A DNA stretch of 64,000 nucleotides from Asterias rubens (taxonomy: Eukaryota). Positions 1 to 64,000 of this stretch are shown here, one piece after another; within the stretch, counting starts at the first letter, position 1; each line of letters starts with the position of its first letter. Under the pieces are notes generated by a model. That model was not told the DNA's origin and ran no database searches. It was given only the letters and a program-made list of their open reading frames with translations. The translations under genes and the position numbers were made by a program. The stretch spans positions 30,876,001 to 30,940,000 of the forward strand of contig NC_047062.1 of assembly GCF_902459465.1 (NCBI RefSeq), given 5' to 3'.

Positions 1-2088
1 TCCCCTTTTATCTCATGCTTAGGCCCAAAGCTGCTCCCAGCCCCGGGTTCTTTGGTGAGTTTTGGTGTCGATTTTACAGGAACAGCTTCCTGTTTTGGTT
101 CTTCACGATGACGTCAGTCTTGGGTTTGACGGCGGTCAATTTGGAGCGCTATGTAGCCATCGTCCACCCACACAAATACAATACTATTTTCATCAAACGA
201 AACAAATACATCATGATTGTTGCGTGTTGGGTTTTGGCCGCAGTTTCAAGATCTTACTTCTTCTTTATCTATGAAGAAGATGAAGTCGTGGGATGTCATT
301 TCAAAGGCTGGTCTAGCGGAGGAGCTTAGGTGACATTCGGCTTGTACACGTTCACGGTCAACTTCTTCGCTCCTTTCATTGTGATGATCTTTGCGCAACT
401 GAAAGTTATCTCGACGTTGAACAGACAAGTGAAGATGGTAACTTCTCGAACAGGTTAGTTAAAAAGTCAGTTTTTCCGTTGCTTATTCTTTGTCGGTCCA
501 AACCATTTTTTCCAGTTTTGCAAAGGTCCCGCCAGTGGTTCTTTCACCATCCCGTTTATATCTCGTTCCGTTTATTTGTCTTCCCGTTCAGTTGATTTTG
601 TTTCTTTTCCGTATCGTTATAAGTCCCTTTTCAATGGTTCCTTTCCCGTATTTTCCCCCCAGCCACGTTCATTTCCCCTCTTTTTTTTTTTTTGGGGGGG
701 GGGGGGGGATTTTGGAGTTTGTTATTATTTTCTCGTCCCGTTTCCCCCGTTCTCTATCATTAATTTATTCCCGTCCCTGCGATTTTCCCCCGGCTGCGCG
801 CTTGTCGCATTGGAATTGTTCTTAGTTTTTTGCAAATCCCTGTGCTGCGGATCTTGATGGAGAAAACTTTTAAGGCGTGTTTCATTCAGTTTGTCATAAT
901 TTGCATTGAGGAGGGGGGGGGGGGTAACAAACTCCAAATATTCCCTTCCAGATCTCCTTAAACATGTTAGCGTAATTGTGTAATGTTTTTATTTTATTTT
1001 ATTGTCATTTGCTTCCTGGCATTTCCGAATTACAAAGAAAGGGAGACATTACAAAGGTTTGGGAGTAAATGTTCTCGTCCCTCCGCAATCACATACCATC
1101 CCCGTACCACCACTGTGTGACCCTTCCTCTCCCCGTCCCAAGTACTCTAACCCGCCACTCCGTGCCTACAGTCACCGTGATACCCCGTTTCGATTATTTT
1201 TTACTCCCGTTATTTTCCTGTCGAGTATAATTTATTATGACCTTTTCTTTGCTTTCGTTTCCCGTTTAACCCGTTTTCTTTGCTTTGCGTTCATATTTTA
1301 CCGTCCTATATAGTTACGCAGTAAGTCGGTCCAATCCATGTTTTCAGTTTCGCACGGGTCCCGCTAGCTATTTTCATAAAAACGCTTAGAAAAAACGTTC
1401 TGTGTGCGAGATATAGGTTTGTTCGTGGTACGAGCGACAAATATATCGACTGTGTGAGGCAATGATCAAAAGTGTTCAATGGTACAACGTATCAAAAGTG
1501 ACAACGTATTGCCGACTCCTCCTCTGAAGTGAAAAGTTGCATCAGACTGTTGATCTCTAACGGAAAAATCGAGCGATTCACAGGGTACAATACTTGTATC
1601 AATGGATACCTACAAACGGGAAAATTATGGTGGGTTTAGAGCCTACTGTACTATAGTATTTCTTGATTTTGCCTTTTCTTGCAGCCTCTTTGGGAGTAAA
1701 TCCAAGAGACCAGCGTGAAATGTGGCAGCTCCGAGCCTCCCAAACCCTGGTGAAGACACTCCTGGCCTGCGTCATCACATTCGGTGTGTGCTGGACTCCA
1801 AACCAAGTCTGGTACCTACTCTTCAATGTTGGTGTACCAATGGCTCCAGGTGGACCTTTCCAACACATCACTGTCATCTTAGCTGTTGGTAATTCCTGTG
1901 TGAATCCAGTCATTTTCACAATGACCAACAAGCCGTTCCGTAAAGGGATCAGGGAGCTGTTTTGTAAGCAGCGGGATTCGAACCAGGTGACTGACAGTAC
2001 TGTAGCGACTGGCACTGTATCCGAGACCGTCTCCAATGGCTCAACGCAAGGAGTTTTGGAACAACGGTTTCCATGTCGTTACGGTTAA
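1..2088 (+). pseudogene. Class A GPCR copy 1 (divergent type), 5'-truncated by window edge; exon 1 <1..453, exon 2 1685..2088; in-frame TAG at 327-329
   Basis: ERY motif and ECL2 Cys in exon 1; donor ACAG|GTTAGT at 453/454; acceptor TTGCAG|CC at 1684/1685; exon 2 has CWTP and NPVIF. GGA GCT TAG replaces GGA GCT CAG of the other copies. Flanking sequence looks error-rich, so the stop could be an artefact. Confidence 0.6.
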
Positions 2089-2808
2089 TACCCCTTGTAA
2101 GCACATTACAAAACCAACATGTAAAAATTCACCTCACCTAACTGGATAACAGAAACAATAACCTCACTTAACTGGATAACAGAAACAATAGCAATATTTT
2201 AAGGGTTCCGTGAGATAATTGCGAGCCGAACTCGTTCAATAAGTTTATGGGGTTTTGGGTTCACTGTCTGCTGCATGTTCATAAATAAACCGATTGCGCA
2301 CACAACGTTATGATTGTTAATACCCGAGATGGGTGTTGAAAACTGTCGCTGCGCAGTAAGAAGTGGGTGGACTCGTACACCGATGGAACTCAATCGAGTT
2401 TTTTTTTATTCGCATCACATTTGCAGTATCATAAATTCAGTATTCTTCCACAAAAGAGGTTTTTCTTTTGGGCTATGGTTAGCTAGATAGCGACACTCGC
2501 AGTGGACAGCTTGCAGCGCGTCCACGGTAATGTTTGCACTGTACAATTTTGGACAACAAAAGATATTGGCGTTCTCTGCATTGACGATTGAAAAAGATAT
2601 AAAATTAGTAAAATAATATCCAACAACTGTATATAAACTGCTGTCGTAGAGTTGCAGAAGGATATTCGTAAGTACTGTGGTGTGTCTTAATAAACGAGCT
2701 GAACAATTAGACGACAAAGAAAATTCAGCTGAAACCAACGAAAGATAAAAGTGAGTGAGGATATAAGACGTCAACAGTACCAGTCAAACTAAAGCCATTG
2801 TCTTTATC

Positions 2809-4892
2809 ATGGAGCAGCTCAACCTCTCAGAAGCATCAGTCAAAAGTACTGATGGAGACTCCCCAATGGAAGACACCGAAGGTTTCACCAAATTCACCTT
2901 AGCTCTCTACTGCATAATCTGCGTGGTTGGTATCACTGGTAACTTACTGGTTGCCATCGTACTCCTCCGTGTGCCGTCACTGAGGTCTAACACCAGTGAT
3001 TTCTTAGTGCATCTCTCCCTTGTAGATTTCATGGCCTGTGTTATGGTCATCCCAGCTTATCTTCTGCCTAATACCCACTCTCCTCCAAACCCCGGGTTCT
3101 TCGGTGAGTTTTGGTGTCGATTTTACACCAGCGGTTTCCTGTTTTGGTTCTTCACGATGACGTCAGTCTTGGGTTTGACTGTTGTCAATTTGGAGCGCTA
3201 TGTAGCCATCGTCCACCCACACAAATACAAGACTCTTTTCATCAAACGAAACAGATACATCATGATTGCTGCGTGTTGGGCTTCGGCTGCAGTTTTAGAT
3301 TCGTCTTCCTTTTTAACGCATGAAGAAGATGAAGTAGTGGGATGTCATTTTAAAGGCTGGTCCAACAGAGGAGCTCAGGCGACACTTGGCTTGTTTTCTT
3401 TCACCGGCAAGTTCTTTTTTCCATTCGCTGTTATGATTCTTGCTCAACTGAAAGTCATCTCTACGCTGAGCAGACAAGTGAAGATGCTAACTGCTCGAAC
3501 AGGTTAGTTAGAAAGTTATTATTTCACATTAACGAGAGCAAGAAAGTATCAACTGTTTTATTTTTCAAAGGACTCGGTGCATACCATTTGTTTTTCTTTT
3601 CTGATTTTTTTAATTTAAACTAGTTAATTATATTAGAGTAACTTTAATAGGGAATAAATTGACAATTCGTTTTCCCCTACTTTGACTTGAGCTATAGGCG
3701 TATTGGAATAAATGCAAAGCCACATCAATATTAAGAGATACACGTTTTAGCCTCTAAGCCCATAGACCAATACCAATGCGCAAGCGCAGACTGTTGAATG
3801 AGGTGCATTGTGGGATATATATGGATCAAATTTGGACACCAGCTAGACCACAATGCACCTAATTCCAAGCTTTACGCGCGCGCCCCGGTATTTGCGAAAA
3901 GGTCTGTGACCCAATGAAAACTGCTAGCACTCGACCCCGATGATCCACCCCCTGATCGTCTGCAGATTGAAGGAACACGTTGCCTTGGATCGGTCGAGTT
4001 GGTCTTTGAAAAGCGTTCTGTAAACCGTTTGTTCTAAAATCGATATGGTTAGAAAGATGTTGTAAAAGTAGAATACAATGATCTACACAAATATGCCTCG
4101 AAATTGCGTGGTTTTCTTTTCACCTCGTCGACTAACACGGTAATTTTGAGTGATACTTGTGTGAATCATTATTTTCTACTTTTAAAACATCTTTCTAACC
4201 ATATGCATTTCATAAACGGTTTCAAACGCTTTTTATACACCAACTCGTCCAATACAAGGCAACGTGTTCCTTTAAAGCAAAATCAGTTTGTTTTTGTTAC
4301 AATTACCTTATAGGGTAATTTCATTGAATCAATGCTGACAATTATGGAATTTTTGTTATGATAGACCGACTGTGGGGCATGCAGATACAAAAAGTTTGAT
4401 GATCCCTCTGATTTTAGTTCGACTGATCATGCCGTATCAAAATGGGTACCACGAAAACATGTAGATTTACCTCTTTTTAAGATCGAACCTAACGCGTTAG
4501 TTTGTATCGACTTTGCCTTTTCTACAGCCTCTATGGGAGTCAATCCAAGAGACCAGCGTGAAATGTGGCAGCTCCGAGCCTCCCAAACCCTGGTGAAGAC
4601 ACTCCTGGCCTGCGTCATCACATTCGGTGTGTGCTGGACTCCAAACCAAGTCTGGTTCCTGCTCTTCAATATTGGAGTTCATGTGACTCTAGGTGATCCT
4701 ATCCACCGTCTCACTGTCATCTTAGCCGTTGGTAATTCCTGTGTGAATCCAGTCATTTACACAATGACCAACAAGCCGTTCCGTAAAGGGATCAGGGAGC
4801 TGTTTTGTAAGCAGCGGGATTCGAACCAGGTGACTGACGGTGTAGCGACTGGCACTGTGTCTCAGACCGTCTCCAATACCCAAGAACAATAA
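2809..4892 (+). CDS. Class A GPCR copy 2 (chimeric: unique N-terminus, B-type body, A-type tail); exons 2809..3502 and 4528..4892, 352 aa
   Basis: 7TM motifs GN (TM1), LSLVD (TM2), C..ERY (TM3), CWTP (TM6), NPVIY (TM7); phase-1 GT-AG intron joins RT-G|CC-SMG in frame; 694+365 nt. Confidence 0.9.
3967..4275. mobile_element. Non-autonomous TIR element, Kolobok-like, in B-type intron (copies 10358..10669, 20370..20681, 29960..30275)
   Basis: TIR AGGAACACGTTGCCTTG / CAAGGCAACGTGTTCCT; flanks TTGA and TTAA; RR..YY termini. Confidence 0.7.
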
Positions 4893-5278
4893 GCGAGAAG
4901 AAGGTCACGATGGGGCCAACCATGCGAGGGGTATCGGGACAATGAGCATTTCACGAAATCACGGCAGCAACCCACTTTATGATTTTGTGTTTTGCACAAC
5001 TGTTTATACTGCATAATCATTGTGTATGTCGTGGATACTTTCGTAATGTACAGTTTCGATGAACTTGCTGAACAACTAAAGAAAACACGCGAATAAGACA
5101 AAAACCACGGATTGCGCTCCGTTTACGCAAAAACCCAAATGATCACGGTAATAAGACATCTTATAAGCGAATGCTCAGATAAACAAACGTTTTTTATCAC
5201 AATTATAGCACAACACGAGGTCAATGTCAAAACAAATTATTGTATTGTTAAGAGGTACATGGTTCAAGGGAGTTTTGA

Positions 5279-5651
5279 TTAAAGACACCGGACACTGTTG
5301 GTAATTGTCAAAGACCAGTCTTCTCACTTGGTGTCTCTCAACACTATGCATAAAATAACAAACCTGGGAAAATTTGAGCTCAATATTGGTCGTCGAAGTT
5401 GCGAGATAATAATGAAAGACAAAACACCCTTGTCACACGATGTTGTGTGCTTTCAGATTGAGTTAGAGAGCTCAAAATCTAATTCCGAGTTCTCGAAATC
5501 AAATTTGTTGAAAATTACTTCTGTCTCGAAAACTACGTCACTTCAGAGGGAGCAGTTTCTCACGATGTTTTATAAATTCAACCTTTCCCAAGGATTGTTG
5601 CTTATATACTTATTATTTTGAGTAATTGCCAATAGTGTCCACTGCCTTTAA
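5279..5651. mobile_element. Kolobok-like MITE in spacer S1 (copies 8318..8690, 18327..18699, 27902..28274)
   Basis: TTAA target duplication; imperfect TIR AGACACCGGACACTGTTGGTAATT / AATTGCCAATAGTGTCCACTGCCT; relatives at 47775, 49493 and 54820. Confidence 0.75.
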
Positions 5652-5919
5652 AACCTTTGGTGCGAGAACAAAAAACATTCCATGACAATATAACTCCCTT
5701 TTTCTTCTTCTGTTTTTCTTATATAAAAGATTATTAAGTTTTTACTACATAAATTTGTGTACAATAGTCGTGCACTCATGCTAAAAATCCCCCGGCCCCG
5801 AAAGAGCCATAAAAACCGCACGATTTATACTTAATAATGATATCAACTGTAAAGGTAACTTAACATCTCACTTTGGTTTTCAACTGAGTTGGTTGACGAA
5901 GAATTTCTATATCAGTCAC

Positions 5920-5927
5920 TGACGTCA
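5920..5927. promoter_or_regulatory. Perfect CRE palindrome TGACGTCA 228-231 bp upstream of GPCR ATGs (also 8959, 15928, 18968, 25516, 28543)
   Basis: ATCAGTCACTGACGTCAAAT is invariant in both A- and B-type upstream regions at a fixed distance; function is inferred only. Confidence 0.5.
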
Positions 5928-6147
5928 AATTATTCCACCGGCCTCTTGGCGGACGGATGCAAAGAGTGCAAATTTTCATATTTTGTTTTCATAGCAGGAG
6001 CAAAAAAGGCTGCAACTGAAAATTTCGTATGATAACGCATGAACTCATTTAATGAGTAGAGCTGAAAAATACCATACAGAATTCTTGTGAGAAGAAATTC
6101 CGTGACAAATATTTCAACTCAAGACACAAGCCATAAACTAAACCATC

Positions 6148-7931
6148 ATGGATCGATTTGAGAGTCTTCGCACGACTTTACCAACAGTTTTCCAAGAAGC
6201 AAATAGTGACGAGGATGTTGCAACGAAAGAAAGCGATGCGTTCACCAAGTTCGTCACATCTCTCTACTGCATAATCTGCGTGGTTGGTATCACTGGTAAC
6301 TTACTGGTTGCCATCGTACTCCTCCGTGTGCCGTCACTGAGGTCTAACACCAGTGATTTCTTAGTGCATCTCTCCCTTGTAGATTTCATGGCCTGTGTTA
6401 TGGTCATCCCAGCTTATCTTCTGCCTAATACCCACTCTCCTCCAAACCCCGGGTTCTTCGGTGAGTTTTGGTGTCGATTTTACACCAGCGGTTTCCTGTT
6501 TTGGTTCTTCACGATGACGTCAGTCTTGGGTTTGACTGTTGTCAATTTGGAGCGCTATGTAGCCATCGTCCACCCACACAAATACAAGATCATTTTCATC
6601 AAACGGAACAAATACATCATGATTGCTGCGTGTTGGGGTTGTTCCACACTTTCAAAATCTTACAATTGGTTTATATTTGAAGAAGATGAAGTAGTGGGAT
6701 GTCATTTTAAAGGCTGGTCTAACAGAGGAGCTCAGGCGGCATTTGGCTTGTTCACTTTTACGGTCCAATTCTTCGCTCCGTTCACAGTGATGATTTTTGC
6801 GCAGCTGAAAGTTATCTCGACGCTGAACAGACAAGTGAAGATGTTAGCTACTCGAACAGGTTAGTTAATCAGTCTTTACATATCTCAAGATTGACGAGAA
6901 ATTTAATGTATCAATATTTTCCGTTCTTCAATGGACTCAGTGCATACAATTTGTTTTTCTTTTTTGGGTATTCAGCAAATATCGTGTTATGCATCATACA
7001 TTGATACGATTTAGTTGTGGCTTACACCTACTCGTGTAATAGGCGCCTTTATAAAGCCGGCACCTTTAGAGAAGGCCAGGGTATACGTTTCCGTTCGTGC
7101 CATTGATGACCCGGCGAAAACTTTCGGCACTCGACCGCGATCCAACCGGTGGTTTAATAAATAATTTTAATTTAAATTTTTTTATTTTATAATAACCGTT
7201 ATAAGAAATTGCATTGAAGCGATTAAACTATTTATGACGACACACTGCTAAAACGAAAAAAAAATCAAATTTGTACACTAATTTCGGCCTTAACATTTAC
7301 ATCGGTGTTATTTCAATACCATTGTGGTGACTACTTTGATTCTTAATGATGTGACAACACAATTTGTGTAAATTGTAGCCGTCCAAGTTGATGGTGTAGA
7401 CTGACTGTGAGGCAATGATCTAAAGTATTTCGTTGCATTTTAGCGCTTCTGGACACAGTTGCGATGATCTTGAACGGCTTAGTACCGTACAACACACATT
7501 TGGAGATTTAACGGTGGTTGACTCGCACCTTATGTTTTATTTTGTGTCGACTGCATTCTCTTGCAGCCTCTTTGGGAGTAAATCCAATCAACCAGGATAA
7601 AATGTGGCAGCTCCGAGCCTCCCAAACCCTCGTGAAGACACTCCTGGCATGCGTCATCACATTCGGTGTGTGCTGGATTCCAAACCAAGTCTGGTTCCTG
7701 CTCTTTAACTTCGGTGTTCCATTAAATCTAGGTGGACCTGATCACCATCTCACTGTCATCTTAGCCGTTGGTAATTCCTGTGTGAATCCAGTCATTTACA
7801 CAATGACCAACAAGCCGTTCCGTAAAGGGATCAGGGAGCTGTTTTGTAAGCAGCGGGATTCGAACCAGGTGACTGACGGTGTAGCGACTGGCACTGTGTC
7901 TCAGACCGTCTCCAATACCCAAAAACAATAG
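6148..7931 (+). CDS. Class A GPCR copy 3 (chimeric: B-type head, A-type body); exons 6148..6859 and 7567..7931, 358 aa
   Basis: Same 7TM motifs; donor 6859/6860, acceptor TTGCAG at 7566; open frame throughout. Confidence 0.9.
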
Positions 7932-9186
7932 GCGAGAAGAAGGTCACGATGGGGCCAACCATGCGAGGGGTATCGGGACAATGAGCATTTCACGAAATTA
8001 CGGCAGCAACCCACTTTATGATTTTGTGTTTTGCACAACTGTTTATACTGCATAATCATTGTGTATGTCGTGGATACTTTCGTAATGTACAGTTTCGATG
8101 AACTTGCTGAACAACTAAAGAAAACACGCGAATAAGACAAAAACCACGGATTGCGCTCCGTTTACGCAAAAACCCAAATGATCACGGTAATAAGACATCT
8201 TGTAAGCGAATGCTCAGATAAACAAACGTTTTTTATCACAATTATAGCACAACACGAGGTCAATGTCAAAATAAATTATTGTATTGTTAAGAGGTACATG
8301 GTTCAAGGGAGTTTTGATTAAAGACACCGGACACTGTTGGTAATTGTCAAAGACCAGTCTTCTCACTTGGTGTCTCTCAACACTATGCATAAAATAACAA
8401 ACCTGTGAAAATTTGAGCTCAGTATTGGTCGTCGAAGTTGCGAGATAATAATGAAAGACAAAACACCCTTGTCACACGATGTTGTGTGCTTTCAGATTGA
8501 GTTAGAGAGCTCAAAATCTAATTCCGAGTTCTCGAAATCAAATTTGTTGAAAATTACTTCTGTCTCGAAAACTACGTCACTTCAGAGGGAGCAGTTTCTC
8601 ACAATGTTTTATAAATTCAACCTTTCCCAAGGATTGTTGCTTATATACTTATTATTTTGAGTAATTGCCAATAGTGTCCACTGCCTTTAAAACCTTTTGT
8701 GCGAGTACAAAAAACATTCCATGACAATATAACTCCCTTTTTCTTCTTCTGTTTTTCTTATATAAAAGATTATTAAGTTTTTACTACATAAATTTGTGTA
8801 CAATAGTCGTGCACTCATGCTAAAAATCCCCCGGCCCCGAAAGAGCCATAAAAACCGCACGATTTATACTTAATAATGATATCAACTGTAAAGGTAACTT
8901 AACATCTCACTTTGGTTTTCAACTGAGTTGGTTGACGAAGAATTTCTATATCAGTCACTGACGTCAAATTATTCCACCGGCCTCTTGGCGGACGGATGCA
9001 AAGAGTGCAAATTTTCATATTTTGTTTTCATAGCAGGAGCAAAAAAGGCTGCAACTGAAAATTTCGTATGATAACGCATGAACTCATTTAATGAGTAGAG
9101 CTGAAAAATACCATACAGAATTCTTGTGAGAAGAAATTCCGTGACAAATATTTCAACTCAAGACACAAGCCATAAACTAAACCATC

Positions 9187-11286
9187 ATGGATCGATTTGA
9201 GAGTCTTCGCACGACTTTACCAACAGTTTTCCAAGAAGCAAACAGTGACGAGGATGTTGCAACGAAAGAAAGCGATGCGTTCACCAAGTTCGTCACATCT
9301 CTCTACTGCATAATCTGCGTGGTTGGTATCACTGGTAACTTACTGGTTGCCATCGTACTCCTCCGTGTGCCGTCACTGAGGTCTAATACCAGTGATTTCT
9401 TAGTGCATCTCTCCCTTGTAGATTTCATGGCCTGTGTTATGGTCATCCCAGCTTATCTTCTGCCTAATACCCACTCTCCTCCAAACCCCGGGTTCTTCGG
9501 TGAGTTTTGGTGTCGATTTTACACCAGCGGTTTCCTGTTTTGGTTCTTCACGATGACGTCAGTCTTGGGTTTGACTGTCAATTTGGAGCGCTATGTAGCC
9601 ATCGTCCACCCACACAAATACAAGACTCTTTTCATCAAACGAAACAGATACATCATGATTGCTGCGTGTTGGGCTTCGGCTGCAGTTTTAGATTCGTCTT
9701 CCTTTTTAACGCATGAAGAAGATGAAGTAGTGGGATGTCATTTTAAAGGCTGGTCCAACAGAGGAGCTCAGGCGACACTTGGCTTGTTTTCTTTCACCGG
9801 CAAGTTCTTTGTTCCATTCGCTGTGATGATTCTTGCTCAACTGAAAGTCATCTCTACGCTGAGCAGACAAGTGAAGATGCTAACTGCTCGAACAGGTTAG
9901 TTAGAAAGTTATTATTTCACATTAACGAGAGCAAGAAAGTATCAACTGTTTTATTTTTCAAAGGACTCGGTGCATACCATTTGTTTTTCTTTTCTGATTT
10001 TTTTTAATTTAAACTAGTTAATTATATTAGAGTAACTTTAATAGGGAATAAATTGACAATTCGTTTTCCCCTACTTTGACTTGAGCTATAGGCGTATTGG
10101 AATAAATGCAAAGCCACATCAATATTAAGAGATACACGTTTTAGCCTCTAAGCCCATAGACCAATACCAATGCGCAAGCGCAGACTGTTGAATGAGGTGC
10201 ATTGTGGGATATATATGGATCAAATTTGGTCACCAGCTAGACCACAATGCACCTAATTCCAAGCTTTACGCGCGCGCCCCGGTAATTGCGAAAAGGTCTA
10301 TGACCCAATGAAAACTGCTAGCACTCGACCCCGATCCAACCCCAGATCGTCTGCAGATTGAAGGAACACGTTGCCTTGGATCGGTCGAGTTGGTCTTTGA
10401 AAAGCGTTCTGTAAACCGTTTGTTCTAAAATCGATATAGTTAGAAAGATGTTGTAAAAGTAGAATACAATGATCTACACAAATATGCCTCGAAATCGCAT
10501 GGTTTTCTTTTCACCTCGTCGACTAACACGGTAATTTTCAGTGATACTTGTGTGAATCATTATTTTCTACTTTTAAAACATCTTTCTAACCATATGCATT
10601 TCATAACAAACGGTTTCAAACGCTTTTTATACACCAACTCGTCCGATACAAGGCAACGTGTTCCTTTAAAGCAAAATCAGTTTGTTTTTGTTACAATTAC
10701 CTTATAGGGTAATTTCATTGAATCAATGCTGACAATTATGTAATTTTTGTTATGATAGACCGACTGTGGGGCATGCAGATACAAAAAGTTTGATGATCCC
10801 TCCGATTTTAGTTCGACTGATCATGCCGTATCAATATGGGTACCACGAAAACATGTAGATTTACCTCTTCTTAAGATCGAACCTAACGCGTTAGTTTGTA
10901 TCGACTTTGCCTTTTCTACAGCCTCTATGGGAGTCAATCCAAGAGACCAGCGTGAAATGTGGCAGCTCCGAGCCTCCCAAACCCTGGTGAAGACACTCCT
11001 GGCCTGCGTCATCACATTCGGTGTGTGCTGGACTCCAAACCAAGTCTTGTTCCTGCTCTTCAATATTGGAGTTCATGTGACTCTAGGTGATCCTATCCAC
11101 CGTCTCACAGTCATCTTAGCCGTTGGTAATTCCTGTGTGAATCCAGTCATTTACACAATGACCAACAAGCCGTTCCGTAAAGGGATCAGGGAGCTGTTTT
11201 GTAAGCAGCGGGATTCGAACCAGGTGGCTGACGGTGTAGCGACTGGCACTGTGTCTGAGACCGTCTCCAATGCCCAAGAACAATAG
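9187..11286 (+). CDS. Class A GPCR copy 4 (B type); exons 9187..9895 and 10922..11286, 357 aa; one-Val deletion in TM3
   Basis: 7TM motifs; LTVN instead of LTVVN before ERY; NQVL instead of NQVW in TM6; canonical splice sites. Confidence 0.85.
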
Positions 11287-11646
11287 GAGAGAAGAAGATC
11301 ACGTTGGGAAACAAACAATAGAAAGTTGGAAAGTGGAAGTAATTTTACCTAGATGTGAACTTTCATCCTTTAGTAATTACATAGATTTTCAGCAAACAAT
11401 TTTTGTTATTATTACGGAACGTTCGCGGTAGCCGGATGTCAATTTTGTAAGTACGTTGAATGAAATGAAGTAAATATCATGGCATTGCACCGAAGTTTAA
11501 AGCAGTGTCACATTATTCAAGAATAGAGCATTGAGGGCGTTTCCGAGCAGCCGATTATGTGTGTTTTTTTTTAAGAAAAGGGGGCATTTATACATGGTGG
11601 TGTTGTAAAAAATAATATCCTTTACGTTGCAACAGATTAACATTGT

Positions 11647-12020
11647 TTAAAGCCATTGGACCCTTTCGGTAAACAGTGTTGTCCAAGGCCCACACTTTGT
11701 GTACCACAACTTCTATTTCAAATAACAAACCTGTGAAAATTTAGGCCTAATCGGTCATCGGAGTCGGGAGAAAACAACGGAAAATCCCACCCTTGTTTCC
11801 GCGCGTTTCGCCGTGTCATGACATGTGTTTAAAATAAATCCGTAATTCTGGTTAACGAGAATTTATATTGTTTTGCGGTTTTCTCAAAAGTAAAGCATTT
11901 CATGGAATAATATTTCAAGAGAAGTCTTTCACCATTGCCTTCTGTAAACCCTGTAAGTTATTTGTAAATCTGTGAACTTTTTTCTTTTTTTTCTGAACCG
12001 AAAGGGTCCAATGGCTTTAA
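11647..12020. mobile_element. Kolobok-like MITE in spacer S2 (copies 21657..22029, 31250..31622)
   Basis: TTAA on both sides; TIR AGCCATTGGACCCTTTCGGT / ACCGAAAGGGTCCAATGGCT. Confidence 0.8.
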
Positions 12021-13295
12021 TGCACCATGTTACATCCAGTTTAAGTTTAAGATAAAGTGCAAGTTTGTATTTAACATAAAACAATTGCCAACATTACAAA
12101 ACGTCGATCACCTCATACATATTTCATACTGCAAGGTATGACCAAAAATTGTGTAATATAACAGTAAAAATAGGATCCAACAACAACACCGCCATTTTAA
12201 AACCAGTCTAAAATAAGAGGACCTGCGTTTGAGGGGAAGTATCAATTTGTTGTTAATTTAATGGTTTGTGTCTGTTAACTATTTCAAAATAATGTTTTTA
12301 ATTGAATTTTTAAACAGCTGACATCCTGTTTCCACTAAGCACATTACAACGAACAAAAAAAAATTAATATTGATGTTGCTGGGAAAACAGAAACAATTCG
12401 TTTTTCAAAATTTCTTGCACGATCATTATGCTCATTATTATTTTCCGATGCAGCAATTGAGTTGGATTTGCATGCAACGGTGTAAGTAAATCGCTCAATG
12501 TATAATTAACAAGTGTAAATCACAAATACAGGTGGTTAGCTACGTACACGAAGAGTGCCTATACGTTCGCGAACACGGCTAAAATACCTGAGAAACTGTG
12601 AAACACACTTGACCCCGCTTTTGTTTTCGCAGGTTCTTCATTTTACGGTAAGCAGAACCGTTAAAAAGTAGCCCTGTTGTGAACTCATCGGACGTTATTA
12701 CTAAAATGAACATTACAGGGTGTTAAGGCTAACAAACAGTTGCTGACAGTGTGAGCACTTGATATAATCCACCATTAATATACATAAACTGATGTTTGAT
12801 ATTGGGTCGGTAGAAATTGGATCAGCCATCTGATGGGTCACTAGAAAATAGTGAAAACCGATTACACATTAATATTTTGCGTTACATCGACTTAAACAAA
12901 ATGAATAAAACGCTCACAGAGCGATAAACTCCAAACGGGAAATTGGTTTTGTTTTGTTCCTCAACAAACAATGACATTTCAGACAGAAATATTGCAAGTG
13001 ATGTTTTCTACTATCATCATCATTAGACCGTGTAAGTTTTATGTAAATCTGTAAAAAAAAATTCTCCGTAAAGTTCCTTAATTGATTGTAGGTAGGGTGT
13101 TGTGAAACGCTTTTGCATCCGTTTCTTTTTATTCAAATCGATCAGTTGCCTTGTCGATTAGGAAATAAATTAATATAAGTAAAGAGTCAATGGTGACCTT
13201 TGTATCATTCGAAGAGAGTTGAAGGAAGAATACACAGAGTACGTTACTGCTCTGTTCTTTCTTATCAATCACTTAACCCTCTAGTCCCTGCATGC

Positions 13296-13848
13296 CACCG
13301 CCCGAGTTTCTGAAAACCAATTTTTCAAGATTCTTGCAGTAAACAACTGGAATCGTAATTCAATTTTTAAAAGATAGCTTAATACATAATATGCACAATT
13401 TTTTAACCTTTCGGTAATGTTTGTATAAAAGTACAAGCTCCCATTGGGAACAATAATCGGCTCTCGAATATTTGTTTGTAAAGATTATTTCATTGAAGCT
13501 AATGACGATGAAATAATTTAGCTCATACCAATTAGTAAACACAACGGAAACTGTATTTATTCATCATTAATATTGATATTGTCGAAAACTAACGCCTTCG
13601 CATTTAATTAGTTCGAGCATTGAGTCAGATAAAAGCATTGAAAAGCTATTGTGTCCATTTTATCCTTACAAAAAAATATTCGAGAGCCGATTATTGTTCC
13701 CAATGGGAGCTTGTACTTTTATACAAACATTACCGAAAGGGTAAAAAAATGTGCATAAATATTAAGCTATCTTTTAAAAATTGAACTACGATTCCAGTTG
13801 TTTACTGCAAGAATCTTGAAAAATTGGTTTTCAGAAACTCGGGCGGTG
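13296..13848. repeat. Long inverted repeat / foldback element, ~190-bp arms and ~175-bp spacer (copies 23305..23858, 32882..33436)
   Basis: 13296..~13485 is the near-exact reverse complement of ~13662..13848; no clear TSD. Confidence 0.8.
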
Positions 13849-15395
13849 CTTTTAATGAAACAAACCGTAAAGGAAAAGACGTCTGCATTCAGCCTGGTTC
13901 GATTTAAAAATCTGGGAGACCTACATTTTACAAGGACTGCCAAATTATTATAAGTAATCACAACAAATTGTATAGGCCTACACGTGAATTCTTTTTTAGA
14001 TTGCGAAGCAGCGAAGGGGAATAATGTAAAGGTCATGAACAGGTACTGGACATGAACAGATGCTGACCATTATGAAACAGAGTCTCTGCCAGTAAGGTAT
14101 TCACCCGACCCATATACTTTCACTTATTTTTGTATTTTGGGAGTCATGGCGTACATACACAAAAACGATCTGTTTGATTTTGTACGCACTCCGAGATCCA
14201 CGTAAGGTTATTATTGTGGTTTTAAGGCATATAGGGTCCACAGTCCACACATGCAAGTACAGAGCGTTTGGAATAATAAGGCCAGATACACGACATTGGC
14301 CCCTAAAATGGTCATTGCTTGAAACGGTCCAGGAAGGTTCATTAGGATTATACAAAATTACCAGTAGGACTATACAAGCACAGGAATGTAATTTGGTGTG
14401 CTCTAACTAATTGAATTCCAAGATTAGCTGTTTGTAGCAATTCAACAATAATGTATTGAGGAAACCCACAAAACCTCAATTGATAACATAAAAGACATTC
14501 TCCTTGCCAATGACAATAAAGTAAATACCAACATTCCTGCTGCGCAGCCAATACTAATACAAATGACGCCCTCTTGTGTTGCACCAAACACCTGTGCGGT
14601 GACGTATGGTTTTGATTGGTCCGTAGTGCCGGTATGCAGGTGTCGCGCTTGCGCATTGTCCTTGCCGTGCGTTAAACTCTTTTCTTCGACGAAAAAGTGA
14701 CAAATAAATTGTGTGCATATCTATCAATCATGGACTGCATGGTGGTCGAGTTTGAACTTTACTTTGACTTCACAACGAGACGCATATCACGCCACAGACA
14801 GAGGTGGGGGTGTTTTCACTCTATCTAGTGAGCCTCACCATGTACTAGGTTTTCTTCCTACATGATCTCATGAGAAATGTAGTTAAAACAAATAATAATA
14901 TAGGCCTAAGCCTAATAAAAAACAAAGCAAACGGACTTAAATTAAATAATAGTGTTAGGTTCAGGGGCCCACGTACGCTTTGTTTACGTGACAAACATGA
15001 CAAACATTGTTAATAAAAAATTCGCACCAAGCAAGTTCACAAGGGAATTAACATTTTCACTACTAACTGTTCAAATCATATGCCCGACATTAAGATTATG
15101 TTTGACTTACCCCGACCATAAGTTTTGCAAGGGAGATGAGCTCAGTTTATTCAACCATCTTCAACTCCTCGCACATTTCCACACTTTTTAAATGTCGTGC
15201 GTGGCGAAAAAAACGCCCGCCCTCTGTAGATCTAAAATGGTAAGTGCAATAGTCTGGCGCATCATACAAGTACGTAAAGTACATACATTCTGTTAAGGAA
15301 CCAGACTGTATAGTTGCTATTTATGGCAGTATGTTATTGGTCAATATTAAACACACCCTATTATAAGCGCATAATTTTGACCAATAAAATTAGGT

Positions 15396-15549
15396 TTAAG
15401 AAATCATTTAGGTAAGAGGTAAATGTACATCTCTGCTAACGATTGTGTCGACTGCATGCAATCAATGCATCATTAAGAAATCATTTAGGTAAGAGGTAAA
15501 TGTACATCTCTGCTAACGATTGTGTCGACTGCATGCAATCAATGCATCA
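15396..15549. repeat. 77-bp direct tandem duplication, private to the first S2 spacer
   Basis: Two adjacent copies starting TTAAGAAATCATTTAGG; single copy near 35.0 kb; deleted in the second S2. Confidence 0.9.
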
Positions 15550-16157
15550 CCTTGCAACACGGCCTTCATAATAAATGTCAAAATGTTCAAAACAATAACT
15601 GTTTGCAAGTGTTCCTTCAAGCACAAAAACGAGGCCAAGATCGAAACAAATAATTGTATTGCACAGAGGAATGTTAGGAGATTTGATTAATAAAACCTTT
15701 TTTGAGAGAACAAAAAAACATTAAATGACAACTCTTTACTTGCACCTTTAAAATATTATAGTTATTACTTAATAAACGTGTGTTTATCATTCGTGCATTC
15801 ATGCTAAAAAAACGGCCTCGGCAGAGCCATAAAAACGGAAACATTAATATTCTACATTTTATCAACTGAAAATGTAACTTAATTTTGTTCAACTAAGTTG
15901 GTTGAAGAAGAGTTTTGTATCAGTCACTGACGTCAAATCATTCGGCCGGCCTTTTGGCGGATTTATGCAAAGAGCACATTTTCGAGTACTCATTGCGAGA
16001 GCAGACACGGTAGCAAATTGAGCAGGCTGCAACTGATGTCCGTGTGATAAAACCGCATGATAAATTCACTCAACGAGCACTGAACTTAATTCTTGTGAGC
16101 AGAACATTCTGTGACAAAATATTCCAACTCAAGACACACGCCAAAAACTAAACCATC

Positions 16158-17940
16158 ATGGATCAATTTGAGAGTCTTGGCACGACTTTATCAACAGTTT
16201 TCCAAGGAACAAAGAGTTCTGAGGAGGTTCCAATGGAAGACAACGATGCGTTTGCCAAGTTCATCTTATCTCTCTACTGCACGATCTGCGTGGTTGGTAT
16301 CACAGGTAACTTACTCGTTGCCATCGTACTCCTCCGTGTGCCGTCACTGCGGTCTAACACCAGTGATTTCTTGGTGCATCTCTCCCTTGTAGATTTCATG
16401 GCCTGTGTTCTGGTCATCCCAGCTTATCTTCTGCCTAATACCCACTCTCCTCCAAACCCCGGGTTCTTCGGTGAGTTTTGGTGTCGATTTTACACCAGCG
16501 GTTTCCTGTTTTGGTCCTTCGCGTTGACGTCAATCTTGGGTTTGACTGTTGTCAATTTGGAGCGCTATGTAGCCATCGTCCACCCACACAAATACAAGAC
16601 CATTTTCATCAAACGGAACAAATACATCATGATTGCTGCGTGTTGGGGTTGTTCCACACTTTCAAAATCTTACAATTGGTTTATATTTGAAGAAGATGAA
16701 GTAGTGGGATGTCATTTTAAAGGCTGGTCTAACAGAGGAGCTCAGGCGGCATTTGGCTTGTTCACTTTTACGGTCCAATTCTTCGCTCCGTTCACAGTGA
16801 TGATTTTTGCGCAGCTGAAAGTTATCTCGACGCTGAACAGACAAGTGAAGATGTTAGCTACTCGAACAGGTTAGTTAATCAGTCTTTACATATCTCAAGA
16901 TTGACGAGCAATTTAATGTATCAATATTTTCCATTCTTCAATGGACTCAGTGCATACAATTTGTTTTTCTTTTTTGGGTATTCAGCAAATATCGTGTTAT
17001 GCATCATACATTGATACGATTTAGTTGTGGCTTACACCTACTCGTGTAATAGGCACCTTTATAAAGCCGGCACCTTTAGAGAAGGCCAGGGTATACGTTT
17101 CCGTTCGTGCCATTGATGACCCGGCGAAAACTTTCGGCACTCGACCGCGATCCAACCGGTGGTTTAATAAATAATTTTAATTTTAATTTTTTTATTTTAT
17201 AATAACCGTTATAAGAAAATGCATTGAAGCGATTAAACTATTTTTGACGACACACTGCTCAAACGAAAAAAAATCAAATTTGTACACTAATTTCGGCCTT
17301 AACATTTACATCGGTGTTATTTCAATACCATTGTGGTGACTACTTTGATTCTTAATGATGTGACAACACCATTTGTGTAAATTGTAGCCGTCCAAGTTGA
17401 TGGTGTAGACTGACTGTGAGGCAATGATCTAAAGTATTTCGTTGCATTTTAGCGCTTCTGGACACAGTTGCGATGATCTTGAACGGCTTAGTACCGTACA
17501 ACACACATTTGAAGATTTAACGGTGGTTGACTCGCACCTTATGTTTTATTTTGTGTCGACTGCATTCTCTTGCAGCCTCTTTGGGAGTAAATCCAATCAA
17601 CCAGGATAAAATGTGGCAGCTCCGAGCCTCCCAAACCCTGGTGAAGACACTCCTGGCATGCGTCATCACATTCGGTGTGTGCTGGATTCCAAACCAAGTC
17701 TGGTTCCTGCTCTTCAACTTCGGTGTTCCATTAAATCTAGGTGGACCTGATCGCCATCTCACTGTCATCTTAGCCGTGGGTAATTCCTGTGTGAATCCAG
17801 TCATTTACACAATGACCAACAAGCCGTTCCGTAAAGGGATCAGGGAGCTGTTTTGTAAGCAGCGGGATTCGAACCAGGTGACTGACGGTGTAGCGACTGG
17901 CACTGTGTCTCAGACCGTCTCCAATACCCAAGAACAATAG
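16158..17940 (+). CDS. Class A GPCR copy 5 (A type); exons 16158..16869 and 17576..17940, 358 aa
   Basis: 7TM motifs intact; canonical GT-AG phase-1 intron. Confidence 0.9.
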
Positions 17941-19195
17941 GCGAGAAGAAGGTCACGATGGGGCCAACCATGCGAGGGGTATCGGGACAATGAGCATTTC
18001 ACGAAATCACGGCAGCAACCCACTTTATGATTTTGTGTTTTGCACAACTGTTTATACTGCATAATCATTGTGTATGTCGTGGATACTTTCGTAATGAACA
18101 GTTTCGATGAACTTGCTGAACAACTAAAGAAAACACGCGAATAAGACAAAAACCACGGATTGCGCTCCGTTTACGCAAAAACCCAAATGATCACGGTAAT
18201 AAGACATCTTGTAAGCGAATGCTCAGATAAACAAACGTTTTTTATCACAATTATAGCACAACACGAGGTCAATGTCAAAACAAATTATTGTATTGTTAAG
18301 AGGTACATGGTTCAAGGGAGTTTTGATTAAAGACACCGGACACTGTTGGTAATTGTCAAAGACCAGTCTTCTCACTTGGTGTCTCTCAACACTATGCATA
18401 AAATAACAAACCTGTGAAAATTTGAGCTCAATATTGGTCGTCGAAGTTGCGAGATAATAATGAAAGACAAAACACCCTTGTCACACGATGGTGTGTGCTT
18501 TCAGATTGAGTTAGAGAGCTCAAAATCTAATTCCGAGTTCTCGAAATCAAATTTGTTGAAAATTACTTCTGTCTCGAAAACTACGTCACTTCAGAGGGAG
18601 CAGTTTCTCACAATGTTTTATAAATTCAACCTTTCCCAAGGATTGTTGCTTATATACTTATTATTTTGAGTAATTGCCAATAGTGTCCACTGCCTTTAAA
18701 ACCTTTTGTGCGAGAACAAAAAACATTCCATGACAATATAACTCCCTTTTTCTTCTTCTGTTTTTCTTATATAAAAGATTATTAAGTTTTTACTACATAA
18801 ATTTGTGTACAATAGTCGTGCACTCATGCTAAAAATCCCCCGGCCCCGAAAGAGCCATAAAAACCGCACGATTTATACTTAATAATGATATCAACTGTAA
18901 AGGTAACTTAACATCTCACTTTGGTTTTCAACTGAGTTGGTTGACGAAGAATTTCTATATCAGTCACTGACGTCAAATTATTCCACCGGCCTCTTGGCGG
19001 ACGGATGCAAAGAGTGCAAATTTTCATATTTTGTTTTCATAGCAGGAGCAAAAAAGGCTGCAACTGAAAATTTCGTATGATAACGCATGAACTCATTTAA
19101 TGAGTAGAGCTGAAAAATACCATACAGAATTCTTGTGAGAAGAAATTCCGTGACAAATATTTCAACTCAAGACACAAGCCATAAACTAAACCATC

Positions 19196-21297
19196 ATGGA
19201 TCGATTTGAGAGTCTTCGCACGACTTTACCAACAGTTTTCCAAGAAGCCAACAGTGACGAGGATGTTGCAACGAAAGAAAGCGATGCGTTCACCAAGTTC
19301 GTCACATCTCTCTACTGCATAATCTGCGTGGTTGGTATCACTGGTAACTTACTGGTTGCCATCGTACTCCTCCGTGTGCCGTCACTGAGGTCTAATACCA
19401 GTGATTTCTTAGTGCATCTCTCCCTTGTAGATTTCATGGCCTGTGTTATGGTCATCCCAGCTTATCTTCTGCCTAATACCCACTCTCCTCCAAACCCCGG
19501 GTTCTTCGGTGAGTTTTGGTGTCGATTTTACACCAGCGGTTTCCTGTTTTGGTTCTTCACGATGACGTCAGTCTTGGGTTTGACTGTTGTCAATTTGGAG
19601 CGCTATGTAGCCATCGTCCACCCACACAAATACAAGACTCTTTTCATCAAACGAAACAGATACATCATGATTGCTGCGTGTTGGGCTTCGGCTGCAGTTT
19701 TAGATTCGTCTTCCTTTTTAACGCATGAAGAAGATGAAGTAGTGGGATGTCATTTTAAAGGCTGGTCCAACAGAGGAGCTCAGGCGACACTTGGCTTGTT
19801 TTCTTTCACCGGCAAGTTCTTTGTTCCATTCGCTGCGATGATTCTTGCTCAACTGAAAGTCATCTCTACGCTGAGCAGACAAGTGAAGATGCTAACTGCT
19901 CGAACAGGTTAGTTAGAAAGTTATTATTTCACATTAACGAGAGCAAGAAAGTATCAACTGTTTTATTTTTCAAAGGACTCGGTGCATACCATTTGTTTTT
20001 CTTTTCTGATTTTTTTTAATTTAAACTAGTTAATTATATTAGAGTAACTTTAATAGGGAATAAATTGACAATTCGTTTTCCCCTACTTTGACTTGAGCTA
20101 TAGGCGTATTGGAATAAATGCAAAGCCACATCAATATTAAGAGATACACGTTTTAGCCTCTAAGCCCATAGACCAATACCAATGCGCAAGCGCAGACTGT
20201 TGAATGAGGTGCATTGTGGGATATATATGGATCAAATTTGGACACCAGCTAGACCACAATGCACCTAATTCCAAGCTTTACGCGCGCGCCCCGGTAATTG
20301 CGAAAAGGTCTATGACCCAATGAAAACTGCTAGCACTCGACCCCGATCCAACCCCAGATCGTCTGCAGATTGAAGGAACACGTTGCCTTGGATCGGTCGA
20401 GTTGGTCTTTGAAAAGCGTTCTGTAAACCGTTTGTTCTAAAATCGATATAGTTAGAAAGATGTTGTAAAAGTAGAATACAATGATCTACACAAATATGCC
20501 TCGAAATCGCGTGGTTTTCTTTTCACCTCGTCGACTAACACGGTAATTTTCAGTGATACTTGTGTGAATCATTATTTTCTACTTTTAAAACATCTTTCTA
20601 ACCATATGCATTTCATAACAAACGGTTTCAAACGCTTTTTATACACCAACTCGTCCGATACAAGGCAACGTGTTCCTTTAAAGCAAAATCAGTTTGTTTT
20701 TGTTACAATTACCTTATAGGGTAATTTCATTGAATCAATGCTGACAATTATGGAATTTTTGTTATGATAGACCGACTGTGGGGCATGCAGATACAAAAAT
20801 TTGATGATCCCTCCGATTTTAGTTCGACTGATCATGCCGTATCAATATGGGTACCACGAAAACATGTAGATTTACCTCTTCTTAAGATCGAACCTAACGC
20901 GTTAGTTTGTATCGACTTTGCCTTTTCTACAGCCTCTATGGGAGTCAATCCAAGAGACCAGCGTGAAATGTGGCAGCTCCGAGCCTCCCAAACCCTGGTG
21001 AAGACACTCCTGGCCTGCGTCATCACATTCGGTGTGTGCTGGACTCAAAACCAAGTCTGGTTCCTGCTCTTCAATATTGGAGTTCATGTGACTCTAGGTG
21101 ATCCTATCCACCGTCTCACAGTCATCTTAGCCGTTGGTAATTCCTGTGTGAATCCAGTCATTTACACAATGACCAACAAGCCGTTCCGTAAAGGGATCAG
21201 GGAGCTGTTTTGTAAGCAGCGGGATTCGAACCAGGTGGCTGACGGTGTAGCGACTGGCACTGTGTCTGAGACCGTCTCCAATGCCCAAGAACAATAG
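19196..21297 (+). CDS. Class A GPCR copy 6 (B type); exons 19196..19907 and 20933..21297, 358 aa; TM6 Pro to Gln
   Basis: 7TM motifs; CWTQ (codon CAA 21046-21048) replaces CWTP. Confidence 0.85.
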
Positions 21298-24200
21298 GAG
21301 AGAAGAAGATCACGTTGGGAAACAAACAATAGAAAGTTGGAAAGTGGAAGTAATTTTACCTAGATGTGAACTTTCATCCTTTAGTAATTACACAGATTTT
21401 CAGCAAACAATTTTTGTTATTATTACGGAACGTTCGCGGTAGCCGGATGTCAATTTTGTAAGTACGTTGAATGAAATGAAGTAAATATCATGGCATTGCA
21501 CCGAAGTTTAAAGCAGTGTCACATTATTCAAGAATAGAGCATTGAGGGCGTTTCCGAGCAGCCGATTATGTGTGTTTTTTTTAAGAAAAGGGGGCATTTA
21601 TACATGGTGGTATTGTAAAAAATAATATCCTTTACGTTGCAACAGATTAACATTGTTTAAAGCCATTGGACCCTTTCGGTAAACAGTGTTGTCCAAGGCC
21701 CACACTTTGTGTACCACAACTTCTATTTCAAATAACAAACCTGTGAAAATTTAGGCCTAATCGGTCATCGGAGTCGGGAGAAAACAACGGAAAATCCCAC
21801 CCTTGTTTCCGCGCGTTTCGCCGTGTCATGACATGTGTTTAAAATAAATCCGTAATTCTGGTTAACGAGAATTTATATTGTTTTGCGGTTTTCTCAAAAG
21901 TAAAGCATTTCATGGAATAATATTTAAGAGAAGTCTTTCACCATTGCCTTCTGTAAACCCTGTAAGTTATTTGTAAATCTGTGAACTTTTTTCTTTTTTT
22001 TCTGAACCGAAAGGGTCCAATGGCTTTAATGCACCATGTTACATCCAGTTTAAGTTTAAGATAAAGTGCAAGTTTGTATTTAACATAAAACAATTGCCAA
22101 CATTACAAAACGTCGATCACCTCATACATATTTCATACTGCAAGGTATGACCAAAAATTGTGTAATATAACAGTAAAAAATGTATCCAACAACAACACCG
22201 CCATTTTAAAACCAGTCTAAAATAAGAGGACCTGCGTTTGAGGGGAAGTATCAATTTGTTGTTAATTTAATGGTTTGTGTCTGTTAACTATTTCAAAATA
22301 ATGTTTTTAATTGAATTTTAAAACAGCTGACATCCTGTTTCCACTAAGCACATTACAACGAACAAAAAAAAAATAATATTGATGTTGCTGGGAAAACAGA
22401 AACAATTCGTTTTTCAAAATTTCTTGCACGATCATTATGCTCATTATTATTTTCCGATGCAGCAATTGAGTTGGATTTGCATGCAACGGTGTAAGTAAAT
22501 CGCTCAATGTATAATTAACAAGTGTAAATCACAAATACAGGTGGTTAGCTACGTACACGAAGAGTGCCTATACGTACGCGAACACGGCTAAAATACCTGA
22601 GAAACTGTGAAACACACTTGACCCCGCTTTTGTTTTCGCAGGTTCTTCATTTTACGGTAAGCAGAACCGTTAAAAAGTAGCCCTGTTGTGAACTCATCGG
22701 ACGTTATTACTAAAATGAACATTACAGGGTGTTAAGGCTAACAAACAGTTGCTGACAGTGTGAGCACTTGATATAATCCACCATTAATATACATAAACTG
22801 ACGTTTGATATTGGGTCGGTAGAAATTGGATCAGCCATCTGATGGGTCACTAGAAAATAGTGAAAACCGATTACACATTATTATTTTGCGTTACATCGAC
22901 TTAAACAAAATGAATAAAACGCTCACAGAGCGATAAACTCCAAACGGGAAATTGGTTTTGTTTTGTTCCTCAACAAACAATGACATTTCAGACAGAAATA
23001 TTGCAAGTGATGTTTTCTACTATCATCATCATTAGACCGTGTAAGTTTTATGTAAATCTGTAACATTTTTTTCTCCGTAAAGTTCCTTAATTGATTGTAG
23101 GTAGGGTGTTGTGAAACGCTTTTGCATCCGTTTCTTTTTATTCAAATCGATCAGTTGCCTTGTCGATTAGGAAATAAATTAATATAAGTAAAGAGTCAAT
23201 GGTGACCTTTGTATCATTCGAAGAGAGTTGAAGGAAGAATACACAGAGTACGTTACTGCTCTGTTCTTTCTTATCAATCACTTAACCCTCTAGTCCCTGC
23301 ATGCCACCGCCCGAGTTTCTGAAAACCAATTTTTCAAGATTCTTGCAGTAAACAACTGGAATCGTAATTCAATTTTTAAAAGATAGCTTAATACATAATA
23401 TGCACAATTTTTTAACCTTTCGGTAATGTTTGTATAAAAGTACAAGCTCCCATTGGGAACAATAATCGGCTCTCGAATATTTGTTTGTAAAGATTATTTC
23501 ATTGAAGCTAATGACGATGAAATAATTTAGCTCATACCAATTAGTAAACACAACGGAAACTGTATTTATTCATCATTAATATTGATATTGTCGAAAACTA
23601 ACGCCTTCGCATTTAATTAGTTCGAGCATTGAGTCAGATAAAAGCCTTGAAAAGCTATTGTGTCCATTTTATCCTTACAAAAAAATATTCGAGAGCCGAT
23701 TATTGTTCCCAATGGGAGCTTGTACTTTTATACAAACATTACCGAAAGGGTAAAAAAAATGTGCATAAATATTAAGCTATCTTTTAAAAATTGAACTACG
23801 ATTCCAGTTGTTTACTGCAAGAATCTTGAAAAATTGGTTTTCAGAAACTCGGGCGGTGCTTTTAATGAAACAAACCGTAAAGGAAAAGACGTCTGCATTC
23901 AGCCTGGTTCGATTTAAAAATCTGGGAGACCTACATTTTACAAGGACTGCCAAATTATTATAAGTAATCACAACAAATTGTATAGGCCTACACGTGAATT
24001 CTTTTTTAGATTGCGAAGCAGCGAAGGGGAATAATGTAAAGGTCATGAACAGGTACTGGACATGAACAGATGCTGACCATTATGAAACAGAGTCTCTGCC
24101 AGTAAGGTATTCACCCGACCCATATACTTTCACTTATTTTGTATTTTGGGAGTCATGGCGTACATACACAAAAACGATCTGTTTGATTTTGTACGCACTC

Positions 24201-25745
24201 CGAGATCCACGTAAGGTTATTATTGTGGTTTTAAGGCATATAGGGTCCACAGTCCACACATGCAAGTACAGAGCGTTTGGAATAATAAGGCCAGATACAC
24301 GACATTGGCCCCTAAAATGGTCATTGCTTGAAACGGTCCAGGAAGGTTCATTAGGATTATACAAAATTACCAGTAGGACTATACAAGCACAGGAATGTAA
24401 TTTGGTGTGCTCTAACTAATTGAATTCCAAGATTAGCTGTTTGTAGCAATTCAACAATAATGTATTGAGGAAACCCACAAAACCTCAATATTGATAACAT
24501 AAAAGACATTCTCCTTGCCAATGACAATAAAGTAAATACCAACATTCCTGCTGCGCAGCCAATACTAATACAAATGACGCCCTCTTGTGTTGCGCCAAAC
24601 ACCTGTGCGGTGACGTATGGTTTTGATTGGTCCGTAGTGCCGGTATGCAGGTGTCGCGCTTGCGCATTGTCCTTGCCGTGCGTGAAACTCTTTTCTTCGA
24701 CGAAAAAGTGACAAATAAATTGTGTGTGTGCTTTTTCGCTTGTTTGTGCATATCTATCAATCATGGACTGCATGGTGGTCGAGTTTGAACTTTACTTTGA
24801 CTTCACAACGAGACGCATATCACGCCACAGACAGAGGTGGGGGTGTTTTCACTCTATCTAGTGAGCCTCACCATGTACTAGGTTTTCTTCCTACATGATC
24901 TCATGAGAAATGTAGTTAAAACAAATAATAATATAGGCCTAAGCCTAATAAAAAACAAAGCAAACGGACTTAAATTAAATAATAGTGTTAGGTTCAGGGG
25001 CCCACGTACGCTTTGTTTACGTGACAAACATGACAAACATTGTTAATAAAAAATTCGCACCAAGCAAGTTCACAAGGGAATTAACATTTTCACAACTAAC
25101 TGTTCAAATCATATGCCCGACATTAAGATTATGTTTGACTTACCCCGACCATAAGTTTTGCAAGGGAGATGAGCTCAGTTTATTCAACCATCTTCAACTC
25201 CTCGCACATTTCCACACTTTTTAAATGTCGTGCGTGGCGAAAAAAACGCCCGCCCTCTGTAGATCTCAAATGATTAATAAAACTTTTTTTGAGAGAACAA
25301 AAAAACATTAAATGACAACTCTTTACTTGCACCTTTAAAATATTATAGTTATTACTTAATAAACGTGTGTTTATCATTCGTGCATTCATGCTAAAAAAAA
25401 CGGCCTCGGCAGAGCCATAAAAACGGAAACATTAATATTCTACATTTTATCAACTGAAAATGTAACTTAATTTTGTTCAACTAAGTTGGTTGAAGAAGAG
25501 TTTTGTATCAGTCACTGACGTCAAATCATTCGGCCGGCCTTTTGGCGGATTTATGCAAAGAGCACATTTTCGAGTACTCATTGCGAGAGCAGACACGGTA
25601 GCAAATTGAGCAGGTTGCAACTGATGTCCGTGTGATAAAACCGCATGATAAATTCACTCAACGAGCACTGAACTTAATTCTTGTGAGCAGAACATTCTGT
25701 GACAAAATATTCCAACTCAAGACACACGCCAAAAACTAAACCATC

Positions 25746-27515
25746 ATGGATCAATTTGAGAGTCTTGGCACGACTTTATCAACAGTTTTCCAAGGAACAA
25801 AGAGTTCTGAGGAGGTTCCAATGGAAGACAACGATGCGTTTGCCAAGTTCATCTTATCTCTCTACTGCACGATCTGCGTGGTTGGTATCACAGGTAACTT
25901 ACTCGTTGCCATCGTACTCCTCCGTGTGCCGTCACTGCGGTCTAACACCAGTGATTTCTTGGTGCATCTCTCCCTTGTAGATTTCATGGCCTGTGTTCTG
26001 GTCATCCCAGCTTATCTTCTGCCTAATACCCACTCTCCTCCAAACCCCGGGTTCTTCGGTGAGTTTTGGTGTCGATTTTACACCAGCGGTTTCCTGTTTT
26101 GGTCCTTCGCGTTGACGTCAATCTTGGGTTTGACTGTTGTCAATTTGGAGCGCTATGTAGCCATCGTCCACCCACACAAATACAAGACCATTTTCATCAA
26201 ACGGAACAAATACATCATGATTGCTGCGTGTTGGGGTTGTTCCACACTTTCAAAATCTTACAATTGGTTTATATTTGAAGAAGATGAAGTAGTGGGATGT
26301 CATTTTAAAGGCTGGTCTAACAGAGGAGCTCAGGCGGCATTTGGCTTGTTCACTTTTACGGTCCAATTCTTCGCTCCGTTCACAGTGATGATTTTTGCGC
26401 AGCTGAAAGTTATCTCGACGCTGAACAGACAAGTGAAGATGTTAGCTACTCGAACAGGTTAGTTAATCAGTCTTTACATAAAATTATCTCAAGATTTACG
26501 AGAAATTTAATGTATCAATATTTTCCATTCTTTAATGGACTCAGTGCATACAATTTGTTTTTCTTTTTTGGGTATTCAGCAAATATCGTGTTATGCATCA
26601 TACATTGATACGATTTAGTTGTGGCTTACACCTACTCGTGTAATAGGCACCTTTATAAAGCCGGCACCTTTAGAGAAGGCCAGGGTATACGTTTCCGTTC
26701 GTGCCATTGATGACCCGGCGAAAACTTTCGGCACTCGACCGCGATCCAACCGGTGGTTTAATAAATAATTTTAATTTTAATTTTTTTATTTTATAATAAC
26801 CGTTATAAGAAATTGCATTGAAGCGATTAAACTATTTTTGACGACACACTGCTCAAACGAAAAAAAATCGGCCTTAACATTTACATCGGTGTTATTTCAA
26901 TACCATTGTGGTGACTACTTTGATTCTTAATGATGTGACAACACCATTTGTGTAAATTGTAGCCCCTCAAGTTGATGGTGTAGACTGACTGTGAGGCAAT
27001 GATCTAAAGTATTTCGTTGCATTTTAGCGCTTCTGGACACAGTTGCGATGATCTTGAACGGCTTAGTACCGTACAACACACATTTGAAGATTTAACGGTG
27101 GTTGACTCGCACCTTATGTTTTATTTTGTGTCGACTGCATTCTCTTGCAGCCTCTTTGGGAGTAAATCCAATCAACCAGGGTAAAATGTGGCAGCTCCGA
27201 GCCTCCCAAACCCTGGTGAAGACACTCCTGGCCTGCGTCATCACATTCGGTGTGTGCTGGACTCCAAACCAAGTCTGGTTCCTGCTCTTCAACTTCGGTG
27301 TTCCATTAAATCTAGGTGGACCTGATCGCCATCTCACTGTCATCTTAGCCGTTGGTAATTCCTGTGTGAATCCAGTCATTTACACAATGACCAACAAGCC
27401 GTTCCGTAAAGGGATCAGGGAGCTGTTTTGTAAGCAGCGGGATTCGAACCAGGTGACTGACGGTGTAGCGACTGGCACTGTGTCTCAGACCGTCTCCAAT
27501 ACCCAAGAACAATAG
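25746..27515 (+). CDS. Class A GPCR copy 7 (A type); exons 25746..26457 and 27151..27515, 358 aa
   Basis: 7TM motifs intact; canonical splice sites; exon-1 protein identical to copy 5. Confidence 0.9.
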
Positions 27516-28773
27516 GCGAGAAGAAGGTCACGATGGGGCCAACCATGCGAGGGGTATCGGGACAATGAGCATTTCACGAAATCACGGCAGCAACCCACTT
27601 TATGATTTTGTGTTTTGCACAACTGTTTATACTGCATAATCATTGTGTATGTCGTGGATACTTTCGTAATGTACAGTTTCGATGAACTTGCTGAACAACT
27701 AAAGAAAACACGCGAATAAGACAAAAACCACGGATTGCGCTCCGTTTACGCAAAAACCCAAATGATCACGGTAATAAGACATCTTGTAAGCGAATGCTCA
27801 GATAAACAAACGTTTTTTATCACAATTATAGCACAACACGAGGTCAATGTCAAAACAAATTATTGTATTGTTAAGAGGTACATGGTTCAAGGGAGTTTTG
27901 ATTAAAGACACCGGACACTGTTGGTAATTGTCAAAGACCAGTCTTCTCACTTGGTGTCTCTCAACACTATGCATAAAATAACAAACCTGTGAAAATTTGA
28001 GCTCAATATTGGTCGTCGAAGTTGCGAGATATGAATGAAAGACAAAACACCCTTGTCACACGATGTTGTGTGCTTTCAGATTGAGTTAGAGAGCTCAAAA
28101 TCTAATTCCGAGTTCTCGAAATCAAATTTGTTGAAAATTACTTCTGTCTCGAAAACCACGTCACTTCAGAGGGAGCAGTTTCTCACAATGTTTTATAAAT
28201 TCAACCTTTCCCAAGGATTGTTGCTTATATACTTATTATTTTGAGTAATTGCCAATAGTGTCCACTGCCTTTAAAACCTTTTGTGCGAGAACAAAAAACA
28301 TTCCATGACAACATAACTCCCTTTTTCTTCTTCTGTTTTTCCTTTATAAAAGATTATTAAATTTTTACTACATAAATTTGTGTACAATAGTCGTGCACTC
28401 ATGCTAAAAATCCCCCGGCTCCGAAAGAGCCATAAAAACCGCACGATTTATACTTAATAATGATATCAACTGTAAAGGTAACTTAACATCTCACTTTGGT
28501 TTTCAACTGAGTTGGTTGACGAAGAATTTCTATATCAGTCACTGACGTCAAATTATTCCACCGGCCTCTTGGCGGACGGATGCAAAGAGTGCAAATGTTC
28601 ATATTTTGTTTTCATAGCAGGAGCAGAGAAAAAGGCTGCAACTGAAAATTTCTTATGATAACGCGTGAACTCATTTAATGAGTAGAGCTGAAAAATACCA
28701 TACAGAATTCTTGTGAGAAGAAATTCCGTGACAAATATTTCAACTCAAGACACAAGCCATAAACTAAACCATC

Positions 28774-30888
28774 ATGGATCGATTTGAGAGTCTTCGCACG
28801 ACTTTACCAACAGTTTTCCAAGAACAGTTTTCCAAGAAGCAAATAGTGACGAGGATGTTGCAACGAAAGAAAGCGATGCGTTCACCAAGTTCGTCACATC
28901 TCTCTACTGCATAATCTGCGTGGTTGGTATCACTGGTAACTTACTGGTTGCCATCGTACTCCTCCGTGTGCCGTCACTGAGGTCTAATACCAGTGATTTC
29001 TTAGTGCATCTCTCCCTTGTAGATTTCATGGCCGGTGTTATGGTCATCCCAGCTTATCTTCTGCCTAATACCCACTCTCCTCCAAACCCCGGGTTCTTCG
29101 GTGAGTTTTGGTGTCGATTTTACACCAGCGGTTTCCTGTTTTGGTTCTTCACGATGACGTCAATCTTGGGTTTGACTGTTGTCAATTTGGAGCGCTATGT
29201 AGCCATCGTCCACCCACACAAATACAAGACTCTTTTCATCAAACGAAACAGATACATCATGATTGCTGCGTGTTGGGCTTCGGCTGCAGTTTTAGATTCG
29301 TCTCCCTTTTTAACGCACGAAGAAGATGAAGTAGTGGGATGTCCTTTTAAAGGCTGGTCCAACAGAGGAGCTCAGGCGACACTTGGCTTGTTTTCTTTCA
29401 CCGGCAAGTTCTTTGTTCCATTCGCTGTGATGATTCTTGCTCAAGTGAAAGTCATCTCTACGCTGAGCAGACAAGTGAAGATGCTAACTGCTCGAACAGG
29501 TTAGTTAGAAAGTTATTATTTCACGTTAACGAGAGCAAGAAAGTATCAACTGTTTTATTTTTCAAAGGACTCGGTGCATACCATTTGTTTTTCTTTTCTG
29601 ATTTTTTAATTTAAACTAGTTAATTATATTAGAGTAACTTTAATAGGGAATAAATTGACAATTCGTTTTCCCCTACTTTGACTTGTGCTATAGGCGTATT
29701 GGAATAAATGCAAAGCCACATCAATATTAAGAGATACACGTTTTAGCCTCTAAGCCCATAGACCAATACCAATGCGCAAGCGCAGACTGTTGAATGAGGT
29801 GCATTGTGGGATATATATGGATCAAATTTGGATACCAGCTAGACCACAATGCACCTAATTCCAAGCTTTACGCGCGCGCCCCGGTATTTGCGAAAAGGTC
29901 TATGACCCAATGAAAACTGCTAGCACTCGACCCCGATCCAACCCCTGATCGTCTGCAGATTGAAGGAACACGTTGCCTTGGATCGGTCGAGTTGGTCTTT
30001 GAAAAGCGTTCTGTAAACCGTTTGTTCTAAAATCGATATGGTTAGAAAGATGTTGTAAAAGTAGAATACAATGATCTACACAAAATAATATGCCTCGAAA
30101 TCGCGTGGTTTTCTTTTCACCTCGTCGACTAACACGGTAATTTTCAGTGATACTTGTGTGAATCATTATTTTCTACTTTTAAAACATCTTTCTAACCATA
30201 TGCATTTCATAACAAACGGTTTCAAACGCTTTTTATACACCAACTCGTCCGATACAAGGCAACGTGTTCCTTTAAAGCAAAAGCAGTTTGTTTTTGTTAC
30301 AATTACCTTATAGGGTAATTTCATTGAATCAATGCTGACAATTATGGAATTTTTGTTATGATAGACCGACTGTGGGGCAGATACAAAAAGTTTGATGATC
30401 CCTCTGATTTTAGTTCGACTGATCATGCCGTATCAATATGGGTACCACGAAAACATGTAGATTTACCTCTTCTTAAGATCGAACCTAACGCGTTAGTTTG
30501 TATCGACTTTGCCTTTTCTACAGCCTCTATGGGAGTCAATCCAAGAGACCAGCGTGAAATGTGGCAGCTCCGAGCCTCCCAAACCCTGGTGAAGACACTC
30601 CTGGCCTGCGTCATCACATTCGGTGTGTGCTGGACTCCAAACCAAGTCTGGTTCCTGCTCTTCAATATTGGAGTTCATGTGACTCTAGGTGATCCTATCC
30701 ACCGTCTCACTGTCATCTTAGCCGTTGGTAATTCCTGTGTGAATCCAGTCATTTACACAATGACCAACAAGCCGTTCCGTAAAGGGATCAGGGAGCTGTT
30801 TTGTAAGCAGCGGGATTCGAACCAGGTGGCTGACGGTGTAGTGACTGGCACTGTGTCTGAGACCGTCTCCAATGCCCAAGAACAATAG
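28774..30888 (+). pseudogene. Class A GPCR copy 8 (B type), frameshifted; exons 28774..29499 and 30524..30888
   Basis: 14-bp tandem duplication AACAGTTTTCCAAG (28809-28822, 28823-28836) shifts the frame and gives a TAA after 46 codons; further private changes MAC to MAG, GCH to GCP, QLK to QVK. Confidence 0.8.
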
Positions 30889-33800
30889 GAGAGAAGAAGA
30901 TCACGTTGGGAAACAAACAATAGAAAGTTGGAAAGTGGAAGTAATTTTACCTAGATGTGAACTTTCATCCTTTAGTAATTACATAGATTTTCAGCAAACA
31001 ATTTTTGTTATTATTACGGAACGTTCGCGGTAGCCGGATGTCAATTTTGTAAGTACGTTGAATGAAATGAAGTAAATATCATGGCATTGCACCGAAGTTT
31101 AAAGCAGTGTCACATTATTCAAGAATAGAGCATTGAGGGCGTTTCCGAGCAGCCGATTATGGGTGTTTTTTTTTAAGAAAAGGGGGCATTTATACATGGT
31201 GGTGTTGTAAAAAATAATATCCTTTACGTTGCAACAGATTAACATTGTTTTAAGCCATTGGACCCTTTCGGTAAACAGTGTTGTCCAAGGCCCACACTTT
31301 GTGTACCACAACTTCTATTTCAAATAACCAACCTGTGAAAATTTAGGCTCAATCGGTCATCGGAGTCGGGAGAAAACAACGGAAAATCCCACCCTTGTTT
31401 CCGCGCGTTTCGCCGTGTCATGACATGTGTTTAAAATAAATCCGTAATTCTGGTTAACGAGAATTTATATTGTTTTGCGGTTTTCTCAAAAGTAAAGCAT
31501 TTCATGGAATAATATTTCAAGAGAAGTCTTTCACCATTGCCATCTGTAAACCCTGTAAGTTATTTGTAAATCTGTGAACTTTTTTCTTTTTTTTCTGAAC
31601 CGAAAGGGTCCAATGGCTTTAATGCACCATGTTACATCCAGTTTAAGTTTAAGATAAAGTGCAAGTTTGTATTTAACATAAAACAATTGCCAACATTACA
31701 AACCGTCGATCACCTCATACATATTTCATACTGCAAGGTATGACCAAAAATTGTGTAATATAACAGTAAAAAATGTATCCAACAACAACACCGTCTAAAA
31801 TAAGAGGACCTGCGTTTGAGGGGAAGTATCAATTTGTTGTTAATTTAATGGTTTGTGTCTGTTAACTATTTCAAAATAATGTTTTTAATTGAATTTTAAA
31901 ACAGCTGACATCCTGTTTCCACTAAGCACATTACAACGAACAAAAAAAAATAATATTGATGATGCTGGGAAAACAGAAACAATTCGTTTTTCAAAATTTC
32001 TTGCACGATCATTATGCTCATTATTATTTTCCGATGCAGCAATTGAGTTGGATTTGCATGCAACGGTGTAAGTAAATCGCTCAATGTATAATTAACAAGT
32101 GTAAATCACAAATACAGGTGGTTAGCTACGTACACGAAGAGTGCCTATACGTACGCGAACACGGCTAAAATACCTGAGAAACTGTGAAACACACTTGACC
32201 CCGCTTTTGTTTTCGCAGGTTCTTCATTTTACGGTAAGCAGAACCGTTTAAAAAGTAGCCCTGTTGTGAACTCATCGGACGTTATTACTAAAATGAACAT
32301 TACAGGGTGTTAAGGCTAACAAACAGTTGCTGACAGTGTGAGCACTTGATATAATCCACCATTAATATACATAAACTGATGTTTGATATTGGGTCGGTAG
32401 AAATTGGATCAGCCATCTGATGGGTCACTAGAAAATAGTGAAAACCGATTACACATTATTATTTTGCGTTACATCGACTTAAACAAAATGAATAAAACGC
32501 TCACAGAGCGATAAACTCCAAACGGGAAATTGGTTGTGTTTGTTCCTCAACAAACAATGACATTTCAGACAGAAATATTGCAAGTGATGTTTTCTACTAT
32601 CATCATCATTAGACCGTGTAAGTTTTATGTAAATCTGTAACATTTTTTTCTCCGTAAAGTTCCTTAATTGATTGTAGGTAGGGTGTTGTGAAACGCTTTT
32701 GCATCCGTTTCTTTTTATTCAAATCGATCAGTTGCCTTGTCGATTAGGAAATAAATTAATATAAGTAAAGAGTCAATGGTGACCTTTGTATCATTCGAAG
32801 AGAGTTGAAGGAAGAATACACAGAGTACGTTACTGCTCTGTTCTTTCTTATCAATCACTTAACCCTCTAGTCCCTGCATGCCACCGCCCGAGTTTCTGAA
32901 AACCAATTTTTCAAGATTCTTGCAGTAAACAACTGGAATCGTAATTCAATTTTTAAAAGATAGCTTAATACATAATATGCACAATTTGTTAACCTTTCTG
33001 TAATGTTTGTATAAAAGTACAAGCTCCCATTGGGAACAATAATCGGCTCTCGAATATTTGTTTGTAAAGATTATTTCATTGAAGCATGACGATGAAATAA
33101 TTTAGCTCATACCAATTAGCAAACACAACGGAAACTGTATTTTATTCATCATTAATATTGATATTGTCGAAAACTAACGCCTTCGCATTTAATTAGTTCG
33201 AGCATTGAGTCAGATAAAAGCCTTGAAAAGCTATTGTGTCCATTTTATCCTTACAAAAAAATATTCGAGAGCCGATTATTGTTCCCAATGGGAGCTTGTA
33301 CTTTTATACAAACATTACCGAAAGGGTAAAAAAATGTGCATAAAATTTATTAAGCTATCTTTTAAAAATTGAACTACGATTCCAGTTGTTTACTGCAAGA
33401 ATCTTGAAAAATTGGTTTTCAGAAACTCGGGTGGTGCTTTTAATGAAACAAACCGTAAAGGAAAAGACGTCTGCATTCAGCCTGGTTCGATTTAAAAATC
33501 TGGGAGACCTACATTTTACAAGGACTGCCAAATTATTATAAGTAATCACAACAAATTGTATAGGCCTACACGTGAATTCTTTTTTAGATTGCGAAGCAGC
33601 GAAGGGGAATAATGTAAAGGTCATGAACAGGTACTGGACATGAACAGATGCTGACCATTATGAAACAGAGTCTCTGCCAGTAAGGTATTCACCCGACCCA
33701 TATACTTTCACTTATTTTTGTATTTTGGGAGTCATGGCGTACATACACAAAAACGATCTGTTTGATTTTGTACGCACTCCGAGATCCACGTAAGGTTATT

Positions 33801-36800
33801 ATTGTGGTTTTAAGGCATATAGGGTCCACAGTCCACACACGCAAGTACAGAGCGTTTGGAATAATAAGGCCAGATACACGACATGGGCCCCTAAAATGGT
33901 CATTGCTTGAAACGGTCCAGGAAGGTTCATTAGGATTATACAAAATTACCAGTAGGACTATACAAGCACAGGAATGTAATTTGGTGTGCTCTAACTAATT
34001 GAATTCCAAGATTAGCTGTTTGTAGCAATTCAACAATAATGTATTGAGGAAACCCACAAAACCTCAATATTGATAACATAAAAGACATTCTCCTTGCCAA
34101 TGACAATAAAGTAAATACCAACATTCCTGCTGCGCAGCCAATACTAATACAAATGACGCCCTCTTGTGTTGCGCCAAACACCTGTGCGGTGACGTATGGT
34201 TTTGATTGGTCCGTAGTGCCGGTATGCAGGTGTCGCGCTTGCGCATTGTCCTTGCCGTGCGTTAAACTCTTTTCTTCGACGAAAAAGTGACAAATAAATT
34301 GTGTGTGTGCTTTTTCGCTTGTTTGTGCATATATCAATCATGGACTGCATGGTGGTCGAGTTTGAACTTTACTTTGACTTCACAACGAGACGCATCACGC
34401 CACAGACAGAGGTGGGGGTGTTTTCACTCTAACTAGTGAGCCTCACCATGTAGGTTTTCTTCCTACATAGTCTCATGAGAAATGTAGTTAAAACAAATAA
34501 TAATATAGGCCTAAGCCTAATAAAAAACAAAGCAAACGGACTTAAATTAAATAATTAGGTTCAGGGGCCCACGTACGCTTTGTTTACGTGACAAACATGA
34601 CAAACATTGTTAATAAAAAATTCGCACCAAGCAAGTTCACAAGGGAATTAACATTTTCACTACTAACTGTTCAAATCATATGCCCGACATTAAGATTATG
34701 TTTGACTTACCCCGACCATAAGTTTTGCAAGGGAGATGAGCTCAGTTTATTCAACCATCTTCAACTCCTCGCACATTTCCACACTTTTTAAATGTCGTGC
34801 GTGGCGAAAAAAACGCCCGCCCTCTGTAGATCTAAAATGGTAAGTGCAATAGTCTGGGGCATCATACAAGTACGTAAAGTACATACATTCTGTTAAGGAA
34901 CCAGACTGTATAGTTGCTATTTATGGCAGTATGTTATTGGTCAATTTATTGAACACACCCTATTATAAGCGCATAATTTTGACCAATGAAATTAGGTTTA
35001 AGAAATCATTTAGGTAAGAGGTAAATGTACATCTCTGCTAACGATTGTGTCGACTGCATGCAATCAATGCATCACCTTGCAACACGGCCTTCATAATAAA
35101 TATCAAAATGTTCAAAATAATAACTGTTTGCAAGTGTTCCTTCAAGCAAATAAAGTATTCGAGACGTTCGCCATGGGCATTGATGATGAGCAGACAGCTG
35201 GCTACTGCACAGAACCAGAATAAGGTAAGCAACCAACCAATTACCAACCAAAGATTTCGTTTTTGAATGAATTGTCATGATTGTGTGGAACTGGAAACTA
35301 AAAATCACCGAAATAACAAGGCTATTTTGATATTAAAATTTATAAAATAAATTAAAAAGAAAGGGATACATCTCATGTCATATTATTATTGAGTCAAAAT
35401 TGCTGTGCTCTTTTTAAAATTTGTATTGTATTTATAAATATTAAGAATTATTAGTAAATAGTATAGGAAAACAGCGGTACTCTTGAAATTTATGTGGAAG
35501 TTGTGGCAACAACTGTTTTATTATAAATAATGCCCAATAATTAATAGTAATACATGGCCAGTCCCTGCCATGCCAGTGCCAATGTAATATTTGTCTGCAT
35601 GATGGACTCTACAAAAAATACAACGCAGTATCAAGCGAGCCGCCGCTGGTGGCGCGCTTCGCGATATGCTTTTTGGCGTAGCGTTTTTGTGACCGAAGTA
35701 CTCACATCCGGGAACTCGCAAACATGCAACCTGAAACTCGCCGATAGCTTTCTGCAGGGTGTCTGCGGATTGATCTTGTTTTCTGCAGAATGTGAACCGG
35801 TTATCAGCTGGTGGAGGCCATCTTGGTTTCATTCATAAATATTGCCGTTGTCTACGAAAAAAAATCCCGATGATGAAAGTTTTTTCAAGACTTACAGGCT
35901 TGGTTAAAACTGCATTTTTCTGCCGATCGCGTCAGTTTTGGTTGCCCAACTTTGACATAAAAAACGATGCAGTGGATGGTCTCGACGTAGCTTGAAACCT
36001 AAAGAAACAGATGCACCATAGGTTTGTTTTCCTAGATACATCAATCACTGCTGTGTGAAAAGTGTCCCAGGTTGAAATTTTGGGCCCCGACGATGCCCGG
36101 TGTGTGCGGTCGGGGACGAAAACACCGCGGAAAACTGGACGAATCCGGCGTCAATCAGGGTAAGTAGAATTTCTTTATTTCAGCATTTAAATGATTAAGA
36201 ACAAGACTAAACTTATTTTTAAAGATTTGTTTACGTAATTTAAACATTTTTATGTGAAATTTAGAGATACATTTTAGTAAACAATTTTAAAATATCATTT
36301 AAGGCTTCCCATCATATTAATGGAATAGTCCAAGTTTATGCTCAAGGTTTACGCCGAATTTTCCAAAGTGGACCATTCCATTATAGTAAATAGGGGATAT
36401 ATAATGAAGTGGTAAATAATGCAGTAAATTAGAATCGTGCTGATCAGAATTGATGAATATCAGGATGATTGAGAAACTTTTCTTCACTGTTGGTATTCTT
36501 AAACGATTTTTTGCACCAAAATGCTTTAAAAAATACAAATCTTCCAGATAATAATTTTGTAGAAGATTTTTTTTTTTTTTTTTTTTTTGAGACTGAGGGG
36601 GGGGGGGTTATTTTATTGTATAATGTATTCGATTTTGGCAGGTACATTAACTTCTTTTTTCTCTACTCTGTCTGTTTATTTAGAAACACAAGTACAACAC
36701 ATACTACAATAATTTTTAATATTTTTTTATTTAACAATTTGCAGCCTTCAAATCGGAAATTCAACTTCATGTGGAGACTTTGCCACACATGGGAAAACAA

Positions 36801-37835
36801 TCTGACGTGACAGACTTTGGAGGAAGCAGCGACTGTTGTGTCCAATGTCTACCATTAGTATGAAGTGCACACCTTCAACAGTCCGTACAGAATATCTGGA
36901 ACAAAAAATGGAGAAAAGAATTGATAAATCTTGTGTTGATAACTAAATTACTTTTGAGCCTTTCAAATCACAGCCCTTTTTTAAAATTGGCGGCCATTTT
37001 TTAAAACTTGGCGGCCATTTTTAAAGGCTTGTACATTTTGCGGCCAATTTGGCAGTCATTTTAGAAATTTGGAGGCCGTTTAAATTTTAAGTAGCTTGTA
37101 ATGACAATAATGATTTCATTTACATTTAATTTGTTTACTTGTAAGAATAAATGAAACTGTTATACTCACGCAAACTTGCCATCGCAAAATGAAACCTGCG
37201 AATTGTTACAAAACTGTACTTGTTTAATACAAAATGGCAGCCATTTTGAATATTTAATTAGGTCTACTCACTTGCTAATCGCAAGGTCATCATAACTCAA
37301 AGTTGAGCGAGCTCCTTAAAACTACTTTTAAAATAAGTTTCTATAACAAGTAACCAAAGTATTCTGTTAATAAACCTATACTGTGTATACGCATATACAC
37401 GTACATGTTCATGTATGGTCACAAATTGTGCTTGCAATATTTTCCATCAAAAAGGGTCAAATTTGACGATATAAATTGTGCAATAACTTTTGTTCTAAAA
37501 TTCCCAAGACCTTGGGAGACCCCTCATTTTAAATGGCATGTAATGCCCTTTAACATGAAATCAAAATCAGTTTGATCAGAGCAACTTCAAATTTTGATGA
37601 AACTGCCTAACAAGGTCACTTTTTTAAACTTAAAAAATTAAACAGTTAAATGTGTTCTTTTTGCGCTTTATTTAACACGGTTTCAAAGCGTTAATAACCA
37701 ATGTTTACGTATTCTATTTGAACTATTACTGGTCAATTTAGATCAAGTTTTATAATTAAATATGACCTCATTTGGCTTCCTTCAACGAAAGGAGATTGGA
37801 TTGCCAGTCTCATTCAACCTCTTCTTTTTTTTAAG

Positions 37836-39270
37836 AATGAGGAGAAAAATGGTGAATCGCAGTCAACGATATACCTGAGTGAACCACCAAGTAAGCCAGA
37901 TCGAGATTGGATCGGTCCAGTTGATAAACGCTCCAATCTGCGGCAGATCCGTTTCACCGAGAGAGACAATGAAACAGAAACAGAGAGGGCGTATCGAGAA
38001 ATGAGAGAGGAGATCTATGTCTGGAACCACACCTTCTGGGCCCGGCATAACCAGAACTTCATTGAGGTGAACAGTCTAGATGTTTAGAGAGTATGGAAGA
38101 GACATCGGCTTATTTTTAGTGGAGTTTGATCATAGTTGTATTTTGTTATCCTTCAAATTGTATAATAATAATAATAATAATAATATCAAAGTCTTATATA
38201 GCGCACGTATCTACCAAACAAGGTACTCAAGGCGCTGAGTATATACAAACTTTCAGAAAGATAGGTTATTGCAGTGATGAATTCTGAGACCCAATTATTT
38301 AGCACCTTATAAGGGTTTACAAGGTGCTACGGCGCATTAGGCAGCCACAGGTTTATGTCGTTTGACACTTTCGTCAAATTACGAGTAGATTTTCAGTAAT
38401 TGTGGGTGACTATGTCACTATGTGCCTTGTAGCAAAAACGTCTACTAAGCCCCCTTTTTTTCTTTTTCAGGCAAAGGAACATTTTGTTAAGAAGGTGCTT
38501 GAAAGTAAAGGAGGTGGTCTGTTAGATGAAGATGGTAAAGATAATAACTAGTTCTAAATAGCGTAATCACAATGGTTCAGTGGGCTTTACACAATGTACA
38601 TAGTGCCCTGGTCTTTGGGCTAATATCTTTCTCAGCTCTGTTGGGACTCTTGGGAGTAAACAGCCCTGCCGTCGATTTCACAAAACTCTTCCTAACTTAA
38701 GACGACAAATCTTAGAACTTGGGACGAGTCCCAACCCTGCACTGTAGCATGCAGACCCTAAGATTAATCCCAAGTTAGGACGAGTTACTCGTCCTAACTC
38801 GAGATAAGACGAGTCCTAACTCTTTGTGAAATCGACCCCTGGGCTGCCGAGGAGCTCTGAAGGACTTTTTTAAAACACAAAATCAACTTCTGTCCTCAAA
38901 AGTACCCATACAAACCCCGAGGTGACAATAAGCAACTATACAGTAAAGCGCAGTCCCCCCCATTTGTGTAGTTGCACCTCTGAGCATGCTCATTAAACCA
39001 GACTGCACCCAAGGTATTCACATGAATCAAACAACAAAACTTTGTTTCTTCCACTCTGCAAAAAGTCTTAACGTCTACTATTATTTTATTACAGGGGCCA
39101 GGCGAGTGTTGAGCGCTGATGAAATGGCAGAGTTCTACAAGGAATTCCTTCAAGAAAATCAACAGATTCTGAAGCAGTATAACCGGGATTGGTACAGACG
39201 AAACACTGCCCTCTTGTGGCCAGCATTCAAAGTTGCTCTTCAAAGACGTTTCAGAAAACCGTTAAGTTGA
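37836..39270 (+). CDS. COA8: Cytochrome c oxidase assembly factor 8 (APOPT1); exons 37836..38066, 38471..38534, 39095..39270; 5' exon(s) unresolved
   Basis: DWIGPVDKRSNLR..WNHTFW..NF and LSADEMAEFYKEFL..YNRDWY match the recognised COA8 family; splice phases 0/1 consistent. Confidence 0.88.
38160..38350 (-). mobile_element. Probable retroelement (SINE/LINE) 3' end with (TTA)n tail in COA8 intron
   Basis: (TAA)n run followed by non-coding sequence of interspersed-repeat character; family not identified. Confidence 0.4.
38668..38840. mobile_element. Harbinger-like MITE (GTCGATTTCACAAA ... TTTGTGAAATCGAC); relatives at ~45042..45190 and 46071
   Basis: Terminal inverted repeats with CTG-type flanks. 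Confidence 0.55.
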
Positions 39271-41287
39271 ATAAAGCATGTTTAGTACGAGGCAGTTTTG
39301 TGTACAAAGTTAATTAAGAACAGCAGAGTGTACTTTGAAAATGATCTCATAGAGTATCGTGCTGTCGTACAATGCAAATGGAACCAGTTCTTTTGTTGGT
39401 TTGAGAAGTCCTACATCTCCATTCTGAATTCTATAGTCGGCAAGGCGTCCTAGTACAGCAACATCACACCAACTTGGGTAACTTTGTTTGGTCATAATGA
39501 ATCTATGATATGATCATCCAGTTCGGCCTGGCCTTTTGTGGATGATGAGAACTAATATATATATGAGGGCACCGCGATGGCTTGCTCGCGAGTTTTCATT
39601 CCTGATCTTGCAGAGAACAAAGTGGATGTTTCCCCAACCATTGTGAAGATAGCTGCACTTGACCCGGGGGTCTTCATGGGAGATTGCTGCATGATGTTTC
39701 GCGAAAGGACTCATTTATATTTACTAGTGCATTGAGGTGTTTGTTGGGCTCCCACCATTCCTGCCTTTGCCAGCCTGCACCCAGGATGGGGAGAAAGCCA
39801 TCTACACTTTAAGAGATCATGTGCCGCCATTGAAGTCAGCGTCGATGCTGCCATGTCAGGCAGGATATTCTTCGTAATTTTACTCTATTTTTTTTTTTTT
39901 TTTAAATCCTTGTGGGAACATTTAAAAACCTGTGATTTAAAAAGCATGAAAAGCCTATTGAATCTCACTACATGCTTACAATTACATTTTACTATTAGAC
40001 ACTTGCACTCGATAACAAGGTGCCTTCTATTTTCCAAGGACAAAACATGATGCCTATCATCAAATATATGCGTCCAATATTTGGATATTCCATAAAGTTT
40101 GACACATTAGAAGAGTTTTGGTTGAGTCAACAATGGTCCTTTAATACTTTCCAAAACTGCTGTACCAGTATTTTAATGTACATTTTAATTATTTGGTTTT
40201 GATTGTTTTTCAGCTTGACTGAAATCGTCGTAAGATTGGAACGGAATGAAAACTTTCTATGATTAAACTTTGCAATAATAATTTCAACTGTCGTGTCAAT
40301 CATTGCTTTTGTTAATTACAGTATTCAATGATTTTAAATATAATGTTAAGACTAATAGTATAATAAGGGAAAACAATAAATATTGTACACAAAAATGTTT
40401 TTGGAAAAGCAACAAAATAATGGTGAAATATAAATCAGCACAAAAGAGTTGAATAAAAAACCCAAAATGCTTACCCTGACATAATAATAAGGATGAATGA
40501 ACTACTGTTTAATAGCTACTTTGAACACTAAATAATAAGGATGAATGAAGTACTGTTTAATAGCTACTTTGAACACTATAACAACTTCACGTCTGTCTTA
40601 ATACATTACTGTGCACGTTATTTGTCAGACTTTCCTTGAACCTTCCAAAATCATATTTTCCACCGTGAATAGGTTCGAATCTTGGTCAGAAGTACATGCA
40701 AGGCCAGTAAAAGCTATTGTAGGCGATGGAAGAAGATGGGCAATGGCATGCTGGATTCTTAAACCTGCATTTATTCTTTGTTGGTACAACATAAGGGTAA
40801 AGATCCGGAATTGAGGATAACACAACGATCCCCCCCAAAAAGGGGAGATTTTGAGCATGGACTCCAGTTACCTTGTCCCTCTTTGTACAGGGTAAATGAA
40901 GCAGAGCATGGAGGTGCATGCCTGTTGTATGCCAAATGCTGCATGGTTTTATTAGCTAGTACCAACTAAATCGATTTAACCCTAAAGCACTGTCCCTAGT
41001 CAAATTCCGAATTACCTCCATAATTTAGAGTATCTCATCGATATTGGTAGGTTTTGTTCGATAAAACAATAATGTTTGCAGTGAGGTATAACAATTGCAA
41101 CATTATGCCCCCTAAATGTTAACATTAACCCTGTTGTCAACAGAATACAGCTTGACTAGTCGATGTATTCCAGTGAAAAACAGACCACCCATGTGTGCTT
41201 TAAATTGCAAACTGGGGATAAGCATTTTGTTGTGCTAAGTTCAAGCAGCTTCATAAACCTGAGCCCACAGGTTGGTGTATAACCTCT

Positions 41288-44200
41288 TTATTTCTTGTAT
41301 TTTTGACTGGAACTTGAGAAGTAGAAGTCTACGCCTCGGGTTTGCTGTCTCTGCTCGGGGCCTCTGCCGCTTTTTCCTCTTTCCTAAAATCAGACGAGAT
41401 AAAATGAAGTACATGAGAATTCAATTGAGACAAGGTGATTAGTTTGAACCCAATTAAACACAGGTGAAATCGGTGAATGGGCAAAACACAAATGATATTT
41501 TGCAATTCACGGTGAATGCAGAACTCACATTGTTCTGAAAAGAGAAGAAAATCCCATAAGAACCTTTGTCTTGCCTTTGTCAAAGCAGGGTTTCATTGTG
41601 ACATTGATATTCTCAAAGAAAATGTATTGCCCTGAGTGCTGAAAAGTTATGGGGAAAAAAATAAGGTAAAAGAATTAATGATACCGACATAAAATGGTAA
41701 CTTGTGGACAACTGACCACTCGGGCAGATATTTGTTGAAGCAAGAATTGAACAGCTTTTGGTATTGTATGTAACACACCAACCTGAGTTCTGATATGCTT
41801 TGCCCATTCTGGAGCTTTGACAACCGGCATGGGATAGGTGTGTCCCAAAGTCACCTCGCACTTCATTAGCATAGAGCTGCTGAGGGCCCAGGGGGTGTGA
41901 ATGGCTCCTCCCTTAATAGCTTGTAGTTCAGGTATCCAGCTTCTGATGTAGTCACCCTGTGGAACAAGAACATCAATATTAGTGGTGTTTTTTTTACAGT
42001 GTGCTTCCAACAGCATGACCCCTGGTCACTGGGCCATAATTAATTCCTGCTACTCTGCTAAATCAATCACAAGAACCAACTCTGCCCTCGCAGGTACCCA
42101 TTTACCCTTAGGTGGAGAGAAGCAATTATAGTCGAGTGTCTTGCTCAGTGTCACAAACAGGATTCGAACCCACACTCTACTGAACTCTCAGTTTGAGTTC
42201 AGTGCTCTTATCCGCCCGGCCACAACAGCCACATAATCCAGTGAGTGTTTGTGCAAACGTCTTTGCATGTGCGAGTCCCAAGCTTACAGGATGGCAGGAG
42301 TCACTAATCACATGCCTAACCTGGCAGGCTTCAAACAACGTGTGCATTTTAAACTGGCAGAGGGCACTTTAAATCTAGCTCTACATTTAAAATATACCTG
42401 TGCATCGTAGTCTAGTCCTTGTTTGACCATGTTGAACTTCCTGGCTGGTCGTGGGTCAGTGCCAACACCAGCGCAGTATAACCAGTTGCCATAGTTACTG
42501 CATACATCATGATCAATCTGTCAATCAAATGATAAAATAAAAAGGACATTCATGCAAAATGACTATAAACAAAATTACTTTGTTTCAATGGCGTAACCAG
42601 AGGGGGGGGGGGGGGGCAAGGGGGGGGGATTGGGAGCTTATACAGGCCTTTTTGCCTATACCAATGGGCTCAATCCTCCAATGTCCTCCTCTCCTATGTC
42701 ACTCAATGCATAAATGTTTGGACTGGGATAAGATTGGAATGCATGCCTCAATGAGAAGCAGTTGTCATTTGGGCCTACAACCCAGTAAGACTTGATGAAA
42801 TTGATACGTAATAAAAACATATATTTTATTTGGTCCAAACTTACCAGCAGATGTTCAAACCATTCTGCCCCTAGCCTCCAGTCCAGTTTAAGATCTTTAG
42901 TTAGGAAGCTTGCCACGTTCTGCCTGCCTCTGTTGGACATGAACCCAGTGGTAGCCAACTCTCTCATATTGGCGTCTACAAACGGTACCCCCGTCTTACC
43001 CTCTCGCCATGCGTCAAAAAGCTTCTGGTTCTCCTGCCACTCCCTGTGTTTACCTAGAAGGCCTGAAGGGTCAACCAAACAGATTAGGTAATTGGCTTTA
43101 CTCATGGGTTTGAGAGTCAATGCTAAGCCGTGTCCGAAACAGCCACTTTGGCTACAGCTACGGCTAGATCAGTGCGTCGGCCAATGTTGAAGAACAGGCA
43201 GGCACGTCAATCTAGCTGTAGCTGTAGCCGAAGTCACTGTTTCAGACACGGCCTCAACCTGGAACTTGGAACCAGACCTTAAGCAGAGCAGCCATGATTT
43301 GTATCTTGCAATCAGGAAGATTTTGTACAACAATTCAGAGAGATATTTAGAATTACTTTCAACATTGTAGGAAAAAAAGTCTTGATAGTCAGGACGTTTT
43401 CTCAAATCAAATTCTGCAGAATCAGGAAATGTTTGCAGCTCTGCTAAGAAAGTGTAAAAAAAGAATTGAAGCTTTGCATGGTGTAGAAATCAATGTTGTA
43501 TGTCTCAATATCAAGACCCTATGAGAGGGTCTTACTCTTAGTGTTTTGTTTTTTACCCCCGGATGGTGGCACAGCTAGTTCTCTGCAAACTTACCACTAA
43601 GGTAGAAGAGACGATCCCCGAATTTGAGGGCCACAAACTTGAAATAATCCCTCCAGAGCAGCTCAAAGATCACCCTGAATCACAACAAAGAAAGAAGGTT
43701 GGACAGTTTAAAGGAGGTAAAGTTTGGTTTTGTGATGCACTCCTTTTCCAAGGTTTATCTAAAAGTCACCTCAGCTTATACATACCAGTAAGTTGATTGG
43801 TTTGTTTTTCGTTCCTTCTCGTATCTCTTGATTTCTTCATATATTTTCCGCGGTGATAGACATCCTAGAGCCAGCCTGGGAATGGAAAAGACAAATCGAT
43901 AATAAGCTTGGGCGGTTCCTTCGGTTACCCGGTTCTACCCGGTTCCAAATTGAAAACCGGACCGGCGGTTCCACTCTTCTGTGGAACCGGGTACCCGCTT
44001 TTGTCGGTTCCGATTTTAAAAGACCGAGTCCCAACTATAAAAGGCTCTGTGGAGCCGATCCTGCGACGAACCGGCTCTAAAAATTGAGGCTTGATGTTGA
44101 AAGCGGTGACCGCAGATACAGTGTGCAAAGGCTTCAAGCCGACATGAGTATCAACTATCACGTGTGGCTGCATACACAGTGCACAGCCCCCTCCAATGCA

Positions 44201-47200
44201 TAGGCATCTATACATGTATATCTCATGCATATACATGTACATGTACAGAGTCCAAAGTCCAAATAGACAGCACGTTGTGATTGGCTGCCGATATATCCAT
44301 ATTCATAAAAGCTTGCCCCATGCACAAGTACTGTATGCATGTACATCATGTACACTTGTATGTACAGAGACGACACACTGCATGCACTACGGATGTACTG
44401 CACTACGGACGTACTGCACTACGGACGTACTCTGCTACACAACGGACGTACTGCCGGCTAAATCAAAGACTTGTTTAAATGCAGGGAGAATAGGTGCTCG
44501 GTGGCACGATGTCTGATTGACTTGGGGTGGGTATTCTGGTATTTTCGTTAAAAATAGATCGGCTCCAATTGTGTGTGTGTGAGCTCGGGACCGATGTCTG
44601 ATTAACTTGGTTATTTTCAGTTAAAACAGATCGGCTCAATTGTATGTGTGTGAGCTCGGGACGGGCGGCTTATGTTTTATATTGAATTGGAACCGGGTAT
44701 GTCTCAGAACCGAGCTTTTTTTCGGAACCGGAACCGGGCCCCAAATTTCTGGAACCGCCCAAGCTTAATCAATAACAACTCAAACGATCATGAGACAAGA
44801 CTCAATGTAGAAATATTCCATAATGTTGTGGGCTACTAAGACTTCCTTTGGACTAATACAGGGCATGTTACTTTAAAGGGGCACATTGCCTTTGGAAGGG
44901 GCACTTCGGGCTTTAAAAGCATTTACTATTAAATGAACATGGTTGGAACTACAATCTAAAAGTAGAATTTAATGATTCACACACATACATGTATGCCTCG
45001 TGTGGTTTTCCTTTTCCCAGTTTACTTTGTGATCTGACCTGGGGCCGGTTTCACAAAGCAATCAAACTCATCGCAAGACAAATTTTCAGTATCACCATAG
45101 TGATCTGCATTGTGACATCACACTTAACTTTTAGCAACTATGATTGATTTGCAGTTACGATCAATCGAAGATTTTTGTGAAATCGGCCCATGGTCCACGA
45201 TTTTGTGGAGCAAAATATTGGATTTGAAATAAATGGCACAAGCCTGGGTAGGTTTAGCTTACCAAGAGGAGAATTTGGTGGAATAATCGGGGCCTATTAG
45301 TCCGTTACGAGTCTCCTTGTATGACGCTATATAGTCCTTTAAGACAAACACAATATGCAGCCATTAACATTCAACTAAAAAGGAACTGGAAACCTTTGGT
45401 TATTGTCAAAGACCAGTCTTCTCACTTTGTGTATCACAACATATGCACAAAATAAATTTAATTCAACTGGGCGTCAAAGTTGCGAGAGAATAATGGAAGA
45501 AAAAACACCCTTGTGGCACAAGTTGTGTGCTTTCAGATGCCTTGAATTTGAGACCTCAGCTAAGGTCTCAACTGAGGTCTCAAATTCAATTCAAATATTA
45601 TAGTGAAAAATTACTTCTTTCTCAAAAATTACAATACTTCAGAGGGAGCCTTTTCTCACAATGTTTAATAAAACCAGGCAGTAAAATACACTGTGTATTT
45701 TGTCCCGTTTATATTTTTTTATACACATGTAGTTTCCTGTCACGTTAATAATTTTGTGATATTTATCGTTGATGCACACGAGAAGGCAATTTTCATATTT
45801 TTTAACGTGGTGTTTATAATAAACTGAATGGAATTGAATTGAATGTCTGGTTCACTAAGCAGCTGTCTTAAATGAAGTACTGAAGGTTTTATGTGAAGAG
45901 CATTAAACTTACATGATCCCAGAAGTAATGTTGAATTCTTGCAAGGGCCTGTCTCTCACCACCTCCATAAGGGAATGCAGTACGTGGATCCTGGGCTGGT
46001 TCTGTATAGAGGAGAGGAAGGATTAGATTTGAAATCGAGTCAAAGATACTTCTTTATCCATGCTACTCCCGGGGTCGATTTCACAAAGCAATAAAATCCA
46101 AATTGTCAGTATTATCATAGTGATTTGTATTGTGACATCATACTTTACTAAGCAACTACGATTGATTTGCAGTTAGGATAAATCTTGGTCATGTTCAAAA
46201 CAATTCCCGGTGAGGTGACCAGCCATTTAAAAAAAATTTAACTGCACCGATTATGGTCAGAAAAGTAGGAGGGTTGACCTTGTGATGTGCTGATGCATTC
46301 ATCACAGAACTTAATATTGCAGGCTGTAATTGTTGAGCTATCATTTAAAAGAAACAGTGGATGGAAGTGAATGGTCATACAGTAGGAGGGTTGACAGTGT
46401 ACTGCATATTCACATTCACCACATGATTTAACATTTCAGGCAGGTAAAGTTTATTTATTATTCAAAACCACAGAAGATGATATGGAATGGTCAGACAATG
46501 GTCGGACCAGGGTTATGCAATCAGATGGGGATCCATTGATTTTACGTCCTCTGTGGTCCCATTACCTTTCATTCCATACTCCTCCATTGTAGGTATACAG
46601 CCTGGGTCTACACCAGTTGGTAGTGGTTTCAGCCTACTGGGCATGGACAACGTTGGACGGACTCTTGACTGATTTTCAGTCCTCTTGCGGAACTCTGTGA
46701 ACACATTTGGTAATCTGGGAGGAAAAAAACAGTTTAAAGGCATTAAACAGGATTTAACACAAGTAGCCCCCGAGGGTGATGTTTCATCAGACTCTCACAC
46801 CTAAGAATCATTTACCATCAATGCTAACGATCTACACAACAGTGGTTGAGTGGATAAGAACATAGGACTCAAGCTCTGGTGTTTTTTTATCAGCAGAGTG
46901 TCATGTGTGTACTGTCGGTTCGAGTCCCGGTCGTAGCACTTATGTCCTTGAGCCAGACACTCAACCATTATTGCTTTGTCCTTCGGATGGGTTGAAAGCC
47001 GAAGGTCGTGTGTTCTGTAATGCATGTAAAGAACCCAGTGCACTTATATCATAAAGACAAGGTGTTCGCCCCATGTGTTCCTGGTCTAATCGTAAGCATA
47101 TTGTGCCACAGCACCATTCAGGCCTGATACTTCACGGAGGCAACGGAGGCGATTGCCTCCGTTGCCCCTTGCCATTGCCTTGGTGCCCTTGAAATGCTCC

Positions 47201-50200
47201 AGTAGAAATTTAAAATTTCCTCATAGGGTGCCCTTTGCTTAAGAGAAACAGCCTTGGTGCCCTTGCCTTTTCAAAAACGAAGCATACAGGCCTGACCATT
47301 ACACAATGCTATTAAAGGAATAGGTCTCATACTTCAAAAACGTAGCTCCACAAATCTTGCAGGACAAGATAACTGAGTGCTTTGCAGGCCTGTAGAGTGT
47401 GCTTCGTTAGGATACACTATGAGGAAATTTTAAATTTATACTAGAGCATTTCAAGGGCACCAAGGGGCGGGGAGGCATTCGCCTTACTTCCTTGAAGTAT
47501 CAGGCTTGGCTTTGAAATGCCCCTCAGGGTGTGATCAAGCGCTATACAAGAACATAGTATTATCAGTAGTATTAGCCTAGCATGATCTTACTGTGGTATT
47601 CTGAATGGTATGTCCTCTTTGTGGTAGAGAGTTGAACCCCAGACTTTGTGGACGGGAACCTGGCAGGATTTCTCTACAGCTCTTTCTACATCCGTCTCCT
47701 CTCTAGTTGCCTAAGATATAAATGTGAAGAATCCTGTTGGTAAGTCAATACGTTACACTTTGCAGGCCTGATACTTAAAGGCAGTGGACACTAAGCTTGG
47801 GCGATATCGATTTATTTTATTCACGATATATCGCCGACAATATATCGCGATATTCGATATAATCAGTCTTAAAACTCCAAGTGAAAGTTGTAGAAAAGAC
47901 AGTCCAGGCATAAGAGAGGTGTTCTAATGACCTATTCTTCCGGTTTTACTTCAAACCTATGAGGTGCAAGATGTCTCAGCTAGCAAATACATCGCGGTAT
48001 TTAATCGATATATCGATATATTGCGATGATCGCGATATATTGCGATATATCGCGATATATCGATATTTCGATTAAAACCAAATCCATCCGATATCGAAAT
48101 CGTGTCCAAATTAATATCGCGATATTCGATAATATCGTGATATCGCCCAAGCTTAGTGGACACTATTGGTAATTACTAAAAATAATTATTAGCATAAAAC
48201 CTCACTTGGTAATGAGTAATAGAGAGCTGTTGATAGTATACAACATTGTGAGAAACGGCTCCCTCTGAAGTAACGTAGTTTTCGAGACAGAAGTAATTTC
48301 CCAGGATTTGATTTTGAGGTCTCGAAATCAAGCATCTGAAAGCACACAACTTCTTAGGGTGTTTTTTCTTCTATTATTATCTCGCAACTTCACTGACCAA
48401 TTCAGCTCAAATTTTCAGCTCAAGGTATGTTTTTTTCATACATACATGTATGTTGAGATACACCAAGTGAGGAGACTGGTCATTTACAATTACCAATAGT
48501 GTCCAGTGTCTTTAAGGAGGCAACGGAGGCGATTGCCTCCATGCCCCCTGGTCATTGCATTGGTGCCCTTGAAATGCCCCAGTAGAAATTTACAACTTCT
48601 TCATGCCTTGGTGCTATTGTCCTTTCAGTTGTGGCATGACGAAAGTAATTATCATCAACGGACTAAAAGCGGCTCTCATAAAGAAAATTGCTCTATGATT
48701 TTAACTTTTTGTTCTCTAAAAAAGAAATTGACGGCTAATGAAGCTGAAAATTCTACAGGTAAACTATATGACATATATCTTCATTCACAGAGATTTAGAA
48801 TTCAGATCACGACAAAAACTTCACATGATCTACAAAAGTAAACGGCGGCTATCCACTGATCAATAATAAGTTTCAGTGAATAAATCAATAAATACAAATG
48901 GTATCTAACGAACATTGATTATAATGTCTAAAGGCACACAGTTTACACCAACCTCTTGCTGTAGTGCTACTGCTTTGACGTTCTCTTTACCTAGCTGGCT
49001 GATCAAGTTGGTAATAACTTTCTCAGGTTCACCTCTACTGACAACCAGTTCACTGGAGGAGATATCAAATCAATACAAGCTTAGAAAATGTGTTCAAGCA
49101 GCCTTCAGGAAATATTCTAAATTATGGGAAAGGCTGGATTTGACAAAGATTTAAAAGACTAGTGTTATTATAGGACTAGCCTAAAATTTTAAACCTCCAA
49201 GGAAATGTCCTTTATTAACCTTACCCTTTGTGAAATCGACCCCATGAATCATGAGCTACTTTATCAACAGTAAGGGACAAATTCGACGACCAATTGAGCT
49301 CAAATTTTCACAGGTTTGTTATTTCATGCATATTTTGAGATCCACCAAGTGAGAAGACTGGTCTTTGACAATTACCAAAAGTGTTTAGGGATTTGGCCCC
49401 ATGTAATAAATGGGTCTTATTATTTCAAGCATAGCTCTGCATACAATGTACATTGGTAGACAAAACAATGAGCACTTTCAGACATACCTGGGTTAAAGGC
49501 ACCAGACACATTTTGGTTATTGTCAAAGATGCAGTATTCTCACTTGGTGAATGAATCCAAACAATGCATAACAAAATAACAAACACTGTGAAAACTCGGG
49601 CTCAATTGGTCATTGATTTTGCAAGAGAATAATTTAAGAAAAACACCCTTGTTGCATTACTTTGTGTTCTTTCAAATTCATAATAAAATGCCAAAGCCGA
49701 AGTCTTTTTATATTTGAGTAAGAAATTACCTCTTTCTCAAAAACTACGCTATCAACAGCTCTCCATTGCTTGTAACCAAGTAACTTTTATGCTAACAGTT
49801 ATTTTAAATAATAACACCATAGTGCCTTTAAATGACAGAAAATTTAATACTGAAAATAAAAGTGAAGTTGTGATGTGAGGAAGTTTTGGGGAATTTTGTC
49901 TAATCAAGGGGATGAAATTTTTGCTAAGATTCTATGTAATAAAATAAATATTCCTATCACCTGCCAACACTCTTGAGGGAATCCTTCAGATCATGCAAGG
50001 TTTGCAGTAAGAACTTGAGACGATGTGGTCCAGTCTTGGGGAAGGAGTAATGCCACGTACCGCTGTAATGACGAGGGTCTAAACAGTACAACGGTACAAC
50101 AAAGTCTGCATTCAGATGGGCCCAGTGTAACACCTAGAAATCAGGACGTAAAATAAAAAAATTAAAAAACTGACTGATGGCCGAAACTGTGTATTTATAA

Positions 50201-50978
50201 CTTAATAAGAAATTTTACATTTTGTAATTTTATGAATATAATTTCAACATAAATTCAAGAGCTATAACTTACAATAGAAAAATATTTGTACAAACAATCA
50301 GTTGAATAAGTTTCCTGATTTGCCCCCTTTTAAAATCTTCAATTCAACCATACCAAACATAAAAGTATAAACAGATTAAACTATAAAAGTTAAACTCACA
50401 ACTGCCTTAAAAACGTCACAAAAGATTTTCAATATCTGCATGATCTCAGGCAACATGATCATACAATAATTTGTAAAACCGCAAGTGTGACTTAATTAAT
50501 AATTAATTGTATTTTTAATATAATAGCCTATCCCTAGCCTAGGCAATAGGTTGTAACCGTGCAGGATGAAAATGAGACTATTATAATTTTATAAATTTTA
50601 AAAAATAATAAATAAAATTATTAATAAACTTGAAATTGAATGAATCAAACTGCAAACAACAAACCACTCACGTCACTGTTCTGTCATTTTAATTGTTGAG
50701 GTGGTAGAGAGGTGGAATTCGGAAAGCTGGACAAGTATGCAATAAACGAAAAACCGATAGCGCCCCCCGGTCCGCCCCCTTTAAACATTATGACCAGCAA
50801 CATCCCCAGCGCGACCCCCCAGCGCTGTACAGATCTGATGTTGCAGGTTGCAGTTTATTTTTATTTTTTTAGGTTGCACACTTTGTTGCAGCCCGACACA
50901 AGTCTTACTCACCTCATTATCATGATACCTTAAGTCATTTCTCAGTAAGCATATGATAGTCTTCAATTTGGTCGACAT
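41288..50978 (-). CDS. cry-dash: Cryptochrome DASH, 13 exons, 512 aa: 50978-50913, 50133-49961, 49052-48953, 47710-47592, 46714-46566, 46001-45913, 45336-45263, 43875-43786, 43674-43595, 43053-42845, 42517-42398, 41956-41783, 41383-41288
   Basis: [101 protein letters not shown]-terminal RGVDFYF; all introns GT-AG with matching phases; 1539 nt. Confidence 0.95.
42020..42225 (-). mobile_element. tRNA-derived SINE in cry-dash intron
   Basis: Minus strand reads A-box-like GTGGCCGGGCGGATAAG and B box GGTTCGAATCC, followed by a non-tRNA body. Confidence 0.6.
43124..43254. mobile_element. Short MITE with ~45-bp imperfect TIRs
   Basis: AGCCGTGTCCGAAACAG..GGCTACAGCTACGGCTAGAT versus ATCTAGCTGTAGCTGTAGCC..CTGTTTCAGACACGGCCT. 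Confidence 0.6.
43903..44767. mobile_element. Non-autonomous hAT element
   Basis: TIR TAAGCTTGGGCGGTTCC / GGAACCGCCCAAGCTTA; 8-bp TSD ATCGATAA / ATCAATAA; subterminal AACCG repeats; internal 16-bp tandem repeat ~44385-44455. Confidence 0.8.
46841..47095 (+). mobile_element. tRNA-derived SINE
   Basis: A-box-like GTGGTTGAGTGG, B box GGTTCGAGTCCC, then TCCTTGAGCCAGACACTCAACC, a motif typical of deuterostome SINE bodies. Confidence 0.65.
47120..47294. mobile_element. CAGGCCTG-terminated interspersed repeat (relatives 47385-47510, 47763, 55998, 57523-57916, ~60770-60900)
   Basis: Recurrent GGAGGCAACGGAGGCGATTGCCTCC / GTGCCCTT core bounded by CAGGCCTG. Confidence 0.6.
47775..48515. mobile_element. 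Kolobok-like MITE (TTAA TSD) interrupted by a hAT MITE
   Basis: TTAA-AGGCAGTGGACAC ... GTGTCCAGTGTCT-TTAA; same family as the S1 element. Confidence 0.8.
47792..48155. mobile_element. hAT MITE with perfect 8-bp TSD GTGGACAC
   Basis: TIR TAAGCTTGGGCGATATC / GATATCGCCCAAGCTTA; TSD at 47784-47791 and 48156-48163; many CGATAT subterminal motifs. Confidence 0.88.
49493..49831. mobile_element. Kolobok-like MITE
   Basis: TTAA-AGGCAC ... GTGCCT-TTAA; internal similarity to the S1 element. Confidence 0.65.
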
Positions 50979-51169
50979 CTTGATGTTTTTCCTGAGCCAC
51001 AATGGCCGAAAATTGTGTGTTTTTACTCAGTTCTTGTAACTCTTTGACGAGTATGACATGCCTCGGCTTACGTAATGTAAACCAGCCGCAAATTGGACCT
51101 ACAAATGCAAGCCGTATATTCAGGCCTAGATCTAGATCCAATTAGCGGCTAGCCTCTGAGCTTCTAAAA
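50979..51169. promoter_or_regulatory. Putative compact bidirectional promoter between cry-dash and MRPS18A
   Basis: Divergent ATGs only 191 bp apart; CCAAT at ~51138; YY1-like AAAATGGCG over the MRPS18A start. Confidence 0.65.
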
Positions 51170-53994
51170 ATGGCGACTCGCAGCGTTCTTCGTGCGGCAT
51201 GCTCTATATTAATTAGAGAAATACCACCTTTTCACTCGACTCTTTTTAATTTTAATATTAATCAAAGTAGTGGAATATCCAGAGTTTTGTTGTCAAATGT
51301 GGCGAAGTTTTCAACATCTTCAACCACACGTTCGAAGTTACGAAGGGAAGGTAACTATCTCCTTGCAACTTCCATTCTTTTTTTTTGTTACTTGTTAAAA
51401 ATTAAACTGTGCAGTGTAGCAGTAGAGGGCGCATTTTGTATTTTTGTTTTTTTTACAATTTAAAGTGTGGTACTGGTATACAAAATACGATTACAATGAG
51501 TGTAATTGTAACTTACAAATAATATTAAAAGAACTAGGTTTTTTAGTCTTGGGGTTGGGTTTGTTATTGATCAAAACAAGAATATTTTAAATTAAAGACT
51601 GGGGATTGTTTGATTTTCCAGTCATCTGTCGATTCAATTCATTTAGCTACATTAGTATAGTAGAACAGTTTAACACATTTAATCTTTGAAAAGTGTGAGT
51701 CTGATTTTAGTGATTATAATACTAGTTCGCATTGATTGGCCGCCCACATTGATTGCGAAAATGCACAGCCAGCCGATAATCTACCTTCCATGTCCAGCTG
51801 TCTTGGGTGTGGGGAGGAGGAGGTGAGGGTCTGATTGACTTGGAATTTAAGAGGAGGGGACAAAATTTACCAGCAGATCTGATCATCAAGCATGTCGAGC
51901 CTCAAGGGGAGGATCAAGGGCTCTCATTCAATATTTTCACGAACTTCACGTTCTTTCTTATTTTCATTTTGTTTACAGTGACAGAAACAACTGATGGAAA
52001 TCTAACTACAGTAAGTGTTAACTAGAGCTGAAAATCTTAACCCCAAGTTACCAATTAGATGGAAAAAATCAAGGACTTTAAAAGATCAGTCTCTGTGTAT
52101 GTATATTAAAACTTTTAATAGAGAAAATGTCATTTATTTTATTATAATACCAAAGATCAATGTAACTGCAGTCAGGTCGAAGACCTTTGTTTGCGATACA
52201 CAGTCGCGAATGCGCTTTGTTTCTACGATCCCAAGATCTCAAAATGAATGAACATGGTATCAAGGCAAAATAAATCCAATCAACAATTTGTTGATTGGAC
52301 AAAACAACCAAACAAACAAACAAATAAACAAACAAACAAACAGAATACTTGTTAACCCCCAATGTCAATCTTGAAAATCTGGATTTGCTGCTGGTCATAG
52401 CTAAGTTATGAATAATCATCATTAAATTTGCATATTTTTTTTGATTTTGCAACAGATTGAAGCCGTGTATAAGGATCCCCCAAAAAACTTCTATCCAACT
52501 GAGGATCCTCATAGGGCGTGTCCAATCTGCAGTAGAAATCTACGTGTCACATACAAGGTAAGGGAATGGACTGTAGCCAAATAAGTGGTTGAGTTACCCT
52601 GTTACTGTTAAACTGATTAAAGTTCTAGTTTACATCTTGAAAGGCTAGGGTCTGCCCCCATCAACCAACTAATTCATCGCCGCTGCTCCACCTAGTCCGG
52701 TCATGTCGCTCGTCTGGCTAAAAATGCTCTAAGCACCGCCACCAACTCCAGGGGATGCCAAGCACCAGCTCCTGGCTGGAAGAGATCTAGAGGCCGCCCT
52801 CAATCATCCTGAGCCCATCAACTTAGCCAACCTAGCGAAATCGCCAGGAAATCACAGGAGATCGGCACGACGAACCCTTGCTGTCTCTGCTGTTGATTGA
52901 TTGATTGATTGACCTTGAAAGATTTTGTTTGATAGATTGATTGATTGATCTTGAAAGTTTTTATTTATTTAAAACAGTTTGATAGGAGTATTTTGTCCTT
53001 ATTTTTGATGATAGGATGTTCTCATCTTAAGTCAGTTCATCAGACCAGATGGTGGATTGCTTCCAAGGAGGATCACAGGAGTGTGTAAGAAACAGCAGAG
53101 GCTTATACAAGAGTGTGTCAAGAGAGCACATTTAGCAGGTACGTAGCTAAGCTGGATTAAAGTTTATAATTCCATGTACAGCCACAGGCCGGCTTTCACA
53201 AACCTAACTTTGTTAGGTAAGGTAGTTCTTTGTTTTGGGGTTGTTGTTTTGTTATGTAGGGTTTTTTTTTTAGAGGGGAGGGGGAAAGGTGGATTTTTGT
53301 CATTTCATTATAGGGGAGGCCCTTTCTACCTTGAACAGATTGACTTCTCATAGATCACAACGTATTTCTTATCATTTACCACAGCTTGGGTACCCGATCA
53401 CAATTTGCTCTTTACATTTACCACAGCCTTGTTACCCGATCACAATTTGCTCTTTACATTTACCACAGCCTTGTTACCCGATCACAATTTGCTCTTTTCA
53501 TTTACCACAGCCTTGTTACCCGATCACAATTTGCTCTTTACATTTACCACAGCTTGGGTACCCGATCACAATTTGCTCTTTACATTTACCACAGCCTTGT
53601 TACCCGATCACAATTTGCTCTTTTCATTTACCACAGCCTTGTTACCCGATCACAATTTGCTCTTTTCATTTACCACAGCCTTGGTACCCGATCACAATTT
53701 GCTCTTTACATTTACCACAGCCTTGTTACCCGATCACAATTTGCTCTTTACATTTACCACAGCCTTGTTACCCGATCACAATTTGCTCTTTTCATTTACC
53801 ACAGCCTTGTTACCCGATCACAATTTGCTCTTTACATTTACCACAGCCTTGGTACGTGATCACAATTTAGCAATATTTTGTTTTTTTCATTTAATCCCAC
53901 AGGCTTGTTACCCGATCACCGTCCTCCAAAGGATGCTGGGAGGATTCCGCCAGGAGTTCACATCAGACCCAAAATCAAGTTCAATCGCTTCTGA
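51170..53994 (+). CDS. MRPS18A: Mitochondrial ribosomal protein S18A (mL66); exons 51170..51350, 51979..52010, 52456..52557, 53015..53138, 53903..53994; 176 aa
   Basis: Basic Ser/Arg-rich presequence, [50 protein letters not shown] match recognised MRPS18A; phases consistent. Confidence 0.9.
53351..53868. repeat. 42-bp minisatellite, ~12 units, in MRPS18A intron 4
   Basis: Unit CCTTGTTACCCGATCACAATTTGCTCTTT(A/T)CATTTACCACAG; the AG ends at 53384 + 42n up to 53846. Confidence 0.97.
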
Positions 53995-56373
53995 TCCAAG
54001 GAACAATTATTATGTTCTATTTTTGTAAATACTGTACAGCAAATAATTGTGTGTAAAAAAACACAATTAAAATCACATTTTGAATAGAGAATATCTATCT
54101 TGGTTAACAATTGAAAAATAGTGGATGTGGAGACTTAACTTTTGTTGGTAAAGTCTGGACTTTACGGTACATACCTTTACAGTATCTGTGAAGATTTTAC
54201 CTTATCATAGGTATGTCCTTTCAGTAAGCAAGCAGTTTTGACATGTTTGAACAGCTAATTCTACTTTCTAAAACTTCACTAGTCTTTTTCAGCCTCTCTG
54301 ATTGCATTAGTTTTTGATGGAATAAAAATGGGTTTTTGTCCCACATTTAAAACAGGAAGTTTCTTCGTTGATTTCTCTCCATTATATTATAGTTACTAAG
54401 TTTGCTTTTCTGAGACTCCTTTGACTTGGTATCGAGTATGTGATTGTGGTACCCGATAGCCAAAACAGTATTGCCTGAAGTAGCGCCCTCTTGTGACATG
54501 AGATTATGGGTTAGCTAGAATTGGTACCAAGTCTTAGATATAGGCATTTTAGTCGTCCCGATAGCCGCTACAAACAGTGCCTCTTGTGATCAACCTGCAT
54601 CATTGAGCCTAGATTGGGAGTGAGGGCACGTGATGGCTAATAATGTGGGGGCGTTTTTCGTGGGTGAGATGCAGAAGAATAATTGCAATCTAGGACTTGA
54701 ATCGAGTCTATGGGTTAGTGCGCATGATAGCCAATCTTGGGGGAGGGCAATTTCCGCGGCTGATCCAGCGAAATAACCACAACCTAGCGCATGAAATCAA
54801 GTCTGAAGAATCCATGGCTTTAAAATGCATAAAATAACAAACCTTTGAAAATTTGAGCACATTTGGTCGTCGAAGTTGCGAGATATTAATGAAAGAAAAA
54901 ACACCCTTGTCAAACGAAGTTGTGTGCTTTCAGATGCTTGATTTCGAGACCTCAAATTCTAAGTCTGAGATCTCAAAATCAAATTCGTGGAAAATTACTT
55001 CTTTCTCGAAAACAACGTCACCTCAGAGGGAGCCGTTTCTCACAATGTTTTATACTCCCATTACTCGTTACCACTTAAGGTTTCATGCTAATAATTATTT
55101 TGAGTAATTACCAATAGTGTCCACTGCCTTTAAAACTTGACACACAAGAACATCACTGATAACTTGATACTTTAAAATGTTAGTTCAACTCTTGTTTATT
55201 AACACAAAAACATTTTATATGTACATGTATATAGCCAAGAAAATGTTCTCTATATAACTTTGGATAAGAATGACAGTATTGGTTAAAAAAGTCCATTACC
55301 TGTTTGTTTAATCAAGAATCTCGCCAAAGGATAATTGTTGATAAAACAACAACAGACTAGTTCATTGAAATAATAATGCCATTGAAATGTAAACACGACA
55401 GAATTATGGCAAGTAGCTACAAATTACATGTACGTGTACATGCTGCAGACATTATTTGACCATATGATTTATTATCTGTTCAACTTGTTTTGTTTTTATG
55501 GACGGAATCTTTGAATATCTTTTTTATTAAATTTAATTTTGAAGAGTTAAGTAACTTTGTAATATTAACATAGAATACAAAAACAATGTAATAAAAGTTC
55601 AAAATTAATTTAAAAAAAACCATAAATAACAGTATCTTTTGAGAGGATTGGTTGGCCATAGCCCACCGAAATTGAGGAAACCTTTCAACTATACAAATAT
55701 TGGATTCATGTCAGTGCATTGATGTAGAATATGTAGAAATCTGGACTATTATATTTCAAAAAGCAAGTGAAATGGTGATCTAGATTTCACCGAGTGATTA
55801 TATTCTGAGGCAATGCATAGATAAAATGCATTCAATATTTTTTTTTTAAACTTTCATATAAATCCTTGTCGCTTGTTTTTTTTAACCACATGAAAGAATA
55901 AATAGAGGCGTAAACTCGTCCTCCATCTATTCTAAAAAAATTTCAAAACGTCTTAATACTGTGGATGACTCCATGTAGACGCCAGTGTAAAATGATTGGC
56001 CTGATACTTCAGGGAGGCAATGGGGGCAATTGCCTCCCTGTTGTCTGGTCATTGCCTTGGTGCCCTCCAACAGTAGAAGTTTAAAACTTACAATTTCCTC
56101 TTTATCAAGGAGAAACTGCCTTGGAGCCCTTGCCCTTTCAAAAACGAACATTAAGTTCGGGAACGACGGTATGAAAAGTCCATTAGTTATCCATATTGGA
56201 TGGGTGCCTGTACAATATGAAGTTTGAAGCTTTGTCCCACGTATCAAGTGACAAGGATCTGTAACCATTCATGTTTCTTAAATGGCACCATATAAACATT
56301 TTCAAAAGTTCCCCCTAGAATTTGCTTTCATGGAAGTATTTTAGAGACTGCACAACTCAACAATATTCCTGGC

Positions 56374-59300
56374 TCACAGTAGGAACGGCAGATCTTTGTT
56401 CTTTTCACCAGTCCCGAAGTAGACATAGCCAAACTTCTGCGAGTGAGGGACGTGGTAGAATGAAAGGCCGGGCCACAGAGTACTCATGATGCAAACAAGA
56501 CCACTGCCTCTCTCAAACTTCAGACTCCATGAACCTTTAGTGGAAAAGGAATGAATAAGATTAACATCACCGTCTGAGCAGAAGTTTAAAGAGCTGCTAA
56601 TAAGCACAAAATGTAGCAAAATAACTGCCCTTAGATGGACCTGCATTTTGCTTACTGCGATGGAACCATCAGGATCAGCCAGACATTTAATGCAAAATTT
56701 CATAATGCTGTTAAGCAGAAACAACTGCTTGAGAAATTTCTTTGTAATTTTAGTGGGGCACCTGTAGAGTGGTAACCTGTTTTTGTTAATAGCAATACAT
56801 GAATTTGTATGTGCTTAGCAAGGTTTTGTGCATATTATATACTTTGAAATTGGGACCATGCCACTATGAGAAATCATATGACATATGTATAAGTGTCGTG
56901 GAACAACCTTCACTGTGACCAAACCATGCTCATGTCACCAACAATCGAAGACTGGCTGCTAAAACACACTCCTTTTTAAAAGCTGTATGCAAGCTTACAC
57001 AGGCGCTAATGAGCATTGTTTCTCGCATGGCTATCCTCGAGTGGGATTTGAACCCGCGACCCCCAATATGAATGTAAATCCTTTACCTCCTCTTGGGATA
57101 TCTTCACTGATGGGATCCAGGAAGTCAATGGACTTATCAAGGTCAGCTTTCTCAAGTAGGCTCTTCTCATTCAGACGTACAGGCTCTCTGAAGTGGAAGT
57201 AGTTGTGCAGTTTACCCGATTCTGTCACCGACAATCCTAGGGTTTAAAAAATAATGAAAAAGATCTCAATCCCTTTCTGATGAACCTTCATAACAAAGAC
57301 ATTATCAACATGGATCAAAACTAGGCTTGGTGCAAGATTTTTCTTTCTCAAAGTACCTAAAAAAGTAATGATCGTAAAAACTGCTTTGGTAAGAAGCACT
57401 GCAGCTGTTGATAATCTAGAACATTTTGAGAACAGATTCTCTTCAAAGGAATGTGGTTTCAGAGACAGGAACTCAAAAACATTTCAATCTGAGAAAATCA
57501 TCTTTTTGTGTCTCATCTTACAGGCCTGGAATCACATGCAGGCCACATAGGCCAAGGCATCCGTTGCCCTGGGCCCAATTTCATAGAGCTGCTTAAGCAC
57601 AAAATTTTGCTTAAGCAAAAAAATCCTTGCTTCGTAAAATCAGATTACCAGCTAAGACTCCACTAAATTGTTATGCCAAGTAAACAACAGCTAAATACCA
57701 GTCACAAGCAATGTATGTGGCATGAAATTTATGTGTAAAATAAGTGAACTATTTTCGTGCTTAAGCAAATTTTTTTTGCTTAAGCAGCTCTATGAAATTG
57801 GCCCCTGGTCTTGGCACCTTTCTCAATGACTTTAAGAGTTTCCAATGGAAGTGCCCTTTGCAAAATGAAAATGGCCTTGCCCTTTCAACATATTCAAAGA
57901 TGAAATTCCAGGCCTGCTCTAATTCAGCCAATGGGACACAGAACAGCTAGATATATTTGTAGACTCCTGCTTGTGTGACAACAGATATTGACACATGCGG
58001 TTGGGCATACCTTCAAAGCTGCGATTCTTGAGAACAGTTCCATGAGGCGTCTTGACGTATGACCCTCTTGGAACAATGGCAACCTCTTCATCGATGTGCG
58101 CAATAACTGAAGCGAGACGATCCTCCTCCTTAATCATGATCTGCATCAAGGAAACATGAAAGAAATTAAATGTCTTAAACATTTACTCTTCTAGAAAGTT
58201 GTCGTTTAGATCCCCTGCAAATAGCACACGCCTTGAAATAACCCACAGCACCCACAGCAATTGCCTTGGTGCTGTGTGCTTTCCTTGTGGTGCCTCGTCA
58301 CGCAAGGTACAAATTTACACTTTTCTCAAAGAGGTGCCCCTTAATGGGAGACTTTGAGGCGCTAGGTGGCAGCAGACTTACCAGGTAAATTTCTATTGTT
58401 TATGTAGTTCTGAGCATGCGCACATTACCGAGAACAATGGATTTTACCTGGTAAGTCTGCTGACACCAAGCGTCCTGAAAGTCTCTCATTACCAATGGTA
58501 CGTATCGGCAACACATGAGTAAAAATATGTTATCATTCAAATGTGAATGGATGCTCTTCATGGAGATTTCCTGGAACTGGTTGCCTGTAAAACTGCCTCA
58601 TTGCATCTAGCTCTTAGTATCACAGATGCAATAACTCAGTTAAAGACGATGGCACAATATGTCTTCCACTCTAGACTCACATTGCTCTCTTCCTCGGTTG
58701 CATCTTCTCCTTCTCCGATTCTCTTTATCTCTACATGTTCGTACTCATGAGATGGATCACCAAGGAACCTTCCTTTCACCACTGAGCACTGCTCTCGGAT
58801 GGCTTGTGTCGCTTGTGGCAGAAGTCCCCATGTGACGCAGTCGATACTGTAAAAGAAGGGTCACAGAACAAGTTTACCAAAATGTCTGTAACAATATTGC
58901 TTTTATTGAACAAAACAAAAATTATACAACTGCAAACAACAATTTAGATTTTCTGGTCGATGTTTGATATTGCCTCAATTATATGATGTTTTCCATGACA
59001 AAAGTCTACTTACTATGTTAAAGATATTTGCAAATAGTATTAGTTTTTGTGCGATTTTTCAGGTAAAACAAAAAACATTTTCTTTAAAGAATTAAAAGAC
59101 TTTATTTTAAGTTTGTCATATAGCCTAAACCTGATACAAACTTTTGATTTGTCATTACTGGTACTAGTTATAATAATAACCAACTGAATCTAATTAGTAT
59201 TAAATGTTAAATTAATTAGTGTGTCTGTCTATCTTTAAATTTGAATTTAAGTTAAAACTTAAATTGAAAAAAAGATAGACACACTGAAAACAGTGGTTAA

Positions 59301-59693
59301 TGTGGTGATCCATTCATGCGTGACTGACTGTGTTTGTTGTGTGTATAAATAATTGTAAATCTTCTGAATCTAAGTGACAACTGAATATTTTATTTGATGT
59401 TATTCTATCTTTACAGAATAAATTTCACGTCTTGGATCAATCTGTGAAGCCTATTGTCTATCGTACCTGTACAAAGTTTTCTTGTCGGCCATCTCATCAC
59501 TGCCGGTACCCTGAGCAATGAAATAATCTCCCTTGATGCCCAGAATCTTTCCCCAGAAAAACACCCGATTAAATTTGTAATGATTCCGCAGAATCACAAG
59601 GGAGCTTTGGAGCGCTGCTTTCTGCTCCGTGCTCAACAAAATACCACAGGATCCGACGTAGTCGATATTTAGATGCAAACCTTCGGCCTCCAT
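56374..59693 (-). CDS. RSPH9: Radial spoke head protein 9; exons 59693-59467, 58846-58681, 58140-58011, 57236-57087, 56534-56374; 277 aa
   Basis: FWGKILGIKGDYFIAQG, VKGRFLGDPSHEYEH, IKEEDRLASVI, YFHFREP, STLWPGLSFYH..GYVYFGTGEKNKDLPF; GT-AG introns in phase; 834 nt. Confidence 0.95.
57572..57804. mobile_element. Harbinger-like MITE with CTG TSD, nested in a CAGGCCTG element
   Basis: TIR GGCCCAATTTCATAGAGCTGCTTAAGC / GCTTAAGCAGCTCTATGAAATTGGCCC; CTG at 57569-71 and 57805-07; relative from ~63518. Confidence 0.7.
58342..58491. mobile_element. 150-bp MITE with ~48-bp imperfect TIRs
   Basis: TAATGGGAGACTTT..GCAGCAGACTTACCAGGTAAA versus TTTACCTGGTAAGTCTGCTG..AAAGTCTCTCATTA. Confidence 0.6.
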
Positions 59694-60668
59694 GATTGAA
59701 CTTGATGTATTCAGCGACTTGATAAGTGGAAAAAAAAGGTGTTTTTCTTAACTTTTCCGCGGAGGTTTTTCTACTGCTCTGTGGAGGTTGTTGTTTATGG
59801 TGTGTATTGTTGTCAAGGGCCTCGCGCACGCGCTGTGTGGTCCCTCCGCGCCGGCCGTGGAAAGGTCAACTTAATTAACTGGTTCCCTGTTATTCCATGG
59901 ACTTTCGTGCGGTGTGGAGCACCAGTGCTCACAGGTCACCGCGTTTCGTGATGTGGCAGCAGCACTGTGTGCAGTGAGATGGAACATCAGCGGGAAAGCC
60001 CCGTTTGCAATAGACTGCAAAATTAAATATTTGCCTTTATTCTTTAATTAATTAAATAGCCAGATTTAAGAGATGATTCATTAGATGCTATGGTGCATGT
60101 GTGATCAAGTTTGAGGCTAACAAGATGACGGTCCGCCGGTCCGCAGCTAGAATCAACAATGCCTGACAAACGAAATTGAGAGCAAGCAGAACAGAAGAAG
60201 AAGAGCATGCGTTTAAATCAAAAACACTAAACAGGTTGTTCAAAATCATTCATTCATAAATCATAAACAACTTTAAATTGAATTTCCCCCTGTATTCTGC
60301 TCTGTAACTTTCATTGTTGAACTTGTTGTTGTTAATGTCAATGAATGTTAATATTAATGGTTATTGTTATGTCAATTAAGTTATATTTTATTACCCGAGC
60401 CCATAGCGCTACCACCAGCAAGCCAACCAAAGTGATCAGTCACAAGCCGGACTTGTGTTGTGTTGTGTGAAAGTTCTCTTTTTTGTTGGTCTTTTTTGTT
60501 GGTCTTTTTTTAGAGGCCTATTATGTATTTCTATTAGCATTACCCTAAATGCATTAATTATCTGATTCTGCTACTTCCACTTCAGTCTTCACATGTTAAA
60601 GGCAGTTGGTTCGATATACTGATAGTGATAGAAAAGGGGTCGTTGATCAACTTAAATAGTGTTTGATT

Positions 60669-61022
60669 TAGTTGCGATAACGTAACCCTCCTCCCGCCAT
60701 CGGTTTTACATTATAGCAACTATGCTTGATTGTAATTGGCCCAACCTTTAAAGTTTTCAAATCAAGGCATTTTCTCCTAGGTACATATAAACCCTACAAG
60801 GAATTTTTGTTTGTATTTACTCAAGTGTTTCCAGGGCACCAATCATGTCAATGCAATGGAGGCAATCACCTTTGTTGCCTCCATGAAGTATCGGGCCTGA
60901 CAGCTATTCTACTTGGCTGGGTGATTATTGGAAGTCCATCAAGAAAGCAGGTCAAAAACTAGTTGCGATAACGTACCCTCCTCCCGACGGCATCGGGAGG
61001 AGGGTTACGTTATCCCAACTAG
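60669..61022. mobile_element. TIR element with three TIR copies; the last two form a 64-bp hairpin (60959..61022)
   Basis: TAGTTGCGATAACGTAACCCTCCTCCCG at 60669 and 60960; reverse complement at 60993-61022. Confidence 0.6.
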
Positions 61023-61088
61023 TCAAAATCTGTTAAAATTTATATGTTTTGGTTGATATTGTCAATTCTTTCCTCAACAGATGAAAAT

Positions 61089-63502
61089 ATGGATCCAGAG
61101 ATTTCAGTGATATTCGCAGCATCACGGCCCCCAGGAGTTCCACAGTCGAAGCTCAGGGTGAAACTGCTCGAGGAATACAACCGGAAGACTTTGCCATCAC
61201 ACGAGAGCAAAATCAAGAAAATATGGGGACTACGAACCGAACAGAATCCAAAGCTTTACAACGGATCCAAGTTTCGGTTTCACTCACTCTATACTGTCAA
61301 CAATAGCGGCGAGGTCACGTTTGGTTTAGGTATCACTGGATATAAAGACTTCATCGGGACAAACTGGGCGGATAATGCAGCTGAGCTTTTAGAGTCTGGC
61401 AGGAGAGATTTCAGTAACAGCCAGGCGTATATGTCCGATGCTTTAGGTGTGGGTGCTTTTGTGCAAACAGCAGATGATTGTGTTATTTTCATACGGAGGA
61501 GTCAGCATGTTGGTGAGGCGCAAGGACTATGGGACATTCCTGGTGGTCATCCTGAGCCAGGGGTACATACATTATCTTCTTCTAACTTCCCTGCAAAAAT
61601 TTTACCTATATGTAACTACATTAACAAAAACATCTATTTGGGAATGTGAACAAATTAGGGTTGTGCATCTTTGGTTAAACTTCCTAAAAGTTCAAACAGA
61701 ACTAGTGATTTCCATAATGATAGTGTCCAGTGATTCCAATCATTCTACATTGAGAATTGGAACGAAGCTGCAAACTTCAAGTCAGAAACCCACAGTTTGA
61801 CCTGGTGCTTTGTTTTTTTTCAGCATACCAAGCAAAATATATGAAAACAAAACATTTTGGGGATTGAATTATGTGTAAGGCACATTCCTGATCAGTGAAA
61901 GGGATTTCAGTCATTCTATCAGGATGAAAAATTACTCTTAAAAGCACTACAAATTTTGTAGCGTTGGAGTAATTCAGTTGCAGTGGTTTCACCTAATCTG
62001 CAGTTTTATTTATGAATTTTCTCCCACTTGTTTAGGAAGTCAAAGGTGGTGCAGCTAGACTCGAAGACATCGTCCTGACTGACATGACTGATCTGGATGT
62101 CAGAAATGAGCTCATCTATTCCACAATTCGTGAGATCCGAGACGAGATCAACATCCCAGAGTCGGAGTTAGAGGAGCCTTACCTAATAGGACTGGCCAAA
62201 AATAACACCAGCTCAGGACGACCAAGTGCTGAATTCTTTGTCAAGTATGTGTTGAACTTTTTCACACTTATCAGACTAAAGCACGGTTCATATTCCTGTG
62301 AATGCGGTGCAAATTTTGACATCCCAGGGCAGCTAATATTTTGCAGGAGTTGAAGCACATTTCAATTAATGAGAATTATTCGGTGCAAATTTGTGACGTC
62401 AAAATTCGTATCACATTCACATTCGAGTTTGAACCGGGCTCAAATCTAGAAGTTTGTTGAGAATAGTTTAAGAAAAACTGGGCCTTCTTTTTTGATCAAT
62501 CAAACAAATAAATCTATATAATTTTTTTTATTTTGACACCCCACCACTGAAAATTGTTTTTGAAAGCCTGTTATGATATCAAACATTTTCTGAATTTGAC
62601 TGAATTGGGTTCTACCAGCCAGCAAGAAATCTCTGATCTTTACTTAAATCCGCCCTTTGTCCATCTGCTTTTTGTTTTATCCTGGCCCGCTCTCCTTTAT
62701 ACCAAGTGTTCATATAATGTCTTTGCTATTAAAATTACTTGACAGGTGCACATTACATTCTAGCAAAGTAATGGAGTTGTACAAAGCTGGTGGTGCAGAG
62801 GCAGATGAATCAACTGGGCTGAAACTCGTCCCGCTAGCGGTAACTTTAATTTCTGTTTTTTCTTGACAAATCTGTTTCTGTTGTTTACTGAGTAGTACTG
62901 GGTTAACTTAATGGCAGTGAGTTTACTCAGTAGTACTGAGTTTACTGACTATAGTGCTAAGTCAACTCAGTATTACTGAGTTAAGTGATGAGTAGCACTG
63001 AGTGGCACTGAGTAGCACTAAATACTGATTAGCACTAAATACTGATTTTACTAACTAGTGCTGAGTTAATTTAAAAGTAGATGAGTTTACTCAGTAGCAC
63101 TGAGATCAGTTTACTGACTTGCACTGAGTTAACTGAGTAGTACTGTAGTACTGAGGTAATAGAATAGTACTATTAAGTTTACTGAGTACTGAGTTTACTG
63201 AGTGGTACTGAGTTATACTAAGTAGAACTGAGTTAACTGAGTAGCACTCAGTTAATTGAGTAGTCCATTTACCGAGTCAACTGAATAGTACTGGCTTTAC
63301 TGACTTGTACTGAGTTTACTGACTTGTACTGAGTAGTACCGAGTTTACTGAGTAGTGCCAAATTGTTATTATATAAAACCATGACATTTTATTAATCCAT
63401 TTGCAGGAGGTGATGAGCATGGAAAACACTGATATGTGGAAGAAGATGGCACCATCTGCTAAAGGATGCGTCAAGATGTATACATTAATGATAGACTCAT
63501 AA
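61089..63502 (+). CDS. NUDT22: Nudix hydrolase 22; coding exons 61089..61562, 62036..62244, 62746..62839, 63407..63502; 290 aa
   Basis: MDPEIS, YNGSKFR, GITGYKDFIGTNW, YMSDALGVGA, LWDIPGGHPEP, REIRDEINIP, NNTSSGRPSAEF, EADES, MAPSAKG match recognised NUDT22; phases consistent. Confidence 0.92.
62885..63360. repeat. Degenerate ACTGAGT/AGTACT-based low-complexity tandem repeat filling most of the NUDT22 last intron
   Basis: Recurrent 8-10 bp units such as TACTGAGTT and GAGTAGTACT. Confidence 0.85.
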
Positions 63503-64000
63503 TCAGATCTCATGACTTGGGCCCAATTTCATAAAGCCTGTGAACACACAAAACTTGCAAAGCACGGAGTAGTATCGCTTAGCAGAGACTGTTTACCAGC
63601 GGAGCCCATATTACATTAAGTTTGAATTGTTGTTGCTGGTGTCTGACTCAACTTTAAACTAGCAAAGACATTTGTCAAGCAGTATTTTCTGCTTAACAGC
63701 TTAATGACATTATGCCCAGACATGGTCATGACCTTTGAACTAGCTGCAATCAGTCCAAGCATCTGTCTCTCTAACTTAATTCTTCTTTCCATCTCTTCTC
63801 ATTTGCATGAACACACTTTTAGTTTATATTGTCTTTGGGTGAACTTTAAATAATTCACTCCCATAGGTGCAATTACAAGGGCATTGTTGGTTGAGGTTAC
63901 AACAGCTGTGTATATATTTATAGAAATATAGTTTTATTTTTGGTAGAACAAGGCTCAGTGCTTGTTAACAGCCGTATATATTATTATTATTATTATATAT

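What the first reader, a model, noticed from the sequence alone, without database searches (positions are those of the whole stretch)
1..35148. Young tandem array of eight orphan peptide-receptor-like GPCRs organised as an AB dimer
Seen: eight same-strand two-exon GPCRs with one phase-1 intron after TM5, in the order copy1 - chimera - S1 - chimera - S1 - B - S2 - A - S1 - B - S2 - A - S1 - B(pseudo) - truncated S2. Units are nearly identical, including introns and TE insertions. The array probably continues left of base 1. Established: class A motifs are present, TM7 has no opsin Lys (Val at 7.43) and TM3 has no aminergic Asp; echinoderms are known to carry lineage-specific rhodopsin-type GPCR expansions proposed as chemoreceptors. 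Inference: this is an actively expanding chemosensory or peptide-sensing receptor cluster caught mid birth-and-death.
Basis: partly seen in the sequence, partly recalled or inferred. Interest (0 to 1): 0.8.

Follow-up and report, generated by a model that had tools for sequence, protein, structure and literature searches.

The report
Young tandem GPCR array in starfish
This is a real cluster of eight nearly identical orphan receptor genes in the common starfish (Asterias rubens) that has duplicated, recombined and partly decayed since the split from its Pacific sister species, which makes it a clear but ordinary example of how lineage-specific receptor families evolve.

Summary
Window 1-35240 (Asterias rubens chromosome C1:30876001-) carries eight same-strand, two-exon class A GPCR genes. 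Each has a phase-1 GT-AG intron between TM5 and TM6. Three ~9.6-kb A-S1-B-S2 units differ by only 0.6-1.0% in substitutions and share their introns and transposon insertions.

- The array does not continue to the left.
- Copy 1 has an in-frame TAG in this assembly, but two independent metagenome contigs read it as Gln.
- Copy 8 is frameshifted by a 14-bp duplication.
- Copies 4 and 6 carry suspect lesions.

The syntenic Asterias amurensis locus shows that A-S1-B-S2 existed before the species split (~5% non-coding divergence). A. rubens then amplified the AB unit three times. A. amurensis amplified A alone three times and deleted most of B. Both chimeras are real, and the g2/S1/g3 junction was recovered at 99.7% in an independent assembly.

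A is under purifying selection (omega 0.18-0.40). The B copies change at a neutral ratio.

The family is orphan and is expanded only in asteroids. It has no one-to-one orthology to any named receptor.

A chemosensory role is untested: two RNA-seq runs gave zero exon reads. Copy number could not be checked by read depth.

RefSeq already annotates these genes, and first readers flagged two other GPCR arrays elsewhere in this genome. This is a new member of a known kind.

The parts
1..2088 (+). g1, the oldest copy. Exon 1 runs from 252 bp left of the window to 453, the intron is 454-1684, and exon 2 is 1685-2088. In this assembly it is a pseudogene allele, with an in-frame TAG at 327-329, a 1-aa deletion in TM1/ICL1 and NPxxY changed to NPxxF.
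   Evidence: Independent metagenome contig L007 matches 1-571 at 99.65% and encodes Gln in place of the stop.
2809..4892 (+). g2, an intact chimera of 352 aa (exons 2809-3502 and 4528-4892). It has its own ancestral head of about 25 codons. From nt 2884 on, the body, intron and exon 2 are 98% identical to B. RefSeq XP_033632030.
   Evidence: The A. amurensis g2 ortholog has the same head but a non-B body that is frameshifted.
4893..6147 (+). S1 spacer, copy a. Its last ~420 bp form the B-type upstream region.
   Evidence: 4497-6963 aligns to 7537-9993 at 95%. Independent contig L006 spans 4542-7276 at 99.74% without gaps.
6148..7931 (+). g3, an intact B-head/A-body recombinant of 358 aa (exons 6148-6859 and 7567-7931). 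The crossover lies between codons ~128 and ~147. RefSeq XP_033632146.
   Evidence: (113 of the 192 U1-U2 substitutions fall in the first 1000 columns).
7932..9186 (+). S1 spacer, copy b.
9187..11286 (+). g4, B type, 357 aa (exons 9187-9895 and 10922-11286). The frame is open, but one Val is deleted just before ERY in TM3 and there is a Trp-to-Leu change in outer TM6. RefSeq XP_033632262.
   Evidence: (P0004 is identical).
11287..16157 (+). S2 spacer, copy a, including the U1/U2 junction (S2 homology ends near 15630 and the A upstream region starts near 15684).
16158..17940 (+). g5, A type, intact, 358 aa (exons 16158-16869 and 17576-17940). RefSeq XP_033632380.
17941..19195 (+). S1 spacer, copy c. 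It contains a very abundant, transcribed short repeat at 18216-18797.
   Evidence: Independent contig L005 spans 17747-20377 at 99.2%.
19196..21297 (+). g6, B type, 358 aa, open frame (exons 19196-19907 and 20933-21297). The near-invariant Pro6.50 of CWxP is replaced by Gln. There is a repeat insertion at 20156-20737 in the intron. RefSeq XP_033632481.
21298..25745 (+). S2 spacer, copy b. It holds two dispersed repeats (~21645-22046 and a foldback at ~23282-23860) that all three units share. The U2/U3 junction near 25271 lacks ~390-445 bp that are present at the U1/U2 junction.
25746..27515 (+). g7, A type, intact, 358 aa (exons 25746-26457 and 27151-27515).
27516..28773 (+). S1 spacer, copy d.
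28774..30888 (+). g8, a B-type pseudogene. A 14-bp tandem duplication at about 28809-28822 shifts the frame after codon ~17. The invariant Cys83 is changed to Gly, and there are five further private amino-acid changes. Exon 2 is 30524-30888.
30889..35240 (+). S2 spacer, copy c. This is the ancestral copy, and it runs into the single-copy flank that is syntenic with A. amurensis.
   Evidence: (33438-35240 aligns to L002 15708-17539).

Best explanation
What it is. This is a genuine, recently amplified tandem array of orphan class A GPCR genes on Asterias rubens chromosome C1, evolving by birth-and-death.

Shown:
1. Two old paralogs, A and B, already sat side by side as A-S1-B-S2 before A. rubens and A. 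amurensis split. Next to them were two older copies, g1 and g2. In unconverted segments, synonymous differences per site (pS) between A and B reach 0.36-0.64.
2. In A. rubens the whole ~9.6-kb AB unit now stands three times. The unit copies differ by 0.6-1.0%, which is 1/5 to 1/8 of the interspecies divergence.
3. In A. amurensis the A gene alone was amplified three times on a different 4.4-5-kb unit, and B was reduced to a 5' fragment.
4. Recombination between non-allelic copies made two intact chimeras: g2 (own head, B body) and g3 (B head, A body).
5. Gene conversion keeps 100-nt tracts of A and B identical.
6. Decay is visible. g1 has a nonsense allele that independent contigs read as Gln. 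g8 has a 14-bp frameshift. g4 has lost a Val before ERY. g6 has P6.50Q.
7. A is under purifying selection. The B copies accumulate changes at the neutral ratio.

Inferred:
- Unit gain and the chimeras arose by unequal crossing-over between the repeated units.
- The proteins work as ordinary G-protein-coupled receptors, because all activation motifs are intact in g2, g3, g5 and g7.
- The A/B differences lie in the N-terminus, the outer halves of TM3-TM6 and ECL3. This suggests different ligands with the same coupling interface.

The ligand class is unknown. I put about 40% on an external chemical cue (a chemoreceptor in the sense of the starfish ApOR and sea-urchin surreal-GPCR candidates). I put about 35% on an endogenous peptide or small-molecule signal. 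The rest is undecided.
For: Gene models, splice sites and motifs.

Unit structure and divergence.

Species identity and existing annotation: P0004 (RefSeq XP_033632262, A. rubens) is identical to the g4 product. Five array genes have RefSeq models.

Array limits.

A. amurensis synteny: the locus holds a g1 ortholog, a frameshifted g2, three A genes, then S1 plus the first ~310 bp of B exon 1 (92% to window 18782-19505), then the end of S2 (91%), then COA8 and photolyase.

Tree: A and B form one clade (97/99), the B clade is supported at 100/98, and the three A. amurensis A genes are monophyletic (94/98). The clade is nested in an Asterias-only radiation (100/99).

Selection:
- A orthologs have dS 0.05-0.076 and omega 0.18-0.40.
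- A versus B gives omega ~0.6.
- Among B copies N:S is 13:5, against a neutral expectation of about 3.3:1.
- Within the A clade N:S is 34:32.

Gene conversion: identical A-B tracts of 105 and 102 nt, permutation P ~0.0008, with patchy pS ranging from 0 to 0.64.

Independent assemblies:
- L006 reproduces the g2-exon2/S1/g3 junction at 99.74% with no gap.
- L005 reproduces an A-exon2/S1/B-exon1 junction at 99.2%.
- L004 encodes a further mosaic, B with an A-type TM3 patch.
- L007 carries g1 without the stop.

Contigs of a second DNA run of different study and organism code (X4) carry U3-specific variants.
Against: Copy number was not verified by reads. Only Logan contigs were served for DNA runs, and their depths are not copy numbers. 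The depths rise with assembled copy number: 165 for 2-copy, 206-248 for 3-copy and 413-571 for 4-copy segments. No single-copy baseline was available.

Unit-to-unit divergence (0.6-1.0%) is of the same order as the heterozygosity reported for the sister species (0.96%, PMC11090083). Some inflation by haplotypes is therefore not formally excluded.

No expression was seen. Two RNA-seq runs (about 23 million records read) gave zero reads on A or B exons at 95% likeness or more. That covers every A and B copy. The tissues are unknown to me.

The difference in N:S between the B and A clades is not statistically significant on these counts.

Concerted evolution could mimic youth.
Confidence: 0.78

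Rival explanations
1. Assembly over-expansion. There are really one or two AB units, and allelic haplotypes were laid in tandem by the long-read assembler.
For: Unit divergence of 0.6-1.0% is close to the heterozygosity published for the sister species (0.96%). No read-depth or spanning-read test was possible. DNA contigs of the best holder look like a majority consensus of the copies.
Against: There are three units, not two, in gap-free sequence.

The assembly holds three distinct B sequences plus the g2 body, each with private lesions. If the assembly derives from one diploid individual, one locus can supply at most two.

The two unit junctions differ by a ~390-445-bp indel.

U1 differs structurally, with a B-type head and upstream region. 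Its g2/S1/g3 junction is reproduced in an independent assembly.

Contig depths rise with assembled copy number.

The independently assembled sister genome also shows a threefold amplification at this locus.
Confidence: 0.1
2. This is an old three-unit array kept similar by concerted evolution (gene conversion), not by recent duplication.
For: Gene conversion clearly operates here. It shows in the identical A-B tracts, the g2 body overwritten by B, and the mosaics found in other individuals.
Against: Similarity is uniform over the whole 9.6 kb, including non-coding spacers and repeat insertions. Conversion tracts between A and B are only ~100 nt long.

The sister species has a different unit (A only, with an unrelated 2.3-kb spacer) and a single B remnant next to the ancestral S2 end. 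Under this rival, that would require several parallel losses.
Confidence: 0.1
3. Functional rival. The receptors serve endogenous signalling (a lineage-specific neuropeptide, hormone or metabolite), not detection of environmental chemicals.
For: The best solved-structure matches include galanin, somatostatin, CCK and neuromedin-U receptors. The intracellular loops and helix 8 are very conserved across about 30 paralogs. A is under purifying selection between species. The only family member listed among the Acanthaster ApORs is a conserved one-to-one ortholog outside the expansion.
Against: Matches to peptide receptors are no better than those to beta-adrenergic or histamine receptors, at 25-30% identity.

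Rapid species-specific gain, loss and pseudogenisation in tandem arrays is the pattern of environmental receptor families. It is not the pattern of neuropeptide receptors, which are usually single-copy and conserved (established knowledge; PMC5442662).
Confidence: 0.35
4. The whole cluster is transcriptionally dead and decaying. The open frames are simply too young to have broken.
For: Two RNA-seq runs gave zero exon reads. Four of the eight copies carry a stop, a frameshift or a lesion at a conserved site. The B copies change at the neutral N:S ratio.
Against: A orthologs show omega 0.18-0.40 across the species split, for example 11 non-synonymous against 18 synonymous changes where sites stand about 3.3:1. 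A was independently amplified and kept intact in both species. g2, g3, g5 and g7 keep every invariant family position.
Confidence: 0.08

Closest known systems
Acanthaster planci putative olfactory receptors (ApORs; Roberts et al. 2017, PMC5442662) and the sea-urchin surreal-GPCRs cited there
   Same: Both are echinoderm rhodopsin-type (7tm_1) GPCRs that expanded in particular lineages and sit in tandem arrays. Members within an array are each other's closest relatives. ApOR13 (oki.13.89 / gbr.78.45) is the Acanthaster protein P0074, which belongs to the same wider family.
   Different: ApOR13 lies in an early-branching clade with one-to-one orthologs, not in the Asterias expansion. None of the closer Acanthaster homologs carry the family's ICL1 motif among the 63 ApOR sequences. 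ApORs were defined by expression in sensory organs, and no expression was detected here. This family also has a conserved phase-1 intron in ICL3.
Named peptide receptors used in the automatic RefSeq names (galanin R1-like, neuropeptide F-like, somatostatin R5-like, moody-like, octopamine beta-2R-like)
   Same: The class A fold and motifs are shared. GALR1 and SSTR4 are the top solved-structure hits (E 6e-24 and 1e-21).
   Different: Identity is about 25-30%, and the scores are not separable from those of beta-2 adrenergic, CCK-A, histamine H2 receptors or rhodopsin. The five array genes carry three different names. Strong family members are found only in Asteroidea, with one sea-urchin and one hemichordate relative. 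This is not orthology.
Vertebrate chemoreceptor arrays (OR, TAAR, V1R) and the primate red/green opsin array, as models of birth-and-death with unequal crossing-over (established knowledge)
   Same: Shared features are tandem same-strand copies, species-specific copy-number change, pseudogenes, hybrid genes made by recombination within the coding region, and gene-conversion tracts.
   Different: The gene family is unrelated. Here the repeating unit is a two-gene (A+B) module. The two members have opposite fates: A is conserved, and B is decaying or deleted.

Membership tests
Class A (rhodopsin-like) GPCR, Pfam PF00001 7tm_1 | Significant match to the 7tm_1 profile across TM1-TM7 | tested here: met
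   Exon 1 scores 96-97 bits (profile positions 1-187) and exon 2 scores 41-43 bits (positions 186-260). The cut-off is 30.5.
Class A (rhodopsin-like) GPCR, Pfam PF00001 7tm_1 | Microswitch motifs N1.50, D2.50, E/DRY, W4.50, P5.50, CWxP and NPxxY, plus the TM3-ECL2 cysteine pair | tested here: met
   Read directly from the models. Family-invariant columns include N51, D79, C109, R136, W163, C185, P211, C273, W274, N311, P312 and Y315. g2, g3, g5 and g7 keep all of them. g6 has P6.50Q, g1 has NPxxF and g8 has C83G.
Class A (rhodopsin-like) GPCR, Pfam PF00001 7tm_1 | Ligand-dependent G-protein signalling | not testable with these tools
   This needs heterologous expression and a signalling assay.
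Opsins | Retinal-binding Lys at 7.43 | tested here: not met
   Counting back from P7.50 in the NPVIY motif gives Val at 7.43 in every copy.
Biogenic amine receptors | Asp at 3.32 in TM3 | tested here: not met
   There is no Asp anywhere between the TM3 Cys and ERY in any copy. The RefSeq name 'octopamine receptor beta-2R-like' is therefore not supported.
Conserved bilaterian neuropeptide receptor orthogroups (galanin/allatostatin-A, somatostatin, NPF/NPY, QRFP, and so on) | One-to-one or few-to-few orthology, with markedly better similarity to one orthogroup than to others | tested here: not met
   many receptor types fall within E 1e-24 to 1e-17; profile scores are 480 bits or more only in Asteroidea, 373 bits for one S. 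purpuratus protein, 205 bits for Saccoglossus and 129 bits or less for any named receptor; about 29 loci in A. rubens are at least 50% identical.
Echinoderm candidate chemoreceptor GPCRs (ApOR / surreal-GPCR type) | Lineage-specific expansion arranged in tandem arrays | tested here: met
   Searches show an Asterias-only radiation (100/99) with several small clusters on C1, C2 and C44. Searches also apply. This matches the criteria used in PMC5442662.
Echinoderm candidate chemoreceptor GPCRs (ApOR / surreal-GPCR type) | Expression in sensory organs (tube feet, terminal tentacle) | tested here: inconclusive
   two RNA-seq runs of the species gave zero reads on A or B exons, but the tissue is unknown. 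No tissue-resolved data could be reached.
Birth-and-death multigene family | Species-specific gains, pseudogenes and losses at an orthologous locus | tested here: met

The most novel reading that the evidence does not exclude
The same receptor locus was amplified threefold, independently and on different repeat units, in two sister starfish species. A. rubens amplified AB and A. amurensis amplified A alone, and both kept A intact and constrained. This could reflect recurrent selection for dosage or allelic diversity of the A receptor, tied to species-specific chemical ecology such as prey, predator or spawning cues. B would then be a dispensable passenger. If so, the A type would be a tractable entry point for pairing a starfish chemoreceptor with its ligand.
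Probability: 0.15. Interest if true: 0.6.

Novelty: new member of a known kind. Interest (0 to 1): 0.3.

Why it matters
Tandem, lineage-specific class A GPCR expansions are already the accepted picture for echinoderm candidate chemoreceptors. These genes are already in RefSeq under inconsistent automatic names. The existence of the array is therefore not news.

What the locus offers is an unusually readable snapshot. The sister-species comparison fixes the ancestral state (g1, g2, A-S1-B-S2). It dates the amplification to well after the split. It also shows every step of birth-and-death in 35 kb: unit amplification, two recombinant genes, conversion tracts, a nonsense allele that independent contigs read as Gln, a frameshift, and opposite fates for the two members of the unit.

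It corrects the RefSeq names, since these are not octopamine, galanin or moody receptors. It also singles out the A type (g5, g7 and the A. amurensis trio) as the copy worth trying to match to a ligand.

Tried and rejected
Read-depth and copy-number test. Both run searches and the single read-laying run were used. DNA runs were served only as Logan contigs, so there is no usable depth baseline and no spanning reads. The test remains open.

Expression. Two raw RNA-seq runs were laid on 15500-21300. All reads fell on two very abundant repeats and none on exons. This is negative but not decisive.

Opsin and aminergic readings were rejected on the defining residues.

Orthology to galanin, somatostatin, NPF, octopamine or moody receptors was rejected.

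'Array continues to the left' was rejected.

I looked for these proteins or their accession numbers in the literature and found none. I searched the sequence supplements of the two Acanthaster chemoreceptor papers for the family's ICL1 motif. Only ApOR13 appeared in the 2017 set, and nothing appeared in the 2018 set.

Positive selection between A and B: segment-wise pN/pS is about 1 or below, except in the N-terminus (0.186/0.137, on small counts). There is no claim of positive selection.

The minus-strand ORFs in S2 (for example 24357-24773) have no Pfam match and lie in array-specific sequence. They were not pursued.

Structure prediction, complex prediction and the representative-protein search were not run. 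They would not have changed any conclusion.

Full report
1. WHAT IS IN THE SEQUENCE

The window is G000:C1:30876001-30940000 and contains no N. The product of the fourth gene is identical to RefSeq XP_033632262 of Asterias rubens, so the organism is the common starfish.

ORF listing and splice-site inspection give eight same-strand genes. All share one architecture:
- Exon 1 encodes the N-terminus to TM5 and ends ...ACAG|GTTAG.
- Exon 2 begins after ...CAG| with CC, so the intron is phase 1 and lies in ICL3.
- Introns are about 700 bp in A-type genes and about 1025 bp in B-type genes.

Both exons hit Pfam 7tm_1 (96-97 and 41-43 bits against a cut-off of 30.5). All class A microswitches can be read directly.

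2. ANATOMY OF THE ARRAY

Self-BLAST and a three-way alignment define three units: U1 ~5724-15683, U2 ~15684-25270 and U3 ~25271-35160. Each unit is A-S1-B-S2.
- Identity is 96.4-98.3% when indels are counted.
- Substitution-only divergence is 0.6% (U1-U2), 0.8% (U2-U3) and 1.0% (U1-U3) outside the first ~1 kb of U1.
- There are no large indels, so introns and the two dispersed repeats in S2 are shared. Those repeats are at ~21645-22046 and ~23282-23860, each with hundreds of 95-98% copies elsewhere in the genome. They predate the amplification.
- The two unit junctions start the next unit at the same point, but the U2/U3 junction lacks ~390-445 bp that are present at U1/U2.

In front of the units lie g1 and g2.

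- The array does not continue to the left. Only 253 bp of g1 exon 1 lie beyond base 1. The next relative is a 51%-identical two-exon paralog on the opposite strand, 5.4 kb away.
- g1 carries an in-frame TAG (327-329), a one-residue deletion and NPxxF. It is a pseudogene in this assembly.
- Two independent metagenome assemblies encode the same g1 exon with Gln at that codon. L007 matches at 99.65%. The null is therefore polymorphic or private to the reference.
- g8 is disabled by a 14-bp tandem duplication at ~28809-28822. It also has Gly at an invariant Cys.
- g4 lacks one Val immediately before ERY. g6 has Gln at the near-invariant Pro6.50.
- Only g2, g3, g5 and g7 keep every conserved family position.

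4. THE SISTER SPECIES FIXES THE HISTORY

The best named hit, P0001 of A. amurensis, led to the syntenic locus (L001 and L002). BLAST against the window and ORF inspection show the following order there:
- a g1 ortholog;
- a g2 ortholog with the same head but a different body, frameshifted in TM3;
- three intact A genes 4.4-5 kb apart, whose spacer is unrelated to S1 or S2;
- S1 followed by only the first ~310 bp of B exon 1 (92% to window 18782-19505);
- a deletion;
- the end of S2 (91% to 33438-35240);
- COA8 and a photolyase gene, as in window 37.6-46 kb.

So A-S1-B-S2 predates the species split. Orthologous non-coding divergence is about 5% (4.1-5.4%), while the A. rubens units differ by 0.6-1.0%. 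The AB amplification is therefore about 1/5 to 1/8 as old as the split.

The absolute age depends on the date used. PMC11090083 gives ~28 Mya, which puts the amplification at ~3-6 My. My recollection of a ~3.5 Mya trans-Arctic split would put it at ~0.4-0.7 My. I could not confirm that date in the library.

A. amurensis amplified A alone (intron divergence 1.0%, dS 0.03-0.05) and lost B. In the protein tree:
- A plus B form one clade (97/99).
- B is supported at 100/98.
- The three A. amurensis A genes group together (94/98).

5. RECOMBINATION AND CONVERSION

- g3 has the B upstream region and the B head up to about codon 128, then the A body.
- g2 keeps its ancestral head (89% to the A. amurensis g2 head). 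From nt 2884 on it is 98% B, including the intron.
- The g2-exon2/S1/g3 stretch (4542-7276) is reproduced at 99.74% without gaps in an independent metagenome contig, L006. The match to any other copy is 95.7% or less. The chimera and its position are therefore real.
- L005 reproduces an A-exon2/S1/B-exon1 junction at 99.2%.
- L004 encodes yet another mosaic, B with an A-type TM3 patch.
- Between A and B, synonymous difference is patchy. pS is 0 in ECL1, outer TM3, outer TM6 and the C-tail, but 0.36-0.64 in TM4, outer TM5 and ECL3.
- The two longest identical A-B tracts (105 and 102 nt) exceed permutation expectation (P ~0.0008).

A and B are therefore old paralogs that have been partly homogenised by short conversion tracts.

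6. SELECTION

- A orthologs: dS 0.05-0.076, dN 0.013-0.020, omega 0.18-0.40.
- A versus B: omega ~0.6.
- Private changes among the four B bodies stand at 13 non-synonymous to 5 synonymous, which is the neutral ratio. In the A clade the counts are 34:32.
- The contrast is suggestive but not significant.

Amino-acid differences between A and B sit in the N-terminus, in TM3 (3.34, 3.36, 3.37, 3.40), in outer TM4 (4.51-4.61 and beyond), in TM5 (5.37-5.49), in ICL3 and in ECL3. TM1, TM2, ICL1, ICL2, TM7 and helix 8 are almost unchanged. This fits different ligands with a common coupling interface. That reading is an inference.

7. WHAT FAMILY

- Solved structures give only generic class A similarity: GALR1 6e-24, SSTR4 and beta-2 adrenergic 1e-21, and CCK-A, NMU, H2 and rhodopsin down to 1e-17.
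- A profile of 18 members finds scores of 480 bits or more only in Asterias, Patiria and Acanthaster. It also finds one S. purpuratus protein (373 bits, 37%), one Saccoglossus protein (205 bits), and then unrelated receptors at 129 bits or less. The search's sensitivity is limited to sequences that share short words with the query.
- A. rubens has about 29 loci at 50% identity or more, mostly on C1 and in several small clusters.
- The array clade sits in an Asterias-only radiation (100/99).
- RefSeq calls five of the array genes galanin R1-like (twice), octopamine beta-2R-like (twice) and moody-like. None of these names is supported.
- First readers of this scan flagged two other GPCR arrays in the same genome (I did not check them). 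Such arrays are evidently common in this genome.

8. FUNCTION

The published frame is the Acanthaster ApOR work (PMC5442662). It treats tandemly arrayed rhodopsin-type GPCRs expressed in tube feet and sensory tentacles as olfactory candidates.

One of its 63 sequences, ApOR13 (oki.13.89), is the Acanthaster protein P0074. In my tree it lies in a conserved early-branching clade with one-to-one orthologs, not in the expansion. The link is therefore weak.

Direct evidence here is negative but thin. Two 2026 RNA-seq runs carrying the same species label were laid on 15500-21300 at 95% likeness or more (about 23 million records read). They gave zero reads on g5 or g6 exons. At that threshold, this also covers all other A and B bodies. 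Thousands of reads fell on two very abundant repeats, at 18216-18797 and 20156-20737. The tissues are unknown to me, and chemoreceptors are typically expressed at low levels in few cells.

9. IS THE COPY NUMBER REAL?

DNA runs were available only as Logan contigs.

Indirect evidence favours a real array:
- The sequence is gap-free.
- There are three units rather than two.
- There are three different B sequences plus the g2 body. If the assembly derives from one diploid individual (I did not verify this), that is more than one locus can supply.
- The two unit junctions are structurally different.
- One junction is independently confirmed.
- Variants specific to U3 appear in the contigs of a second DNA run with a different study and organism code.
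- Contig depths rise with assembled copy number, at 165, 206-248 and 413-571 for 2-, 3- and 4-copy segments. The tool warns that these are not copy numbers.

Against this, unit divergence is no larger than the heterozygosity reported for the sister species (0.96%). I leave about 10% for some over-expansion.

10. VERDICT

The birth-and-death reading is well supported and is sharpened by the sister-species comparison. The chemosensory reading remains a reasonable but untested guess. The kind of system is well known in echinoderms and the genes are already annotated, so interest is modest.

Noticed in passing
window 18216-18797 and 20156-20737: Two short repeats lie inside the array, one in S1 and one in the B intron. 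They are extremely abundant in DNA contigs and heavily represented in both RNA-seq runs (depth ~700-2300). The first shows opposite-strand joints (18393<->18672), as in a foldback or MITE-like element. All RNA reads on the laid stretch came from these repeats.
   Followed up: partly
window ~23282-23860 (also ~13270-13850 and ~32860-33440): This is a foldback-type dispersed repeat with many 98%-identical copies across the genome. At several other loci it stands in head-to-tail arrays with a 1074-bp period (for example G000:C7:8625928-8628777, C2:13354521-13357370 and C10:14087329-14090192).
   Followed up: no
window 53369-53868: This is a minisatellite with a 43-bp period (self-matches offset by 43 and 85 bp at ~95%). 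An earlier first-reader note (s1-150138) reads it as repeated splice acceptors in MRPS18A. I did not examine it.
   Followed up: no
window 37628-46000: The right flank is single-copy and syntenic with A. amurensis. It holds a COA8 gene region (~37.6-40.3 kb) and a DNA photolyase/cryptochrome gene on the minus strand (FAD_binding_7 hit in ORF 42656-43120). Window 35240-37628 has no counterpart in the A. amurensis locus.
   Followed up: partly
window -7855..-5658 (L003 2146-4343), minus strand: This is a divergently oriented two-exon paralog of the same family, 51% identical to A, with the same intron position. It appears intact and sits head-to-head with g1.
   Followed up: partly
L002 11229-11966 (A. 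amurensis): The intron of the third A. amurensis A gene (P0052) contains an extra partial copy of the first part of S1. The gene's C-terminus differs from those of its neighbours. This suggests a further rearrangement (a fused or deleted unit) in that species.
   Followed up: no
L001 197-1255 and 5399-5623 (A. amurensis g1 ortholog): The exon 1 frame is open, but there is Val-to-Glu next to D2.50 and an extra Ile. The exon 2 frame ends early in helix 8. No RefSeq protein corresponds to it. g1 may be decaying in both species.
   Followed up: no
window 61044-61649: This is a 201-aa ORF with a weak NUDIX match (E 0.0014, below the Pfam cut-off).
   Followed up: no

What the first reader, a model, noticed from the sequence alone, without database searches (positions are those of the whole stretch)
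2809..30888. Block-mosaic receptors: near-invariant TM core with hypervariable extracellular faces
Seen: A and B genes, whose introns and spacers barely align, are almost identical even at synonymous sites over TM1-ICL2, TM6 and TM7-helix 8. They differ sharply at the N-terminus, mid-TM3 (FFTMTSV vs SFALTSI), TM4-ECL2 (AVLDSSSFLTH vs TLSKSYNWFIF vs AVSRSYFFFIY), TM5 and ECL3 (IGVHVTLGDPIHR vs FGVPLNLGGPDRH vs VGVPMAPGGPFQH). Inference: gene conversion homogenises the signalling scaffold while ligand-contacting segments are kept distinct, which would act as a cassette-like diversity generator for a GPCR.
Basis: partly seen in the sequence, partly recalled or inferred. Interest (0 to 1): 0.75.

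Follow-up and report, generated by a model that had tools for sequence, protein, structure and literature searches.

The report
Patchwork receptor genes in starfish
A row of neighbouring receptor genes in the common starfish has repeatedly copied pieces of itself from one gene to another, so the genes are patchworks of identical and very different stretches; this is a clear new example of a well-known process, and there is no sign of a special diversity-making device.

Summary
The window is Asterias rubens chromosome LR699092.1 at about 30.9 Mb. It holds eight two-exon class A GPCR genes in tandem.

**Observation: confirmed.** A and B differ at 117 of 1077 coding bases, and the differences are clustered. 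Synonymous divergence runs from 0 (codons 76-147) to 0.8-1.0 (TM4-ECL2, ECL3). This unevenness is significant (P=0.0008) and is absent between B orthologues. The A and B introns are only 65% identical once a MITE is removed.

**Gene conversion: supported.**
- Paralogues 1.6-29 Mb away do accumulate synonymous changes in the same blocks.
- A permutation test finds significant shared tracts.
- The A. amurensis array shows a B-to-A transfer of TM2-ECL1-TM3 after the species split.
- g1 and g2 are hybrid genes whose breakpoints lie in identical blocks.

**"Selection keeps ligand-contact segments distinct" and "cassette diversity generator": not shown.**
- ECL1 and half of ECL2 are homogenised, and ICL3 is variable.
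- dN/dS is not significantly above 1.
- Variable patches are themselves transferred.
- Two copies here are broken and two more look impaired; in the sister species three of the six copies are pseudogenes or remnants.
- A barrier to exchange in already diverged segments explains the pattern equally well.

**Verdict:** partial concerted evolution in a birth-and-death receptor array. It is a new member of a known kind (chicken FFAR2, opsins, protocadherins). The scan had separately noted the g2 recombinant.

The parts
1..2088 (+). g0_C: partial C-type receptor gene. Exon 1 runs off the window start to 453 and exon 2 is 1685-2088. There is an in-frame TAG at 327-329, so it is a probable pseudogene.
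   Evidence: The orthologue amC in A. amurensis has CAG at that codon.
2809..4892 (+). g1: triple mosaic gene (exons 2809-3502 and 4528-4892). The 5' flank and N-terminus are G1-type, the body and intron are A-type, and the C-tail and 3' flank are B-type. The reading frame is intact.
   Evidence: The head matches amG1, the intron is 98.9% identical to the A intron, and the 3' flank is 99.2% identical to the B 3' flank. Breakpoints fall at nt 113-200 and about 900-1026 of the CDS.
6148..7931 (+). g2: A/B hybrid gene (exons 6148-6859 and 7567-7931). The 5' flank and the N-terminus through mid-TM3 are A-type. TM4 onward, the intron and the 3' flank are B-type. The reading frame is intact.
   Evidence: The 5' flank is 99.5% identical to A, and the intron is 98.7% identical to B. 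The breakpoint lies inside the identical block at nt 377-443.
9187..11286 (+). g3: A-type gene (exons 9187-9895 and 10922-11286). One Val codon is missing in TM3 just before ERY, and there is a W-to-L change in TM6.
16158..17940 (+). g4: B-type gene (exons 16158-16869 and 17576-17940), intact. It is the orthologue of A. amurensis amB1-3.
   Evidence: dS to amB1 is 0.05; intron K 0.085.
19196..21297 (+). g5: A-type gene (exons 19196-19907 and 20933-21297). The open frame is intact, but the CWxP proline is replaced by Gln (21045-21047).
25746..27515 (+). g6: B-type gene (exons 25746-26457 and 27151-27515), intact.
   Evidence: exon 1 is identical to g4.
28774..30888 (+). g7: A-type pseudogene (exons 28774-29499 and 30524-30888). 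A 14-bp tandem duplication at 28809-28836 shifts the frame, and the copy carries several private nonsynonymous changes.
5724..34839 (+). Three tandem copies of a unit of about 10 kb (B gene, 1.26-kb spacer, A gene, spacer of about 4.9 kb). Copies differ by 0.7-1.5% in substitutions.
   Evidence: This is far less than the 8.5-9% intron divergence between species, so the triplication is recent.
20370..20681 (.). Palindromic MITE-like insert of 312 bp in the A-type intron, also present at 3967-4275, 10358-10669 and 29960-30275. It accounts for part of the failure of A and B introns to align.
   Evidence: Contig pile-up from a high-copy repeat.

Best explanation
**What it is.** This is a tandem, birth-and-death array of orphan, starfish-specific class A GPCR paralogues (types C, G1, A and B). 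It is undergoing partial concerted evolution.

**How it works.**
- Misaligned pairing between neighbouring paralogues during germline recombination or repair produces two kinds of event:
  1. Short non-crossover conversion tracts of tens to a few hundred bases.
  2. Unequal crossovers that make hybrid genes and change copy number.
- Exchange needs near-identical DNA. It therefore starts and ends in the blocks that protein constraint keeps similar: TM2b-TM3, DRY-ICL2, ECL2b, TM6 and TM7-H8.
- Blocks that had already diverged strongly (N-terminus, TM4b-ECL2a, TM5-ICL3, ECL3) are rarely overwritten. They persist as old, type-specific segments.
- The result is the mosaic seen here, with dS about 0 next to dS 0.5-1.

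**Shown:** the mosaic, its significance, the post-speciation B-to-A transfer, the hybrid genes, and the recent triplication.

**Inferred:** the homology-barrier reason why the divergent blocks persist, the meiotic mechanism, and a chemosensory or peptide-sensing role for the receptors.
For: **Identity of the genes.**
- Pfam 7tm_1, E=1.8e-39.
- AF2 model with seven helices plus H8, pTM 0.76.
- Homologues above 40% identity occur only in asteroids.

**Mosaic.**
- 117 of 1077 differences, clustered.
- dS is 0 to 0.97 by block: 0.076 in conserved blocks against 0.334 in variable blocks.
- Synonymous heterogeneity P=0.0008, against P=0.96 for the orthologue pair.
- 0 of 50 against 26 of 60 synonymous sites, Fisher P=6.5e-9.

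**Old divergence of A and B.** The introns are 64.7% identical after the MITE is removed, z about 13 over shuffles, K about 0.48.

**Not nucleotide-level constraint.** Five dispersed paralogues (1.6-29 Mb away) have pS 0.2-0.7 in the same blocks.

**Recombination tests.**

| Pair | Tract | P |
|---|---|---|
| A and B | 22-27 consecutive polymorphic sites, nt 254-357 or further | <=0.0004 |
| B and amG1 | ECL3, nt 827-882 | 0.0002-0.0008 |
| A and g0_C | nt 734-824 | 0.0004 |

**Outgroup (A. amurensis).**
- Its array has B x3 and a truncated A.
- At nt 226-305 the A remnant differs from A_rub at 15 of 80 sites and matches no sampled paralogue.
- Over that block (nt 226-357), A_rub is the same as B of both species (0-1 of 132).
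- At TM3b-DRY, B_rub equals A_rub and amG1, whereas amB equals C.

**Hybrids and copy number.**
- g1 and g2 have 99% identical flanks of the other type.
- The unit triplication is at 0.7-1.5% divergence.
- Scaffold L009 is A-type with B states only at the four mid-TM3 sites.
Against: - For TM7-H8 the control is ambiguous. Dispersed close paralogues also have low pS there (0.075), so some other constraint or older exchange may contribute.
- The orthologue coding dS (0.05) is lower than the intron K (0.085), although the counts are small.
- Differences are enriched at generic pocket positions (12/37 against 37/269, P=0.006). This could mean that selection, and not only a homology barrier, protects some blocks.
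- L009 and L010 are short-read metagenome scaffolds. They could be assembly chimeras across identical 67-105-nt stretches.
- Expression of the genes was not shown: RNA contigs gave almost no exon coverage and no splice junctions.
Confidence: 0.8

Rival explanations
1. Gene conversion homogenises the signalling scaffold, while diversifying or balancing selection actively protects the ligand-contacting segments. The array then works as a cassette-like generator of new receptor specificities by re-assorting modules.
For: - Variable residues lean towards the extracellular half (P=1.6e-6) and towards generic pocket positions 3.36, 3.37, 3.40, 4.56, 4.60, 5.38, 5.42, 5.46, 7.32, 7.35 and 7.36 (P=0.006).
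- The type-specific blocks of B are kept between species.
- Four nonsynonymous mid-TM3 differences sit in an otherwise identical 189-nt tract with no synonymous change.
- Intact recombinants g1 and g2, and scaffold L009, show modules in new combinations.
- Family-wide pN/pS is about 1.1 in TM4b-ECL2a.
Against: - No dN/dS value is significantly above 1.
- ECL1, ECL2b and the C-tail are variable in the family but homogenised between A and B, and ICL3 is variable.
- The TM4 block differs at 13 of 14 consecutive residues, lipid-facing ones included.
- The deep pocket positions of TM2, TM6 and TM7 are identical.
- Copies are decaying: g0 and g7 are broken, and g3 and g5 carry changes at highly conserved positions. 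In A. amurensis, A, C and G1 are lost or broken.
- The pocket list was recalled from memory, and no coordinates of the model were available.
Confidence: 0.17
2. A simple recent duplication of one gene. Purifying selection keeps the core, and fast (positive or relaxed) amino-acid evolution occurs in the variable segments. No gene conversion is involved.
For: - The whole-gene dS (0.17) is modest.
- The amino-acid conservation of the core blocks extends across the whole family.
Against: - Synonymous differences are themselves clustered, with dS up to 0.8-1.0 in the variable blocks.
- The introns are about 35% diverged.
- Both A and B predate the species split, yet nt 254-442 shows 0 synonymous differences.
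- Site patterns are incongruent with A. amurensis.
Confidence: 0.02
3. Assembly artefact. The mosaics, hybrids and triplicated unit come from collapsed or chimeric assembly of near-identical tandem copies.
For: - The three units are 98-99% identical, which makes copy number hard to assemble.
- The metagenome scaffolds could be chimeric.
Against: - The independent A. amurensis assembly carries B-type genes with the same block pattern, plus an A remnant.
- Independent ENA scaffolds reproduce A-type and B-type exons.
- NCBI gene models exist for g1-g5.
- The A/B mosaic does not depend on copy number.
Confidence: 0.01

Closest known systems
Chicken FFAR2 (GPR43) paralogue array (Meslin et al. 2015, PMC4453067)
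   Same: A lineage-specific tandem expansion of a class A GPCR. Extensive gene conversion keeps the paralogues similar. Elevated dN/dS near the ligand groove was proposed to reduce effective conversion and so diversify function.
   Different: - This is a starfish orphan family with one intron.
- A and B are much older paralogues (intron K about 0.48), so the contrast between blocks is sharper.
- An outgroup species dates one transfer.
- No significant positive selection was found here.
Partial concerted evolution of tandem receptor genes in vertebrates: L/M opsins, protocadherin variable exons, olfactory-receptor clusters (from established knowledge, not tested here)
   Same: Conversion homogenises part of the coding sequence between tandem paralogues. 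Functionally distinct sites or ectodomain segments stay different. Hybrid genes arise by unequal crossover with breakpoints in shared sequence.
   Different: - Different gene family and phylum.
- No known ligand or phenotype is tied to the retained differences here.
- Many copies are degenerating.
Echinoderm lineage-specific rhodopsin-type GPCR expansions proposed as chemoreceptors (Acanthaster ApORs, Roberts et al. 2017, PMC5442662; holothurian survey, PMC7042368)
   Same: Asteroid-restricted class A GPCRs that cluster in the genome and evolve rapidly. Automatic names (galanin-, somatostatin-, moody-like) have no real orthology behind them.
   Different: - Membership of these particular genes in the published ApOR set was not checked.
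- Expression in tube feet or sensory tentacles was not shown here.
- Those papers, read here only as abstracts and outlines or as an abstract excerpt, do not mention gene conversion.
Programmed cassette diversification (chicken immunoglobulin pseudogene conversion, trypanosome VSG, Neisseria pilin)
   Same: Copying of variable segments between tandem homologues through shared conserved sequence.
   Different: - Those systems are somatic or clonal, directional, and run from silent donors into one expression site with dedicated machinery.
- Here the donors and acceptors are ordinary genes, exchange goes both ways, and events are rare germline ones dated on a species-split scale.

Membership tests
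Class A (rhodopsin-type) GPCR | Seven transmembrane helices plus helix 8, and a match to the family profile | tested here: met
   - Pfam 7tm_1, E=1.8e-39, over the full profile 1-260.
- AF2 model with seven long helices plus H8, pTM 0.76.
- Foldseek top hits are opioid, orexin, galanin and neurotensin receptors with TM-scores 0.72-0.84 normalised by target length.
Class A (rhodopsin-type) GPCR | Signature motifs N1.50, D2.50, E/DRY, CWxP and NPxxY, and the TM3-ECL2 cysteine pair | tested here: met
   GN51, LVD79, ERY135-137, CW(T/I)P273-276, NPVIY311-315, C109 and C185 are present in the A and B consensus. Copy g5 alone has CWTQ.
Orthologue of galanin, somatostatin, opioid, moody or octopamine receptors (the database names) | Closer to that receptor family than to others, with one-to-one orthology across phyla | tested here: not met
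   - Solved peptide and aminergic receptors all score alike, E about 1e-19 to 1e-20 at 19-25% identity in the structural alignment.
- Outside asteroids, the best hit is a hemichordate protein at 29%.
- The names differ between near-identical copies.
Echinoderm lineage-specific candidate chemosensory GPCR expansion | Lineage-restricted, rapidly evolving, genomically clustered paralogues | tested here: met
   - Dozens of asteroid paralogues at 43-81% identity.
- Tandem arrays in two Asterias species.
- Pseudogenes and copy-number change between the species.
Echinoderm lineage-specific candidate chemosensory GPCR expansion | Expression in sensory organs (tube feet, terminal tentacles) | tested here: inconclusive
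   Contigs of four RNA-labelled runs gave depth 0-7 on exons and no splice junctions. The signal was dominated by repeats. The tissue of the runs is unknown.
Partial concerted evolution by interparalogue gene conversion or unequal crossover | Synonymous divergence is heterogeneous along the gene, and much lower in some tracts than the neutral divergence of the introns | tested here: met
   dS is 0-0.97 by block, P=0.0008, and intron K is about 0.48.
Partial concerted evolution by interparalogue gene conversion or unequal crossover | The low divergence is not explained by constraint on the nucleotide sequence | tested here: met
   Dispersed paralogues show pS 0.2-0.7 in the same blocks. TM7-H8 is the exception and remains ambiguous (pS 0.075).
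Partial concerted evolution by interparalogue gene conversion or unequal crossover | Phylogenetic incongruence between blocks when an outgroup species is used | tested here: met
   - At nt 226-357, A_rub groups with B of both species and not with the A. amurensis A remnant.
- At TM3b-DRY, B_rub groups with A_rub while amB groups with C.
Programmed cassette-type diversity generator | Somatic or programmed directional transfer from silent donors to an expression site, with dedicated machinery | not testable with these tools
   Nothing in the sequence suggests it. Donors and acceptors are ordinary genes, exchange is bidirectional, and events are shared by all cells of the assembled individuals and dated against a species split.

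The most novel reading that the evidence does not exclude
Recombination among the tandem receptors acts as a selected, population-level module shuffler. The type-specific N-terminus, mid-TM3, TM4-ECL2, TM5 and ECL3 cassettes are re-assorted through the shared identical blocks. Individuals would then carry different functional chimeras (such as g1, g2 and the L009 variant) with distinct ligand spectra. That would be a germline combinatorial repertoire for chemosensing in an animal without adaptive receptors.
Probability: 0.12. Interest if true: 0.6.

Novelty: new member of a known kind. Interest (0 to 1): 0.35.

Why it matters
- It gives a clean, dated example of how tandem receptor genes evolve as mosaics. 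One can see which blocks were overwritten after the A. rubens / A. amurensis split, where unequal crossovers broke, and which segments escaped.
- It warns that trees, dN/dS scans and orthology calls for echinoderm GPCR expansions will mislead unless recombination is partitioned out.
- It also shows that the automatic names of these genes are uninformative.
- If the retained blocks do set ligand specificity, the natural chimeras g1 and g2 are ready-made domain swaps for deorphanising a starfish-specific receptor family. Asterias species are fishery and aquaculture pests whose chemical ecology is of practical interest.

Tried and rejected
1. **First genomic alignment.** A whole-locus MAFFT alignment of A and B with 1.5-kb flanks was useless, because the flanks of adjacent genes overlapped physically. 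It was replaced by part-by-part alignments.
2. **Nucleotide-level constraint.** Considered as the cause of identical synonymous sites. Rejected for all blocks except TM7-H8, using five dispersed paralogues.
3. **"Introns unalignable means unrelated introns".** Rejected. After the MITE is removed the introns have the same length and are 64.7% identical, and both align to the P0003 intron.
4. **RNA evidence for expression and splicing.** Contigs of four runs gave almost nothing on the exons, only repeat pile-ups. No conclusion was drawn.
5. **Positive selection.** Pairwise and pooled pN/pS by block were never significantly above 1. Proper site models were not available.
6. **Mapping variable residues onto the 3D pocket.** The structure tool returns no coordinates, so only generic residue numbering with a pocket list recalled from memory could be used. 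This is weak evidence.
7. **Search for a donor of the A-specific blocks.** None of the sampled paralogues (C, G1, P0003, P0004, P0005, P0007, P0013) is a near-identical donor, so these blocks look like old A-lineage sequence.
8. **Literature.** No paper in the library links gene conversion with echinoderm GPCR arrays.

Full report
**What is in the window**

- The best protein hit (99% identity) is an Asterias rubens protein on a 33.8-Mb chromosome. The exact look-up of copy g5 places it at 30,894,196-30,898,297 of LR699092.1.
- The region 1-30,888 holds eight same-strand genes for rhodopsin-class GPCRs (Pfam 7tm_1, E=1.8e-39).
- Each gene has two exons split by a phase-1 GT-AG intron in the third intracellular loop (ACAG|GTTAGT ... 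CAG|CC).
- By sequence type the order is: g0 (C), g1 (A body), g2 (B body), g3 (A), g4 (B), g5 (A), g6 (B), g7 (A).
- From g2 onward the array is three copies of a B-spacer-A-spacer unit of about 10 kb. The copies differ by only 0.7-1.5% in substitutions.
- An AlphaFold model built on 30 homologues gives a standard 7TM plus helix 8 fold with a beta-hairpin ECL2 (pTM 0.76).
- Foldseek and sequence searches place it near peptide receptors (opioid, orexin, galanin, somatostatin) and aminergic ones alike, at only 19-25% identity.
- Homologues above 40% identity are all from starfish.
- This is therefore an orphan, asteroid-specific family. Its database names (galanin-, moody-, octopamine-like) even differ between near-identical copies.

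**Checking the observation**

- A (g5) and B (g4) have equal-length coding sequences. They differ at 117 of 1077 bases and 67 of 358 residues.
- The differences are clustered.
  - None at nt 254-358, 377-443 or 916-1017.
  - 23 of 41 in TM4b-ECL2a, 32 of 155 in TM5-ICL3, and 17 of 47 in ECL3.
- Nei-Gojobori estimates by block are:

| Block | dS |
|---|---|
| N-terminus | 0.13 |
| TM1-TM2a | 0.23 |
| Codons 76-147 | 0 (0 of 49.5 synonymous sites) |
| ICL2-TM4a | 0.25 |
| TM4b-ECL2a | 0.82 |
| ECL2b | 0.09 |
| TM5-ICL3 | 0.49 |
| TM6 | 0.04 |
| ECL3 | 0.97 |
| TM7-H8 | 0.04 |
| C-tail | 0 |

- Placing the 26 clean synonymous differences at random gives the observed unevenness in only 0.08% of simulations. 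The B_rubens/B_amurensis orthologue pair is perfectly even (P=0.96).
- The introns indeed barely align. BLAST finds only the first 105 nt or so at 75%, plus a 42-nt patch.
- Part of the mismatch is a 312-bp palindromic MITE-like insert in every A intron. Without it the two introns are 713 and 706 bp long and 64.7% identical (score 358 against 203 +/- 11 for shuffles), which gives K about 0.48.
  1. TM1-TM2a is not nearly identical at synonymous sites.
  2. The flanks align in part (5' flank 80%, 3' flank 67%).
  3. ECL1 and the second half of ECL2 are identical between A and B although they are extracellular, while ICL3 is variable.
- Overall, though, variable residues do lean towards the extracellular half (46/158 against 19/200, P=1.6e-6).

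**Is it constraint or exchange?**

- I took the coding sequences of five paralogues on the same chromosome, all outside this array: P0003 at 25.9 Mb, P0004 at 10.8 Mb, P0005 at 32.5 Mb, P0007 at 18.6 Mb and P0013 at 1.7 Mb.
- Among them the "conserved" blocks accumulate synonymous change freely.
  - Mean pS is 0.43 in TM1-TM2a, 0.52 in DRY-ICL2 and 0.48 in TM6.
  - Even among the closest pairs pS is 0.20-0.34, against 0-0.04 between A and B.
- So identical synonymous sites between A and B reflect recent common ancestry of those tracts, not selection on the nucleotides.
- The exception is TM7-helix 8. There the dispersed close paralogues are also low (pS 0.075), and I leave this unexplained.

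**Outgroup evidence**

- The orthologous A. amurensis array (CP134952.1) reads, in order:
  - a C pseudogene;
  - a G1 pseudogene;
  - three B genes;
  - an A remnant (A-type 5' flank 96% identical, plus the first 310 nt or so of exon 1 with a 20-bp deletion);
  - the same spacer, COA8 and photolyase genes as in this window.
- Hence A and B both predate the species split. That split is calibrated at K=0.085-0.092 in B introns and dS=0.05 in B coding sequence.
- Three patterns are incongruent with simple descent.
  1. At nt 226-305 the A. amurensis A remnant differs from A. rubens A at 15 of 80 sites and matches no sampled paralogue. Over that block (nt 226-357), A. rubens A equals B of both species (0-1 of 132). 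This indicates a B-to-A transfer in the A. rubens lineage, and it includes the family-variable ECL1.
  2. In TM3b-DRY, B_rubens shares one haplotype with A and G1. B_amurensis shares the other with C of both species.
  3. The ECL3 of the A. amurensis G1 gene is B-type (5 of 47 against 17-18 of 47).
- A GENECONV-style permutation of polymorphic sites gave:

| Pair | Tract | P |
|---|---|---|
| A and B | nt 254 onward | <=0.0004 |
| B and amG1 | ECL3 | 0.0002-0.0008 |
| A and g0_C | nt 734-824 | 0.0004 |

**Hybrid genes**

- g2 has the A-type 5' flank (99.5% identical), N-terminus and mid-TM3. It switches to B inside the identical block nt 377-443 and keeps the B intron and 3' flank.
- g1 has three parts.
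  - Its head is the 5' flank and N-terminus of G1, orthologous to amG1.
  - Its body and intron are A-type (98.9% identical).
  - Its C-tail and 3' flank are B-type (99.2% identical). The switch lies within TM7-H8.
- Both breakpoints lie in shared identical sequence, as expected for non-allelic homologous recombination.
- An independent marine-metagenome scaffold (L009) is A-type over 1.2 kb, except that exactly the four mid-TM3 sites carry the B state. This looks like a short conversion tract, but a short-read assembly chimera across the identical flanks cannot be excluded.

**Does selection keep the ligand-contact segments distinct?**

- In favour:
  - Differences are enriched at generic pocket positions (12/37 against 37/269, P=0.006). 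The position list was recalled from memory and no model coordinates were available.
  - They coincide with the positions that vary across the family (entropy 2.07 against 1.22 bits, P=3e-12).
  - B's type-specific blocks are retained in both species.
- Against:
  - dN/dS in the variable blocks is 0.34-1.6 and never significant. Family-wide pN/pS peaks at about 1.1 in TM4b-ECL2a.
  - TM4 differs at 13 of 14 consecutive residues whichever way they face.
  - The deep pocket residues of TM2, TM6 and TM7 are identical.
  - Conversion also covers ECL1, ECL2b and the C-tail.
  - Variable patches are themselves exchanged.
  - Copies are decaying. g0 has a stop codon and g7 a 14-bp duplication. g3 lacks a codon next to ERY, and g5 has Gln for the CWxP proline. 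In A. amurensis, A, C and G1 are broken.
- A purely mechanical reading is that exchange needs near-identity. Segments that diverged early then escape, and constrained segments keep being homogenised. This reading explains the mosaic without special selection. It rests on established theory of sequence-dependent conversion, which is my own knowledge and was not tested here.

**Comparison with what is known**

- The concept has direct precedent in a GPCR. In the chicken FFAR2 array, extensive gene conversion was combined with elevated dN/dS near the ligand groove, and this was proposed to limit conversion there (PMC4453067).
- Partial concerted evolution with retained functional sites is also textbook for L/M opsins and protocadherin variable exons (from my own knowledge).
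- Starfish GPCR expansions have been described as candidate olfactory receptors (PMC5442662). I found no paper linking them with gene conversion.
- Nothing suggests a programmed cassette system of the immunoglobulin, VSG or pilin type.

**Verdict**

The "selected diversity generator" half is unproven and, on balance, unlikely to be more than ordinary birth-and-death evolution with ectopic recombination.
- This is a new member of a known kind, of moderate interest.
- The scan had separately noted the g2 recombinant on this same window (s1-150615). By the A. amurensis evidence g2 is an A head on a B body, which is the reverse of that note's label.

Noticed in passing
window 3967-4275, 10358-10669, 20370-20681, 29960-30275: A 312-bp palindromic, MITE-like insert sits in every A-type intron (its two arms are about 77% complementary). 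Contigs from RNA-labelled runs pile up on it, so it belongs to a very high-copy repeat family.
   Followed up: partly
window 18224-18754 (copies at 5176-5706, 8215-8745, 27799-28329; relatives near 45379, 48155, 49278, 54825): The B-to-A intergenic spacer contains another high-copy repeat. Summed contig depth exceeds 100,000 in four runs, and many contigs join it to the intron repeat.
   Followed up: no
codons 301-339 of the receptors (for example window 21120-21236 in g5): The TM7-helix 8 block has unusually low synonymous divergence even among paralogues 1.6-20 Mb away (pooled pS 0.075 against 0.27 gene-wide). This could be old interlocus exchange or a nucleotide-level constraint. It is unexplained.
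   Followed up: partly
window 327-329; 28809-28836; about 9576; 21045-21047: Signs of decay in individual copies.
- g0_C has an in-frame TAG.
- g7 has a 14-bp tandem duplication that shifts the frame.
- g3 lacks one Val codon just before ERY.
- g5 has Gln in place of the CWxP proline.
   Followed up: yes
L001 1-21767 and L002 1-23346 (A. amurensis CP134952.1, 4.006-4.038 Mb): The sister species expanded the same array differently. It has three tandem B genes, while C and G1 are pseudogenes. The third B gene has an internal rearrangement. A is reduced to its 5' flank plus about 310 nt of exon 1.
   Followed up: yes
L010 816-1252: A metagenome scaffold carries a B-type intron and exon 2 (98% identical), but with a different C-tail and 3' flank that partly resemble the distant paralogue P0004. 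It is either another recombinant or an assembly chimera.
   Followed up: partly
window about 38346-43120: COA8 lies downstream of the array, and a DNA photolyase/cryptochrome gene lies on the minus strand. Both are in conserved synteny with A. amurensis at about 90-92% identity.
   Followed up: no
window 61044-61649: An open reading frame of 201 aa contains a Nudix-like GGHPEPG motif. It is probably an exon of a Nudix hydrolase gene.
   Followed up: no

What the first reader, a model, noticed from the sequence alone, without database searches (positions are those of the whole stretch)
6148..7931. Copy 3 is an intact B-head/A-body recombinant receptor
Seen: upstream spacer, N-terminus and TM3 (FFTMTSV) are B type. 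ICL2 onward, the intron, ECL2, ECL3 and the tail are A type. The crossover window is ~6524-6590, around the ERY codons, and the frame is fully open. Inference: a new TM3/ECL2/ECL3 pocket combination under B-type upstream control, created in one recombination step.
Basis: partly seen in the sequence, partly recalled or inferred. Interest (0 to 1): 0.7.

Follow-up and report, generated by a model that had tools for sequence, protein, structure and literature searches.

The report
Recombinant hybrid receptor gene in starfish
One gene in a young tandem array of orphan receptor genes of the common starfish is a real, intact hybrid whose front third comes from one neighbouring gene type and the rest from the other; it arose by ordinary recombination between repeats, like hybrid colour-vision genes in humans, and its function is untested.

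Summary
Confirmed. Window 6148-7931 is an intact two-exon class-A GPCR gene of 358 aa, identical to Asterias rubens RefSeq XP_033632146.1. It is the third gene in an eight-gene tandem array built from alternating A and B paralogues.

The 1.25-kb upstream spacer and the coding sequence up to 6523 are B type. Everything from 6591 on is A type: the rest of exon 1, the intron, exon 2 and the 3' flank. The switch lies in a 67-bp stretch (6524-6590) that is identical in A and B and holds the ERY codons.

The head differs from B copies by 0.5-1.2%, and the body from A copies by 0-1.9%. A and B differ from each other by 8-39%.

- **Derived, not ancestral:** three A. amurensis proteins are A-head plus A-body, and the body of copy 3 nests inside the A. 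rubens A clade.
- **Not an assembly artefact:** two independent metagenome contigs (2.7 and 3.0 kb, other haplotypes) carry the same junction. In a third sample only the identical exon-1 protein is on record.
- **Mechanism:** ordinary non-allelic homologous recombination, as in Lepore globin and hybrid opsin genes. The neighbouring gene g2 and one metagenome allele are mosaics too.

Expression and ligand remain untested; four RNA runs gave no reads of any copy. This is a known kind of event.

The parts
4709..4832 (+). Second junction window, in exon 2 of the upstream neighbour g2 (TM7/helix 8 codons). g2 is B type up to 4708 and A type from 4833.
   Evidence: Informative-site calls. Independent contig L031 also covers it, and L032 covers its right-hand part (from 4692).
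4893..6147 (+). Intergenic spacer upstream of g3. It is the type that normally lies between an A gene and a B gene, that is, B-type upstream DNA.
   Evidence: 6-15 substitutions in 1248 nt against the spacers upstream of g4, g6 and g8. Essentially unalignable with the A upstream region except the proximal ~420 nt at ~82%.
6148..6523 (+). B-type part of exon 1: N-terminus, TM1, TM2, ECL1 and the upper two thirds of TM3, including F120, T122, M123 and V126.
   Evidence: 2-3 substitutions in 367 nt against B copies and 30 in 367 against A copies. Groups with B at 100/98 support. Residue map.
6524..6590 (+). Crossover window: 67 bp identical in A and B (except g4's 3-bp deletion). It holds the ERY codons (6550-6558). 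Base 6590 is a C>T private to the reference haplotype and L031 (T148I).
   Evidence: The 6590 polymorphism is.
6591..6859 (+). A-type part of exon 1: ICL2, TM4, ECL2, TM5 and the start of ICL3.
   Evidence: 0 substitutions in 269 nt against g5 and g7, and 51-54 in 269 against B copies. Identical to A in the tree.
6860..7566 (+). A-type intron (phase 1, GT..AG).
   Evidence: 12 substitutions in ~700 nt against the A introns. About 39% mismatch in a forced alignment with B introns, which are ~1025 nt long.
7567..7931 (+). A-type exon 2: ICL3, TM6, ECL3, TM7, helix 8, tail and the TAG stop.
   Evidence: 5-7 substitutions in 365 nt against A and 32-33 against B. Pfam 7tm_1 scores 43.7 bits.
16158..17940 (+). 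g5, an example of the A parent type, intact at 358 aa (g7 at 25746-27515 is the other).
   Evidence: It equals XP_033632380.1. The A-head plus A-body combination is conserved in three A. amurensis proteins.
19196..21297 (+). g6, an example of the B parent type, 358 aa (g4 at 9187-11286 and g8 at 28774-30888 are the others).
   Evidence: It equals XP_033632481.1.

Best explanation
g3 is a genuine hybrid gene made by non-allelic homologous recombination between a B-type and an A-type paralogue of the same head-to-tail array in Asterias rubens. The exchange resolved in the last 67 bp (6524-6590, lower TM3 to ICL2) of a ~330-bp tract where A and B are nearly identical, just before the two types become about 19% divergent.

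The product keeps the B-type 5' flank, N-terminus, TM1, TM2 and upper TM3. Everything downstream is A type. The gene is open and all class-A hallmarks are intact.

Inferred consequences:
- It should fold as a normal 7TM receptor.
- It should couple to G proteins like A, because ICL2, ICL3, the cytoplasmic ends of TM5 and TM6, and helix 8 are A type.
- Its binding pocket is mixed. Positions 3.36, 3.37 and 3.40 of TM3 and the N-terminus come from B. ECL2, TM5, TM6, ECL3 and TM7 come from A.
- It is probably transcribed from B-type upstream DNA.

I cannot tell which form the exchange took. It could be a crossover of the Lepore deletion type, a crossover of the duplication type, or the right-hand end of a 1.8-kb conversion patch.

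Shown: the mosaic structure, the derived polarity and the presence of the junction in other haplotypes. Inferred: folding, coupling, pocket change and promoter use.
For: - **One clean switch in phylogenetic signal.** The head is 0.5-1.2% from B and 8% or unalignable from A. The body is 0-1.9% from A and 9-39% from B. The runs test gives P about 1e-20.
- **Segment trees.** The head groups with B at 100/98 support, and the body is identical to A.
- **Polarity.** Three A. amurensis proteins are A-head plus A-body. The g3 body sits with g5 (98/97) inside the A clade (100/100).
- **Independent assemblies.** L031 (ERZ1764465, 2735 nt, 7 mismatches and no gaps against 4542-7276) and L032 (ERZ1764464, 3036 nt, 19 mismatches against 4692-7728) show the same switch and share the locus markers 4892A and 6348C (L032 also 7631C, which L031 does not reach). 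A third sample, ERZ23498375, encodes the same exon-1 protein as L032.
- **Recombination substrate.** Synonymous divergence between A and B is 0.07 in TM1-TM3 and 0.05 in TM7-tail, against 0.43 and 0.22 in between. Both junctions lie in these homogenised blocks.
- **Other mosaics in the same family.** g2 is tripartite. Metagenome allele L033 is a B gene with an A-type TM3 patch that ends in the same 6524-6590 window.
- **Intactness.** The ORF is open. Pfam 7tm_1 scores 93.3 and 43.7 bits. The motifs N1.50, D2.50, C3.25 with the ECL2 Cys, ERY, W4.50, P5.50, CWIP and NPVIY are present. The AF2 model has seven helices plus helix 8, pLDDT 79 and pTM 0.76.
Against: - I saw no raw spanning reads. The supporting contigs come from iterative de Bruijn assemblers, which can in principle carry a wrong path forward from a smaller k.
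- There is no transcript evidence. Four RNA-seq runs gave zero reads of any array member. No RNA holder was found.
- No reciprocal A-head/B-body product turned up among the cluster members.
- No B-type protein was seen in A. amurensis, so the history of the B parent is unanchored.
- Two single sites break the pattern: 6348 in the head, and 7744 in exon 2 (the second base of codon 297, R297H), which carries the B letter.
Confidence: 0.9

Rival explanations
1. Sub-variant of the mechanism: both novel junctions (4709-4832 in g2 and 6524-6590 in g3) were made at once. A gap-repair or gene-conversion patch copied about 1.8 kb (A tail, A-to-B spacer, B head) from a canonical A-to-B junction. It copied this over the original B tail, the long B-to-A spacer and an A head.
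For: The segment between the two junctions is one continuous copy of the canonical A-tail/spacer/B-head segment, with an offset of 3039-3040 nt. Both ends lie in the two homogenised blocks. The regular alternation B-A-B-A-B-A-B would be restored if g3 had once been a plain A gene.
Against: The patch is no closer to any one putative donor than the donors are to each other: 6-15 substitutions against 6-15 among them. So there is no signature of a recent donor. g2 also has a left junction near 2884. That fits equally well with a B-type conversion tract inside g2 followed by a separate crossover that made g3.
Confidence: 0.3
2. Assembly artefact: the reference assembler joined reads from a B gene and an A gene across their shared TM3 sequence.
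For: The array consists of 96-98% identical 10-kb units, which is a hard target. A 31-mer index cannot phase the 67-bp window.
Against: Two independent metagenome contigs from other haplotypes run colinearly through both junctions for 2.7 and 3.0 kb and share g3-specific markers. In a third sample only the identical exon-1 protein is on record, with no DNA. g3 also has private substitutions on both sides of the junction.
Confidence: 0.02
3. Copy 3 keeps the ancestral combination, and the A and B types are the derived ones.
For: TM3 of the B head (FFTMTSV) also occurs in the outlying paralogues g1 and P0004. So the B-like TM3 state is old.
Against: It would need two or more exchanges with donors that do not exist in the genome, since the next paralogues are only 76-77% identical. 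A-head plus A-body is conserved in A. amurensis. The g3 body nests inside the A. rubens A clade, and its head is identical in protein to B heads. Only about 0.1% fixed difference separates g3 from either parent.
Confidence: 0.02

Closest known systems
Human red/green cone opsin hybrid genes (OPN1LW/OPN1MW), made by unequal recombination in a head-to-tail array (established knowledge, not tested here)
   Same: Class-A GPCR paralogues sit in a tandem array. Non-allelic homologous recombination gives intact hybrids with the 5' part of one gene and the 3' part of the other. The hybrids sit behind the 5' parent's upstream DNA and segregate in the population.
   Different: The exchange here lies inside a coding exon (TM3/ICL2), in a 67-bp identity window. 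The ligand and phenotype are unknown, and the parents are orphan receptors.
Haemoglobin Lepore / anti-Lepore delta-beta globin fusion genes (established knowledge)
   Same: A single exchange between neighbouring paralogues gives a fusion gene driven by the upstream partner's promoter. Both a deletion form and a duplication form are possible, as here.
   Different: The protein family is different. Here it cannot be told whether the deletion form or the duplication form occurred.
Echinoderm lineage-specific rhodopsin-type GPCR expansions: sea-urchin surreal-GPCRs and Acanthaster OR-like receptors (PMC5442662, PMC7042368)
   Same: Orphan rhodopsin-type GPCRs of echinoderms lie in tandem arrays, and array neighbours are each other's closest relatives. 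The present family has about 30 loci in the genome, many of them clustered.
   Different: Membership in those named groups was not tested. The genes here have one phase-1 intron and encode 358 aa; the sea cucumber OR-like genes of PMC7042368 are described as mostly single-exon, and the 63 ApORs average 522 aa. No expression in sensory tissue was shown.
Galanin, somatostatin and beta-adrenergic receptors (best solved-structure matches and the source of the RefSeq names)
   Same: 7TM class-A fold with sequence matches at E 1e-23 to 1e-21.
   Different: The similarity is only generic, and the matches are equally good to peptide and amine receptors. Position 3.32 is Phe, not the Asp that aminergic receptors need. 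The RefSeq name 'octopamine receptor beta-2R-like' is therefore not supported.

Membership tests
Class-A (rhodopsin-type) GPCR, Pfam PF00001 | Match to the 7tm_1 profile above the gathering score | tested here: met
   The exon-1 product scores 93.3 bits and the exon-2 product 43.7 bits, against a cut-off of 30.5.
Class-A (rhodopsin-type) GPCR, Pfam PF00001 | Seven helices plus hallmark motifs: N1.50, D2.50, the C3.25-ECL2 Cys pair, E/DRY, W4.50, P5.50, CWxP and NPxxY | tested here: met
   Motifs found at GNLLV 50, SLVDF 76, C109, ERY 135-137, W163, C185, P211, CWIP 273 and NPVIY 311. The AF2 model has 7 TM helices plus helix 8, with pLDDT 79.
Recombinant (hybrid) gene from non-allelic homologous recombination | Both parental types are present, with one sharp switch of similarity between them | tested here: met
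Recombinant (hybrid) gene from non-allelic homologous recombination | The junction lies in a tract of sequence identity between the parents | tested here: met
   6524-6590 is identical in A and B. It is the 3' end of a block with dS 0.07.
Recombinant (hybrid) gene from non-allelic homologous recombination | The parental combination is older than the hybrid (polarity) | tested here: met
   A-head plus A-body occurs in three A. amurensis proteins, and the g3 body nests within the A. rubens A clade. No B parent was found in A. amurensis, so this holds for the A parent only.
Recombinant (hybrid) gene from non-allelic homologous recombination | The junction is confirmed in independent DNA data | tested here: met
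   ENA contigs L031 and L032. In a third sample only the identical exon-1 protein is on record, with no DNA. Raw spanning reads were not seen.
Recombinant (hybrid) gene from non-allelic homologous recombination | A reciprocal product, or presence/absence polymorphism | not tested
   No A-head/B-body exon 1 appears among the 15 cluster members. No population data were available.
Aminergic receptor (RefSeq name 'octopamine receptor beta-2R-like') | Asp at position 3.32, which binds the amine | tested here: not met
   With R136 as 3.50, position 3.32 is F118.
Echinoderm OR-like / surreal-GPCR chemoreceptors | Clustering with the named groups, and expression in sensory tissue | not tested
   Only the tandem-array organisation is shared. 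The RNA runs gave no reads.

The most novel reading that the evidence does not exclude
The array behaves as a natural cassette-shuffling system. Two blocks kept nearly identical by recurrent conversion (TM1-TM3 and TM7-helix 8) act as fixed borders. Across these borders the N-terminus/TM3 module and the ECL2-TM5-TM6-ECL3 module are repeatedly recombined. Examples are g3, g2 and the L033 allele, whose patch ends in the same 67-bp window. On this reading g3 is a young, selectively maintained receptor. It carries the only lesion-free gene with the canonical B-type N-terminus and head, now that the reference copies of all three canonical B genes carry a lesion or a change at a conserved position.
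Probability: 0.12. Interest if true: 0.55.

Novelty: new member of a known kind. Interest (0 to 1): 0.3.

Why it matters
Hybrid genes from unequal recombination are textbook, so the mechanism is not new. The gene itself is already annotated, though under an unsupported name.

The practical value is a set of ready-made natural domain swaps in an orphan starfish receptor family:
- type A
- type B
- the B-head/A-body hybrid (g3)
- a B gene with an A-type TM3 patch (L033)
- the three-part gene g2

If any member is deorphanised, these variants would show which module sets ligand specificity. They could also show whether the upstream spacer sets expression. The locus also documents very recent, ongoing exchange in an echinoderm GPCR array, with only about 0.1% fixed divergence from the parents.

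Tried and rejected
- **RNA evidence.** One raw-read lay of four RNA-seq runs (X30-X33) on 6250-6850 at 99% likeness gave zero reads in every likeness class. This is no test of expression, and it used my only read-laying run. The first run search failed because the machine was busy. The two completed searches found no RNA holder.
- **Logan contigs of DNA runs.** I did not lay them. With k = 31 they cannot phase sites 68 nt or more apart.
- **Crossover or conversion.** I asked which spacer/B-head copy is nearest to g3's head. The result was unresolved: 6-15 differences to each copy, the same as among the copies themselves.
- **Prior description.** Literature searches for this hybrid, or for gene conversion in Asterias receptor genes, found nothing relevant. 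The ant OR paper uses 'chimeric' only for misassembled gene models.
- **RefSeq names.** The 'octopamine receptor' and 'galanin receptor' names were rejected as family assignments (F at 3.32).
- One Pfam call was sent in the wrong frame and re-sent.
- **A correction of my own.** My first crossover window, 6515-6590, was narrowed to 6524-6590. Site 6523 had been masked because g8 carries the A letter there.

Full report
**What is there**

The window is chromosome piece C1:30876001-30940000 of the assembly. The RefSeq names of the proteins encoded here confirm Asterias rubens.

A tblastn of the translated finding against the window finds eight two-exon paralogues on the + strand. I number them g1 to g8:

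| Gene | Coordinates | Note |
|---|---|---|
| g1 | starts upstream; 3-455 and 1684-2049 | |
| g2 | 2809-4892 | |
| g3 | 6148-7931 | the finding |
| g4 | 9187-11286 | type B |
| g5 | 16158-17940 | type A |
| g6 | 19196-21297 | type B |
| g7 | 25746-27515 | type A |
| g8 | 28774-30888 | type B |

A self-comparison shows a roughly 10-kb unit repeated three times at 96.4-98.3% identity: 5724-15239, 15749-25272 and 25336-35074. Each unit holds one gene of type A (g5, g7), a 1.25-kb spacer, one gene of type B (g4, g6, g8) and a 4.9-kb spacer. g3 occupies the A position of the first unit.

**The gene**

- Exon 1 is 6148-6859, the intron is 6860-7566 (GT..AG, phase 1) and exon 2 is 7567-7931.
- The CDS is 1077 nt and open, 358 codons plus TAG.
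- The protein is identical to XP_033632146.1, annotated 'octopamine receptor beta-2R-like'.
- Both exon products match Pfam 7tm_1, at 93.3 and 43.7 bits.
- All class-A hallmarks are present.
- An AlphaFold model built on 27 relatives gives seven helices plus helix 8, with pLDDT 79 and pTM 0.76.
- The best solved-structure matches are generic: galanin, somatostatin and beta-2 adrenergic receptors at E 1e-23 to 1e-21.
- Counting back from R136 as position 3.50, position 3.32 is Phe. The receptor is therefore not aminergic and should be treated as an orphan.

**Checking the observation**

In a seven-locus alignment, g3 is 97-100% identical to the B loci from about 4765 to about 6540. It is 98-100% identical to the A loci from about 6590 to beyond 8200. 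The other type scores 14-85% wherever A and B differ.

Divergence of g3 by segment:

| Segment | From B copies | From A copies |
|---|---|---|
| Spacer 4900-6147 | 0.5-1.2% | unalignable |
| Head CDS 6148-6514 | 0.5-0.8% | 8.2% |
| Exon 1 body 6591-6859 | 19-20% | 0% |
| Intron | ~39% | 1.7% |
| Exon 2 | ~9% | 1.4-1.9% |

Fixed A/B sites are all B up to 6523 and all A from 6591.

Within the CDS, 106 fixed sites read 30 B then 76 A with two single-site exceptions. The chance of so few runs is about 1e-20.

At protein level g3 differs from A (g5) at 25 residues:
- 22 are inherited from B: 11 in the N-terminus, 6 in TM1, 1 in TM2 and 4 in TM3 (F120, T122, M123, V126, which are positions 3.34, 3.36, 3.37 and 3.40).
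- 3 are its own: T148I, R297H and E357K.

g3 differs from B (g6) at 46 residues, spread from ICL2 to the tail.

**Polarity**

Nucleotide trees of the two halves of exon 1, with outlying paralogues as outgroups, place the g3 head with B (100/98 support). The g3 body is identical to A.

A protein search returned three Asterias amurensis proteins, and all are A-head plus A-body. In segment trees the g3 body sits with g5 (98/97) inside an A clade that includes the A. amurensis proteins (100/100). The g3 head is identical to B heads.

The A combination is therefore older than the two species, and g3 took its body from the A. rubens A lineage. g3 is derived, not ancestral. Only about 0.1% fixed difference separates it from either parent.

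**Is it real?**

The exon-1 reading frame of g3 occurs on contigs of three independent ENA metagenome assemblies.

- L031 (ERZ1764465, k141 contig, 2735 nt) is colinear with window 4542-7276, with 7 mismatches and no gaps.
- L032 (ERZ1764464, 3036 nt) matches 4692-7728 with 19 mismatches and one gap.
- For the third sample (ERZ23498375) no DNA was available, so only the identical exon-1 protein is on record.

L031 and L032 show the same B-to-A switch. Both contain the B-type exon 2 of g2 upstream and the A-type intron downstream. They share locus-specific markers with the reference: 4892A and 6348C in both, and 7631C in L032, which alone reaches that site. They differ from the reference at sites that are private to it, including 6590, where L032 has the unmutated C.

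The hybrid is therefore a locus with several haplotypes in the population, not an assembly join. One caveat: these are assembler contigs, and I saw no raw spanning reads.

**Mechanism**

Synonymous divergence between A and B is uneven along the gene:

| Region | dS |
|---|---|
| TM1-TM3 | 0.07 |
| ICL2-TM5 | 0.43 |
| TM6-ECL3 | 0.22 |
| TM7-tail | 0.05 |

So two blocks have been homogenised by earlier exchange. Both novel junctions lie in these blocks.

The g3 junction sits at the 3' edge of the first block. This is where an exchange has to resolve before identity collapses.

The upstream neighbour g2 is itself a mosaic. It has a unique N-terminus, a B body from about 2884 to 4708 and an A tail from 4833.

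A metagenome allele, L033, is a B gene with an A-type TM3 patch. The right end of that patch falls in the same 6524-6590 window.

The simplest account is non-allelic homologous recombination. There are two readings:
- A crossover between a B gene and an A gene, of either the Lepore deletion type or the duplication type, with g2's tail junction as a separate event.
- One 1.8-kb conversion patch (A tail, spacer, B head) that made both junctions at once.

Distances to the possible donors do not separate these readings.

**What is not shown**

Expression is untested. No RNA holder was found. Four raw RNA-seq runs gave no reads of any array member, which is no test.

A changed ligand profile and use of B-type regulatory DNA are inferences from the sequence.

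**Comparison with known cases**

The closest parallels are hybrid red/green opsin genes and Lepore-type globin fusions. The mechanism and logic are the same, but here the exchange is exonic and the receptor is an orphan.

Echinoderm rhodopsin-type receptor expansions in tandem arrays are well described (PMC5442662, PMC7042368). Membership of this family in those groups was not tested. I found no prior description of this hybrid.

**Verdict**

It is a new member of a known kind, of modest interest.

Noticed in passing
window 2809-4892 (g2, XP_033632030.1): g2 is a three-part mosaic. It has a unique upstream region and N-terminus up to about 2884, a B-type body including the B intron up to 4708, and an A-type tail and 3' flank from 4833. 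It is an intact ORF of 352 aa.
   Followed up: partly
window 28811-28838 (g8): A 14-nt tandem duplication (two copies of CAGTTTTCCAAGAA) after codon 17 shifts the frame of g8. In the reference this B copy is a pseudogene.
   Followed up: partly
window ~9575/9576 (g4) and 21046-21048 (g6): g4 lacks 3 bp, which removes one Val of TM3 just before NLERY. g6 has CAA (Gln) in place of the conserved Pro 6.50 of CWxP. Together with g8, all three canonical B copies of the reference carry a lesion or a change at a conserved position, while all the A bodies are clean.
   Followed up: partly
window 327-329 (g1): g1 has an in-frame TAG where the other copies have CAG (ECL2/TM5 region). It also has a one-residue deletion in TM1. 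It is probably a pseudogene.
   Followed up: partly
L033:292-1008 (ENA ERZ23498735 scaffold_132375): A metagenome contig carries a B-type gene whose TM3 is A type at sites 6506-6523 (SFALTSI), with B sequence on both sides. It is a short conversion tract, and its right end falls in the same 6524-6590 window as the g3 junction.
   Followed up: partly
window 6148-7931 compared with g5 and g6, all CDS: Silent-site divergence between A and B is 6-9 times lower in TM1-TM3 and TM7-tail than in ICL2-TM5. In the N-terminal 36 codons dN/dS is about 1.4.
   Followed up: partly
window 5279-5654, 8318-8693, 18327-18702, 27902-28277: The A-to-B spacer holds a ~300-nt dispersed repeat that also occurs at 48237-48515 (inverted, ~79%) and 54825-55136 (~85%). 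It is probably a short interspersed element.
   Followed up: no
window 3970-4275 versus 10358-10669, 20370-20681 and 29960-30272: B-type introns match each other in inverted orientation at ~77% over ~310 nt, so each B intron contains a palindromic or foldback element. A introns lack it and are ~320 nt shorter.
   Followed up: no
window 6590: The first base next to the A-type side of the junction is a C>T (T148I). It is present in the reference and in L031 but not in L032. It is a polymorphism that arose after the recombination, directly at the junction edge.
   Followed up: partly

What the first reader, a model, noticed from the sequence alone, without database searches (positions are those of the whole stretch)
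53351..54028. Minisatellite made of the gene's own splice acceptor: 12 tandem decoy 3' splice sites in MRPS18A
Seen: the 42-bp unit (TTTGCTCTTTTCATTTACCACAG|CCTTGTTACCCGATCAC) is a copy of the real intron4/exon5 junction (TTGTTTTTTTCATTTAATCCCACAG|GCTTGTTACCCGATCAC). Twelve polypyrimidine-CAG acceptors therefore precede the true one. The unit is 14 codons with no stop. Use of any decoy continues exon 4 in frame as (A)[13 protein letters not shown] repeats, reads exon 5 in a shifted frame and stops at 54028 in the last exon, so it would probably escape NMD. That gives isoforms of 206-360 aa in 14-aa steps versus 176 aa. The last unit also carries GTACGT, identical to the exon-4 donor. Inference: either an unusually strong natural test of how the spliceosome picks the distal AG, or a VNTR that tunes the output of an essential mitoribosomal gene.
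Basis: partly seen in the sequence, partly recalled or inferred. Interest (0 to 1): 0.85.

Follow-up and report, generated by a model that had tools for sequence, protein, structure and literature searches.

The report
Silent splice-acceptor minisatellite in starfish MRPS18A
The last intron of the common starfish's MRPS18A (mL66) gene holds 12 tandem copies of the gene's own intron/exon-5 junction, but assembled transcripts still use only the true splice site, so this is a new example of the known "mirage" type of minisatellite and not a demonstrated regulatory device.

Summary
A 42-bp unit repeated about 12 times (53367-53863, 95% match) fills the 3' part of intron 4 of MRPS18A/mL66. The window is identical to the Asterias rubens assembly over the 8.8 kb compared. 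Each unit copies the true acceptor plus the first 17 nt of exon 5. This puts 12 CACAG acceptors at 53384+42n, upstream of the true AG at 53902.

The functional reading is not supported.
- Assembled transcripts from two runs, one a sister-species-like sample, join 53138 to 53903 only and have zero depth over the array.
- The RefSeq protein equals the canonical model.
- A. amurensis carries the same repeat family at the same place in decayed form (about 10 units, 77% match, two AGs lost). Acanthaster and Patiria keep the intron but have no array.

So this is an old, Asterias-lineage minisatellite that was recently re-expanded in A. rubens. Contig evidence cannot exclude minor decoy use.

The kind is already described: amphioxus "mirages" (Adh3, TnC, globins, PGBD5), with the human F7 IVS7 VNTR as the 5' counterpart. 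This scan has already noted the same kind of array in other genes of this genome (s1-150083 and others). I class it as a new member of a known kind, of modest interest.

The parts
51170..53994 (+). MRPS18A / mL66 gene, start codon to stop codon. Five coding exons: 51170-51350, 51979-52010, 52456-52557, 53015-53138, 53903-53994. Product 176 aa.
   Evidence: GT..AG joints in RNA contigs of X1 and X4; splice contexts and translation; Pfam Ribosomal_S18 at 2.7e-19; PDB mL66 at 7e-27; identical to the A. rubens RefSeq protein P0021.
53015..53138 (+). Exon 4, ending ...TTAGCAG, followed by the donor GTACGT.
53139..53902 (+). Intron 4, 764 nt, the last intron. The position is conserved in Acanthaster (954 nt) and Patiria (1444 nt).
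53367..53863 (+). 42-bp minisatellite of 12 units (the first is truncated, the last is an edge unit). Each unit holds a branch candidate, a pyrimidine tract, CACAG and 17 nt copied from the start of exon 5. Decoy AGs have their G at 53384, 53426, 53468, 53510, 53552, 53594, 53636, 53678, 53720, 53762, 53804 and 53846.
53852..53857 (+). GTACGT in the last (edge) unit. It is the same hexamer as the exon-4 donor, produced by three substitutions, with no evidence of use.
53869..53870 (+). The only AG between the last decoy and the true acceptor. It lies 8-11 nt downstream of the GTGAT/ATCAC branch candidates, probably too close to be used.
   Evidence: for the positions; the non-use is inference.
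53877..53919 (+). Master copy: the true acceptor (a T7 run, then CATTTAATCCCACAG) plus the exon-5 start GCTTGTTACCCGATCAC, which codes for the conserved (G)LLPDH.
53903..53994 (+). Coding part of exon 5; stop codon at 53992-53994.
54026..54028 (+). Stop codon of the shifted frame that any decoy-spliced mRNA would reach.

Best explanation
This is a 'mirage'-type intronic minisatellite: a tandem array seeded by duplication of the segment that spans the intron-4/exon-5 boundary of MRPS18A. The copying went from exon to array, because the exonic part encodes the conserved LLPDH. The family arose in the Asterias lineage before A. rubens and A. amurensis split. It decayed in A. amurensis and was re-expanded or homogenised recently in A. 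rubens by ordinary minisatellite turnover (slippage or unequal exchange). The 12 decoy acceptors are silent or nearly so, and the spliceosome uses the last AG. Inferred reasons: the true site alone has the long U-run (T7) and a G at +1 in both species, and it alone is contiguous with the real exon body. Each decoy is followed by more intron-like pyrimidine-rich repeat. No function is needed to explain the array; selection only has to keep the decoys from competing.
For: Shown:
- Array and junction homology.
- AGLLPDHRP aligns to mammalian AGLLPNHRP in solved mitoribosomes.
- Only the canonical 53138>53903 joint appears in RNA contigs of two runs, with exon word depth 10-16 and zero depth at 53221-53826.
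- The X4 transcript shares several of A. amurensis's differences from the window, including both indels, so the sister-species-like sample also splices canonically.
- The RefSeq protein is the canonical model.
- A. amurensis intron 4 has about 10 decayed units of the same family (77% match, 8 keep an AG, 2 lost it).
- There is no array in Acanthaster or Patiria, although the intron position is the same.
- Unique intron sequence is 91-92% identical between the two Asterias species, whereas A. rubens units are 95-100% alike. The present array is therefore younger than the species split.
- Array words occur in at least 6 organism-A runs from three studies.
- Literature: mirages do not disturb splicing in amphioxus, and the F7 VNTR pseudo-sites stay silent.
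Against: Contigs drop rare variants and the tool warns that a hole proves nothing. Cumulative decoy use below roughly 10-20% cannot be excluded; that bound is my own rough inference from word depths of 10-16. By simple measures the decoys are as good as this gene's other real acceptors, so their silence is not explained by weakness alone. One marine metatranscriptome (X16) holds 24% of the array words. That could be pre-mRNA, contaminating DNA or decoy-spliced RNA, and I could not lay it. Copy-number polymorphism within A. rubens was not measured.
Confidence: 0.8

Rival explanations
1. Functional VNTR: decoy acceptors are used at a level set by copy number. This would divert part of the pre-mRNA into C-terminally altered, NMD-resistant isoforms of 206-360 aa and so tune mL66 output.
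For: The decoys are complete-looking 3' splice sites with good branch-to-AG spacing. The unit is 14 codons and open in the frame entered from exon 4. Copy number and unit state differ between the two Asterias species. X16 holds some array words in an RNA library.
Against: There is no decoy joint and no array depth in the two informative RNA runs. No organism-labelled RNA run holds array words. RefSeq gives a single canonical product. A. amurensis units decay in the exonic and intronic parts alike and lose AGs, as expected for neutral sequence. An open frame in a period divisible by 3 is expected by chance about 1 time in 6 (my estimate: 1/3 x (61/64)^14).
Confidence: 0.08
2. The array acts as an intronic splicing modulator without being spliced. 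It would be a multivalent sink for pyrimidine-tract binding proteins (U2AF or PTB-like, given the UCUU cores in each unit) that slows or gates removal of the terminal intron.
For: There are 12 repeated pyrimidine tracts with CUCUUU cores directly upstream of the true site. Beyond that this is inference only.
Against: There is no sign of retained intron in the transcript contigs. The array is absent in Acanthaster and Patiria and decayed in A. amurensis. The same kind of array recurs in many unrelated genes of this genome according to unverified scan notes, which points to a mutational rather than a gene-specific origin.
Confidence: 0.07
3. Assembly artefact: the array is a mis-assembly or an over-expansion in the reference.
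For: Tandem repeats are error-prone in assemblies, and no single contig spans the whole array.
Against: Contigs of X10 run from the unique flank into the first unit (53325-53413) and lie inside the array. Array words are present in at least 6 runs, 6 samples and 3 studies of organism A. An independent assembly of the sister species has the homologous array at the same place. The exact copy number remains unverified.
Confidence: 0.03

Closest known systems
[quoted passage not shown] 68)
   Same: The unit spans an exon-intron boundary and carries the splice signal plus some exon sequence. The array sits in the intron next to the authentic site. Acceptor-side cases exist (BflGb6). Regular splicing is not disturbed. 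Edge units escape homogenisation and copy number differs between haplotypes or species.
   Different: The host is an echinoderm (Asterias), not a cephalochordate. There are 12 near-identical 42-bp units, against 3-6 units of 150-160 bp in BflGb6. Here there is also a two-species comparison showing decay in one lineage and re-expansion in the other. No sea-star case turned up in the held literature.
Human F7 intron 7 37-bp VNTR whose first unit spans the exon 7 donor (Borensztajn et al. 2006, PMC1557585)
   Same: A natural minisatellite copies the authentic splice site into the intron. The pseudo-sites are functional in principle but stay silent, and only the site adjacent to the exon is used.
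   Different: F7 duplicates a 5' splice site with the decoys downstream of it. Here a 3' splice site is duplicated with the decoys upstream, so the 5'-to-3' scanning model proposed for F7 does not transfer directly. No mutational test exists here.
Tandem (NAGNAG-type) alternative acceptors
   Same: Several AGs compete for one donor.
   Different: The spacing is 42 nt, not 3, each AG has its own branch and pyrimidine tract, and no alternative use is seen.

Membership tests
Mirage-type minisatellite (tandem duplication of an exon-intron boundary) | Head-to-tail array with a minisatellite-size unit | tested here: met
   42 bp x 11.8 copies, 95% match.
Mirage-type minisatellite (tandem duplication of an exon-intron boundary) | The unit contains both intronic sequence with the splice signal and adjoining exon sequence of the same gene | tested here: met
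   The unit aligns to 53877-53919, which is the true acceptor plus 17 nt of exon 5. The exon part codes for the conserved LLPDH.
Mirage-type minisatellite (tandem duplication of an exon-intron boundary) | The array lies inside the intron and abuts the authentic boundary | tested here: met
   The array ends at 53863 and the true AG is at 53902.
Mirage-type minisatellite (tandem duplication of an exon-intron boundary) | Regular splicing is kept and the duplicated sites are not used | tested here: met
   Only the 53138>53903 joint appears in X1 and X4, with zero depth over the array. This is at contig resolution only, so minor isoforms are not excluded.
Mirage-type minisatellite (tandem duplication of an exon-intron boundary) | Length instability and concerted evolution, with diverged edge units | tested here: met
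   A. rubens has 12 homogeneous units and A. amurensis about 10 decayed ones. The first and last units are the most diverged. Polymorphism within the species was not testable here.
Expression-tuning VNTR / alternative-acceptor ladder | The repeated sites are actually used in mRNA | tested here: not met
   No decoy joints in RNA contigs. No organism-labelled RNA run holds array words.
Expression-tuning VNTR / alternative-acceptor ladder | Copy number varies among individuals and correlates with output | not testable with these tools
   Short-read contigs collapse the array.
Recursive splice sites / decoy exons | The acceptor is followed at once by a regenerated donor (AG|GT) | tested here: not met
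   The decoys read CAG|CC or CAG|CT.

The most novel reading that the evidence does not exclude
Acceptor-copying minisatellites may be a genome-wide, mechanistically biased feature of Asterias. This scan's notes list at least eight other genes, all on the acceptor side. It would mean that 3' splice-site regions (pyrimidine tracts flanked by short direct repeats such as the GATCAC found at both ends of this unit) are hotspots for minisatellite birth. The arrays would then form a standing pool of competent but silenced acceptors that can be recruited for new exons or introns, or that measurably slow terminal-intron removal.
Probability: 0.1. Interest if true: 0.6.

Novelty: new member of a known kind. 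Interest (0 to 1): 0.3.

Why it matters
It gives a clean, dated example of how exon edges get amplified into introns in an echinoderm: absent in two other sea-star orders, decayed in one Asterias species, freshly re-expanded in the other. It also shows that a dozen complete-looking acceptors upstream of the real one do not visibly derail splicing of an essential mitoribosomal gene. As a natural substrate it could serve for experiments on 3' splice-site choice, as the acceptor-side mirror of the F7 VNTR. The principle, however, is already documented, and no regulatory role is indicated.

Tried and rejected
1. Assembly artefact: rejected.
2. Dispersed repeat or transposon origin of the unit: rejected. 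There is no copy elsewhere in the 64-kb window and the unit is homologous to the conserved coding start of exon 5.
3. GTACGT in the last unit as a copied donor: rejected as coincidence.
4. A search of JGI metagenome contigs with one degenerate pattern matching either the canonical or a decoy exon-4 junction found nothing. This is uninformative, because not even the canonical junction is in that collection.
5. A search for a second A. rubens assembly or haplotype, to genotype the VNTR through the exact protein, found only the reference record, which is identical to the window.
6. MaxEnt-type splice scoring was not possible, since no model tables are available offline and too few sea-star introns are at hand for a matrix. 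I used simple tract measures instead.
7. Run X2 holds none of the gene's exons and so says nothing about splicing.
8. A literature search for Asterias plus minisatellite gave nothing relevant.
Full report
**1. What is there**

The window is identical over 8,825 bp to the Asterias rubens assembly GCA_902459465.3, chromosome LR699092.1.

Tandem Repeats Finder reports a 42-bp array at 53373-53868: 11.8 copies, 95% matches, no indels, score 894. It is by far the strongest tandem repeat in the 64-kb window.
- Sliced in register, 11 units differ from the consensus at 0-3 positions. The 12th, next to the true splice site, differs at 10.
- A 29-nt core across the acceptor occurs 12 times, all in the array. 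None is expected by chance.
- Every unit ends its intron-like half in CACAG. The G of each AG lies at 53384+42n (n = 0-11).
- Between the last decoy (53846) and the true AG (53902) there is only one other AG, at 53870.

**2. The gene**

I laid contigs from four public runs on 51100-54100. Single transcript contigs in X1 (organism A) and X4 (organism B) carry four GT..AG joints.
- These give exons 51170-51350, 51979-52010, 52456-52557, 53015-53138 and 53903 onward.
- The product is 176 aa and has a Ribosomal_S18 domain (2.7e-19).
- Its best match among solved structures is the mitoribosomal large-subunit protein mL66 (MRPS18A), at 7e-27. AGLLPDHRP aligns to mammalian AGLLPNHRP.
- It is identical to the RefSeq protein of A. 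rubens.

The exon-derived half of the repeat unit therefore copies conserved coding sequence. Copying went from the junction into the intron, not the other way round.

**3.

Splicing 53138 to any decoy stays open through the array as [14 protein letters not shown] repeats. It then enters exon 5 in a shifted frame and stops at 54028. The products are 206 to 360 aa in 14-aa steps.

An open frame in a period divisible by three is not remarkable; my estimate is about 1 chance in 6.

The GTACGT in the last unit is real but comes from three substitutions in an edge unit. The A. amurensis exon-4 donor is GTATGT. I read the identity as coincidence.

**4. Are the decoys used?**

Both transcript contigs join 53138 to 53903. 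No other joint touches the array.

Word depth is 10.2 (X1) and 15.9 (X4) on the exons, and 0 in every bin from 53221 to 53826. X2 does not hold the gene's exons and is uninformative.

Any decoy-spliced mRNA would contain all downstream units. A cumulative decoy share above very roughly 10-20% should therefore have left array contigs. That threshold is my inference, and the tool itself warns that contigs show presence, not absence.

In a second search with the array alone, none of the runs labelled as organism-A or organism-B RNA held array words. Only one marine metatranscriptome (X16) did, at 0.24 of 21 words.

RefSeq lists one canonical product with no isoform label.

**5. Is the array real?**

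X10 contigs run from the unique flank into the first unit (53325-53413) and lie inside the array. Array words are held by at least six organism-A runs from six samples and three studies. The sister species has the homologous array (section 6). The exact copy number is not independently verified.

**6. Comparative evidence**

Protein homologues were found in Asterias amurensis (98%), Acanthaster planci (82%) and Patiria miniata (82%). Their loci were fetched.

| Species | Intron 4 length | Array |
|---|---|---|
| A. rubens (window) | 764 nt | 12 units, 95% match |
| A. amurensis | 666 nt | about 10 decayed units, 77% match |
| Acanthaster planci | 954 nt | none |
| Patiria miniata | 1444 nt | none |

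- All four species have the intron at the same codon position.
- In A. amurensis, TRF sees 4.7 copies at 77% match. Alignment shows about ten recognisable units, some truncated. Six keep CAG, one has TAG, one has AAG, and two have lost the AG (GTAA, ACTG).
- Unique intron sequence is 91-92% identical between the two Asterias species. A. rubens units are 95-100% alike, while A. amurensis units are much more diverged than the species are.
- The family therefore predates the species split. The present A. rubens array is a young re-expansion or homogenisation.
- The CTCTTTTCA variant is shared with A. amurensis. The majority CTCTTTACA variant is specific to A. rubens.
- The X4 transcript shares several of A. 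amurensis's differences from the window: 53970 C>T, 54001 G>A, the 3-nt deletion at 54006 and the 6-nt deletion in exon 1. That lineage therefore also uses the canonical site.

**7. Why the last AG wins (inference)**

By simple measures the decoys are not defective.
- They have 15-16 pyrimidines in the 20 nt before the AG, against 14-16 for the gene's four real acceptors.
- They have ACAG at -4 to -1.
- They have an ATCAC branch candidate 26 nt upstream.

Two things set the true site apart.
- It has a T7 run and a G at +1; the decoys have at most T4 and a C at +1. The T7 run is present at the true site in both Asterias species, and no decoy unit in either species has a T run longer than 5.
- It alone continues into real exon sequence. 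Each decoy is followed by 17 nt of exon copy and then another pyrimidine tract.

The likely branch for the true site (GTGAT or ATCAC, 40-43 nt upstream) sits 8-11 nt before the AG at 53870. That is probably too close for that AG to be used.

I commit to "stronger U-tract plus adjacency to the exon body" as the mechanism, with moderate confidence. It needs the minigene test listed in the next steps.

The unit is bounded on both sides by GATCAC: at 53355-53360 in the 5' flank, conserved in A. amurensis, and at the end of the exon-derived part. This fits a first duplication by slippage between short direct repeats. It could equally be the remnant of an older unit.

**8. What is known**

- They include acceptor-side cases, vary in copy number between haplotypes, and do not disturb regular splicing (PMC3087553; PMC3902484).
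- The human F7 intron-7 37-bp VNTR is the donor-side counterpart. Its pseudo-sites are functional but silent (PMC1557585).
- I found no sea-star report in the held literature.
- Within this scan, the same kind of array was already noted in other genes of this genome. One follow-up (s1-150083) reached the same classification. That note gave me the lead to the term "mirages", which I checked in the papers. I did not test its statement that the numbers fit chance.
- For scale, my estimate is that a random 54-bp duplication inside this compact 2.8-kb gene with 8 exon edges would span an edge about 15% of the time.

**9. Verdict**

This is a new, well-dated member of a known kind. Interest is modest. 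The residual novelty lies in a possible genome-wide acceptor-side bias of such arrays in Asterias, which was not tested here.

Noticed in passing
window 53159-53196 (intron 4) and 52752-52912 (intron 3): Short stretches with very high summed contig depth (up to about 1,290) and many loose ends going into unrelated sequence in all four runs. They look like pieces of dispersed repeats that are also present in many transcripts.
   Followed up: no
window 51244 (exon 1): A 6-nt in-frame deletion relative to the window appears in the transcript contigs of X1 (organism A) and X4 (organism B). It matches the 174-aa A. amurensis protein. X10 (organism A) lacks it. It is either a shared polymorphism or X1 comes from a different population or species than labelled.
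   Followed up: partly
window 15396-15549: A perfect 77-bp x 2 tandem duplication whose unit contains TTTAGGTAAGAGGTAAATG, which is donor-like (AG|GTAAGA). It might be another duplicated exon edge. The gene context was not examined.
   Followed up: no
window 52893-52966 (intron 3, about 50 nt upstream of exon 4): A 36-bp x 2.1 repeat (TTGA-rich) containing TTTGATAG, which resembles the exon-4 acceptor TGATGATAG|GATG. It could be a small, decayed acceptor-side duplication. The similarity is weak.
   Followed up: no
window 62883-63356: A degenerate 19-bp minisatellite of 24.7 copies at 63% match. It is the only other long array in the window.
   Followed up: no
scan notes for this genome: All eight other first-stage titles about splice-site minisatellites in this genome concern acceptors rather than donors. 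This may be a reader bias or a real acceptor-side bias in where these arrays arise.
   Followed up: no
window 48170-50978 (- strand) and from about 56374 (- strand): The neighbouring genes are a DNA photolyase/cryptochrome-type gene upstream and a Radial_spoke (PF04712) gene downstream. The same neighbours are seen in A. amurensis. Acanthaster and Patiria share the downstream one.
   Followed up: partly
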